Positions 1-64,000 are shown, counted from the first letter of the stretch. The stretch: DNA of 64,000 nucleotides from Epiperipatus broadwayi (GCA_028023455.1 JAQFVV010000005.1:22568001-22632000); one strand, 5' to 3'. Numbers and translations: made by a program. Notes: generated from the sequence alone by a model not told the origin.

Positions 1-9
1 TGTAAATAA

Positions 10-523
10 AATAGAAAATCATATAACATACAATATTACTAAAACAACAAAATTTTACTAAAAAATTTTCCCAACATAGTTTCATCTATTAACAAATAGA
101 CCTTTTCAAGTGAAATTCAACAAGATACATAACAACATATATATATAACAAAATAGCCTTCCCATCATTCACTTCAAAAACCAACTTCCTTTTCAAAGGA
201 TGTCTTCATGAGATTGCTGGCCTCAGATTCAAAAGATTTTATCATCAGAATTGTTTTTGTTTCACTACTTTCAAAAAAGATAACCTCTAACATTGTCAAA
301 TAATATCTTGTATGAAAGAAATAAACTCTGATGATAAAATTTCTTGAATCTGAGGTCATCAATCTCATGAAGACATCCTTTAATATTAAAGGAAGTTGTT
401 TTTTGAAGTGACTGATGGGATGCTTATTTGTTTTGTATATATATATGTTGTATGTATCTTGTTGAATTTTACTTGAAAAGGCCTATGTATTAATAGATGA
501 AACTGTGGTTGCCAAAGAATCTT
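10..523. mobile_element. PLE-type hairpin insertion (family Q) with variant hammerhead motifs in both arms
   Basis: Arms about 64-250 and 325-520 are inverted. HHR-like on minus 64-117 (aatttcac TTGAAAA g GTCTATT tgtt AATAGAT GAAA C tat GT T) and on plus 465-520. Related copy at 43822-44152. Confidence 0.65.
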
Positions 524-540
524 AATTTGCTATACAGTAG

Positions 541-1500
541 AATGTTTTAATGATAAATATGTACCAGTTGATTGGAAAAATGCAGTAGTAATATTGATAT
601 TTTTAAAAAAATGATAAAAAAGATATGAGAAAGTATAGACCTATCAGTTTTCCATTAATTCTATACAAGATCTTTAACAAAATAATTACACTTGATCATA
701 GTAAACTAACCAACCAAAAGAACAAATTGGATTTAATAGTAGTTTTAGCACAATGAATCATATACAAGTACTGAGAAGTTATATAAAAGACCAATGAATA
801 TGAGTTGCTATTATTCTTTGTATAATTTTTTTTTTCCATATGTCATAGCATTAGCCGGGAGGCGAACCCACAACAACCATCTGCAACCAACTGCTTGCTT
901 GCAAGGCCACTGCGCTGACCTCTCGGCTAACAACACTTGACATTTATTTGTATTTATGAAAAAGCATTTGAGTCTATAAGTATTTCAGCAGTATTACATT
1001 GAGTCTCTTTGCCATGTTCTGAAGGTTTATATTATTCTTGATGTTTGTGGTGTATTGCAATCATTATTTATTTTGCTATTATTGAGTAACTGTGTTTCAT
1101 TCATTGCTGTTTTGTTTTTGCTTTCTTTTTGGCCCATCAAAATATAGACTTAGGATATTACCAATTCTGAAGAATATTTATTAAAATGCAGCCACAGTGA
1201 TTATATTACATGATGATACTTAAGAAAATTAATATTGATATGGGTGTTTACAGGATAATTCCATATATTCATAACCTTTGAAACATTTTTATAGGAAATA
1301 TTTTGTCAAATAAAATGAGAAAATAAAGAAATAAAAATAAATGATCTTATTTAAGTCATATAGAGTCTGCAGATTATGTAAGTATTTTGCAAATAATATG
1401 TCAAGGCTTTAGGAAATGTTGCAAGATTTATTAGATGAAAGTGAGAAAGTAGGATTAAAGATAAATGCTAAAAAGATTAAGTTAATATTTAGATGAAGTT
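541..1500 (+). mobile_element. Degraded RTE-clade LINE reverse transcriptase fragment
   Basis: Broken frames give KYRPISFPLILYKIF, EQIGF, KAF, SADYV and ESEKVGLKINAKK; a SINE is inserted at 826-942. Confidence 0.7.
826..942 (-). mobile_element. tRNA-related SINE, copy 1
   Basis: Minus strand: TAGCCGAGAGG (A-box-like) ... GGTTCGCCTCC (B-box-like), then an A-rich tail; four copies in the window. Confidence 0.7.
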
Positions 1501-1539
1501 TGAAAAAATTAACATGTTTTTATTATATTTATTTTTAAG

Positions 1540-1656
1540 GAACTACAAGTTGTTCTACAGTTGTATGTCCTAAAGGAACATCATGTCAAGTTCAAAATGG
1601 TTTTGCAAGCTGCCTTTGCCCAAATGGCAAAATGCCACAACCTAATGTCGGATGTG
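1540..1656 (+). CDS. EGF-like exon 1 (117 nt)
   Basis: taag|GAACT...ATGTG|gtaagt; GTTSCSTVVCPKGTSCQVQNGFASCLCPNGKMPQPNVGC. Confidence 0.85.
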
Positions 1657-1725
1657 GTAAGTTTTTCATTTTGTACATTTTTAAATATTATTAATAAGTA
1701 TTAATTTCTATGATGTTATATTGTT

Positions 1726-1961
1726 ATCATACCATTTACACCTTTTTAGACACTTTATCAATACTTTTATTTGTATTAAACTAACAGTTTCGACTGTCCT
1801 GCAGTCATCATCAGAGCTCTTGTAAGCTCTGATGATGACTGCAGAACAATCGAAACTGTTAGTTTAATACAAATAAAAGTATTGATAAAGTGTCTAAAAA
1901 GGTGTAAATGGTATGATATATTATAATAGAAATCAATACATAGGAAAAGAAGTAGAAAATT
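1726..1961. mobile_element. PLE-type hairpin insertion (family R) with two hammerhead motifs
   Basis: Near-perfect inverted arms 1726-1817 and 1826-1917, tail of about 44 nt on the right only, 13-bp direct repeat ATGTTATATTGTT at 1713-1725 and 1962-1974. Confidence 0.8.
1778..1819 (-). ncRNA. Minimal type I hammerhead ribozyme motif (family R)
   Basis: GAGCU CUGAUGA U GACUG cagga CAGUC GAAA C u GU U AGUUU. The mirror copy on plus at 1823-1866 has one stem II mismatch. Confidence 0.7.
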
Positions 1962-1984
1962 ATGTTATATTGTTGTAATATGTA

Positions 1985-3330
1985 ATTATAATAAATAAAC
2001 ATTAAAAGCTAAACTAGTCAATAAATAATCAAAATTACCCCAAATTCACAACTCAATCAAACTAGCCAAAAAAATAAACTCTAAAACACTACCAATGGTT
2101 TTCTCTACTACAAGCAGACTTCTCAAGTGTAAAGAACTACAAAATAACATATTTAAACTAAACATTACCCACAATTCCACTTACTTCCCATACACCCTTA
2201 ATATTAAAAGAACTTTTAAATAAGTTAATTGCTTCAGAATCATACATTTTTAATAATAAAGATTCTTTAATTCTTATTATTTTATATCTCTCAAAGAAGA
2301 CAACCTAAGCTTCATCAAAATTAATAGTGTGACTTGTATCTTTTTTGTGGATATACAAAGCAGAACTAAGATATTTATTTCTCACTCTACTTTTATGTAT
2401 CTTTATTCTTTTATTTAAGTTCAAACCAGACCTATATATACCTTCTTACAAAAACAAGAGATAATATACACTACTCCAGGAATAGCCTTTCTATCAAAAA
2501 ATTTCTTTGTATTCAAAGTAACATCCCTTTTCCAAGCAATTTTCTTATTTTCAAACAAATTTTACTATTTTTACATATAATTTTATAAGAAGACAATTTA
2601 AATGGGAAAAAAATAAAATCATATTTTTCTTTATCCTTTACATTATTAAAAATATTGCTATAATAAAATACTTTTAACAAATTTATCAGCGTATCCAACA
2701 CTCAAATAATTTTTATAAAATTGACCTTTTTGAAGCAAAACTACTCCACTAGAATTATTTAATCTCTTATTTCTATAACAGATACAGATTGATAGCTATC
2801 AGGTTTAATTATAAACATTAACTGTTTACTCTTAACATAATGACTATATACAAACAATTAATCCTTATATTTCTAATCACCAGTAGATCTAAAAATTTTA
2901 ATTTAACAAAATCTAACCCCCTCCTTCTATCACGTGTTTTATAGAAGGATCAAAACAATTAAACTCATTTACCAATTCCTTCAATTTATCATTCTCAACT
3001 ACAAACAATCATCCACATATCTAACAAATAATTTTAAATATAAACAGTTCTTTTTAACAATAATTTCTTTTTCCAAATGATTAATATAAACTGAACAAAT
3101 TAAAGGAGAAATAATATAACCTATTATCCACTCTTCCTTAATCTTATAAAAATTACCATTATAAATAAAATACATAGAATCCTCTAATAATAAAAGCAAA
3201 TCTTTAATAACTTTAATTTTATTTTTTGACAAAAATCCATGTTTAACCAACACAGACATAAGAACATCAATACTGCTTAATCTTTAACAGATTGATACAT
3301 ATTCTCACTATCCAAACTACCAAATACCCA
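1985..3330 (-). mobile_element. Degraded Penelope-like retroelement (RT + GIY-YIG), family P
   Basis: ORF 2999-3259 has YFIYNGNFY...IISP...YINHLE...RYVDD; FLDLLVIR thumb; PGVVYIISCFCKKVYIG at about 2430-2480; RIKESLLL C-terminus; 3' UTR HHR-like motif at 2085-2131. Confidence 0.85.
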
Positions 3331-3539
3331 ATTACTTTCCATTTTAAAATTATTAATTAATTATTAATCCAGTCCTTATGATATAAGAATTTGGATTGCC
3401 TATTTTACATTCGCAACGGTTATTATAATTTAAAATGTATACGACATAAAAATGCCCACTGTTTTCAATAAGTTTGCTTCACTTTGGATTACAATTAAAT
3501 TTGATGCATTTTGTAATAAAAAAATTGTGTCTTTATTTT

Positions 3540-4400
3540 TAGGCGGTGCAAATTGAATCCCTTTCATAGTATAAGCTATTTAATGTAGGGCACTAGTCTA
3601 AACATGTTTTTCACTTTTTGAAATATATCTAGAAGAACTTGCAAAGTGATGTCTTTTAATGCCTTCATCGGTTTTTTTCTTCATCATTTTTAAGTACACA
3701 CAAAAAAAATTGGGACATTTTTTTATACAGAACAATATCAAGTAAATATCACTGATGCGTCATACTGAATTTGATTAAAAATCGTTTCATACTCAAGGCT
3801 ATGTATGCTAGTATGCTACCATGATAAAGCATTCACTCCTCACTTTGCCACATGGTTGGAATATTTAAGTTTTACCACATCACACAAAAGTTTCAGAACT
3901 TTTAGGTTCTCAGTGAACAATACCATTTGCATCAAAAAGAAAATCAGCATTGTCTTAACATTGGACTTCACTCGACATGTTTTTTTTGGGATATGGTAAA
4001 TTTGACATTCCCATTAAACCATTCATAAACATGTGTTTTTCTCTAGAGCAACTTCCTGTTTCATATATTACAACTGTTTTCTCTACCATTTTCCTAATAG
4101 AAAACAGAATTTCATATTGTTCCAATTTTTCAATCACTACAAAAATCGACAAATACATGTAATGCACTTTACAAAAGAATGTCCTTTATGGCACATGGTA
4201 ATGTTATTTGGTAGATTGATGCAGAAGGGTCCAACAAGAGGTATCTAGCTGAAGAACCATGTACTAACAACAGGCATGCCTACCAGAGAACAATTACGAT
4301 TATTTTTGGGTCCCCACCTCTTACATATATTATGGAATTTTAGAATGATAAAGCATGTGAATGCATTATAAAGAATAATATAATTAACAATTTATGGCTA
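3540..4400 (-). mobile_element. Degraded mariner transposase remnant
   Basis: Minus-strand fragments KSNVKTMLIFFFDANGIVH and LCDVVKLK...WQ...LYH...LSMKRFL match the mariner DD34D region; many stops. Confidence 0.6.
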
Positions 4401-4530
4401 TAAATTTAATTATAATAAAAATATAAATAAAAAATTAATAATATTATTAAATAACCTAATACCTTATTCAAAAACTATTAATTGTAGATTTTGAACTATA
4501 AACACCAACAATATTTCACTGTTATAATAT

Positions 4531-7500
4531 TGTAACATCCACTATGTTATTTAGAGTTTTAAATGAGTTAACTACTTGTACTCCGTGACCAAATTACGTC
4601 CTATCTATTAAATTTGTTTCATCATACAATTCAGTAAGATTTAATGGATGCAATTATTTTTCCTGGTCACGCAACACTCTTTTAACTAATGTAGCCACTA
4701 AAATAATGGGATAAAGTAAGCCAGCTTTTAATTTATTTGAAAGGTGCCAGAATTCTATATTAGAATCCACTGGCAAACATCCCTTTTTTAATTATTTAGC
4801 TACAACAAAATTATCTAGAAACTCTGGAAAATTGAGTTTCGATACAGCATTGGCAAGGTAAATTAAATTTTCAAATCATAATTAACTTTAATAAATGTAT
4901 TAATAATCATTAATAACGTACAATGAATAGGGGTATTAGAAATAAAGATTTTTATTTTAACAAATTAAAATATAAATAATAATAAAAAAAAAAACATTAT
5001 GATTTAATTAATTGGAAAGATGACACACACACTAATCTAGATATGAATTAATTAATAATAAAAAACAGTTCAATGATTATAGTTCTTAGGTACACAAGAG
5101 TCTCTTGAAGAATAAAATTTGAAGCCTTGATCGGGATTATTTTGTTATCAATTTTTATAATTGTTTGCAAACTTTGTCACAATTAGGAAAAGTTACTCTT
5201 AACTTACCGGTAAGTTGGTGTGTGTTTTTAGGATTCGGAGCTCCTAAAATTTCCATCGGTCTCTCCTGCTGGCGTCTTCCATTATTGTTCCGTTCTATAA
5301 CCGGAGAAAAGGCATGGCTGTCGTGACCCTTTTATGGCAAAAGTGGTCTTCACAGGGCTTGTTTCCATTGCTTGCTTGACGACTGGGTACTGCAAGTGGT
5401 GTACCTGTGCAGATTTATATTCCTGCCACAGGTTATGTTCATGGAGAAAAGGCATGGTTGTCGTGACCCTTTTATTGCAAAAAGCAGTCTTCACAAGGCC
5501 CATCTCCATTGCTTGCTTGATGACTAGGTACTGCAAGTTGCATACCTGTGCAGACATCTATTACTGCCACAGGTTATGCTCGTGGAGACTCCAGCTTTCA
5601 GACACGTAACTAGAAGGTATAGAGAAGACCTAGATCGAGGTTGTCCTCTTTTTATACCCCGATCCAGTTTTGAAACTTCTGCACATATCTTTTGTTCATT
5701 CTTTCATCAGCATATAAGATAATAATCTTCTACACTATCTCTTAAATTTGAGTTACAAAGTTATTATTTTTTTAGCATAATTCTGCCATCTTTAATTATT
5801 AAAAAGATTTTTCTAATTACAATCTTTTTACTTTTGGAATTTTTACTTTTCTACTGGCAATCTTTTTATTTTTGAAATTCTTTTAATTTATCTGGATCAG
5901 TAATTTGCATGTCATTTATTCTTTCCAATTTAACTTTTATTTTTAATTACATAAAAAAAAATACGAATGACAATTTTAACTTTCATTGTACGTTACTTTT
6001 AAAAAATAAATTATACTAATCAGAAAAAATCTAAAAATGTTTTTCTTTTAAAAGATCGCTAAATTTACTTTTTTTTTTAGCTTTTAAATATCTTACCGGA
6101 TGCCAATATATTTGTACCATGTAAATAAACGGTATAATACCACCACCGCGGAAGATGAGAATAAAATGGGTGTTTAAACTAATTTTATTCTTAAATTTTA
6201 AGTCTCTACTCGGTTTTTCTATACATATTTAAAATATATATTTTTAACTGTATAATCTGGTTTGGCTAGCTCGTTTTTTTTTTAAAACTATTTTTAAAAT
6301 TTTATTATTTTACTGCTACCTCAGGATGTAGTTCTCGTCCAAGCCCCATGTTGGGCACCATTGTAATGTCCACTATGTTATTTAGAGTTTTAAATGAGTT
6401 AACTACTCGTACTCAGTGACCAAATTACATCCTATCTATTAAATTTGTTTTGTCATTCAATTCAGTAAGATTTAATGGACGCAATTATTTTTCCTGGTCA
6501 CACAACATTCTTTTAACTAATGTAGCCACTAAAATAATGGGATAAAGTAAGCCAGCTTTTAATTTATTTGAAAGGTACCAGAATTCTATATTAGAATCCA
6601 CTGGCAAACATCCCTTTTTTATATATTTAGCTATGACGAAATTATCTAGAAACTCTGGAGGATTGAGTTTCGGTACAGTGTTGGCAAAGTAAATTATATT
6701 TTCAAATCATAATTAACTTTAATAAATGTATTAATAATCATTAATAACGTACAATGAATAGGGGTATTAGAAATAAAGATTTTTATTTTAACAAATTAAA
6801 ATATAAATAATAAAAAAAAAAAAAACATTATAATTTAATTAATTGAAAAGATGACACACACACTAATCTAGATATGAATTAATTAATAATAAAAAACAGT
6901 TCAATGATTATAGTTCTTAGGTACACAAGAGTCTCTTGAAGAATAAAATTTGAAGTCTTGATCGGGATTATTTTGATATCAATTTTTATAATTGTTTGCA
7001 AACTTTGTCACAATTAGGAAAAGTTACTCTTAACTTACCGGTAAGTTGGTATGTGTTTTTGGGATTCCGAGCTCCTAAAATTTCCATCGGTCTCTCCTGC
7101 CGGCGTCTTCCATTATTGTTCCGTTCTATAACCGGAGAAAAGGCATGACTGTCGTGACCCTTTTATTGCAAAAAGCGGTCTTCATAGGGCCCATTTCCAT
7201 TGCTTGCTTGACAACTGGGTACTGCAAGCGGCATACCTGTGCAGACGTATATTCCTGCCACAGGTTATGCTTGCGGAGCAAAGGCATGGTTGTCGTGACC
7301 CTTTTATTGCAAAAAGCGGTCTTCACAAGCCCGTCTCCATTGCTTGCTTGACAACTAGGTACTGCAAGTTGCATACCTGTGCAGATGTCTATTACTGCCA
7401 CAGGTTATGCTCGCAGAAACCTCCAGCTTTCAGACACATAACTAGAAGGTATAGAGAAGACCTACATCGAGGTTGTCCTCCTTTTATACCCCGATCCAGT

Positions 7501-7970
7501 TTTGAAACTTCTGTGCATATCTTTTGTTCGTTCTTTTATCAGCATGTAAGATAATAATCTTCTACACTATCTCTTAAATTTGAGTTACAAAGTTATTATT
7601 TTTTTTAGCCTGATTCTGCCATCTTTAATTATTAAAAAGATTTTTCTAATTATAATCTTTTTACTTTTGGAATTTTTACTTTTCTACTTGCAATATTTTT
7701 ATTTTTGAAATTCTTTTAATTTATCTGGATCAGTAATTTGCATGTCATTTATTCTTTCCAATTTAACTTTTATTTTTAATTACATAAAAAAAAAATACGA
7801 ACGACAATTTTAACTTTCATTGTACGTTATTTTTAAAAAATAAATTATACTAATCATAAAAAATCTAAAAATGTTTTTCTTTTAAAAGATCGCTAAATTT
7901 ACTTTTTTTTTTAGCTTTTAAATATCTTACCGGATGCCAATATATTTGTACTGTATAAATAAATGGTATA
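4531..7970 (-). mobile_element. Non-autonomous LTR element: two 1.6-kb LTRs around a 225-bp interior
   Basis: Direct repeats 4531-6136 and 6362-7970; PBS TGGTGCCCAACATGGGGC (tRNA-Lys type) at 6343-6360 minus; purine-rich GGTGGTGG next to the other LTR; ATAT on both outer flanks; each LTR has 2 x about 140-bp internal repeats (5303-5583, 7134-7414). Confidence 0.85.
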
Positions 7971-8180
7971 ATATTTTATTAGAATTTTTGTGTTTTTAAT
8001 TTCAATAAGATTACATAAAATATCTACATAATCCAATTTTTTTTCCATTGAAATACAATGACTTGTAATTTTTCATTTGTATATATTTGTATTTGAATCT
8101 ATGAAATATATAAGTGTAATTTTGACTTTCAAAAATTATAATTATTCTTGATTATTTGCAACGTATACTTTTTCTTGCAG

Positions 8181-8297
8181 GTGAAAGTCCTTGTCAGAAA
8201 AAACAATGTGGTAAAAATGCCATCTGTGGTGTCTATAATGGAGTAGCTGAATGTGTTTGCCTCAGAGGATTTATTGGTCATCCAGATGAAGAATGTC
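8181..8297 (+). CDS. EGF-like exon 2 (117 nt)
   Basis: ttgcag|GTGAA...ATGTC|gtaagt; GESPCQKKQCGKNAICGVYNGVAECVCLRGFIGHPDEEC. Confidence 0.9.
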
Positions 8298-8819
8298 GTA
8301 AGTGATCAACATTTTTATTTTTTTAAACAACATTGATCTTGAAGTATAATATAGTGAACCACTTATTTTATTTATTAAGAATGAAAACATTTAAACCTCT
8401 TTATTAGTTCATTGTGAAATCAAGATATTTATATATATATAATAGCACACTTTGGAAAATATGACAGTGCAAGGCTCATAGGATCAATCTTTAAAAACTC
8501 CTTTATCAGTTGTACTAAATCATAAATATTGCTAACCATAAATCATATATACTGAATTTTATATGTATATATAGTATACTAAGCAGATGTTACCTTTCTT
8601 TATTTCAAAATGTGAAATATTAAATCTGTAATTATTAAATGTGGTGCTCTTTATAATCAATAAGCATACAAATAATTGTGTTGGGTAAGAATTATAATCA
8701 ATTTCATTTATTTATAATCCTTACCATAAATATATACACATTTGTAAAGAAGATATATATTTTTATAAGATTCACAGTTATTAATGTTTTGCATTTTATG
8801 TAGGTAATAAGCACATGCA

Positions 8820-9540
8820 TAGATATAATTGAACAGTAGCAAATTTCTCTACAAAATACTGCCATCTAGTGCCAGCTATAGTAGTCAATAGATGCTAGAA
8901 GGTTGTGATGTATTTTAATCCTTATCCAGTGGCTTCTCATCCAATATCCTCAGACTAGTTTTTAACTTATGGCTTTCATTGGTGCATGTAACTGGTAGAA
9001 TTCTATTGTTAAATAATATCAGTTTTCATTGGCTGATTAGCATACTGATATATATAGGAAATTTAAGTTGTTTGGTGAAAATATTTAACCACAAATCCTT
9101 ACAGAATCCTCAATCACTACTAGAATTTTCTATCTCTGCTTGTAACTATAAAATTCTACTGTTCAGTAATATAGGTTTTTTACTGGATGTTTAGTATTCT
9201 GATATATATAGGAAATTTAAATTGACTGGTGAAAATATTTAACCACAAATCCTACAGAATACTCAATTACTACCAGTATTTTTAAATATCTCTCCTAGAT
9301 TTTGGAGAACTTGAGAGATCTGAGAATATTGCACCTGGATCTTTGGATCCAATGCAGTCCTCCAGCACCCACCCACCTTTTCTCTTTTTGGTTAACTATA
9401 AAGTTATCCACCCAAAATAAAAACACAATAATGTTTTCAATCCAAGCTAATTTTCTCATGTAATCATACAGATTTGAATCCAGTTCAGAATTTATATTTT
9501 GGTGTCTTTGGGTTTTTAATGATTATCATCATCACTATCT
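8820..9540 (-). mobile_element. Old copy of hammerhead element family H with an internal duplicated insert
   Basis: Diverged match to 38321-38715; core degraded (CCAAUGA, AAAA). Confidence 0.55.
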
Positions 9541-9616
9541 TTTTATTAGAATTGGGATTATACCACTAAAACATGGTTTAACGAATATAATTGATTATAT
9601 TTATTTCTTATTGCTA

Positions 9617-12600
9617 TGTCTGAGGGTTTCTCCTTTTCCGAAACCAGTCAGATAGTGAAAAATAAAACTAGCATACAATTATGTCATTTTATATATAATT
9701 ATTTATTATAACAAATTAAACAATAATGACAATAGAGTGTTAATATAAGTACATATATTATAGTTAATGATAATAAAAGTAAATTTTATGTTGTTTTATA
9801 GAGTTCAATTAATTTCTTATTATTACACTCGAGTTTCGCTAATTTACACAATTCAATTCGTCTATTTACATTATAGTGACCTTAGAAATAGTTTATCCAT
9901 TTACGGCTCCATTAACAGATGCTTAATCTGTCTGCCATTCTACTATTGTGTTTTGCACTAGACTGTGCTGGACTGCGCAGAAGAAAAACGTCTAGGCTTT
10001 TATAACAGTCATTTACCATGTACAATTACAAGTACGTAAAGTTTGTAGCAGTGCTCTCTTTAATTTATTTTCTAGAGTAAATAATAACACGTGCATTAAA
10101 GGGAGGAAGAAAAAAAAATCTCTTTAAGTTCATTGTCTCCCAATGCACAAACACTCCAATCCTCCCACTCTAGAAATAAATGATTTAGTCAACAAACATA
10201 ATCTTTAAACTTAATCAGCACTCTTCATATTCTAGGAACTTTAGGGATTTTGTCCCTATCTTCAACTGTTGTATGAGTCAGGTTCTGGTTGTTTTTCACA
10301 CACAACTTCTTTTTATATGTCTCTAAATCGAGATCACTACTAGGATCAGTTTCATCCACATGCTTTTTATTTATCTTATCTTCAGGCAATGTATTTAGGT
10401 AAACATCTGGTATAGGGGTCTCATAGTGATAGCGAAGGTGATTAACATATTTTCTGAATTTCTTGCCATTTTTTATTTTTACAAGACATATTTGCCTTTA
10501 CAATATTTGTGTTATAATGCCAGGGATCCATTTATGTTTTAGCAAGTCCTGTATTCACATTTTTTCACCCGGTAAAAATTTTGTAGCTTGGGGAAATTTA
10601 CTACTCTTAGCCCTAATGGGTAACAGCTGATACAAATGGGTGCGGAAAGAGCGAACATTAATAACTCTGTTGTAGTCTTCCCAGTTGCCATATTAGGTGT
10701 AAAATGTTGCACATGCATGGCTTGCACTAAGGCTTCAGGCAGGTTTTTTAAATTTAATTTTTTAAAAGTATACTTCTAGATGTTGTACCACTTGCTCTGT
10801 GATGCTATTACTTTCAGGATGATATGGAGGTGTAAGTATATGTTTTATTTCTCTGTTTCCCAAGAAATCTATAAAATTTTTACACATAAAGCCAGGTCCA
10901 TTATCGATTACAATTAATTCAGGGTAGCCATGTGTAACAAATAACTCATTTAAAATACTAATAGTACATTCAGCGCTGGTTTTCTTGACCAATCTATACT
11001 CAGTCCAATGTGAATAAGCATTTACCAAAAGAAGTATTAAATGTTCATTCAATGGACGAATGTGGTCTAAATGAATGTGTGTCCAAGAAAAAAGTAATTT
11101 TTCCCATGATTCCAATTGTTTGGATGGCAGTTTGGTGTTTGTTGACAATTTGAACATCTTTTAACTAAGTTCTCGATATCATTAGTCAAATTGGGCCACC
11201 GCATGTATGATTTAGCAAGCACCTTCATTCTCATGATTTATCAATTCCCATGATGTAATAGATTTAACATGTGAGTTCTACCTTCAGTAGGAACAAGTAT
11301 GCAATCATTGTTCAAAATACAACATTACAGGCAGAGAGTCCATCTCTTGCAGTCCAAATCACTTTATTTGCAACTGCAGGACATTTCATTGGCCAATCAT
11401 ATTTTATCCACTGCATTAATTGAACATAACCTTTATCACTCTTCATCCAATCACACGGTTTACTTTTTTGGAATTCATTATGTCAATATAATTTATCTCT
11501 TTAATTACAAATATCTTTTCCTTATTATCCGATAATCTGGAAGGGCATCAAATGTCCAATCTTTTTTCCTGGTTTATAGATCAATTGAAAATTGTAATAA
11601 GATAATATATTTACCCATCGTAGCATATGTTGGCTTAAATAATTGGGGATATTTTTTTCATAACTGAAAATTCTCATTAGGAGGCGATGATCAGTGTAAA
11701 CGATAAAACTCCACCCATTATACGTATTGGTGGAACTTCTTAACTGCAAAACCCACTGCCAACACTTTCTTATCCATTTGGCTATAATTTCTTTCAGTAG
11801 ACGTCAGTACTCTAGAGGCATAAGCAATTGGATGTTCACCTTCATAGCATGGGTGTGAAATCACAGCTCCACTGCCGTATTCGGATGTGTCAGTTGTAAT
11901 ACTAACAGCTAAATCACTATGGTAATGTACTAATAGTGCCTCTGAAGTTAATAAATCTTTTGCAGTGTTAAATGCCTTGTCTTGTTCATTATTCCAAGCC
12001 CAACATTGTTTTTTTTAAGTAATTGATACAACAGAGATAATAAATGCAATTTTCCTTTCAGACAGCTTTAATAAAATTGAGAAGTCTTAGAAATGCTTGC
12101 AGTTCTTTTATATTCTTAGGTTTCTCCGTATTCTTTATAGTTTTATTTAGTTTGAATCTGGATGTTGGCCATTAACCTTTATAATGTGTTTAAGAAACTT
12201 AATATCTCTCATGGACCAAATACATTTATTCCCATTTAATTTGGCCTTTGCTAGTGCAAGTTTTGAACAAACTAGTTTCTGTCATGCCGATGATCAAAAT
12301 GTCATCCAGATATGGGATTACACCATAGATTTAAGTAACATATCCATTTTCACCTGGAAGACATTTGGTACAATCAATTAGGTGTAGTTAAAATAAGTAA
12401 CTCCACTGTATTTTCAGTTACAGGGATTTGCACTTCTTGTATGCTCGTTACAGGGATTTGCACTTCTTGTATGCTCGGAACCGGATAAGATCCCTTGTTT
12501 ATATATTTGTTAATAGTGATCCTATAATTGCCGCATAAACAAATACTCCTGTCTGATTTTATTATAGTCACTACAGGTGTCACCCAAGATGAATCTTCAA

Positions 12601-14552
12601 TAAGTGTTAAAACTCCTTTAGCCACCAAATCGTTTAATGTTTTTTCTACTTTGTCTCTTAATGCAAAAGGCACCTTAGGCAGTTTACGTACAAATGCTTT
12701 TGCATCTTTTATCAGTTCCATGCCAACTGGTCTCATTCTAAGATCTGTTAATCCAGGCATAAACAGTTCTGGATATTGCTTTATCATTATAGTTTTTACA
12801 TGAACAGTCTTGAAAATATTCACGTGAATTCCTAAGGGAGAAAACCAATTTCTTCATAGTAACGGGCTAATATCTTTAATTACAACATATAACCCAAGAA
12901 ATCTTCACCTAGAATTTAATGTTATTGGACTTGTCATTTTTCCCCCATGTCGATTTTATTGCTGTTTATATCTGTTACCATGACATCTGTTTATGTAGAT
13001 CAAACTCATTTTTACAGTTTTCTCTAATCCTCATCCAGCCTTTATGAGAGATTAACAACAAACCAGCACCACTATCGACTTCCATAGTGACCTGTTTACC
13101 ACAAACTTGCAAATCTAAAAGAATGCCATCCACTTTAGCATGGCTATTAGTTACAGTCTTGATAGATGATTTCTTGTATTCCTCCTCTCCCCGAGATTTA
13201 TAATCTGACTTTTTCTTAAAGATTCACCCTCCTTCAAATAGCAAACCACAGCTAAGTGCCCTCTAGTGTTACAAATTCTGCATAATTTGTCTTTATGCCT
13301 GCAAATATTTTTTACATGTCCTGATTTCCCTCAGCAAGTACATTTTTGTTGTTTAATCTGCCTGCTGGGAATCAGGATTTTTTTTTTTCGTTAATAAATG
13401 AAAATCTTTTTAAATTATGTGAGATCTGGTGTATTCCGATGCTAAATTTAACATGGCTTCTTGTGCGATGCATTTATCCATGGCACTTTGTACATTATAT
13501 CAGGATCACTCAATAAAACCTTTCTAAAATTATTGTCAGCCATCCCATACAAAAATTGTTCCAGTAGAAAGACATTTAATTCTGAACCAAAATCACAGTC
13601 TTTAGCTAACTTTGTTAATGCTAAATCGAAGTCCACGTATTTTTCTCATGACAACTGCATCCTATTTCTTAGCTTAAGTCATGCTATCCATTTTGAAAGT
13701 TTTGGAGCAAAATATTTATTTAATATTTGTGTAAATTCTTGATATGGTAGGTATTTCAGGTCAGTAGCCAATTGAATAATGTCTTGTCCTGCAAAATACA
13801 GAAGTGTGGAGATTTTATAATGGTCGTCTTCAATCTTGTTCATAAACATATAATATTCCACCTGCTCAATATAATTTTTCCACGAGTTGACATTATTTAT
13901 GTTGAACTCATGAATTATTGAATTAAAAGTAGCCTTAATTAATTAGTTTCTTCTACCGAGTTTATGAAGTGCATCACTCTAGTTATGGTTTTCAAGTTAT
14001 TGAACTAAGCACCACTCTACTATGTCTGAGGGTTTCTCCTTTTTAGAAACCAGTCAGATAGTGAAAAATAAAACTAGTATACATTTGTGTCATTTTATAT
14101 ATAATTATTTATTATAACAAATTAAACAATAATGAAAATAGAGTGTTAATATAACTACATATATTATAATTAATGACAACAAAAGCAAAATTTATGTTGC
14201 TTTATAGAGTTCAATTAATTTCTTATTACTACGCTCGAACTTCAGTAATTTACACAGTTCAATTCGTCTATTTACATTATAGCAACCTTAGAAATAGTTT
14301 ATTCTTTTATGGCTCCATTAACAGTCGCTAATCTGTCTGCCATTCTACTGTTATGTTTCTGACTGTGCAGAAGAACTTCTAGGCTTTTATAGTAGTCATT
14401 TATCATCTACAATTACAAATACATTAAGTTTGTAGTAGCGCTCTCTTTAATTTATTTCCTAGAGTAAATAATAAATAATATGTACATTAAAAAGGGATGA
14501 AGAAAAAAAATACCTCTTTAAGTTCATTGTCTCCCAATGCACAAACACTCCA
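9617..14552 (-). mobile_element. Decayed Ty3/Gypsy LTR retrotransposon (gag-PR-RT-RH-IN)
   Basis: LTRs 9617-10158 and 14023-14552 (TG...CA); PPT AGAGTGGGAGGA; PBS-like TGGTGC near 14014; gag with two CCHC; protease MEVDSGAG near 13075; YLDD at 12301-12312; RNase H TDH motif; integrase 10762-11157 (DNGP, PPYHP); many stops and frameshifts. Confidence 0.93.
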
Positions 14553-15102
14553 TCTATATAATTAGACCACTCAGAAGTTATGTGATGTTTGATCAGAAAA
14601 TAGAAGACTAAGTACCACAATTTTATTCAGTTCAGCAAACTGAATATTTTTTTCTGTTTATTTTTCTCAGATGAAAATTTTGCCAAAATTTTTTATCACT
14701 TGAATCTATTCCTATCATCAATATGCTAAACTATTCAGAACAATTTATTTAATTACTGTCCAACAGATAATAATGAATCACAAAGAGATTATTTTTGCAA
14801 TTTTAATGGCTATATCATTATTAAATACCATGAAAACAGAATAAACTTTTGTTGATTTAGAATATTTTGGTGTATTTATAAAGATATTCCATTTTGCTTT
14901 TTGCGTGTGTGTTGATTATATTATATCCTGTATAACTGACAAGTAATTTATTATGAACTTATTTCCATGTTATTTCTTTTTTTTATCTTTAAATTTCTGC
15001 TAATAATTTCAGCTGCCCAACAGTCTTCTTCAAATCTTATACCTTCTATAGCAAATCAATGCTTATTTGGTTTTAATTATTTTTTTTATATTTTTATTAA
15101 AG

Positions 15103-15213
15103 ATCCTCCTGAACCTACATGTAGACCTGATGATTGTCCTGAACATTCCCACTGTGTATCTAATACAGAATGTGAGTGCGATGATGGTTACATGCTCCAA
15201 GGAGATGTGTGTG
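15103..15213 (+). CDS. EGF-like exon 3 (111 nt)
   Basis: taaag|ATCCT...GTGTG|gtaagt; PPEPTCRPDDCPEHSHCVSNTECECDDGYMLQGDVC. Confidence 0.85.
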
Positions 15214-15464
15214 GTAAGTAGAACTTATTCATTCAAAAAGGTATTCGAAAAACAAAGACTCATTATGAAACATAAGAGTTCTGATGAGGAATATATCCTT
15301 TAACCAACTCTATTACTTATACCCAAAACAATTATATTCTTTATGCAGATACTTACTACTGTTAAATGTGAGTTGAATTTTTGTTGCATTTTTTTTGACG
15401 AAGACTGCGAGAGAGTTGAACCTATCAACATAGTAATAAAATGCATTGTTAAATGTGCAGTGTA

Positions 15465-15570
15465 TTTTTTTTTCTCATGTGTCAAAGCATCGGCCAGGAA
15501 GCGAACCCACAAAGCTGGAACAACTGCTTGTAAGGCAGCTGTGCTGACCTCTCGGCCACCAACACTTGAT
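15465..15570 (-). mobile_element. tRNA-related SINE, copy 2
   Basis: Same family; TGGCCGAGAGG / GGTTCGCTTCC / A-tail. Confidence 0.7.
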
Positions 15571-16745
15571 TGCCCGTTTTTTCAATAAAAAAAGATTTTC
15601 ATACAAGACTGCTAGACAGTCAAAACTGTTAACATGACTGTGATGGCATGACTGTCATCTTTGTCATCATCATAAGTAATTTATGATTTCTGTCTATGTT
15701 ATAGATTTTGAGATTATAAGGAATTAAGAGTCATGTTTAAAGTGATAAATTGATGGCGGGTGCTTTCCTTGTCCATCATATTGTAATACAGATCAGCACA
15801 AAATATGTTATGTTTAACTATATGAAGAAATAAAACAAAAGGAAAGGGGATATATTTAAGTTATGAATTTTATATGTTTCATGGCTAACATGTAATAAAA
15901 AGGCTTGGAATGCTTGTACTGTTATATAGAAAGTCGTAAATGCATAAAATAAAATAAAATATCCTTAATAAACGTTTTTGGACTCACTTCTATAATAAGG
16001 CTGGGTTCTGCTGTGTACACATCCATATGTTTTATTTTATTAAAGAGTAAATTTAGGTATGTGTGTGTGTACAAGCTTTTAAATGATATCTAGAATACTC
16101 CAGAAGGTTTTTTTCATTCTTTTATTAATAACCTTCTATGTTTTGATTGTCTAAGTTTTATTCAGGGGTTTCTTTCATTTTTATGTTGTTTCAAAACTGC
16201 ACATAACTGGGCTCTACAAGACAAATCAAAAATGAGGAGATTGGATAATCAAACTGCATTGATTAAAAAGTGTTAAATTGGTTGTGTGCTACATTTTAAA
16301 AGTTTATATTATAGAAAGAGAAATTTGCGATAAATGCATTTGCAATCTTGGAATGGTGCAAAAATTTAAAAGGCAGTTAATGTTTGTCTTATAAAATGTT
16401 AGTCATTTCTGTCAAATAATGTCAGCCATTTTATTGCCAAAATACATTATTTTCTCATGTATCTTATTTTACATTTATTTGCATTTCTGGATTTTTAAGG
16501 GATTTAATATTAATCTTATAATAATTAAGTAGATATTTGATAACATTTTTAAAGCAAATTTATACAAAGTATCTTTTTGCAGTGACTATTTCTTTAAAGT
16601 GATGAGAAGTCAATGCTGCTTTAAGATAACTATTTAGATATTGGAATAATATTTTCTCCGACAAAATTTAATTCCCAAATTGTTTTATATACAATTTATA
16701 AGCATTAAGGAATATTTGTTTCAATATCATACAATAAAGATTGTT

Positions 16746-17003
16746 AAACCACTAAACATCACATGATCACCATCTCTTATACTAGCACATAACTGTTATT
16801 AAACAGGCAAAATTCTCCATACAGTAGGTGCAGTGCTCTCAGATCCAAGGCTCCTCACTGATGAAGGCCATAAGCCAGAAACTAGTCTGGGGATTTTGGA
16901 TGAGTAGGAACTAGATAGGGATTTTATGCACAAGCCTTCTGGCATCCATTGATTACTCTGTGTGCACAGGGTGGCACTACTGTATGGAGAGTTTTGCCTG
17001 TTT
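16746..17003 (+). mobile_element. Non-autonomous hammerhead-bearing element (family H) inserted in an EGF exon copy
   Basis: Inverted ends of about 32 bp, tail of about 50 nt on the left arm, direct repeat AATAAAGATTGTT at 16733-16745 and 17004-17016. Confidence 0.8.
16851..16894 (+). ncRNA. Minimal type I hammerhead ribozyme motif (family H), sense to host gene
   Basis: CUCCUCA CUGAUGA A GGC cauaa GCC A GAAA C ua GU C UGGGGA; palindromic ACUAGU stem III (dimer type); atypical A.A at the base of stem II. Confidence 0.65.
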
Positions 17004-17291
17004 AATAAAGATTGTTCCAGTAAACAATGGGAAAGAATGCCCAACAAGAAAGCCATTTGTGTTTGCACTATTAAAAAGACAGTCAACTCTAATGAAAAAT
17101 ATTGCATGCTGTATTTTATCACCAAAGAGCAATTCAGTTACCTTTTGCTTATTCTACATGTGATTGCTTTGTCCCAGCTTTTTTTGATTTGAACTGAATT
17201 TGATACCATTCTAAATCAATAATAAAATTGGGAATATTTTTTTATATCATTAGCTTTTTATTTGATTTTATATCTTCATTAACTTTTTTAG

Positions 17292-17412
17292 TGCCATATA
17301 CTGAGGATTGCTCCAGAAATACTGCGGCAAGAATGCCCAGTGTATTATCAAAACCCAAAAGTCATTTGCGTTAGCCCTGTTGAAATGATAGGGAACCCTA
17401 ATAAAAGATGTA
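17292..17412 (+). pseudogene. Frameshifted EGF exon copy (121 nt) that keeps AG and GT: candidate poison exon
   Basis: Two 1-nt deletions relative to the 123-nt neighbours; in-frame TAG if spliced in phase 1; ttttag|TG and TA|gtatgt. Confidence 0.75.
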
Positions 17413-17601
17413 GTATGTTATATTTTATTGTTGAAAAGCAATTCTTTTGACTTTTTGCTTACATTGTGTTCCTTGCTTTGCTGACTTTTTTGTTTGTTTG
17501 ACTTTGATTCTGTTCTAAAACCTTTAAATAAAATAGTTGTTGTTTTTTAATTTTTTTTTTACTAAATCATTTGATTTTACATACTTATAAACTTTTTACA
17601 G

Positions 17602-17724
17602 TGTCGTATAATGAAGATTGTTCCAGTAAACACTGTGGCCAGAATGCCCGGTGTGTTATCAAAAACAAAAAGGCTGTTTGCGTTTGCCCTGTTGAAATGA
17701 CAGGAAACCCTAATGAAGAATGTG
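17602..17724 (+). CDS. EGF-like exon 4 (123 nt, micro-array)
   Basis: ttacag|TG...TGTG|gtacgt; VSYNEDCSSKHCGQNARCVIKNKKAVCVCPVEMTGNPNEEC. Confidence 0.85.
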
Positions 17725-17922
17725 GTACGTCATATTTTATCAGCAAAAAGGCTGCTTTTTTGACTTTCTGCTTATCTTGGATTCAGTTGCTTGGCAGGTT
17801 TTTTTTTTAATCTAAACTTGATGATATTTTAAAACAATGGGGAAAAACTGGGAATAATTTTTTTCTCATCAGTTTTTACTAAATCATGTGATTTTATATC
17901 TCTATTAATTAATTTTTTTCAG

Positions 17923-18045
17923 TGCCATATAGTGAAGATTGTTCCAGTAAGCACTGTGGTAAGAATGCCCAGTGTATTATCAAAAACAAAAAAGCTGTTT
18001 GTGTTTGCCCTGTTGAAATGATGGGAAACCCTGATGAAGAATGTG
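17923..18045 (+). CDS. EGF-like exon 5 (123 nt)
   Basis: tttcag|TG...TGTG|gtatgt; VPYSEDCSSKHCGKNAQCIIKNKKAVCVCPVEMMGNPDEEC. Confidence 0.85.
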
Positions 18046-18213
18046 GTATGTTAGAATTTATTGCCAAACGTTGCATTCATTCGCTTTGTCGGCTTTTTTT
18101 CTTTGTTTGAATTTGATACTATTCTAAAACATTTAAATAAAATCGAGGTTTTTTTTTCTTCAATTTTTTTTACTAAATCATTTGATTTTATATATGTATA
18201 AAACTTTTTCCAG

Positions 18214-18336
18214 TGTCCTATAATGAAGATTGTACCAGTAAACACTGTGGCCAGAATGCTCAGTGTGTTGTAAAAAATAAAAAAGCTGTTTGTATTTGCC
18301 CTGTTGAAATGACAGGGAATCCCGATGAAGAATGTG
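18214..18336 (+). CDS. EGF-like exon 6 (123 nt)
   Basis: ttccag|TG...TGTG|gtatgt; VSYNEDCTSKHCGQNAQCVVKNKKAVCICPVEMTGNPDEEC. Confidence 0.85.
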
Positions 18337-18535
18337 GTATGTTATGTTTTATTACTGAAGAACAGTTCTTTTGACTTTCTGCTTATCTTGCATTCATTTG
18401 CTTTATCGGTCTTTTTTTTAATTGTTAGAATGTGATACCATTGTAAAACAATTAAATAAAATTGGATAATTCTTTCTTTAATGTTTTTTTTTTACCAAAT
18501 CATTTGATTTCATGTACTTATAAAACTTGTTTCAG

Positions 18536-18658
18536 TGTCATATAGTGGGGATTGTTCCAGTAAGCATTGTGGGAAGAATGCTCAATGTGTTATTAAAAAC
18601 AAAAAAGCCATTTGTGTTTGCCCTATTGAAATGACAGGCAACCCTGACGAAGAATGTG
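18536..18658 (+). CDS. EGF-like exon 7 (123 nt)
   Basis: tttcag|TG...TGTG|gtatgt; VSYSGDCSSKHCGKNAQCVIKNKKAICVCPIEMTGNPDEEC. Confidence 0.85.
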
Positions 18659-19070
18659 GTATGTTGTATTTTATCACTGAAGCATTATTTTCTTTTTTTG
18701 CTTGATTTATATTCAGTGTATTAATGACTGGTTTGCTTTTTTTATTGTATATGTCATTATTTCTGAATTAATTAGGGATAGTCCTGCTAAAGAATGTGGT
18801 TCGTCACACATTTTTGCTTAAAGGAACAATTTTTTAAATAGTTGCTTGTCTTGCATTCGGATGCTTTATTAGCTTTTCTCTTATTTCATCTAGTGTTTGG
18901 AGCTTTTTAGATATAATTTATTAAATTTTGGGATATTCATTTATATAGTGATACCTACAAAGCGCATGCGCATTAGCTTATTGGTATTACAGTTTATAAA
19001 AACATCGCGCTATATAAAATAAATGTCTTATTATTATTTTTTATTATAATTAAAATAAAATGTTTTTTAG

Positions 19071-19193
19071 TTTCATATAGTGAAAATTGTTCCAATAAAC
19101 ATTGTGGCAAAAACTCCTTATGTGTTACTAAAAACAAAAAAGCCATTTGTGTTTGCCCTGTTGAAATGACAGGAAACCCTGACGAAGAATGTG
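19071..19193 (+). CDS. EGF-like exon 8 (123 nt)
   Basis: ttttag|TT...TGTG|gtatgt; VSYSENCSNKHCGKNSLCVTKNKKAICVCPVEMTGNPDEEC. Confidence 0.8.
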
Positions 19194-19394
19194 GTATGTT
19201 GTATTTTATTGCCAAAAAGCTTAGTTGTTTGTTTTTTTTATCTTTTTCTTGTTTTGCATTCAGTTGTTTTCTCGCTTTTTTTTTTTTGTCTCAGTTTAAT
19301 ATTCTAAAATAATATAATAAAACTGGAAATAATTTTTTTCTCAGCAGTTTTTTATTAAATAACTTGATTTTATATCTTTGTTAATTTTTTGCAG

Positions 19395-19517
19395 TGCCAT
19401 ATATTGAAGATTGCTCTAGTAAACACTGTGGCAAGAGTGCCCAGTGTGTTATCAAAAACCAAAAAGCCATTTGTGTTTGCCCTGTTGAAATGACAGGGAA
19501 TCCTAATGAAGAATGTG
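19395..19517 (+). CDS. EGF-like exon 9 (123 nt)
   Basis: ttgcag|TG...TGTG|gtatgt; VPYIEDCSSKHCGKSAQCVIKNQKAICVCPVEMTGNPNEEC. Confidence 0.85.
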
Positions 19518-19716
19518 GTATGTTGTATTTTATTGCCAAAAAGCTATTTTTTTTTTCGATTTTTTGCTTATCTTGGATATAATTATGTTCCTGTCTTTTT
19601 TTTTTTGTCTGAATTTGATGACATATTAAAACAATGGAATAAAACTGGGAATATTTTTGTTCTCATCAGTTTTTCATTAAATCATTTGATTTTATATTTC
19701 TGTTAATTTTTTTCAG

Positions 19717-19839
19717 TGCCATATATTGAAGATTGCTCTAGTAAACACTGTGGCAAGAACGCCCAGTGTGTTATCAAAAACAAAAAAGCCATTTGTGTCT
19801 GCCCTATCGAAATGATAGGAAATCCTGATGAAGAATGTG
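19717..19839 (+). CDS. EGF-like exon 10 (123 nt)
   Basis: tttcag|TG...TGTG|gtatgt; VPYIEDCSSKHCGKNAQCVIKNKKAICVCPIEMIGNPDEEC. Confidence 0.85.
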
Positions 19840-20031
19840 GTATGTTGGAATTTATTACCAAAAGCAATTCTTTTGATTTTTTGCTTAAATTGCATTCATT
19901 TGCTTTGCTGGCTTTTTTTTGTTTGTTTGAATTTGAAACCATTCTAAAACACTTCAGTAAAATTGGAAGGTTTTTCTTTATAATTTTTTACTAAATTATT
20001 TGATTTTTAATATGTATAAATTTTTTTTCAG

Positions 20032-20154
20032 TATCATATAGTGAAGATTGTATCAATAAACACTGTGGCCAGAATGCCCAGTGTGTTGTAAAAAACAAAA
20101 AAGCCATTTGTGTTTGCCCTAGTGAAATGACAGGAAATCCTGATGAAGACTGTG
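20032..20154 (+). CDS. EGF-like exon 11 (123 nt)
   Basis: tttcag|TA...TGTG|gtatgt; VSYSEDCINKHCGQNAQCVVKNKKAICVCPSEMTGNPDEDC. Confidence 0.85.
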
Positions 20155-20351
20155 GTATGTTGTATTTTATAGCCGAAGATCAATTCTTTTGACATTTTGC
20201 TTGTCTTGTGCTCATTTGCTTTGCTGGCATTTTGTTTTGGTTTGAATTTGATATTTTTATTTTAAAAAATTATATAAAAGTGATATTTTTTTTATTTACT
20301 TTTTCATATTAAATCAATTGACTTTATGTATCTATAGAACTTTTTAAACTG

Positions 20352-20471
20352 TTGTCTAGTGAAGTTTGTAGTGATAAATACTGTGGCCACAATGACCAAT
20401 GTGTTATCAAAAACAATAAAACTGTTTGTATTTATCTGTTAAAATGATAGGGAACTCTAATACAAAATGTG
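20352..20471 (+). pseudogene. Decayed EGF exon copy
   Basis: Consensus acceptor lost (aactg|tt), Cys>Tyr, 1-nt deletion giving TGA; donor gtgtgt. Confidence 0.7.
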
Positions 20472-20649
20472 GTGTGTCATATTTTATTGCCAAAAGGCTT
20501 CTTTTCTCTTTTTTGTTGATATTTTGCTTACTTTGTGTTCATTTGTTTTGCTGGCTTTTTTAAAAGAACATTCTTAAATGATTAAATAAAATTGGAAAAT
20601 CTTTTGTTTCACTAAAACCTTCGACTTTCTATATTTATAATCATTTCAG

Positions 20650-20761
20650 TGGCATGTAGTGAAGATTGCTCCAGCAAACACTGTGATAAGAATGCCCAAT
20701 GTATTCAAATAATCTGTATTTGTCTTGATTAAAATGATTGAAGATCCTGATGGCGATTGAT
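20650..20761 (+). pseudogene. Decayed EGF exon copy
   Basis: AG intact, but internal deletion and in-frame TAA (ACSEDCSSKHCDKNAQCIQIICICLD*); weak donor gttcat. Confidence 0.7.
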
Positions 20762-21918
20762 GTTCATTGTATTTTATTGCTGAAGTGTACTTTTTGTTTG
20801 ATTTATGCTCAGTGTGCTAATAACTATTTTTAACTTTTATTGTGGTATTTGTTGCTTTTTCTGAATTAACCAGTTGTTGGAATATTATCTTATACAATAG
20901 AATTATTCTTTTTTTTTTCACATTCTACAGTTAAGATCACATTATTAAACACTGCTTCTATTTGTATTTTTTCTATTGAAATGACTACTGATTTTGATTT
21001 GGAAGATATGATAGGTAGTATTTTACTGCTTATATTGGACTTTTTTGCCACTTAATTTCTGCTCAGTGCTTTTAGGATTTTTTTTTTTTTATTTGTATGA
21101 TATCTGTTGTAGATCTAAATTAGCAACTTAGTTGTAGATTACTATTTTCAAAAAATAATTTTTACAATTTTCAATATCATAATGTGAAGATTCTAACATT
21201 AAACAGTATGAAGAAGTGTTATAAAAGAGTAAAATTAAGGACAGTTCAGAGGCAGGACTGATAAAAGTTATGTGAATGGAGTTATAATTAAAAAGTGAGT
21301 CTTTGAGAACCTGAGTCATACCAAGGAGATTTTAATCAATTCCTTAACAGAAATTAATTTAAGGGTGATACATTGTAAACCTCTATGAAACATCTTGACA
21401 GTTTAGAAAACTATTTTCCACTAAACGGAATGATGGAGCATTATAACATAATGCTGACTTGTGCTTCCTTCCAGCGATCAGAAAATTACTAGTGGAAATT
21501 ATTTCAACACACACCAGAAAATTTCCAAACATATAAAGAAGCTGTGATGCATGAATTCTACATTGCAACATGAGAATGATATAATATCAAATTATCACAA
21601 GAGAGATACAGGTTAGACTTGTACTATGTTTTGAAAGCTTTGATGACTTGCACTTTGTCATATTCCCAAATATATTATTAGGCATAATCTACTATATAAA
21701 TTAAATCAAATGATTGTATGTGCAGACAGAAATATTGAGCAGGTATCAGATTTTATAATTCGAAACATAGAATGTTTAATATTAAAACAGGCATGTGATG
21801 TAATTTTTAATATTGCAGTTGTTTTTTTTAATCAACCTTTTAAGTTTTTTTTACAATTAAATTATGAAGTTTAATGTACTTATAACTGATTCAATCTCGA
21901 AGAATTTAAAATAATTTA

Positions 21919-22337
21919 AAGTGGTGGTGTGCAATCCATGGGTCGCAGCAGGGGCTCACATCAAAATTTTTGGGGGTCATGAAATTTTTAAGAAATTTTA
22001 AGTTTTGAATAATGATAAATTGGTTTTTTTCCCAAAATAATTTAATTTTTAAAAATAAATAAAAATCACAGGAAAGTAAATTGCTTTTGTATATATCGTA
22101 ATTTTTTTTTGTAAGTATACAATTTGTTTCAAAATTTTTATTTCAAATCATATATGGTTAATACTAAAATGTTAGGAAATATAAATTTATGTATTGATTA
22201 AAACTACTACCATTTTGTTTTTAATATCCTTACATACTAGTAGTTATAATTTAGGCATGGTAAAAACAAATAATGGGTCGTGTCAAATTTTAACTGAGAA
22301 AGGGAGTTGCAAATGTAAAAAAGGTTGCATACCAATA
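21919..22337. mobile_element. Probable hAT-type MITE
   Basis: Degenerate ends agtggtggtgtgcaa / ttgcataccaata with internal GGGTCG subterminal motifs. Confidence 0.4.
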
Positions 22338-22559
22338 TTTAAGGGAAGAGAATGTAGAGTGATGGTGAGATGAACAATTTTTCATCATACTTAGAATAAA
22401 AGCAATTTGGAAATAATTTTATTTGAAGCCAAATTTTAAAGATGTTTTTAGAAATGTATTTTGTATATATATTTTAATTTTATTCTTTATAATTAGAATT
22501 TATGAAAATGTTAGTACCAAAAACTTATTCAGTAATATCAAATAAATCATAATATGTAT

Positions 22560-23130
22560 TTCCTCTTTTAAGATTTTAAGAAGGCATAACAATATTTTTG
22601 GTAATAAAAAAATAATATGGAGAAAGGGTGTTCTAAATAATTTGTTGGAAAATACAAGAGAGAATTGATAGGAATATCATTCCTAGAGTTCTTTGGTTTT
22701 TATATGAAATTATATATAGGTCAAAATAATTTGGTGGAAGAGGAAACGTTCATAAACTAGAATAAAAAATAAATATCTAAATACAGGCCATTAGATTATG
22801 TTTGAGCAGATTAAGATTGTCTTCTTTAAGAAGAATGAAAAAGAAAAAATTAAGAATCTCTTTTAATAAATAAATATTTATATTCTGAAACTAAAATTTG
22901 TTTAAAAGTTCTTTTAGTATTAAAGGTAATTGGAATGTGAGTTGGAATTGTGGGAATATAGTATATACTTATACTGCTTTGTTTTATCTTGCACTTGAGA
23001 AGTCTGTCTTGGCAGGGAAATCATTGGTAGTGAATTTTTTAAATTTGATTTTGACTACTGATTTAATTTTGAATTAGTATATTTGGTTTATTATATTGAC
23101 TAGTTTAGCTTTTGGAATTTGATATTTATG
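22560..23130 (+). mobile_element. PLE family P 3' fragment (GIY-YIG remnant + 3' UTR)
   Basis: YIGQ motif; matches the reverse complement of about 1990-2300; HHR-like motif at 22992-23032. Confidence 0.65.
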
Positions 23131-25343
23131 GTATATCATTTTAAGTATAAAAATCTATCCACATGGAGAAATTCTTTATTGGGACCATGCTTCATCAGCA
23201 ATAAAGTTAAAAAGAATTGCAGTTTGAAAAATGCCTGTTCTATTTTTTAAAAAAACATATTTCTAAAGCACTGATTTTAAGACCAAAAAAAGCAGATGAT
23301 GGATCATAAAAATAATACATGCATAAATGATGGATCAAGAGATGATTGTATATTTGCATTGTGCTTATAAATTTTTATATTGTTCATATGTCTGTATGTA
23401 TTCATATAAAATGTCATATCTTTGTTCTACATCTGTCATATGCTTATGACAAGACATTTGTTTAATCTCCATGAATGTCTGTGAATTGTTTAATCTTTAA
23501 TTCAGATAACTGACTTATATTCTTCTAGATATTCAATACTTTTACAATCTACATTAGTTTATATGTATTAATATTAAAAACAAATTATCACACATGACTC
23601 AACTGAAGGGGGAGATCTTAATTAGAAAATGAGAATTAGGAGACATTTTTTATATGTTAATTTCTCAAATCTACATACATTTGCTGTAACACTATGTAGT
23701 CATTTAAATTCCTGAGTCACAAGCAGAAAAGGTTTACCCATGTTGATTATGATAGCACTCATAGTGTACTATTATCTTAATCTGTGCAGGTCATTTTGAT
23801 TAGCTGTTGCCATAGAAACATCATGGCTGCAGATTTTAACTAGAATTAAAAATAGAATCCCCATTTCCTAAATATTTTACCATTTATAACTTTCTGTAAA
23901 AAACTTTAAATTATCATGCATGATTTATCATGGAAGTGTTTTAATTATAAAATTTTAAACTTGCTGTATTGTTTCATACTTATTTAAGTTTTTCAGACTC
24001 AGTCTCCACAACTGTTTTTGATTGGCTGTTGCTATAAAAATATCATGACTAAATAGAATTAAAAATGAAATCCCTGTTTATTAAATATTTTCATATCTAT
24101 AACATTCATTAAAAACATTAAATAATCTTATGTATATATTAAGATATTTATTTTTATAAGAAATAAAAATACCTGTTAGACTCTTGTTGAAATGTCTGCA
24201 CAAATAAAACCATATATGTAAATAAAAGATTATTTATTTTTTTGTAAATGTGCATGGATTTCTTCACTTTAATAACATTCCATTTATTGTAGAAAATTAT
24301 TCTAGAAAAAATTGTAAATTAAATTAGAATAGAATATGTATGCAATTAAAGCAGCTAAAATGGTTAGACTGGATTAAAGTTGGTGTTGATTGAAGTGATA
24401 ACAGATCCGCAGTAAATAATGATCATTGATAAACTAGTCGATCGACTAGCAGTGATTAAGTCTAAAATGGAACAGTGGTAGCAAGAAGCAGTTATTTGTC
24501 TGTGTATTGAAAAGGTTATTAGCAGTGAAGAGTAATTAACTGAAGCTTAACCAAACCTCAAGAGTCAAATTGGAAATGGAGATGGTTAATATATAATGTA
24601 TAAAGTGTGTGTGCTGATGTAAGCACTAATATTGTGAACTTTAATAGATTCATTCTATATGTGAAATTATATATGCTCATTTGTGTTTCAAAAGACAATT
24701 GATTTGAAAGCACAAATATAATAACTGGATTACTCCTGGTGTGAAGGAAAACTATTTTCACCCAAGGAAAATAAATAACTTATGAATATTAATGGACTTA
24801 TAGCTTTTTCTGTTGTTTTTACATCATTATTATTGTTATTAAATACATCTTATTATATATACATTTTAAAGTATATTGTTTTTTATTTAGCTCCCTGACT
24901 GGTCTTCAGAGACTTTCAGGATAAAGCTCTTATATTAATAATTACTTGGGAATATGTATATACTTTACTGTAAGTGTAGTCTATACAACTACATATAAGA
25001 AAGATCAGTTTCAAAACCAAATTAATTGCAAGATGCATATAAATAATATCTCCAAGACATATTTTAAAACATTTTTAAATATATGCATTTTTACATACTG
25101 GTTTTAATTTGTAGAATATGGATAAATATTAAGTATTCTTTTTTTTTTCACTAACTTTTCTCAGTATATTAGTGTTAATATAAATAAACAGTACTTTATA
25201 CAAAGCAAATGTAATACTGTAATTATTCCATATTTTCAAAAATAGCTGTCAGTTTCAATTGTTCATCAAACTTCTTCAGAGCTATAACACACACTATGTA
25301 TAAAGTATAAATTTATACATTTAAATTTATATTGTTTATGTTA

Positions 25344-25385
25344 TAGTTCTGAAGAAGTCTATTGGAGAACGGAAACTGTCAGCTA
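25344..25385 (+). ncRNA. Minimal hammerhead motif in a short hairpin insertion (about 25195-25430)
   Basis: UAGUU CUGAAGA A GUCU auugg AGAAC g GAAA C u GU C AGCUA; the opposite arm has an intact core but a GAC site. Confidence 0.55.
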
Positions 25386-26434
25386 TTTTTGAAGCTGTGG
25401 AATAAGATATTGCATTTACATTGTGTTAAGCACGTAGAGGAATGTGATATTGTAGCAACATTCTTTTTTTTCACCACAGTTATGCTATTTATTATAAATT
25501 TTAATAATTGATGGAGATGATAATACTTAATAAAACCTCCATCCATTGCTATCCTACCCAATATCCACTGACTAGTTTATTTACATAAGGATATATGTAA
25601 ATGGTTGTTTGTCATGATTTTAACTTTATCTCTTTCTCTTGAATAGATTTATGCATTTCTAATATAAATATTAAAATCACCATGTTAGTATAGGGATGGC
25701 TAATGATAATTTATAGAATCACTTGATAAAATTATTGTTTTTTCTTTATGCATTTTATATAGGTGACTAGTTATTTATTTATTTGCATACTTGTATGTGA
25801 TTTCATTAGTCAATTAACAAAATATAATTGAAACAAGTAAATTAAATGCAATAAATGTAAACTTGATTTACAATCTTTTGGTAGTTTGTTTGGCATGTAC
25901 TATTCTTTTTTTAATAGACTAAAAGTGTCCACAATTAACATATAATTAAATTATTATAATGTAGAGATTCTGACTATTGTCAGATCAATAAACTTTTTCA
26001 TTCAAGTTAGCAAATCTTTGAAATGTTGAAACTTTCAGTTCATAAGCTTGAATAGTACAAAAAAGTAAAGGTGTTTTCTGAATGTATTTGTTTGATCCAA
26101 TGCTTCTCACTGATGAAGCCAGCAAGTAATGGGAGGGGGGTCAGTGCTAATCATTTTTGTTCAATGATTCCTTCCTGCTTCCAATAGATGGTTCCAAAGT
26201 TTATTGATAAGTTATTAATGTAAAAGTTTTTTGTCTTAGGAAGGCATATTAAGTTGGAAAAAAGTTACATTTTGTAATGCATAATTATTAACTCATTCGG
26301 TTAAGTTAAACAATTCAATTGATCTATTGAGTTTTGCTTGTGGTGTGGCATCTCATTTTTAAGCATTCATTGATAGGCTGAAAATATTTTTAAAAGAAAA
26401 TATTTTAATTTTCTTTTTATTTGATGTATTTTAG

Positions 26435-26566
26435 TTCCTATTGGTGAAGATTGTAGCAGGAAACATTGTGGTATTAACGCTCAGTGTGTTATTCAAAACA
26501 GGAAGGCCCTCTGTGTTTGTCCTGTTAGGATGACAGGAAATCCTGACAAGGAATGCATTCCAATTG
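26435..26566 (+). CDS. EGF-like exon 12 (132 nt)
   Basis: ttttag|TT...ATTG|gtacgt; VPIGEDCSRKHCGINAQCVIQNRKALCVCPVRMTGNPDKECIPI. Confidence 0.85.
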
Positions 26567-27740
26567 GTACGTTGTGCTTCTCAATCGATGTATATATTTT
26601 CTTATCACTTGGAATTTATCATGTAAAAAAAAAATATTTTTTAATGTGAGTTGAGAGTAAATGTGCATTATATACCATGTTAATTGGGTTGTTTTTTGTT
26701 TTTGCAATTACTATTTTAAAATAATTAATCTACATGAAATCAATTTTATTATTCTATTTTATAACTTTAATTTATTATCTATGGATACCCAAAAAAAAAT
26801 TAATTTTTATTCTTATAAGAAAAAATAGAATTTTAAAACTGATAAATTTAAGTCTAATCAGTATTAAATCATCTTATTCAATGTTATTTATTCGTTTAAA
26901 CAAATCAGCAGAGAGACAGTTCAATTCAAGATTGCTTTTAAAATCTGGATCTATGTTGAGATATCAGAGGATCAATTAGTCTATGTAATTATAGCCATTA
27001 TCTTGCTCATGATATAATTCTGATCATTATCTTTCTCAAAATGTAATTATAATCATTATCTTATTCATATAGTTCATTTCTGTAGTGAATTGACTCAACA
27101 ACAGATCTTCTAAAACTACAGAAATGAATATAAATAAGTAAAAATATGAAAGAGATAATCAATTCAGTGATAAGTTAAAAAGACAAATCACAATAAAAGG
27201 ATTTACGATCTATTTTTATATGTAGGTCTATGGCATTATTTAAAGTTAGTCGATTGTCTGCCAAAATTTATTTATACAGTTTCTATATAATGGAATGAAA
27301 AGAAGTACATCTTCTTGGCATCTGGATTAATAGAATGCTGATGATTATAGTATCCTTGCCAATTCAAAAATTGATATACAGAATTATGTAATATTTTGAA
27401 TGCAACTTACAAAGATTTTGTTTCAGTAATGAATGTTGGAAAAACTTAAGCCCTTTTTCAGCCAGGGGTAGATGAAAAATTTTCAGCAACTTTTAGTTTG
27501 GCTGGTTATCAATTTGAGAATGTTAGTCAATTTAAATATCTTATTTTTAATTAGAAAAGTGAAGTTAGATATTAAGGCACAACAGACACCCCAATGTGTT
27601 ACTGGTTCGTTTAACAAGTTAAAAAATAAGATATTTCATTACAATAATAAAACTATAGCAACTCAATTAGTGGTGTATAGAATTAATATTACAAATAAAT
27701 AAAGTCAGATGTCACATGACCTAATGCTTGAATATCCAGA

Positions 27741-27781
27741 CACCTCACTGATGAAGTCAGTAGCAGAAACCAGTCTGGAGT
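27741..27781 (+). ncRNA. Degenerate hammerhead motif
   Basis: CCUCA CUGAUGA AGUCAGUAGCA GAAA C ca GUC UGGAG; weak stem II. A truncated relative lies at 26103-26132. Confidence 0.4.
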
Positions 27782-28457
27782 TGAGGATATTCTACAAAGT
27801 TTGTTAAGAGCTTATTTGCGAGCTCTTTATAAAGAATTAATATTCTATTTAATTTATTGTAATGGAAGTGGAGTTTACATCAATCCATATTAGCAAAACA
27901 TAAAGGCAATCAAATTTTTTTATTTAAAAATGCTTTATAAAATTTTAATAATGTTATAATAATCTCTTAAAACCAATCCATATGTGTGATTCCACAGTAT
28001 CATCTATTGTAAAATCACATCTTTATTGAATTGGATACATAAAACAAATAAACAATATAAGTCTTTCTAAGAAAATACTTTGTGAAGTACTTGAGCATGG
28101 TTTTCATAGAAGAGGCATTCTCCATTTACATTATAAAGATTATTTTCATTGAGAAGATATGACTGAGAATAGAATATTGTGGAGAACTATAATTGAACAT
28201 CATATTGAAGTATTTCAACAAAAAAAGTTGTCCACAAAAAAAAATTCAAAGACAGTTTCACAAACTATTATATAAACAGAATAATGAACTAGCATGTTCT
28301 ATATGTGGACATATTTGTGTTTTGCAAATTAGTGATATTAATATTTTTTTGGAGTTGGAATGGTCACATTCATTTGTGAGTCATCACTGCTGATGGTAAT
28401 GATGATAATGGTGATGATGGAGAAACACAGAGGTAGTTATGTCCCAGAGACAGTTAT

Positions 28458-28578
28458 AGTAATCCTACATATTATACCATTTACACTTTTCTCAAATACT
28501 TTATCAATACTCTTTATTTATATCAAAACTAACAGTTTCGACTATGTTGCAGTCATCATCAAAGCTCTTTACAATCCT
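28458..28578 (-). mobile_element. Single-arm copy of PLE family R
   Basis: Matches 1726-1817; minus strand UUGAUGA U GACUG caaca UAGUC GAAACUGUUAG. Confidence 0.65.
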
Positions 28579-29304
28579 ATTTCTAAAAACCCAACTAATA
28601 ATAATGTTGCTAGATTAACATTTTTTATATCACTAATCAATAGTGATAAACACCCACAGCAGTCTGTTCATTAAGAATATAAAGAAAAGAGATATGTTTC
28701 TGTTTAAAATTTACTTCTTCAAAATATTAATATGCTCACATAAAAGAATAAAAAAATTAAATATCCCATTCTGAGGGAGTTTGTGTATCTCATTTCCCAG
28801 TAAACAAGTTTCAAGTTTCTCTTAACTCATGTCTCCAAATGCTTGTAGAAATCAGATTGTTTATTGATCAGGATTCTTAAGTTCAAGCACTAGAAATGAC
28901 AGAGCTCCATGATTCATGGAGTTGGAACTAGTCTTTACTCTACTACTGTAGCAAACCATACAGGGTATGTAATAGTGTTACTTAAATTCATTAATAATCT
29001 GTTGAAATTGTTTTATATCGGTTTTCTCAATATACAGAAAAATAAAATCTAGTTGTCAATAATTATTTTAAAATATTTTGAATTTAATTTTTGAAGTTCT
29101 TTTATAAATCTTTGTCAATAGCAATTTCATTTCAATATAATCCTCATTTTTACTGGCTTGTGTACTATATAAATCATTTGAAGGCATCATTTAGCCAGTC
29201 AGAATATATGTAAATATTTATCTATTCAGGTTTTACAATATAATACTCAATTGTCCAAACACTTTACTACTTTCACAATGCTTTATTTTCCACCCTTTTC
29301 TTCA

Positions 29305-29343
29305 GTTTACAGTTTCGATTGCCCCAAAAATCTTCTTCAGAAC
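29305..29343 (-). ncRNA. Minimal hammerhead motif
   Basis: GUU CUGAAGA A GAUU uuuggggc AAUC GAAA C u GU A AAC. Confidence 0.55.
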
Positions 29344-29689
29344 ATTGTATATCCTAATCTCAACTGCTACCTAAGGAAAGAGTAGATATTATACTTCTAT
29401 TCAGGTGTTATGCTTGAAACAAGTTAACATCTGTAATATTCAGTTATACAGTTACTTATTATATTTATTTCAACTTATTTATGAGGAGATGCATCATTTG
29501 ATTACTTGTGAAATTCTAATGATGATTTAATATTTTATATATTAATTGATTTTTTATGTACATCTTTTACCTGTGGTACAGGGTTTGAATTTTAAACCTT
29601 TTTTACTAAAAGAATATTGCTTTTAAAAATTTGCGTTCATTATTGGTATAATGTAAATGTCTTTCATTTCTTGTTTTAAATATTTTTAG

Positions 29690-29818
29690 TGTCTCCTGGT
29701 GAGGACTGTCACAATAAACACTGTGGTAAAAATGCCCACTGTGTTGTTCAAAATGGAAAAGCTGTCTGTGCTTGTCCACAAGAGATGGCAGGGAACCCCG
29801 ATGAAGAATGTGTTCTTG
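29690..29818 (+). CDS. EGF-like exon 13 (129 nt)
   Basis: ttttag|TG...CTTG|gtatag; VSPGEDCHNKHCGKNAHCVVQNGKAVCACPQEMAGNPDEECVL. Confidence 0.85.
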
Positions 29819-31677
29819 GTATAGTACCATTTCCTCAATCAATGAAATTTATTTGAAATTGATAGGCTTTTTTCACTTGGAGTGCTTTTAACTATATTAT
29901 GCCGGGGCAAACTTGCTTTGAGGTCATTGGCTGTTGGTTGCTTTTGGGATTTGTAGCATATCTTCAGTAATCTAAAGTTGTTATTTAATGTTGCTTTGTT
30001 TAGTTCCGTTAATAGTCCCATTTTGCTTTCATCAGCAATTTTTTTAATGAAATATTTAGTTTTTCATTTGGTAATATAATTAAGGAATTTAACAAAGAAA
30101 TATTTATTAACCTTTATCATTCTCGAGATGGTCTTTTGAGAAATCATTTTCTGTCCATTCCTGTAGCTTGAATTGAATGATGAGATATGGCAATTACAAA
30201 TATTTTTTATGAAAAGCATAAAGATTTGTTTTGCATTAATAAATAGTTAGAGTGGTAAATATCGGATTTTAATGGATAAAGATTAATTTATCCAAACAGG
30301 CTGTGATAAACTGAAAATTTCCTACATTGATTGTTTACTCATGTGACTGACTTTACTAAAAGAAATAACATTTCAACTAATAACCATATTTCAAATTGAA
30401 TTTAGAACTTTAATGACTTGTTAAATATATGTGTTATGCATATTATTTAGATTTATCCATGTATGATTCTTAGTACTATTCTATTGACATTTCATTACCC
30501 AGTTGATTGAAAACATCAGTACAATAGTACTATGAATTATTCACAAATGAATAGGACAATATATTGCTTATATCTTTAGCTTATGAAAATCTTCATTTTA
30601 ATATATATATAAAATTAGTCACAAAGCAATTAAATCTTAATCTATTACTGTATAATTCACAAAACAGATTCACAAATTCTAAACCGCATCCACTTTCTCA
30701 TATCAGTTCTCTATTGGTCAGACAAAAGATAGCCACATTTTTCTACCCTCCACATTATTATATGACAAATAAGTTAAACATTGGCATTTGAAAAAGCTGA
30801 AACTTTATAATACCTTGACTAATATTACAAATTATCATGAATGTAAAAATTGATTTATTTATTGTATAACAATATGAAGATCAGCTTGATTAATATTGCA
30901 AAATCACCTCTAATATAAAGTTTTCATCTTGAGAGTATGAATAGTTGACTTATTTACCATATAACAGTATGGAGGTTAGATAAAAGTGACTATTTTTTTA
31001 TCTGATTTATAAAATGCATTGATATTAGAAATTAAGAGTTGTTTGCTAATTTGTGAAAAAAAGGTTTCCTTGAGAATTTGATTTGTGAATTTTGTAGTTA
31101 ACATATTCAGACTTAACTGCTTCCTGGATAAGTTTATATTTTTAGCATTACATATTTTATAACCATAATTTATTTATGAACTTGTTAAAATTATTAGAAT
31201 TTATATATGCATGTATACACATAAATCTTCATAAAAATATGGGGGGATTCCAACATATTTTTGGTAATATGACTTTGATTCCTATTTCCTATTTTAAAAA
31301 TGAAATGTTTATTTTATGGAAAATGATTATTTGTAAAATTTTGCCTTGGTACCAAAAATGATAGACCTAGCCCTGTAGTCCATTTGACACTTAAAAAAGC
31401 ACAATAATCAATCATTCTTTCAAAATATAACCAATCATTAATTATACTAAACAAATCAATTCTTAAAATGATTTATGCAAGAGTACATTTTTATTTTATT
31501 TATAAAATTATTTATTAATTAAAAGATAGAAAATTCTGATTTAATTTAATTATTTATTTATTAATCGATTAATTAATGTTTTTTTGTTTTTTTTTGGCTT
31601 GTGGTATCTGGGTTTAACTTTTTTAAAGTTTATAATCCTAACAAATTTAATTGTTTATTTTATTGAATGGTTTTTAG

Positions 31678-31806
31678 TGATCCCTGGTGTGGATTGTAGC
31701 AGTAAACGTTGTGGTAAAAATGCTCATTGTATTATTCAGAACAAGAAAGCTGTCTGTGTTTGTCTAAAGGGTATGATAGGAAATCCTGAAGAAGAATGTG
31801 TTAGTG
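31678..31806 (+). CDS. EGF-like exon 14 (129 nt)
   Basis: ttttag|TG...AGTG|gtatgt; VIPGVDCSSKRCGKNAHCIIQNKKAVCVCLKGMIGNPEEECVS. Confidence 0.85.
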
Positions 31807-32119
31807 GTATGTTATATTTTTTAAATGTTAAAATGTATTTTGGGTTTGATCTCATTCTATCATTTAGTTGTTCAGGTTGTGGAAAAATTGCTCTGAGGTG
31901 TTGTTTTCATAAGCATTGCCATTCAATATAATATTTACTATTTTAAACAATTATTTAAAAATTATGTGAGGTCAGGTAAGTTTTTTTTTTAGTTGCTTAC
32001 CTTCAATTGTAGCCAATATGTCTGTAAGACTTTCTGTTATCTTATTAATTTCAGTCAAAAATTAATGATTGTTTTCAAAAAAGTGCAAACATAAAATAAG
32101 TGAAAGAAAGTCAATTACT

Positions 32120-32960
32120 AATATAATAGATTCACCATTCATAATTTTATCAGTCTATAATACTTTATGACATCAATATTCCTACAAATTTTTGTCTACT
32201 ATCTCTATTTATTCATTCCAACTTTTTTGGGTGCCCTTTTTTTATCTTTCCCACTTACTAGTATCCTGTTTAATATTTGTTTTGATAATCTTTCTTGAGA
32301 CATCTTTTGTACATGTAAATATCATTCTATTTATCTTATTCTGATGTTATTGTAAGGTATTCAATATTCATTATTTAACAAATTCTTTTATTGTTTGCAC
32401 ACTCTGTTTGACCTTTTTTCAGCACCAATAATCTATTTCTGTAGCCATCAATTCCTTTTCCATTTTTTTTCTTCAACTGCCAAATCTCAATTCTATATGT
32501 AATGATACCTTTTCACTACTGTGTCATATATTGGTTATTAAGTTTTAATATATTCTGAACCCACAATATACCCTTTATCATCGCTTTAGCTTCTCTGCCC
32601 AGTACGTTTCTTTTATAGCTTCATATATTGTTCTCTTTTTTATGATCTTCATACCTAGATATTTATTTATGCCTTACATTTTCCAATTCATTTACCATCT
32701 TCCAATATTATATCTTGTGTTCCTCCAGTAAACATATTTTTTTGTTTTGTAATATTTATTTCCAGGTTCCATTTTCTATATTTCTCTATTAACCATATAA
32801 CTCAAATTATCATAATCCTAAACCATAACTATTTTATCATCAGTCTAGGGCTACATATTTTATTATTACATAGAGAAATACCTATTTTCTTATTATGTGA
32901 AGGGTAATTTCTCTGTTTAAGTAGTTTTGTTATCTTTATATTAACTGAAATCATATGTAT
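32120..32960 (-). mobile_element. Degraded non-LTR retrotransposon RT/C-terminal fragment
   Basis: Minus strand IITYRIEIWQL (YGxExW-like) and a degenerate YADD-like segment. Confidence 0.45.
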
Positions 32961-34352
32961 ATATTATTATATAATTTCAACTTTTACTAATTTTCTTCTT
33001 TTTCTGTGAGTATACTCATTTATTATCAAATATTATATAATTTCTTAACTTTTTTAGTAATAAGTATATTTATGTTTGTTTATTCTAATGCTCTCCGCAA
33101 TCTTGAGGACATACTATCATATATCTTTTTATTCTCTCTATATATAAAAAGTGTTCTTGCTATTTTCTTTTCCATTATTTGTGACAATCATAATACAGTG
33201 GCATTTAAACAGTTTACTTTATATCAGTTGCTATGTGGTTTAATTTTTGGTAGAGTGGTACATTCTGGAACTTGAGGTCCATGGATCGTGACCTACCTCT
33301 GTTTCTGTTACTCAAACTTCTTAACTTTCAAGCAATAAACCATTTGATTTTTTATTACACCATATCAGTTAGTTTTACTTTAAAATTACAGTGAATTGTT
33401 TTTTATATTGTTTCTGTAACCTTATATTCACTTATATTCATCACTTATTTCTAACATAATTGTTATTATATGAAAAGTTTTACTTGTCTTGTACTATAGC
33501 CTCTATTTAATCTCACCTTTTGTCTTGTGATGCTTGAATTTCACATGATCTCCCTTGCAACTAAGCATTCATTTTTTTAGATATATATATAAACTTATTT
33601 TTTAAGGTAAGATTTACATAGTACATTGTTTTGACATTATCTTATCAATCAAATGGCCTCAAAGCATTTGGTATTGTTTTTCTTTTATAACTAATTCCCA
33701 TTGATTTGTATTTACCAAAGTAAAGCATATTTTATAATATTTATGAATAATGTAAGTATAATTAACATATGATAAATTAAATTGCTTTTACAATTGAAAC
33801 ATTATTTAATCATTAATATTGTTATTTTCCTTGTTGATCAGCTGACTATTATCTTATTATTGTTTGGAAGGATTTGTATCACTCTCTCATATTGAATGAT
33901 TTTTTGTGATTAATATGATGTCTTTTCTTAATTACTTTAATATATTAAAAACCATACTCATGTTAATATAACAGTTTGTAATTAATTAGTTGGAGTAGTA
34001 TTGTCTTTCTTTAATGTGATATGTTCATATAATTTAGCTATAAGGTATGTTGCCATATTGTTCTGTTCTAATATTTTTATACTTGTCTGAATTCAGAAAG
34101 AAGCCTTTATGCTTTTGTATTTCTAAATGGAACAATTAAAAGATATTAATAATATACCTTGTTTAGGAAATATTTCATTTGATTAAATTATACAAAATCA
34201 TTTATCAAAATTTCTAGAATTTTATTCAAGGTTTTATAACTTTTTATTAATTCTTTTTTGATGTTTTTAACACTGATATTGTTTTTAAAATGATTGCATT
34301 CTTAACTGGTATATTTTAATTCTGTTTTATTTCATGTCTTAAATACTTGTAA

Positions 34353-34480
34353 TGTTCCCTAGTGTCGATTGTAGCAGTAAACACTGTGGTAAAATTGCCC
34401 AATTTGTTGTTCAAACAGGCAAACTGTCTATACTTGTCCAGATGATATGGCAGGAAACACTGATAAAGAATATATTATTG
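34353..34480 (+). pseudogene. Decayed 129-type EGF exon copy
   Basis: 128 nt (frameshift), acceptor AG>AA, donor GT>TT, several Cys codons lost (TTT, TAT). Confidence 0.8.
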
Positions 34481-34578
34481 TTATTATATCTGCACTTGAA
34501 CTAATGAAATGGATCTAAAATTGTTTTTTAATCATGTTCAATGGTTTTATTACATTATGCCTGGAGTAATACTGCTTT

Positions 34579-34805
34579 GAACTACAAAACTATGAGAAAA
34601 AAATTGAAAACATTAATATTATCAATCTAAGCTCAATAGCTTATATAGTTATATGGGTCTGAACCCAGTTCAGTACCCATACATTTTGGTGTCTTTGGCT
34701 CTTTAACAACCATAGCCACCACTATCCTATTAGGCAGGATTGCCTGTTTAATAACAGTAATGTGCTAGCATAAGAAATAGTGATCATGTGATGTTTAGTG
34801 GTTTA
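34579..34805 (-). mobile_element. Truncated family H element
   Basis: Core 5' half plus a short inverted end and tail; no HHR left. Confidence 0.6.
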
Positions 34806-35984
34806 TTCTTAAATTATTAAAATTATTTGACGTTAGTTTGATCAATTTTTTTATAGTTTTGTCAATGATAAATTCTGTAAATGAAATAATTAGTTATTTA
34901 TTTGTTATTGTTTTGTTTTTTAAATATCTTTCTGCATGGTTTAGTACAATAACAGAATAAGGAATGAAGAGCTAAAGTTCCTTACATGTTTGAAAAAAAA
35001 GGTTCTTATTTATGGATCTGAGACTTCGACACTTAGCAAAAGAACAGTAGAGAGGAGAAAAGTCAAAAATAAAATGCAAGGATGAAAGAATAAACATATA
35101 TCAATAACATCATTGTAAAAATTAAGAGATTGAACTGGAGTTGGTTGTATATATTGCTAGAAGAGATAATAGTATATGAAAAATTGACATTTTAAACTGG
35201 ATATCAAAAGATTGTAAAAGACCTAGAAAGAAATCACTTGTTTAATGAATGGATGAAAAAACTATGTTTGCTGTGTTATACGGATAAAAGAGGCTAGGGA
35301 TTGGAAAAACTGGATTAAATTAGGAGATGCCATCATTCTGCAATGGATTAATAATACTTGAAAATGATGATGCTAATGAGTTTGGACTTAAGTCTATCAT
35401 TTCTGGTTCTTGAATATCTTATGGATTCCTGATAAACCCATCATTCATTTATTTCAAAGTATTAAAAAGTTAATTAATAAATAAACAAATTTAAATAATT
35501 ATTCATTTTTTTTCTGGTCACATGATCTTCTAGTAAACCTTGTGACCAGTCTATTCCTGTGCGTATTATATTATACACTGCTTTTTTATATGAAGCATTT
35601 TTTATAATAGTAATTATATGAATTAAACACTGGTTAACAAAATAAATAAATGGTTTAAGGTTAGGTGGGAGGGGGGTAAGAAACTTGAGCTGTAAAAGTG
35701 ACAAAAATGGAGACTTGATCCAAGGGCCTTCGGGATTTGGGGCCACCATTATACTAAACTATGCAGAACACAATGGTTAATGAACTGTTGTGTTCATAAC
35801 ATTAAAGGAAAAAATAATGGATTATAATAAGTTGAAGTTAATCCAAACCAATCTGCTAAACTGAAATTCATTGGTCTGTGAATTCAATAATAGGTTGATT
35901 TACAGCACTGATTTTACTAAAAGAAAGAAATATTTCAAATGATAAGCATTTATTAAATTGGACTGTGTAGAGGGCTAAAATGTA

Positions 35985-36350
35985 AAAAGAAATTTATACT
36001 AAATATTACCCACAATCCCCACTTACATCCTACACACCCTTAATATTAAAAGAATTTTTAAACAAATTAATTGTTTCATAATCGTAATTCTTAATAATAA
36101 AGATTCTTTAATTCTTCTTTTTTATTAAAGAATATTATTAAAAAGATATGATTCTGAAGCAATTAGCTTGTTTGGTGTGTGTTGAATGTAAATGGAAGTT
36201 GTGGGTAATAGTTAATATAAATTTGTTATTATGTTTAGTTCTTTATACTTGAGAAGTCTGCTTGTAGCAGTGAAACCAGTGGTTGTGTTTTAGAGTTTAT
36301 TTTCTTTGGCTAGTCTAACTTAGTTTTGAAATTAGGCTAATTTTGATATA
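35985..36350. mobile_element. PLE family P hairpin insertion
   Basis: Short left arm inverted to a longer right arm; HHR-like motif on plus at 36245-36288. Confidence 0.65.
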
Positions 36351-36822
36351 TATATATGCATATACACAGCACAATATTTGTGCAAATCAAAAAGTTAGGG
36401 GGAAAGATTATTGGTTATATTACTTCAATAATTATTTCCTGGTTGTTGTTTTTTAACAAAATGTCTTTATTTAATTTTTGAATGAAAATCTATTATAAAA
36501 TTCTGCTTTGAATCCAAATATGATTGTTCCAGAACGTGTATCCATGTTGATAAGAAAGAAATTCAATCGTAGTCCATCATAGGAATTCCATAACCATTTT
36601 CTGACTTAATATATTTGATTCTATTAAACAAATTCTTAAAATTGTTTATAGGAAGATCGATTTTTTTTTTAATTTATAGTTACTTTATTAATTAAAAAAT
36701 AAAAAATGCTAATGAATTTGTGAAAATATTATTTATTACTGCTTGTGGTGTTGGTTCCATATTTAAAAAGTTTGCATTCTTAATAAATTTAATTTGGTTT
36801 TATTCTATTAATTGCTTTGTAG

Positions 36823-36951
36823 TGCCTCCTGGTGTAGATTGTAGAAGTAAACACTGTGGTAAAAATGCCCAGTGTGTTGTTCAGAACAAGAAAGCTGTCT
36901 GCATTTGTCCGGATGGAATGGCTGGAAACCCTGATGAGGAATGTATTATTG
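36823..36951 (+). CDS. EGF-like exon 15 (129 nt, macro-array)
   Basis: ttgtag|TG...ATTG|gtatgt; VPPGVDCRSKHCGKNAQCVVQNKKAVCICPDGMAGNPDEECII. Confidence 0.88.
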
Positions 36952-38320
36952 GTATGTTGTCTGTCCTTCACTTAAAGAAAAATATTTTAAATTGCTTAGT
37001 TTTATCGTATTGCAATGGTTTTTATTATATTGTTCCAGGAGTAACACTGCTTAGAAATGAACGGAAGTTATTTTTGCTTCTGGAAAAATTATTAGTGTTT
37101 GAAATATTGCTTATGCAATACTGTACATTAATAATGGATAAAATTAAACTTAGGCCTCTAATAAATTGATACTAAAGTAATAGGGAAGAGATTTCTCACA
37201 AGGTTATTAATTTATATAAGATATTCATCAATATTCTTAAATTATTTTGTGTCGATTTCATCAATCCTTTCATAATTTTATTAGTGACAAATTCTTTCAA
37301 TTAAATAATTAATTGGGTCTTTTGTGTGTGTGTTTATTTTAAAATATCTTCCTGCATGATTTAGTACAGTAATAGAGTAAGAAATTAAGAGCTTGAGTTT
37401 TTTACATATTAATATGTATTCAATGAGTTTTTATTTATGGATCTTAGACTTGGACATTTAACAGAAGATTAATAGAAAGAATTCATATATCAGAGGTCTA
37501 TATTAAGAGTAATATGAATAATTAAAAACAAAATGCATGGGTAAGTGAATAAACAAGTGCCACCTAAATTAAGAGATTGAACTGGAGTTCTGTTGTACAA
37601 TTTGTAGAAGATATGATATATGGATAATTGAAATACCAAAAGATTATAAAAGACCTAGTAAGAGATTGCATGTGAGATGGATGGATGAAATAAGTAAATT
37701 TGCTGATATTATATGGAGAAGAGAGATTATGAATAGAATAGATTGGATTAAGCGTGGAAAAACATTCATTCAAGTGATTTAATAATGGTTGGAAATGAGG
37801 ATGAGAATGAATTTAGGTATAATCTATCATTTCTGGTTCTTGGACATCTAATGATCTATTGAGGAATAAACCACTTGATTATTTATTTATTTGAAAATGT
37901 TAAATATATATATATATGTAAGTATAGAATGAATAAATTTAAATATTTATTCACTTTTATTTGTCTTACAATAATCTTTTAGTAGTCTTTATCCCCCTGT
38001 GTATTATACTGAATACTGCTTTATTATGTTAAGCATTTTTTGTTATTTATAATTACATGAATGAAACACTGGTTAATAAAATAAATAATCAAATCATAAG
38101 AAATTTGAGTATCAAAACTGAATAGAGACTGATCCATGGCCTTTGGGATTCAGAGGCCACCATTACACTAACTCATGCAATCACAATGATTTATGTACTA
38201 TTCTGTTCATATAATCAAAAGAAAAAATAGTGGATTTGAATAAGTTAAAGTTAATCAAAACCAATCTAGCAAAACGAGATTTAGTGGTCTGTGAATTCAG
38301 CAATAAGTTCATTTATAGGA

Positions 38321-38889
38321 TTGTTAAAACAGGCAAAACTCACTATATATATTGCCACACACAGCAAGATAGAGTGATCAATGGATGCCAGAAGGCTTGT
38401 GCATAAAATCCCCATCTAGTGCCTACTCATCCGATATCCCCAGACTAGTTTCTGGCTTATGGCCTTCGTAAGTGAGGAGCCTTGGATCTGAGAGTCCTTC
38501 ATCTAGATCTTAGGATATAATGCAACCCTCCAGCAACTACCTTTTATCTCCATTTAACTACAAAACTATGAGTCTTAAACTGAAAACACCTTAATGTTTT
38601 CAATCCAAGCCTACTAGCTTATATAGTCATATGGGTCTGAACCCAGTTCAGTAACCATACATTTTGGTGTCTTTGGTTCTTTAATAACCATAGCCACCAC
38701 TATCCTATTAGGCAGAAACTAGTCTGGGGATATTGGATGAGTAGGCAGTAGATGGGGATTTTATGCACAAGCCTTCTGGCATCCATTGATTACTCTAGCT
38801 TACTGTATGTGGCAATATATATAGTGAGTTTTGCTTGTTTTAACAACAGTTATACGCAACCATAAGAGGAGGTGGTCATGTGATGTTTA
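38321..38889 (-). mobile_element. Most complete family H element (about 570 bp)
   Basis: Inverted arms 38321-38453 and 38715-38846; 43-nt tail 38847-38889; 13-bp direct repeat TTCATTTATAGGA at 38308-38320 and 38890-38902; core mutated (CUUACGA). Confidence 0.85.
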
Positions 38890-39456
38890 TTCATTTATAG
38901 GACTGATTTTACTAAAAGAAATAAATAGTTCAAGTGGTAAGCATTTTTTAAATTGGATTGAAAATTTCATGATTGTTATATGTGTGTATATATATGCATA
39001 CATGTACACAGCAAAACATTTGTGCAAACCAGATAGTTGCGTAAAAATGTTATTGGTTACATTACTTCAATAATTATTTCCGATTTTTTTTTTTTAAAAC
39101 AAAATATCTTTTATATAATTTTTAAATGAAGTCTATTGCAAAATTCTGCTTTACTATCAAATATAACTGTTGCAGAACTTGTATTCCTTTTAATATTAAA
39201 AAAATTCAATCCTGACCATCTTAGTAAAACCTAACCAGTTCTATAATATATTGTATTAAACAAGTTCTTAAGATTATTTTTAGGAAGATCCTTTTTGTAA
39301 TTTATAAAATTATTTATTAATTAAAAATTAAAAATGTTAATGGTTTTCTAAATATATTATTTAATATTGTATTGTTTATGGTGACAGGCTGCATTTTTAA
39401 AAAGTTTGCATTCTTGATAAATTTAATTTCATTTTATTCTATTAATTGCTTCATAG

Positions 39457-39585
39457 TGACCCCTGGTGTGGATTGCAGCAGTAAACACTGTGGTAAAAAT
39501 GCTCAGTGTGTTGTTCAAAACAGGAAAGCTGTCTGTATTTGTCCAGATGGAATGGCTGGAAACCCTGATGAGGAATGTATTATTG
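39457..39585 (+). CDS. EGF-like exon 16 (129 nt)
   Basis: tcatag|TG...ATTG|gtatgt; VTPGVDCSSKHCGKNAQCVVQNRKAVCICPDGMAGNPDEECII. Confidence 0.88.
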
Positions 39586-40850
39586 GTATGTTGTTTGTCC
39601 TCCACTTAAGGAAATGTATTTAAAATTGCTTGGCTTTATCATGTTGCAATGGTTTTACTATATGGTGCCAGGAGTTACACTGCTTTGACATGAATGGGTG
39701 TTGGTTTTGCTTCTGGGAAAATTATTAGAGCATTTAAGATATTTACCAGTATTTTTAAGTTATTAAAATTATTTAATGTTAGTTTGATCAATGTTTTTTA
39801 TATCTTTTTCAATGACAAATTCTTAAGTGTAATCATTGATTGTTTTCTTTTTTTAAAATATATTTTCCCCTTCATTAGTACAATAATAAAGATTCATGAA
39901 TTTGAGTACCATAATTCAGGGTGAAGGTGGTTAATACATGTATTTAACCAGTTCTTATTTATGGATCTGAGACCTGGACATTTAACAGAAAAGCAATAGA
40001 GAGATTTCAGATCATCCAATAAAGTATGAGAGAGGTGTATAATAGGAGTAACAAGAAGAGATCAAAAACAAAATGCGTAGTAAGAGAACAAACAGATATC
40101 ACTGACGTCATTGAAAAAATTAAAAGATTGAATTGGAGCTTGCTATGAGGAATGATAATACATGGACAATTGAAGTTTTAAATTGGATATCAAAAGATTG
40201 GAAAAGCCTTAGAAATAGATTGCATGTTAGATAGATGGATGAAATAAGTACGTTTTCTGGTATAATGTAGTGAGATATGGAGAGACCTTTATTCTACAGC
40301 GGATCAAGAAAGCTTGAAAATGATAATGGGTTCAGGTTTAATCTTTCAATTCTGATTCTTAAATGTCTTATACCCCTTGACTAACAAACCATTTGGTTAT
40401 TTATTTATTTGAAAGTATTATAAAGTTAAAAATATGTTTGTAATGTAATTAAGAAATAAACAAATTTAAATATTTATTGATTTGTCATGCAATGATTTCT
40501 AATAATCCTTTTGGTCAATTTGCCTCTCTGTATATTATATTGAACATAGCTTTATTATCTGAAGAAATTTTTATATTAATAATTATATAACTGAAACACT
40601 GGTTAATAGAATAAACAATCAAATAATTTACAGCTTGTTGGGGGAGGAGTTATAAGAAATTTGATCTTCCAAAATGATAGAGCAGAGACTTGTTCCATAT
40701 ACTTTGGGATTCAGATGCCACCACTTCCCTATGAAGCTATGCAAGAAACGATTTCTGTACTATTGTGATCATATAATCAAAAGAAAAAATAATGGCTTTG
40801 AATAAGCTAATGTTAATCCAAACAAACCAAGCATAATGAGATTCAATGGT

Positions 40851-41468
40851 TATTAAAACAGGCAAAACTCTCTATACATATTGCCACTCAGTGCAAGCCA
40901 GAGTAATCAATCGATGCCAGAAGGTTTGTGCATAATTCCCATCTAGTGCCTACTCATCCAATATCCCCAGACTAGTTTCTGGCTTGTGGCCTTTGTCAGT
41001 GATGAGCTTGCAACCCTCCAGCAGCCACCTTTTATCTCTACTTAACTACAAAACTATGAGACTTAAATTGAAAACACTATAATATTTTCAATCCAAGCTC
41101 ATCAGCTTATATAGTCATATAGGTCTGAACTCAGTTAAGTACCTATACATTTTGGTGTCTTTGGTTCTTTAATAACCATAGCCACCACTATTCTATTATG
41201 CAGGATTGGTTTTAAGCCAATAAACATCACTTGGTCCCTATTTCTTATGCTTGCTCTTAACTGTTATTAAAACAGGTAAAACTCTCTATATGTATTGCCA
41301 CTCAGTGCTACCCAGAGTAATCAATGGATGCCAGAAGGCACTAGATGGGATCCATTGATTACTTTGGATTACAATGAGTGGCAATACGTATAGAGAGTTT
41401 AGCATGTTTTAATAACAGTTAAGAGCAAGCATAAGAAATAGTGGTCATGTGAAGTTTATTGGCTTTAT
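40851..41468 (-). mobile_element. Family H element plus an adjacent palindrome of its own ends (about 41213-41468)
   Basis: Matches 38321-38715; core CUGACAA; palindrome arms of about 120 bp with a tail on both sides. Confidence 0.75.
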
Positions 41469-42102
41469 ATAATCAGAACAAAAAATAATGGATATATATA
41501 CATAAGATAATTCAAATAAACGTAATCATGGTCTGAGAATTCAATAATAGATTGATGTATAAGAGTGATTTCACTAAAAGAAAGAAATATTTTAAGTGAC
41601 ATATATTTTAAAAATTGGATTGAATATTTCAATGATTGTTATTTGTGTGCATATATATATTTATATATGTACACATACATATACACAGCCAATATTTATG
41701 CAAATCAAAGGTTGTGTAAAAATGTTATTGGTTACGTTAGATTTGTTTTTTCATTTTTAATCGGTTACTGCTGCAAAATTCTGCTTTATATACCAAATAT
41801 AATTGTTCCAGAACTTGTATTTACTTTGATACTAAAGAAATTCAGTCACAACCCATCTTAGCAATTCCATAACCAATTCCTGACTTAGTATATTTGATTG
41901 TGTTAAACAGATTCTTAAAATTGTTTATCGGAAAGCTCTTTTTTAATTTATAAAATTACTTACTAATTAAAAATAATTAGTGCTAATGGTTTTCTTAAAT
42001 TTTTATTTAATATTGCATTATTTAGGATATCAGGCTGCATTTTTAAAAAGTTTGCATTCTTGGTAAATTTAATTCCATTTTATTCTATTAATTGCTTTAT
42101 AG

Positions 42103-42231
42103 TGACCCCTGGTGTGGATTGCAGCAGTAAACATTGTGGTAAAAATGCCCAGTGTGTTGTTCAAAACAGGAAAGCTGTCTGTATTTGTCCAGATGGAATG
42201 GCAGGAAACCCTGATGAGGAATGTATTATTG
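42103..42231 (+). CDS. EGF-like exon 17 (129 nt)
   Basis: ttatag|TG...ATTG|gtatgt; same peptide as exon 16. Confidence 0.88.
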
Positions 42232-43244
42232 GTATGTTGTCTGTCCTCCACTTAAAGAAAAATATTTTAAATCGCTTGGTTTTGTCATATTGCAATGGTT
42301 TTACTATATGGTGCCAGGAGTTACACTGCTTTGCAATGAATGGGTGTTGGTTTTGCTTCTGGGAAAATTATTAGGGCATTTAAGATATGTACCAATATTC
42401 TTAAATTATTAAAATTATTTGGTGTCACTTCTTTTATAGCTTTATCAATGACAAATTTTTTAAAGGAAATATTTTTTTTTTGTTTTATTTTACAATATCT
42501 TTCTGCATGAATTTGTACAATAATAGAGTAAGGATTCAAAATCTTGAGTCCTTAGTTCAGGATTATTAAAAGGAAAAATACCTATGTGTTTGAAAACTAA
42601 GGTTTTTATATGCATTTTACCAGCCATTATTTATTGATTACACGTAACAGAAGAGCAATACAGAGATCTTAGATCATCCAATAAGATATGGAGAAATGTA
42701 TATTGGGAATAACAAGAAGAGAGATGAAGAACAAAGTATGTAATGAGAAAGTAAACAGATATTACGCATGTCATTATAAGAATGAAGAGATTGAACTTGA
42801 GCTGGGCTGGACATATTGTAGAAGACATGACATTATATGGATAGTTGAAGTTTTAAATTGGTTCCCAAATGATTGTAAAAGACCTAGAAGTGAACCACAT
42901 TGTGAAATGTATCTAAGTAAGTCTTCTGGTGTTATATAGAGAAGAGAGGCTAGGGACTGGAGAAATTGAATTAAATTTAAAGAGCGTGAAAATTATTATG
43001 GTAATGAGTGCAGGTATAAATCTATCATTTCTGTTCTTGAATAATTTATGACCTTCTGAACTGTTAACAAACTATTTGATTATTTATTTATTTGAAAGTA
43101 TTAAAATATATATATATATATTTATTTTTGTAATTACAGAATAAACAAATTTAAATATTTATTCATCTTTATATGTCATACAGTGATTTTCTGTAACAAT
43201 TTTTGTATTAATAACTATATGAATGAAACCTTAATTAATAAAAT

Positions 43245-43530
43245 AAAACAGGCAAAAACTCTCCACATAGTAGTGCCACCTTGTGCTAACCAGAGTAATA
43301 AATGGATGCCAAGAAGGCTTGTGCATAAAATCCCTACAGTAGTGCCACCCTGTGCCAACCAGAGTAATCAATGGATACCAGCAGGCTTGTGCATAAAATC
43401 CCTACAGTAGTGCCACCCTGTGCCAACCAGAGTAATCAATGGATGCCAGCAGGCTTGTGCATAAAATCCCTATCTAGTGCCTACTCATCCAATATCCCCA
43501 GACTAGTTTCTGGTTTGTGGCCTTCGACAG
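43245..43530 (-). mobile_element. Truncated family H element with a 68-bp triplication (43266-43469)
   Basis: Units start at 43266, 43334, 43402; core CUGUCGA. Confidence 0.75.
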
Positions 43531-43821
43531 TCAAATATTTTATGGATAAATAAAAGGAGATAAACAAGAGGAGGCATGTAAGAAATTTAAGTATCAAAAG
43601 TGACAGAATGGAGACCTGATATATGGACTTGAGATTCAGAGGCCACAGCTATACTAAACCATGCAGGAACACAATGGCAATGTACTATTGTGTAATGAGA
43701 TTTAATGGTCTACGAAATTCAATAATAGGTTGATTTACAAAACTAATTTTGTTAAAAGAAATAATTAAGAATTTTTAAAAGTGGGATGAGTAGTGATTTA
43801 TTACTGTGGTAAATATATATA

Positions 43822-44152
43822 ATAGAAAATGATATAACATTACAATACTAGCAACTAAAAAACAAAATTTCACTAAAATTCTTTCATGACCATGGTTTCA
43901 TCTATTAACACGGAGATCTCAAGTGGAATTCAATTAGATACAAATAACACATACAAAATAACATGCACAGAAAAAAACCATAGCTTTCCATGATTCAATT
44001 GCTTTTTGAAGTGAACTATGGGAAGGCTATGTTATTTTGCATATATGTGTTGTTGGTATCTAGTTGAATTTCACTTGAGAATGTCAATGGTCATGAGGAA
44101 ATTTTAATAAAATTTTGTTTTTTGTTTAGTATTGTAATGTTATATGATTTTT
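43822..44152. mobile_element. PLE family Q hairpin, copy 2
   Basis: Inverted arms homologous to 10-523; minus 43877-43930 ends GAAA CC au GG UC; plus 44075-44081 TTGAGAA. Confidence 0.65.
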
Positions 44153-44159
44153 TAATTGT

Positions 44160-45134
44160 ATTTATCAACAGTTGTATAGCAAGCAATAGGCAGTATTAAA
44201 TATATATGTACAAATAAAATGTCCATTAATGTTTTAGAAAGTTTACACAAACTGTTGCCACATATAAAAGATTTCCTGGATAAAAAAAAAAAAGATCCTT
44301 GTGCTGTTTTACTTCACAATAAGGTGTGTCTGCAAAAGCTACCATTTTTAACGGATCTAACAACTAAATTAAATGAATTAAGTCTAGATTTGCAAAGACA
44401 AAACAATAACTGACATGATTAACTTCATCGATACATTTAAAATGTAACTGGAAATGTGGATTTCTCAAATTACTACAAAAGATTTGAAACATTTCACAAA
44501 TTTAAGAGAAGAAACTGCATCAAACATAGAAATGTGACTAACAAGAATTTGGAAATATTTTGCAAAACCTTCTGCAATTTCAACAACGATTTCAAGACTG
44601 AAAAACTTCGACCAATCACTTCATTTTTCATGTCACCATTCTCTAAAATAAATATAGAAAATCAAGCTGTACTAATTGCAGAAATATTTAATATGGACAT
44701 AGGTAGCTTGGAAAAGCAATTAATTGAATTACAAAATGACATTAGATTGAAATTGTGTGATCAATTTGATATATGGCAGTATATTGAAAGATGCATATCT
44801 TAGACTTCATTCATGTTTTGCATTCATATATTTATGTGAATCATCATTTTCTCATATGAACTATATAAAATCTAAATATCATACTTATATGACTGAAATC
44901 ATCTTAATGACTGTTTATGTTTGGCTGTTTCTAATTACGAACCAAATTATTCAAAAATAGCTAATAATATTCAATGTCAATCATCACATTAAATAAATTT
45001 GATTAAAATTTTAACTATATTTGTTTATTCCATTTATAAATTGATTCATTTTGTTTTTTCACCCCATTTGGTTGATCACCATTTATTTGAAAATAAAAAG
45101 TAGTTCTTAGGTTCTAAAAGATTGGGCACACCTG
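44160..45134 (+). mobile_element. 5'-truncated hAT (Charlie/Buster, GTF2IRD2/EPM2AIP1-like) transposase fragment with 3' TIR
   Basis: LPFLTDLTTKLNELSLDLQ and YLCESSFSHMNYIKSKY; ends attgggcacacctg. Confidence 0.75.
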
Positions 45135-45217
45135 ATTTATGGTCTCAGGCTGTGTTTTTAAAAAGTGTGCATTCTTGATAAATTTAATTCCATTTTATTC
45201 TATTAATTGCTTTATAG

Positions 45218-45346
45218 TGACCCCTGGTGTGGATTGCAGCAGTAAACATTGTGGTAAAAATGCCCAGTGTGTTGTTCAAAACAGGAAAGCTGTCTGTATT
45301 TGTCCAGATGGAATGGCTGGAAACCCTGATGAGGAATGTATTATTG
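45218..45346 (+). CDS. EGF-like exon 18 (129 nt)
   Basis: ttatag|TG...ATTG|gtatgt; same peptide as exon 16. Confidence 0.88.
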
Positions 45347-47095
45347 GTATGTTGTTTGTCCTCCACTTAAGGAAATGTATTTAAAATTGCTTGGCTTTAT
45401 CATGTTGCAATGGTTTTACTATATGGTGCCAGGAGTTACACTGCTTTGACATGAATGGGTGTTGGTTTTGCTTCTGGGAAAATTATTAGAGCATTTAAGA
45501 TATTTACCAGTATTTTTAAGTTATTAAAATTATTTAATGTTAGTTTGATCAATGTTTTTTATAGCTTTTTCAATGACAAATTCTTTAAGTGTAATCATTG
45601 ATTGTTTTCTTTTTTTAAAATATATTTTCCCCTTCATTAGTACAATAATAAAGATTCATGAATTTGAGTACCATAATTCAACAGGAAAATGTTTGATACA
45701 TGTATTTAACCAATTCTTATTTATGGATCTGAGTCTTGGATATTTAACAGAAGAGCAATAGAGAGACTTTAGATCATCCAATAAAGTATCAGAGAGGTGT
45801 ATAATAGGAGTAACAAGAAGAGATCAAAAACAAAATGCATGGTGAGAAAACAAACAGATATCACTGATATCATTGAAGAAATTAAAAGATTGAATTGGAG
45901 CTTGTTAGGAGAAATGATAATACATGGACAATAGAAGTTTTAAATTGGATATCAAAAGATTGAAAAAGACCTACAAGTATAGAAAATATGATTGATGGGT
46001 GGATGAAATAAGTAAATATGCTGGTATAATATGGGGAAATGTGGAGAGACTATTTTGCAGTGAATTGATAAAGCTTGAAAATGATGATGTTAATGGGTTT
46101 GGGCTTAATCTTACATTTTTGGTTCTTCAGTGTCTTATGACCTATCAGCAACAAACCATTTGATTATTTATTTATTTGAAAGTATTAAAAAAATTAAAAA
46201 TGTAATTTTTAAAATATAATTAAGAAATAAACAAATTTAAATATTTATTCACTTTTATTTATCACACAGTGATCTAGTAATCGTTTCAGCCAATTTATCC
46301 TTCTATGTATTATATTGAACACTACTTTATTATCTGAAGCAGTTTTCGTATTAATAATTATATGAATGAGGCACTGGGTAATAAAATAAATAAATTGTTT
46401 ATGGGTTGGGGGGGGGGGGGCTGTAAGAAATTTGATTGTCAAAAATTACAGAAGGACTTGATCCATGGTTTTTGTAATTTAGAGGCCACATCACACTAAC
46501 CGATGCATACACTGATTTATGTGCTATTGTGTTCATATAATCAAAAGAAAAAAATTACGGATTTCAATAAGATAAAGTTAATTCAAAGACATCAAGTAAA
46601 ATGAGTTTCAGTGGTCTGTGAATTCAATATTAGGTTGATGTTCAGGACTTATTTTACTGAAAGAAATATTTCAAATGATAAGCATTTTTTAAATTGGACT
46701 GAATATTTCAATGATTGTTATTTGTGTGCAAATATGTAATTATGCTTTGATACTCTGCCATTCTAAATATTAATGTAAAAAATACTGCAACAGACTTTAA
46801 ATATAAAATTTAGAAAGATTTATTGTATCAAGTATACTTGCAAAGCTTTCATATCATATTCATGGTTTGTCTGCTGCTAACATTAATTATTTACTGATTT
46901 GAACCTATTTGATTTTTGGTTTATTACATAATCATTTTTTATAAACACTCTTATAGTAGTATTTGTGTAACAAGAGAATAATGGATAGAGGTTGTTAGAC
47001 AAGATGGATATATATGGAGAGGTTGTTTGTTTTGAATTGTTAATAACAAATTGTGAGATGAGATAGTGATCATGTGATGTTTAGTGGTTTATAAT

Positions 47096-47280
47096 CATTT
47101 TGTGTAATGTACCACACCTTTATTTTATGTTTGCGATAGTTTCTTTCTTTGCACATAATTTTGATAACACTTAAATCGTGACTATAATTGTGATCCAAGT
47201 GTTGTCAAAATTATATGCAAAGAAAGAAACAATCGCAAAAACGTAGAATAAAGGAGACTCGATTCATTACACAAAATGAA
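47096..47280. repeat. Imperfect palindrome with arms of about 80 bp
   Basis: tttgcgatagtttctttctttgcacataattttgataacactt versus aagtgttgtcaaaattatatgcaaagaaagaaacaatcgcaaa. Confidence 0.65.
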
Positions 47281-47549
47281 TATGTAATAAACCAAAAATC
47301 AAATAGCATTCAAATCAGCAAAAAATTAATGTTCTCAGAAGACTAACCATGATTTTTATGCAAAAGTATTGAAAGTATACTTAATACAATAAAACGTTCT
47401 AAATTTTATATTTAAATTCTTTTCATATTTTTTTTTATATAAATATATGTATGCTTATACATAGCACAATGTTTGTGCAAATCAGAAGGTTGTGTTAAAA
47501 TATTCTTAGTACTATTACTTGAATAACTTTTTTTTTAAGAGAAAATGTC

Positions 47550-47657
47550 TTTTTTTTTTCCTCATATGTCTAGCATCAGCCGGGAAGCGAACCCGCTAAC
47601 CCGGGACAACTGCTTGTAAAGCAGCTGTCGCTGACCTCTCGACCACCAATACTTGAT
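47550..47657 (-). mobile_element. tRNA-related SINE, copy 3
   Basis: Same family, A-tail. Confidence 0.7.
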
Positions 47658-47882
47658 GAAAATTATAGAAAAATTCTGATTTAGTAACAAATATGATTGT
47701 TCCTGGACTTGAACCCAATTTGACATTAATGGTCAATTGTTGCGCATCTGAACAAAACATAACCAATTCCTGAATTAGTACATTTATAAAACAAATTTCT
47801 TAAAATTGTTTATAGGAAAAACTTTTTTTTTTAATTTATAAAAATGCTTAATAATTTAAAAATATAAAAATGCTAATGGTTT

Positions 47883-48391
47883 TGTAACAATCATTAGGGA
47901 TCACTCAACTATTCATGTCCTGATAGATTTAAACACTTAAGAAATACTCTCCTTTTCAAACACAAGATAAAGTCATTTGAAAAAATACAATGAATCCACT
48001 CTACCATTTTAAGCTAAACATATATGTATAGGCAAATCTTAAGCATTTGGAAATGAGAGCATAAAGATATTAATTAATCATTTCTAATTCCATTTATTAT
48101 GTTTTAATGATTGACATTTGCGAAATTTTTACAATTTATGTATGCCGTTAATTGTAAAAATTTCACAAATGTCCATCATTAAAACAGTAAATGGAATTAA
48201 AAGTGATTAATTAATATCTTCATGCTCTCATTTCAAATGCTTAAGATTTGCCTATACATATATGTTTAGGTTCAAAAAGTAGAGTGGATTCATTCTAACT
48301 TTTCAGAAGACTTTATCTTGTGTTGGAAAGGAAAGTATTCCTTAAATGTTTAAATCTATACAGTGTGTGGTGATCCCTAATGATTGTTACA
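47883..48391. mobile_element. Foldback/MITE-like palindrome of about 510 bp
   Basis: Arms of about 245 bp (tgtaacaatcattagggatcac ... gtgatccctaatgattgttaca); absent from the paralogous intron positions. Confidence 0.7.
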
Positions 48392-48527
48392 GATTAAAAA
48401 CATAGTGCTATATAAATCAATAACTTGTTATATATGTTTATTATTGTTTGTGGTGTCGGGTTCCATTTTATAAAGTTTGCATTCTTAATAAGTTTAATTC
48501 TGTTTTATTCTATAAATTGCTTTATAG

Positions 48528-48656
48528 TACATCCTGGTGTAGATTGCAGCAGTAAACATTGTGGCAAAAATGCCCAGTGTGTTGTTCAAAACAAGAAAGC
48601 TGTCTGTGTTTGTCCAAAGGGTATGGCAGGAAATCCTGATGAAGAGTGTGTTAGTG
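48528..48656 (+). CDS. EGF-like exon 19 (129 nt)
   Basis: ttatag|TA...AGTG|gtatgt; VHPGVDCSSKHCGKNAQCVVQNKKAVCVCPKGMAGNPDEECVS. Confidence 0.88.
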
Positions 48657-49759
48657 GTATGTTGTATTTCTCACCTTATGGGGGGTATTTTGGCTTTGAT
48701 CATTGATTAGTTAAAATTGTTATTGAACATGATTTCAGAAATTTATTAATGCTTTTTACTGTTCTTTTTAATATGCGCATAAATTAACTTAAATTATTAT
48801 TTGCTTGACAAATAAAAATTAAAAAGTTGTCAGGGGGCAAAAAAGACTTGATTTTGGGCTGTAATTTTGTGGGTTTAAATTAAATATTAATTCTGAAACT
48901 GACAGTTTGGGTACTAAAATTGAACAAATATTAAGTACAAGTTTATAACAATTATCAGCTTCACCTTGAAGCAATTCCCACCAAAGTTTAGCCTTTATTC
49001 TTTCTAATCACAGAATATGAGAAACATATCCTCATTGTAATGTAATGTAAGATAAATTAATTTCAGTTGATTATAGTCATCTATCTAAAAATAATTTTAA
49101 CCATCTCTGTTTTGTTTTCACTACTAAGACATATTTGGGGTAATATTTTTTTTCTTATTAATCATTGTAAATAATCGAATAATAATATATATATTAGTTT
49201 AAAGATTTTTATAGACTTAAACATTTAAATCTAACAGGAATTTTTCATATAATAATGTAGATAAAATTTCAGCCACAAGGAAACCAGACAGCAGATTATT
49301 GAAACTGGAAATGCAAATTGAAGTCATTTAATCTAATAATAACAATGAAATGGAACTATTGCCAATTTTAATTGGTTGTTGCCTGGTTACATTGTAGCTG
49401 AAATTTATTTATATATAAACAAATTACATCAATTAAGAATTAAAAAATTAGCCAAAAATTAAAATTTCACATTTATTGATTTTACTGGCACAGACTTCTA
49501 AAGTACAAAGTAACTCAGATGCAACACAAATAGATACTAAAATAATTTTCCCCATAATTCTCACATTAATAGGGAATGATTTTGAAGCTATTAATCTATT
49601 TAAGAATGGTTTTGATATTAAAGGTAATTGAAAGTGAGAATTATGAAAAAGTAGGTTAGTATATATTTGTATTGTGTTTGAGTTATTTTGCACTCAAGAA
49701 GTCTTTCTTGATAGTGAAAGCATTGGTTGTGAAATTTTAAATTTGTATATTTTGTCTTA

Positions 49760-50480
49760 GAAAGGAATCAATTTTATTATATCCCTCTGTAAATAATTTG
49801 TATTTTTTAAATTTGAGGACATTGATCACAAAATTTTTGCAAGAATAATCTAAAGAACTGGATAAATTTATTGTTCCAAAACTCTACTTTATATTATGCA
49901 ATCAGCTTCTCAAGTTATTATTTTAGTGCAAGAGTTGATCTTGTTTGTCAAGGAGAACAAACTTCCAAATTATATTGCATGATAAATCGATTTTAAAACT
50001 GCTTTTGATCTAATCAGTTTGGAATATCTATTTACCACATCACGAACATCTGCCTGAACATACTTATCTAATAATTGCCATCCAGAACTATCTTACCAAT
50101 AGATCAATTAAACTAAAGAATTATATACATCTTTTTTAATCTAGTTGTGACATTCCATAGGGCCCACCCACATGCATCATTGCTATTTGCAGTTATACAG
50201 ATCCTCTGATTAAAGAAATTGAATAATGCGTTGAAGGTCTTTTCCTTCCTTATCTTGGAATTACCATATAAGCTATATCCTTCATTTTTTCCAGACATCA
50301 ACTGGTTCAACAATACAAATTTGCAAATTATCTATGGCAATTGTCTACAGGCTGTGATTTTATCATCATCATTCTTCACAAGTAACTTCATACTTTCTTC
50401 ATATTCCAATCAATCTGTTTAAAACACAGTTAGTCATTACTTGAATTATCTCATTGTGAACACATTTAGCTTGAAAATGA
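49760..50480 (-). mobile_element. Possible PIF1-type helicase remnant (Helitron-like)
   Basis: SLYGNSKIRKEKTFNAL...ICITANSNDACG resembles a degenerate Walker A plus motif Ia; weak. Confidence 0.3.
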
Positions 50481-52552
50481 AAGCATTTGGCCCCCAAATC
50501 CTTTATTCCATTGTGAACGTTTGTGTAATGAATGCTTTTCATGGTGAAATACTTGTCTACTATAACCCTTGGATGTGATTATTAAACACTACTTATTATA
50601 ATAATAAACTGATTTCTGTAATAAAACCCTACACCAAGGGTTCCTTTTCACATTTTTTTATCAATCCATGACTGCACACATTCCCATATGCAAAGGAGAT
50701 CTCAATTTGATATGTCCTAAATCTTTTATAACCTATATTAGAATCAAAATGTGTATTGCAACTCTAGTTAATCAAATCCTCAAACCCCCCCCTTCCCCAA
50801 CTATTACTTGTTTCATTCTATATGTTAGGCGATTTTTTTCACAGATCAGTTTTTGAGCATGATGATCTATTAAACCAGGATCTCAAATCTTTTGTTTGCA
50901 TATCATTTAGTGATATAAAAGTAGCTTATACTTTTAGACAACTATGGACAATCTTGCCAATCATAAAGACTTTAACCAAGTTTCAAAACATGTTCTTCAA
51001 TTGTGGTTAAAATTTCTGTTTAATATATTACAAGATACTATTCCAATTAAAACATTTTTCAATAACTGGTTCAAGCTAAATCTTAAACCCATATGTATCT
51101 TATAATTATCCAGAAAAATGCTACACATATTTTAAATATGCCCATACTTTTTATCTCTATATCTATTTGTATTTCAGAAGTGTGCACTTTATTTCCTACA
51201 GTAACTTAAAAAACATGTACTTTAATCCCTATAATACATGAATGATTGTTCACACAATAAGAACAATTTGGTTTGCATGCTTTTCCATTATATTTGACAA
51301 TAAAGGGTAGCATGTACTAAAAAAAATAACAAGGAATGGTTCAATTTGTACTCACATTCTTACCCAGGAATATAAGGAACAAAACTTGATAGTCTACAAT
51401 TTGTTCCAGTTGTACATTTTTACAGCTTTAACTTTTATTGTTACTAACATTCCACAAAAGCACTCACTATTGAAGTAATTAAGCATTTAATAATATGAAC
51501 TTATGTCTGTATAATCTAAACTTTTCTTTATACATATGCTATTTGTAAAGAATGTTATCAATAAAAAATTAAATATCTTTTGATATTAAAAGTATATTTG
51601 TGTTGTATTTTAATTATTTTGTATTTGAGAAATCTGCTTTGGCAGTGAAATCAACGCTTGTGAAATTTTAATTTTTAACTCTGACAGACTTTTTAATTCT
51701 GAATTGGTATAATTTATTTATTTTATTGACTAGTTTAGCTTTTCGCTTTTAATATTGTGTTGTGTGTGTGTATGTAGTCTTCTGTTGAAAAACCCACCTC
51801 TACTTTGCTCAAACAATATGTAACAATTAAAAATAATGCTATATTTATTATATAAAGCTATTAGCCTTCAAGCATATTTACTCATGACAATCATTTAATC
51901 ATAGTGTATTGATATTTACTTGTATATGTGGTGGTGGTGGAAGAAGTGGAATAACAGTTTTTTGTATTGTTTATTACTATGATATATGCTGGAAAATTCA
52001 AAGTCCTTTTGTAACAAATGCTACACTGTAGTGATTCTTCATCAGGAAGACCAAATCCTTACTGCGCCACTACATTTTGACACTGTCCACAATTTTATGA
52101 AAATTACAAAAAATATGGTGACTATAGTGGGGTGCTACTAGGCATATAGCCTAGCACCAGATTGTGAAGAACGTTCAGTAATCATAGTGATTATTTATTT
52201 ACGTAAGGCAATCACCAAATATATGTTAAGATATTATTTTTCTCGGACTTTATTTGAACTAAATGGATACTAAATTAATAAACTAAATTAAAACAAGGAG
52301 ATTTAAATATGGTTATAAACTTTTATTATATTAATTTTCATCTTAAAACACTTGTTCACTACATGCCTTATAACATTCTAAACTGATTTGAATCTTTGAC
52401 AAGAGACAAATACAAATTTAATTTTAAGTTCAATCCTTTTTCATTTTAAATTCTGTTCACTATAAACTTTTTATAGCTTGCCTGAGGTAACACACAATGC
52501 ACAACTCCTATAATGATAGGGCTCGGGTTTTTTCTGGAGACCTGTCCAAATA

Positions 52553-53010
52553 CAGTAGATGTGCCTTAATCAACTAACAGTTTATAATATGTTTTTATTA
52601 AGTTCCAATTTAAACTGTGCATTACATAATTAAATTTTAACCTTAAGTGATGGCGTAAGTGTCCGTCGTTTGCTTACAGCCATCGGGGCATCTTTTTTAC
52701 ATGCACCAGATTCCGACATAGGGTTCATGTGTTGCTTCTCATCGGAACATTTAACTGAACTAAACAGCTTAAACCCCCCCATTTGTCTTTTAAGATTGAG
52801 CAGAACATTTTTAGGAATTAATCTCATATACTTTCATTTTAACATAACAAAAAAAAAAAATGCATATACACAAATAATAAAAAATACATTTTAAGAAATC
52901 CATCACCATACCCCCCCCCCCGTTTCAATTAAGTTTAAATAAAATTTCCATTAATAGTCCTAGACTCTATTGTTGAAACATTTTAACAGTTAATGTAGTC
53001 TAGATCTATT
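52553..53010 (-). mobile_element. Possible pogo/Tigger-type deleted derivative
   Basis: TA|CAGTAGATGTGCCTTAA end; minus-strand MAVSKRRTLTPSLKVKI resembles the start of a psq-HTH; other end degenerate. Confidence 0.35.
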
Positions 53011-53622
53011 ATGCCAACATTTAAAGAAGAGTTCTTTAAGAAAAGTTCATAGATATCCTGATCGATCAGTAGTACAACTTTCTCTAGATGGTTACAATTT
53101 TTAAATGAGTTTTCTTGGGCATGAATCTTCCGTTGTTCCATTGGTTTTCTTTTTATTTCCTCAGCTAGCTCTGCACATCTTTATTTCCCTTGGTTGACCA
53201 GGTGGTGAAAGGAGTTGTAATTCCCCAAGGGGAAAGTTCTGATATTCCTTAGCCGGACATTTTCTCGGTGCTGTTAATTTATATTTTAATTTTTCTTTGC
53301 AAATATAAGTTCAAACCAAGTCAAATGCCAAATAAGTTAAACAAGAGAAAACTCCGTAATGTATATGTTTTGTTTTCTTTCACGAACCGGATTCACACTT
53401 ACTATTTTATTTTTAGACATTTTTACCAATCCAATTTTTTGTCCTTTTTTGATCATCTTTTTTTTCAATTAGAGTAATAGATCGACTCTAGTGATATATT
53501 TAATTACAAATATTTTTAGTATCTGAAGTTTAACAATAGAGTTAATTGCAGAAATTAATTTTTACCCCTCCCCCACGTTCCTCTGAGAATTACTATTTAA
53601 AACACAAAAGAAAAAACACTTT

Positions 53623-54685
53623 GGTAAAACTGCAGTTTCCAGGTCACAATAAAATTTGAATTTTGTTTCAAATTTTTCTCACCAGAGTGTTTCTTATCGA
53701 ATATTTAAATAAAAAATTATTTATTAAAATAATACTGTGTGTTTCAGTTATTAAAATAATAACAATATATCCTACCTTAAATTATCAAAAACAATATATC
53801 CTACCAACATTCGTAATTACTTTCCATTGTAATTTTCGTTTACAATAACGATAAAATTCGCAAAGACTGCGTCAGTCGTGTAGAGAGTCCTGAAAGCATA
53901 TTCCTGCAGATAGGATTCAAATAAAGTATTTCTGGTAGTGTGAAATTGTTACATTGTCATGGGGCACATTTTACAAGTTTTCCAAAGTTGTAAGACGTGG
54001 CTTTCAGAGAGTTGTTAAATTTCCAGAGTAATTCATAAAATGAATCCTATAAATGGTAATGTAGTTGTATTACCAGAAAATGAAGTGTTACATGCTGCAG
54101 ATATTCGCATAGAAAATTGGACATCGTGTCTGTTGATGGATGAACTTCGAACTCCGGAGTTAGCAATAAAGTGGTTAGCAAGGAGGCACCTGCTTAAGCA
54201 TTGCGGCATGCAATGTTCTCTCATCAAATAGCAAGAATGTGGAGATGGTCACAGATGGCAATGCAGATTATGTCACCATCGTGTATCTATCAGAAAGAGT
54301 TCTTTTTTTAAAAAAAAGCCATTTATCCTTTAAGACAATTATGCTTGTAGTATATTATTGGGCATATAATTTGCCACAGTGTTTTATTGTTCACGAGCTA
54401 AGTGTAAGTTGGCACACTGTAGTAGACTGGGCAAATTTTTGCCGCGAAAAGTGCGCAACATATTTTTACCGACTTCCAACGCAAGTCGGTGGATTTGTTG
54501 GTAGGATATATTATTTTAATAAATTATTTTTTATAATATAATTATTTGTTATTTGTTTATATTATGATTTCGTGTATTTTATATTTCACAACAAATTTTT
54601 AAATAATTCGACAGAAAACACTCTGGTGAGAAAAATTTGAAACAAAATTCGAATTTTATTGTGACCTGGAAACTGCAGTTGTACC
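53623..54685 (+). mobile_element. Merlin (IS1595-related) DNA transposon, internally deleted
   Basis: TIRs of at least 70 bp starting GGTA; 8-bp flanks AACACTTT / AAAACTTT; N-terminal transposase WLARRHLL...DGHRWQC...SIRKSSFFKKSHL...VVDWANFCREKC...VGG; DDE domain missing. Confidence 0.85.
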
Positions 54686-54832
54686 AAAACTTTAGCACAA
54701 ACTCAAGATCTATTTTTATCTTGATTTTCAAATAAAGAATTAATTAAAATGAAGAAATTCTGATTTCTTCGTCATAAGAAAATAAACTTTTTAAACTGAT
54801 TTAAAAGACTAAAATAATGTTATATATATATA

Positions 54833-54940
54833 TTTTTTTTCATGTCTAAGCATCAGCCGGGAAGCGAACCCGCGACAACTGTCTGCAAGCAACTTCTTGC
54901 AAGGCATTTGTGCTGACCTCTCGGATACCAATGCTTGACA
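54833..54940 (-). mobile_element. tRNA-related SINE, copy 4
   Basis: Same family; GTTATATAT on both flanks is a probable TSD. Confidence 0.7.
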
Positions 54941-55729
54941 GTTATATATTTTTAATAAAACTACTTTAAACCTAATTCAAAATTAAACATATATTTACCG
55001 ATGAGGTGGCAGAAAATACCATCTCATTACAATACCTTGAAGTTTCATTGGCTAAAGTCAGATTCATCATTTAATCTAAAAAAAAAAAACCTTAGCAATT
55101 AAATATCATGACACTAACTTGCATACTGCTGTTCAGCAGCAAATTCTTTTTTCTACCACATTTACGCCACCTTGTATAAGTTTTAGCAATCAATAGATAT
55201 TGAACTAATTTCAGATTTATATAAGTGTGTTGGCTTAGATTGAAACATTAATATGATTTTTAAATTTGGGCTAATTGCTTAATAAAACAAAAAAGTAAAA
55301 TGTGACTTCTAGAGAAAAAGTTTATTAGATCCAAAAAATCCAGGAGCATTGCTTCATGTGTCTGCCATCTTTTTTATAAATAAGCCTAATACAGTATGAC
55401 TAAACACTAAAGTATAAAGTGCATAATTCATTTGAATGTTTAATTTTCTGTTAAATACAGTACTTCTTGTTTATGAAAAGTTGTTAAGGTGGAATAAAAT
55501 AAGAATAAATGTGTTATTATCTAATATATTTAATTTTAAAAAAATCTTCAAATTTAGAGACTTTTTAAATTTTATATGGCATTCTAATAAAGTAATTTAT
55601 AATTTATTGATTGACTATTTTACACTTGTTGCTGGAGCTTAGTTTGAAAACTTCCAAAAGAGCTTGTAATTTTAATGAGTTCGAGTTTTTTTCATATGAT
55701 GTGATGATATATTATCTTAACTGTTTTAG

Positions 55730-55858
55730 CGCCACCTGGTGTGGATTGTAGTAGTAAACACTGTGGTAAAAATGCTCAGTGTGTTGTTCAAAATGGAAAA
55801 GCTGTTTGTATTTGCCCAGAAGGGATGGCAGGGAATCCCGATGAAGAATGCATTAGTG
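55730..55858 (+). CDS. EGF-like exon 20 (129 nt)
   Basis: ttttag|CG...AGTG|gtaaaa; APPGVDCSSKHCGKNAQCVVQNGKAVCICPEGMAGNPDEECIS. Confidence 0.85.
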
Positions 55859-56252
55859 GTAAAATATCTTTCCTTCAATTAAAGAAATGTATTGCCATAT
55901 GCTTAGCTTTTACTCCATTGCAGAGCTTTTTACTATATTGGGCCAGGGATAAAGTGCTTTGATAAGCTTTTGCTTTTGGAATTTACATCGTTTAAGCTGC
56001 CCAGCTTCTAGAGTTATGTAAGATCAGTTTATTTTTATTGCTTCACTGTCTTACCAGTAGCATTTCTCTAAAACAAAATTAGTTTTCTTTCATGATAAAG
56101 AACAAAAAAATTGTGAAGAAATTGATTTAAAAAAAGTACAAATATAAATAAATAAAATTGATTATTGGTATGAAATCTTGTATGTTCTCAGACTTACTGT
56201 AATATTGTAAATATTAATTCTTATTAAGCGCAATGTCAGCATGTAATACATA

Positions 56253-56351
56253 TATAAGGCTAAAACCTTAGTACATGCATTATGATTTGTAGAGGTCTCT
56301 CTCGTTAAAATTAAGCACTCAAGGTGCATGTACTAAGGTTTTGGCCTTGTA
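56253..56351. mobile_element. Tiny MITE-like inverted repeat
   Basis: aaggctaaaaccttagtacatgca / tgcatgtactaaggttttggcctt. Confidence 0.5.
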
Positions 56352-58197
56352 ATATTGTAATGATTTTTTTTTGTTGGATTTACTCATTACTATTTTTTAA
56401 TTTCAGAAAAAAAATGAGATATAAATAAAGGTTATCTATTTTTAACTAGAAATCATATTGTTTAGAGAATGTAAATGCTTAAAATGTTTCTAAACTGATT
56501 TTGTTTTAGAGAAATTTATTATATGATTATTTAATTTTATGCTGCTCTGTGTGGATTTTAATATAGTAATAGATTATCAGAATAGAAAGCTGAAGATGTC
56601 TAAATTATAGCCCATTCTGTCACTTCTGATACTTATGTTTATCTGAAAGTTTGTGATGGCAGCATTTTATTGTATTTATATGTTGGGCTATCATCATTAA
56701 ATTGTTAAATGTTTTTTTTTAAAATCTAATTGTATTTATATTTTTCAAATATGTTCAACTCTTTAGTGTTTCAAGGGCGTTTATTTCCCTCTTCAGTTGT
56801 TTCTGGCCTTATCAGTGATGGTACTAGCATGGGAGTCAAACTGCTGTTCCTTAGATTCGTGAACACTGAATTTAAAGTGACACTGTACTAGTTATTTTTT
56901 AATTATTATTTCTGATGTTCATACATCACATAATCTCCCAAACTAATGATTCAGTTGTTGTTTTTTATTTTACATTGTAAAATATTTCAACTGACTGTTA
57001 TAAATGTCACAATGGATAATAAGTTTTATATAATAAAAGTAAGTCATCCTTTGAACAAATACATATTTTTTAAAGATTTCTTTGTTGCAATATTTATTGT
57101 TCTAAGCATTCTTATTTATTCTGTGTCATCTATTAAATGTTTTATCACAGAACATATAATTTAAAGAAATATTTACTTCAGCTATATCATCTATTTAAAG
57201 CTTGAGTAATTAATAGATGCTAGATAATAGTATTCATATCCAATGCTGTCCTGTACATTTTACCAGAAGAAATGATGTACCATTTTGTATAAAATTAATA
57301 AGGTCACAGTTTTATACAAAGTAAATATTTTTACAAAAAATAATCAATTTTATGCTTTTTATTTATTCTACAAGCGAGGACGGTTATTTTCAGGGGGGAA
57401 GGGGGGCAAGTAAGTAGCTGGCACCAGACCTGATTCCAGACTACTCTTCAAATTTATGGTCTTAATTAGTGATTCTCAAAACTTTTCATTGATGAGGGTC
57501 ATAAACTAGTTGGAGATATGGAAAGATAGCACTGAATAAAGATTTGATAATCAATACTCTATAGCATTTATTGATTACTTAAGCTTTCACTAGATGGCAG
57601 ACATGGAGTAAAAAAATAATAATTTGCTTTTAAAAAGTATTGTATATGATGTGTTCATATGATGATTTGTTTGAGGGAGGGGGACTACTTTCTCAACTTT
57701 TTTTTGTTCAGTATAAATTTGAATTCAGTTAATAATAATAATATAAAATAATCCAATGTTTAGTACTCAGTATTCTGAAAGAAGTTTTAGTACTGAAAGT
57801 GACAAAGTTGGATCATGATCTATAGACTATATATTACAATATAGTTCTCTCATTTATTGGTAAAACTACCCAAAGAAATATTTGACATATTTTGTCATTT
57901 GAAAAATAAGAAATATTGAAGTATTATTTTGGAAATTTATAATATTGATTTTAAATGACTGCTGACGATGATGTTGATGGATCCTTTAGTTTATTTACTT
58001 CAACTAAAATTCTTTAAATTATGGAGAGACCCAATATTTGCTTAAAGTTTATAAATCACAAGACACTTATTTTTAACTGATTTTTTTACTATTTGTATTA
58101 CGAGATTTGAATTTTAAATATTTTCTGCTAAGTTAATATCGTTCTTGAAAATAAACTTGTTTAATTTTTTCCCCATTTATTAACTTAAATATTTTAG

Positions 58198-58326
58198 TGC
58201 CCCCTAGTGTGGATTGCAGCAGTAAACGATGTGGCAAAAATGCCCAGTGTGTTGTTCAGAACAAGAAAGCTATCTGTATTTGTCCAGCTGAAATGACAGG
58301 AAACCCTGAAGAAGAATGTATTATTG
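58198..58326 (+). CDS. EGF-like exon 21 (129 nt)
   Basis: ttttag|TG...ATTG|gtatga; VPPSVDCSSKRCGKNAQCVVQNKKAICICPAEMTGNPEEECII. Confidence 0.85.
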
Positions 58327-58681
58327 GTATGATATGTGAAGAATGGGTGTTGGGTTGCTTTTGCTTTTGGAATTTGTTATATTTAAGACATTCACTATTT
58401 TAAAGTCATTGAAGTTATTTGATGTAGTTTGATTAGTCTTTTTAATAACTAACTTGTAATCAGTACCAAGCTTCAAAAAGATAGAAACAATTATTGGTCT
58501 TCTATAAAAAAAATAAACAGTAGTGCACCAAAAAAATAATTAATATTAATATAGCCTACCCATGTCCATTTTATATTATTTTCAACAATAAAAAATATGT
58601 TTTACAATATATATATATATATAATGGAATACCGCCAGGGCTTTAATATATATAATATTCAAGATTAAGACTGACATTAAT

Positions 58682-58817
58682 TAAAACAGGCAAAACTCTC
58701 CATACGTATTGCCACTCAGTGTAAGCCAGAGTAATCAATGGATGCCAGAAGTCTTGTGCATAAAATCCCTATCTAGTGCTTACTGATCCAATAAAATGGT
58801 GATCATGTGATATTTAT
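58682..58817 (-). mobile_element. Short family H end fragment
   Basis: aaaacaggcaaaactctccatacg...ctagtgcttact followed by a tail remnant. Confidence 0.6.
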
Positions 58818-59264
58818 TCAGACTAATACCACTGTATAATAAATATTTTAAAATACTCTCTAACACAGTGAAAGATAATTAACTTTAAAAAAACAGTCAT
58901 CTTTTCTTATGTTCATTTATTAATATAGAGGTTTGTCTCAAACATTTAAGTTATAAAGAATGAATATTTAAATGAATTGGGCAATGTATCTACATATGTT
59001 TCAAATCGATTTCTTTCAATGGGTGACATTAGTCTCTTAATTTATTGTCTTGTTCTGGGTTAGAGAGTTTTATAAAAATATTTATTGTGCAGAGATGAGT
59101 CTTAATGTCGAATGTTATATATATTAGATATGCTTAAAGCTTCCATTCCACCACACATTTCTGAATCATTTAAATAAAGACAAATGAATCCTGAAATGCA
59201 TTTCATGCTGAACCAACATTCTTCCTTTGGCCCAGATTTGTTCAGTATTTGTTAAGACCAAATT

Positions 59265-60495
59265 ATTACACTTTGGTTTACAAGAGTCAAACTTTCTGCA
59301 CTCACAATATTGATGCCAATTATTTCAAGTAAATATATTAATGATTATAACCAATAATTTATAAAACTAGAGATTATCTCTAGCTCAGATATAAACTTTA
59401 AATCTCAGTTAATGATAAATAGATCTGATTTTTAATTAAATATAATCATATGAAATAACTTAATTTCATTCATTTTTTCATTTGTTACATCCTTTTTAGA
59501 AATACTTAAAACTTTCACTCCATCACACATTCTTCAAATATATGAATAAAGACATCTCAAAAAGTATGGCCTCTAAGACTGATTTAATGCAAACCAGCAT
59601 TCTTAGTTTGGTACAGATCATAATCTCTTATATATATAATAAGTTAAGTTTGGTGTCTGTATTCGTTCCACAATATATGTAATATTAAAATCAATATATA
59701 TATCAAAATACAGTAAATTCACATAAATTATATAATTTTAGAAGTACTTTTGACTATACATTTTGTAATCTTTATCAACTATGTAACAGTGAATAATCAA
59801 AATGAGACAATCTTCCACAATACCCATAATTCAATTCAGATTTCCCACAATTCTGTTATTTTAACATAATCAAAATGAGATAATCTTCCACAATACCCAT
59901 AATTCAATTCAGATTTCCCACAATTCTGTTATTTTAACATTTTAAAATAACAATTGTGGGAAATCTGAATTGAATTATGGGTATTGTGGAAGATTGTCTC
60001 ATTTTGATTATTCACTGTTACATAGTTGATAAAGACTACAAGATGTATATCGAAAGTACTTCTAAAATTATATAATTTATGTGAATTTTACTGTATTTTG
60101 ATATATATATTGATTTGAATATTATATATGTCTGTTGATAAAGATATGCGTAAGATATTATCTGGGCCATATGAAGAGTATTGGTTAAGCATAAAATACA
60201 TTTTAGAGGTCATGTCTTTTTTAGATGTGTTATTCATACATTTCAAAAATGCATGGTGAATGGAGGTTTAAAGTATATCTAAAAAAAATAATACACATGA
60301 AAAAATAGAGAGTTGAATTATTCCATATGTTTATTTAAAAAACAGATATATTAATTTTGAACATAAAGTTTGTATCTAAGCTAGAGATAATCTTTAATTT
60401 AATAAATAATTAGTAATCATCATTAATTTATTTATCTGAAGTGATTGGTGTCAAAGTTGTAAGCACAGAAAGTTTGACATTTGTAAACCATATGT
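59265..60495. repeat. Nested palindrome of about 1.2 kb: older outer arms around a younger PLE-type hairpin (about 59674-60130)
   Basis: Inner arms nearly perfect with a 73-bp direct duplication (59794-59866, 59867-59939); variant HHR-like motifs at 60023-60064 (+) and 59739-59781 (-); outer arms much more diverged. Confidence 0.7.
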
Positions 60496-61049
60496 GATTG
60501 CCTTCTCATCATTATCTATCAACAATTCATTCTTTATATATGTAACTTATTCCATTTTAATTCTTCACAGAATTTTTATTATTATTATTATGAAGATCTA
60601 TAATACAAGAATACAGTGATTATATTTAATACACTATCCTACTGCTAATATTTATGTCCTAATTTTAAATGATTAATTCATTTTCTACTTTTAGCATATA
60701 TATTCTAACATCTAATCATCCATTTACCATTGTAAAGACACAAACTTGATTTATTTTGTATATTATATAGTGATGTCCTCTATTAGCAAGTGATTAAATC
60801 AATATTTACTGAAAAACTTATACATGGTAAAAAAAAAAACATTGATGTGCCCTCAGCTGCCAAGTGATTGAATCAATATTTATATAATAAGCAGCTATTC
60901 ATAAATGAGTATGGCCATTCTAACTCCAAAAGAAAAGAGAGAGAAAAAAAGCTATTCTAGAAATGAGTTTTGTAATGTCTATACAAAACAATCTGTGAAT
61001 CACAAATATATATGCATATAAAACATACTAATCTCTTTTTCTATTTACT

Positions 61050-63400
61050 TGCTTTTTTATGATGTTATGTTTAATTTTTTTAGAAAAAAACCTTTCTTCC
61101 TGGAATACTTTAACGTCATGTCTAACTGCAACTCGGTGATGCATTCTATCCTCTGTCAAATCTTACCAATGGAAACAAACGACATTGCATTTATTTTAAA
61201 AGTCTTTGAGATAAATGATAATGTAGGTGTGGTTTATATCACACAATTTTAAGAAGTGATATTATTCATTCATTTTACATATCCAATCCAATAAAGGTGT
61301 GATCTTATAATAATGGACCATAGAGTATCACATTCAGCAAGTTGAAGAACACATTGATTGATTTTACGATCTTGCCATTGTATTTTAAAAATTTTACAAA
61401 TCATCTTTAAATGAGCCCTAATAATACTTTTATATTATCCTGGTAGGGTGCGCAAGATTATATGCAACTAACTTATTTGCAGTAGTTATTCCCTATTATG
61501 AAATATTCTATCTTTTAAGCTTTCTATTTATAAAACTATTAAGGTATTGAAACTCGTTTACATTTTCAAGTTGATTACTATCCAAGTTAAAATTGCTGGA
61601 AATTTGTCTTCTGTCACTGGCTAATAAAGAACTTGCATTAACAAACCAAAGTCTTTATATGTTGCATTCAAAATATTATGAACATTATGTAAATGATTTT
61701 GTGAACTGGCAAAAATAGCACAATCATCAGATACTATATATCCAGAATTCAAGAAGATAAGTTTTTATTTTTACTTTTAATCACTTCAAATTAAAAATTC
61801 CACTATCAAACCTATGTTGTGTCTTCATCCCTGTTTGATTAAGTCACACTTGTAGTAATAACACTTCTCACTTTATTATGTAGAAACCGTATAATGCAAA
61901 TAAATTTTGATGAACAACCAATGAATTTCAAACAATGCCATAGACCTATCCTATTAACTAAATTGAATACCTTGATCAAATCCATAAAAGAAATATATAA
62001 ATTATTCCTTTATTCCTGACACTTTCTTTTTGCATTTGCCTAGTAACAAAAACCATGTCTGTAATGCATCTTGATTCATTAAAACCATATTTTCTGGTAA
62101 CCATTCATTTATGACTGAAAGTAATCTATTTCGCAATAATGATATTCGATGATAATTAATGCAATTTTGTCTATTCCCTTTGTTTTTAAAAATTAGAAGA
62201 ATAAAAGCATCCTTAAGATCATATGGTACATCATCTTATTTTTTGTATCATTATTCAAAAGATGATCAAAATACTTCTTTCCCTATTCAAAATATCACTG
62301 TTATCATCAAAAGAGTTCATTACTGGATTTAATAAGATTGTAATATTGGTTCTTAGATCCATACATTATTTTCAATGCATCAAAAAAAAATCTAAAATGA
62401 CCACAATCAGCAGTTTTCTGTAACTTCTTTGCCATTTTAATCTTCTCTTCATTTTAAAGTCTTCTGGTTAATCATTGAATTTCTCTTCTGTTATTTATAT
62501 TTATTACTAAGTTCCACATTTAATTGATTATTCTACCCAACAGAAAATTCTGCATATTTCCTTTTAATCAAATCACTAAAATAATATCATTGTCAGAAAA
62601 CCAGTCATTATTTTTCCTTTTAGTGAACTCGATAATATGTTTACTTGTATCCATAATACATTCCTTAAGAGAATTCTATGATGCAATAATATGACAGTCC
62701 TAATGATCCAAATTAGTAATTTTAGTGCATAACGTGAACTTCTCTTGGATTCTGATTCCTAATTATAATAAATGCCATTGCTTTAAACATGGATTTAGAA
62801 TCTATATTTCTTTATAACAGTTTTTTGCTTAAACAAAGTGTTTGTGATAGACAACATCTATTGTTCAAAAATTCACTAATAACAAACCATTTGAATTTTA
62901 TAACTCCAACACTATTATTGCCAATAACTTTTAGCCATAGTGTATTATTTGCACCAATTCACGCATTAAAGTCTTCAAAAAGAAAAGTTTGTGATCTTTC
63001 AAGGGTATTGCTGCAATGATACTATCTAATAGGGAATAAAAGATTTCCTTCTCTGAATCTAAGATTGGAGCATAGGCACTAATAAAATGAACACTAGTAC
63101 CATTGTGGACGCAAGTTTAGTACCAGAAATCTTTCATTGATATGAGGAATTCCAACAAAAAAAGATGCTAAATTGGACTTTACAGCAAATCCAACACTGC
63201 ACATTCTCCTTTCACTATCTGACTTTTTCCACACAAAAAAAAATGTATCCTTGTATCTGTTCTTAAAACTTCCTTTCTCTGGTAGTTGAATTGACCCTTA
63301 GCCATCTGTTCATTCCTAGTCTTGAAGAGTTTGTATTAAATAATATTCACTCAGTCCATATATCAGAAAATAAATAATGAAGCAGCTTAATTTGATTGGT
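61050..63400 (-). mobile_element. Degraded RTE (BovB-like) LINE: APE endonuclease + RT
   Basis: NSNGLLLV and WH...DH endonuclease segments; YGFNESRCITDMVFVTRQMQKE; LWHCLKFIGCSSKFICIIRFLH. Confidence 0.75.
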
Positions 63401-64000
63401 TAACTATCTTTGGAGAATAATCTCAATATATAAAGGATAGTTAACAAGAGAGAGAGAGAGAGAAAGACTAGTTGTTTGTGAAAATAATAACTGCCAAGAA
63501 ACTCCACAACATAGAATGAGGGTAACTGGAGAGATTTCCCCCCAAAAATGTAAAATCAGATCCACAAATTGAAGACATGTTAGTCCTATCTTCATTATCA
63601 TTTTTATACACTTTCAGATATATCTAATAAATATAAATATATATAGTTTAGTTTTAGTATTAACTAATTTGTTGGCATTGTGTCAATAACTAAATGATCA
63701 ATTGTAGCTGATGTAGTAAAGAATTGTAAGTAAATTGTTTTAAAACCCCAATGTGTCTGTGTGCAGCTTTGGGGTTTATAGTTAAGGTTCAAAATAAAAT
63801 AATTATTATGTGTTTGATCTGCAGGATAATTGGCCAATCACTTATTAGATAACTCTTGCAGTGCAGGCACAACAATTTCCATGATCCATCTATAATTTGA
63901 ATCCCAGATTATGGGCATAGATAGATGGATAGTCAAGCTGTGATACCCAAAACCAATGTTTTACAAAGAAGTAATTAAATAAAATCATGGATGAGAAAGG

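Follow-up and report, generated by a model that had tools for sequence, protein, structure and literature searches.

Class 1-1 exons that each encode one EGF module are found in the fibrillin, Notch and LDL-receptor/EGF-precursor genes and count, in Patthy's sense, as exon-shuffling modules; because both ends are in phase 1, duplication or shuffling leaves the reading frame intact, and tandem runs of such modules form rods. In Drosophila Dumpy, a giant protein of the apical extracellular matrix that contains EGF, DPY and ZP modules, most repeats sit in large exons. The dumpy gene has 78 coding exons, all internal ones but one divisible by 3 (PMC2930355). The C. elegans protein FBN-1, a large, EGF-repeat-rich, fibrillin-related component of the apical matrix, is made as several splice isoforms from one gene region (PMC4395870). 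Tandem arrays of homologous, alternative-looking exons that arose by duplication are also known from insect Dscam1. The locus described here, from Epiperipatus broadwayi, shares features with each of these systems.

We analyzed a stretch of 64,000 nt (the window) that carries 21 intact EGF-like exons (e1 to e21) on the + strand, between positions 1540 and 58326. A scan for the six-cysteine EGF pattern C-x2-7-C-x3-8-C-x4-12-C-x-C-x6-16-C gave 21 matches on the + strand of the window and none on the - strand, against a mean of 0.02 and a maximum of 1 when the window was block-shuffled 50 times. As in class 1-1 EGF exons of the fibrillin, Notch and LDL-receptor type, all 21 exons encode one module each, are phase 1-1 and have a length divisible by 3; from e1 to e21 they measure 117, 117, 111, eight times 123, 132 and nine times 129 nt. 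Every exon is bounded by an AG acceptor after a pyrimidine-rich tract and by a GT donor, mostly G/GTATGT. The pattern scan and splice sites thus agree exactly with the original prediction in the number of exons, their extent, phase and multiple-of-3 lengths, and the shared phase and divisibility support its proposal that any subset could be joined in frame. Joining all 21 exons in silico gives 873 codons with 126 cysteines and no stop. We found no other Cys-rich exon on the + strand of the window, no ORF of at least 150 residues, and no second gene or autonomous transposon.

The intact copies e4-e21 form two duplication tiers, one of eight exons with a period of about 322 nt and one of ten exons spaced 1.9-7 kb apart. 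This arrangement, which had been predicted, is borne out by a tandem-repeat finder (322-nt period), self-BLAST of the window and a tree of the repeat units. In the self-BLAST and the tree the units align through their introns, showing that introns were duplicated together with exons. Outside both tiers lie three divergent exons. The first, e1 (1540-1656, 117 nt), encodes a divergent EGF-like module recognized by its pattern and splice sites, with weak Pfam matches to TILa and EGF_Mua-3; e2 (8181-8297, 117 nt) carries a CGKNA motif and has sub-threshold EGF_3 and Pvs28 EGF matches; and e3 (15103-15213, 111 nt), divergent and EGF/EB-like, is the final unique exon ahead of the short-period array. 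That array comprises e4 (17602-17724), e5 (17923-18045), e6 (18214-18336), e7 (18536-18658), e8 (19071-19193), e9 (19395-19517), e10 (19717-19839) and e11 (20032-20154), all of 123 nt, with e8 the most divergent intact copy (ENC, KNSLC) and e11 the last intact one. The shortest array intron, between e5 and e6, has the predicted 168 nt, and the longest in the short array, directly 5´ of e8, has 412 nt.

In the long-period tier, identified by pattern and splice sites and, for most copies, by the unit tree, e12 (26435-26566, 132 nt) is basal and divergent. The other nine exons are 129 nt long: e13 (29690-29818), e14 (31678-31806), e15 (36823-36951), e16 (39457-39585), e17 (42103-42231), e18 (45218-45346), e19 (48528-48656), e20 (55730-55858), whose donor is G/GTAAAA, and e21 (58198-58326), the final EGF exon of the window. 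A young block of this tier includes e15; in the alignment and the unit tree, e16, e17 and e18 encode identical peptides, and their units are young, given that they are still 93-97% identical. The donor of e21 is open, so the gene continues beyond it.

Five further copies, all on the + strand and absent from the original count, have decayed. In d1 (17003-17121), a 14-nt deletion and the loss of cysteines are accompanied by an insertion that split off the 5´ part. This insertion of about 254 nt (16750-17003) bears a hammerhead, is flanked on either side by a 13-nt target-site duplication, and has a readable hammerhead core, CUGAUGA...GAAAC, at about 16858-16884; Rfam gave no match, either for the whole window at the gathering threshold or for 16650-17100 at E up to 1. 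The splice sites of d2 (17273-17428) are apparently intact, and two 1-nt deletions cause a frameshift and stops; it has no RNA depth in three of the four RNA runs described below (X1, X4 and X5) and a depth of 0.34 in the fourth, X3. Downstream of e11, d3 (20332-20487) has lost its acceptor and a cysteine, contains stops and shows low RNA depth in X3 and X5 only, while d4 (20637-20763) has a 12-nt deletion, an insertion, stops, a lost donor and zero RNA depth. The long-period tier contains d5 (34334-34491), with a lost acceptor (TGTAAT), a frameshift, three replaced cysteines and a lost donor.

The module consensus is xDCSSKHCGKNAQCVVQNKKAVCVCPxxMxGNPDEEC, with six cysteine columns that are invariant in the alignment. 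The variable positions that had been pointed out (K/Q/I after CG, and PVE/PDG/PKG/PQE) are real; diversity is nevertheless low, only one column, the loop position 30, having more than five residue states, namely eight. If neighboring exons are joined, successive modules are separated by linkers of 6-8 residues. The best Pfam scores of array modules were 21.9 bits for EGF_3 (cut-off 28.5) and 14.3 bits for PF00008 EGF (cut-off 21.5), single short modules seldom reaching such cut-offs. An AlphaFold model of one 42-residue module (pLDDT 88.5) places strands at 16-20/23-27 and 33-35/39-41, and the modeled module has the EGF fold of two small beta-hairpins. With Foldseek against the PDB, the best 50 matches were all EGF domains, with TM-scores up to 0.66 (normalized to module length) and with E-values that are weak for a module of only 42 residues.

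Purifying selection acts on the coding part of the copies. The ratio pN/pS is 0.20 in the short array, 0.26 across e13-e21 of the long tier, 0.15 in e15-e19 and 0.00 in e16-e18, with pS of 0.26-0.37 for e13-e21 and e15-e19.

The array modules carry the EGF sub-type of Dumpy, C-x4-C-G-x-N-A-x-C ... C-x-C-x5-G-N-P-x3-C, the signature CGxNAxC ... GNPxxxC being present in the consensus, and a giant gene with many small exons divisible by 3 is a further likeness. In contrast to Dumpy, one module here equals one exon, no DPY module or other Cys-rich + strand exon lies between the EGF modules of the window, and the ZP domain, a PIGSFEAST-type spacer and the membrane anchor are absent from the window, past both ends of which the gene runs. 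Unlike the modules of fibrillin/Notch-type exons, array modules lack the calcium-binding EGF consensus (D/N-x-D/N-E/Q before C1 and an aromatic residue after C5), reading [SP]-[YP]-x-[EV]-D-C1 and C5-P-x-x-M at those sites, with Met for the aromatic residue, and they have no EGF_CA Pfam match; the copies are also far younger and more uniform, and their units still align through introns. FBN-1 mixes calcium-binding EGF modules with a Ser/Thr-rich region and other domains, and here the likeness is at the level of the EGF fold. The nearest clusters in a protein atlas are of Dumpy type, carrying Dumpy_DPY and EGF_3, and a profile search of 1.84 billion representative proteins returned distant multi-EGF proteins, mostly Dumpy-like, with a 6710-residue Dumpy-like protein as the best match. 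No orthologue was found among these 1.84 billion proteins, the best per-module score being about 42 bits. A cluster look-up of ten profile matches gave two insect names, the rest being unnamed metagenome proteins, and a query with the stop-free stretch 36696-37166, scored over the module, found no close protein relatives of 86-275 residues.

Expression was assessed by comparing the stretch of about 6 kb from e3 to e11 with Logan contigs from four RNA runs, X1 (same species), X3, X4 and X5; such contigs lose rare variants and break at repeats, and minor skipped isoforms would escape them. Exon bins were covered, and nearly all intron bins were empty or near zero except at expressed repeat elements. 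The exons of e3-e11 are transcribed, and splicing brings neighboring array exons into one mRNA. A contig from X1 joins e4 to e5 with 0 mismatches, a single contig from X4 joins e5, e6 and e7, the e6-e7 joint recurs in X3, X4 and X5 (anchor 90 nt, GT..AG ends), and e10 is joined to e11 in the same three runs (anchor 56-78 nt, GT..AG ends). All well-anchored junctions thus link neighbors. An X1 contig also matches e9 with 0 mismatches, and e8 has RNA in X3 and X5 only, with no depth in X1 or X4. For the long tier, the one junction seen is in a contig from X4, a relative, between two long-tier-type exons of which the second resembles e15: ...ATTATTG joined to TATCCCCTGGTGTGGATTGCAGAAG.

Exon e3 is covered in all four runs (0 mismatches in X1), and a 6026-nt contig from X5, a relative, ends 3´ in e3 and adds about 5.9 kb of sequence 5´ of it, which would belong to the same transcript. 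Contigs carrying e3 in X1, X3 and X5 all stop 1-2 nt beyond its end, and in X3 there are two continuations, with depths of 373 and 237 (about 60:40) against 700 for e3 itself. These continuations could reflect a choice between acceptor exons rather than alleles. Apparent skips from e3 to e5, e3 to e6 and e4 to e10 were dismissed as evidence: they come from relatives that are 93-97% identical, and their anchors of 27-36 nt can be placed on more than one copy. Between the ends of e4 and e9 there are 2 differences in 36 nt, between the starts of e4 and e6 there are 2 in 27 nt, and between the starts of e9 and e10 there are none. Given such near-identity, the skips may be plain e3-e4 and e9-e10 junctions, or alleles.

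We suggest that the array probably belongs to the gene for a giant multi-EGF matrix protein, with exons that are mostly constitutive, and that it grew by tandem duplication with some loss of copies. In this reading the window takes in an internal part of one very large + strand gene, whose multi-EGF product would be of the extracellular matrix type and either secreted or anchored in the membrane. The array was enlarged at two scales, through unequal crossing-over that recurred or through tandem duplication of segments, each unit being one exon plus intron; the unit is about 322 nt in e4-e11 and 2.6-3.3 kb in e15-e19, inside the wider e12-e21 tier. Some copies then decayed. With most or all intact exons included, the mRNA would encode tightly linked EGF modules in a long, rod-like succession, probably a small portion of a protein that has at least about 2,700 residues, and added modules would chiefly lengthen the protein rather than diversify its recognition. 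Of the two models raised in the original prediction, the very long, Dumpy-like modular protein is the better fit, also in view of the 5.9 kb of additional sequence 5´ of e3 in the relative's contig.

The other of those models, a Dscam-like mutually exclusive choice in which one or a few exons per array enter each mRNA and create combinatorial recognition surfaces, appears highly improbable. The layout of homologous tandem exons of equal length is superficially similar, and the eight residue states at column 30 would suit such a role, but single contigs carry neighbors together (e4-e5 in X1, e5-e6-e7 in X4), which contradicts exclusive use. A search for inverted repeats across 15214-20400 gave nothing beyond low-complexity pairs rich in A/T and the hammerhead element's arms, with no conserved docking/selector pairing between introns, and introns of at least 168 nt with uniform GT-AG sites impose no steric or spliceosome incompatibility. 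Nonsense-mediated decay cannot purge multi-exon mRNAs whose exons are all divisible by 3. Each exon here is also a whole domain, whereas in insect Dscam1 it is half of one, and the modules are near-uniform (pN/pS 0.15-0.26, three exons with the same peptide), so exon choice could change length but hardly sequence. Changes in length are central to a reading that we regard as possible, if rather unlikely, in which exons are mostly included and some exons or runs are omitted by tissue or stage, as in dumpy, to give length isoforms of a rod protein. Every exon is frame-neutral, the branch right after e3 in three runs and the two X3 continuations would fit, as would the missing coverage of e8 in X1 and X4, and there is a precedent in Drosophila dumpy, with mRNAs that lack exons 6-7, 35-50 or 53-69 (PMC2930355). 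In an EGF-array protein of Planococcus citri, a clean block of 109 residues distinguishes two predicted isoforms. All long-anchor joints nonetheless link neighbors, and the skipping joints are the short-anchored ones from relatives that fit several exon copies.

We are more doubtful that the array is a regulated, length-variable exon set in which e3 joins different entry exons and copy number varies between individuals and between sister species. The two continuations in X3 and the contig breaks after e3 in three runs would then be traces of variable entry, and one gene would yield EGF rods of graded length. It is improbable, finally, that part of the array, especially e12-e21, consists of recent duplicates unused in mature mRNA and intact only through youth. 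Five copies have already decayed, so copies are both gained and lost, the e16-e18 units are young, and the RNA comparison covered e3-e11, outside 21-58 kb. Against this, all ten long-tier exons retain full frame, six cysteines and both splice sites, and X4 contains a junction between two exons of this type. The low pN/pS across e13-e21 and e15-e19, at the pS values given above, indicates that the older copies were kept intact through much synonymous change.

The constitutive matrix-protein reading calls for no new mechanism, as frame-neutral EGF exon arrays and block skipping have already been described for Drosophila dumpy. It does carry a warning for annotation: this gene will be broken and wrongly joined in short-read assemblies. 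For several exon ends and starts, identity extends over more than 30 nt. The five decayed copies, one of them split by a hammerhead-carrying mobile element, show that the array loses copies as well as gaining them. More broadly, the locus offers a clean, young example of how a giant modular matrix protein can grow, with one EGF exon plus its intron duplicated at two scales and a phase 1-1 design that keeps every new copy in frame.

The window is AT-rich (G+C 25-34%) and contains no ORF of at least 150 residues and, over its whole length, no Rfam match at the gathering threshold. Scanning all six frames for stop-free stretches rich in Cys, and applying the EGF cysteine-spacing pattern, identified 21 EGF modules, all on the + strand; the pattern occurred 0 times on the minus strand and 0.02 times per window in shuffled windows. 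The modules are bounded by an AG after a pyrimidine-rich tract upstream and by a GT donor downstream, mostly G/GTATGT. After acceptor refinement, the + strand exons are e1 (1540-1656), e2 (8181-8297), the unique exon 3 (15103-15213), a short array of eight 123-nt exons within 17602-20154 (e4-e11), and a long-period tier consisting of e12 (26435-26566) and nine 129-nt exons within 29690-58326 (e13-e21). All 21 lengths are divisible by 3, the phase is 1-1 throughout, and the concatenated exons give 873 codons with 126 cysteines and no stops; the shortest intron is 168 nt. The array of 21 EGF exons described in the original prediction is thus borne out in coordinates, frame, phase and minimum intron length, and the variable positions quoted there are present in the modules. 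An EGF exon of phase 1-1 that encodes a single module is the textbook unit of exon shuffling.

Single modules gave Pfam matches to EGF_3, EGF and Pvs28-EGF, all below threshold, and their protein-atlas neighbours are arthropod clusters with Dumpy_DPY and EGF_3. An AlphaFold model made on the module alignment (pLDDT 88.5) has two beta-hairpins, and all of its 50 best PDB matches by structure are EGF domains; by sequence, the only PDB match to the module is a NELL1 EGF. The calcium-binding consensus was absent from the modules by both Pfam and alignment. When a profile built from the 21 modules was run against 1.84 billion representative proteins, there were 806 hits, headed by a Dumpy-like protein of 6710 residues with 55 matching stretches. 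Ten hits were looked up, and those with names are insect proteins, Notch-like by automatic annotation. No orthologue was found among the 806 hits, because module scores never rose above about 42 bits.

Several observations document how the array grew. A tandem-repeat finder detected a 322-nt period across 17263-20499, and in a BLAST self-comparison of the window the alignments between long-period units continue across the introns (39375-40850 matches 45136-46615 at 86%, for instance). In a unit tree, built like the accompanying identity matrix on each exon plus 80-nt flanks, two clades separate e4-e11 and four decayed copies (d1-d4) from e12-e21 and a fifth (d5). The long-period clade contains a young block, e15-e18, with 87-97% identity, in which the peptides of e16-e18 are identical. 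Two tiers of tandem duplication, as originally proposed, are therefore a fair description, to which copy loss has to be added. A DNA profile made from the array exons found five additional copies, at 17003-17121 (d1), 17273-17428 (d2), 20332-20487 (d3), 20637-20763 (d4) and 34334-34491 (d5), and all five are decayed, with frameshifts, stops, missing cysteines or missing splice sites. Intron 17 carries three repeats of a 68-nt unit (43269-43472, 94% matches), which add to the greater length of that duplication unit relative to its neighbours.

Other repeats also lie in the locus. An insertion of about 254 nt (16750-17003, in region 16737-17016) splits the d1 copy, and a 13-nt target-site duplication, AATAAAGATTGTT, borders it on both sides. 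The insertion has 32-nt inverted arms (16796-16827 and 16977-17008) and, on the + strand near 16858-16884, a CUGAUGA...GAAAC hammerhead-like core, for which Rfam returned no match even at E = 1. RNA word depth on this element is 8,000-150,000 in all four runs compared, against 10-700 on exons. The intronic stretch 15450-15649, with a depth of about 7,000 in one run (X1) only and many contigs and variants, is probably another expressed repeat family. In intron 1, a 1.6-kb element without a long ORF is present twice in direct orientation (4529-6139 and 6360-7973, 94.7% identity), each copy with an internal 140-nt tandem duplication (5303-5588 and 7133-7411), and intron 2 holds a 0.55-kb direct-repeat pair (9614-10158 and 14020-14552, 87% identity).

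Between copies, pN/pS is 0.20 for e4-e11, 0.26 for e13-e21, 0.15 for e15-e19 and 0 for e16-e18, with synonymous differences of up to 0.26-0.42 per site; the copies have been maintained as coding sequence. Diversity among the modules is low: more than five residue states are found in column 30 only of the module alignment, and the majority of differences are fixed between the two tiers.

The original prediction left two possibilities, a very long modular extracellular protein like Dumpy or a combinatorial, Dscam-like set of cassettes. RNA evidence came from five small runs in the form of Logan contigs, four of which were compared with 15050-21049. Exon bins are covered and intron bins are almost all empty or near zero, save those with expressed repeat elements, which indicates spliced RNA. 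X1 derives from the same species, given 0 mismatches across three contigs, and the other runs (X3, X4 and X5) from relatives, given 3-9 differing positions per exon. One X1 contig joins e4 to e5, one X4 contig joins e5, e6 and e7, and the joints of e6 to e7 and e10 to e11 are present in X3, X4 and X5 with GT..AG ends and anchors of 56-90 nt. Neighbouring array exons thus occur together in a single mRNA, which contradicts a one-of-many choice. Three joints seem to skip exons, from exon 3 to e5 and to e6 (X3) and from e4 to e10 (X3 and X5). All come from relatives and have a short side of only 27-36 nt; in this genome, e4 differs from e9 at 2 positions in the final 36 nt and from e6 at 2 positions in the initial 27 nt, and e9 and e10 share their initial 27 nt exactly. 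The apparent skips can therefore be ordinary junctions, exon 3 to e4 and e9 to e10, put on the wrong copy. An inverted-repeat search of 15214-20400 for docking/selector pairing yielded nothing beyond low-complexity pairs rich in A/T and the hammerhead element's own arms. With all splice sites GT-AG, introns of at least 168 nt and exon lengths in multiples of 3, mutual exclusion would not be enforced by any known mechanism. The original interpretation is partly supported: the modular extracellular protein stands, the Dscam-like model is refuted, and length isoforms may occur.

Some features of the RNA have more than one reading. In X1, X3 and X5, contigs that carry exon 3 break off 1-2 nt after its end (15213/15214), and in X3 two different continuations follow at depths of 373 and 237, with exon 3 itself at 700. 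Repeats do not explain this assembly-graph branch, and the contigs are compatible with either alleles or alternative acceptor exons. The most divergent intact short-array copy, e8 (19071-19193), has zero contig depth in X1 and X4 with its neighbours covered, a gap reflecting either low coverage or skipping. Among the decayed copies, d2 keeps both splice sites (acceptor ttttttag, donor gtatgt) but has two 1-nt deletions; its inclusion would introduce stops, making it a possible poison exon. RNA depth is zero at d4 in every run compared and nil at d2 except for 0.34 in X3 contigs; these pseudo-exons are silent or nearly so.

Exon 3 lies at the end of 1316-nt and 1757-nt contigs in X3 and X4, and in X5 it occupies positions 5915-6025 of a contig 6026 nt long, a placement from which the transcript probably extends about 5.9 kb upstream of this exon. 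The gene shares the EGF signature of Dumpy type but, unlike in Dumpy, the DPY module was not seen within the window; we therefore suggest that it works like a Dumpy-type giant matrix protein, and do not assign it to Dumpy itself. Drosophila dumpy has 78 coding exons, its internal ones divisible by 3 except one; exons 6-7 or 35-50 are missing from RT-PCR products, and exons 53-69 from one EST (PMC2930355); C. elegans fbn-1 has several isoforms (PMC4395870). In Planococcus citri, two predicted isoforms of an EGF/DPY-array protein (P0167 and P0168) differ by a clean 109-residue, two-module block, exemplifying module-cassette isoforms in a distant relative. Both the architecture and its possible use for making length isoforms are thus already known. 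For Epiperipatus broadwayi, the reading we favour with moderate confidence is that the exons would be mostly constitutive parts of a giant multi-EGF protein, whose array grew by tandem duplication at two scales and lost some of its copies.
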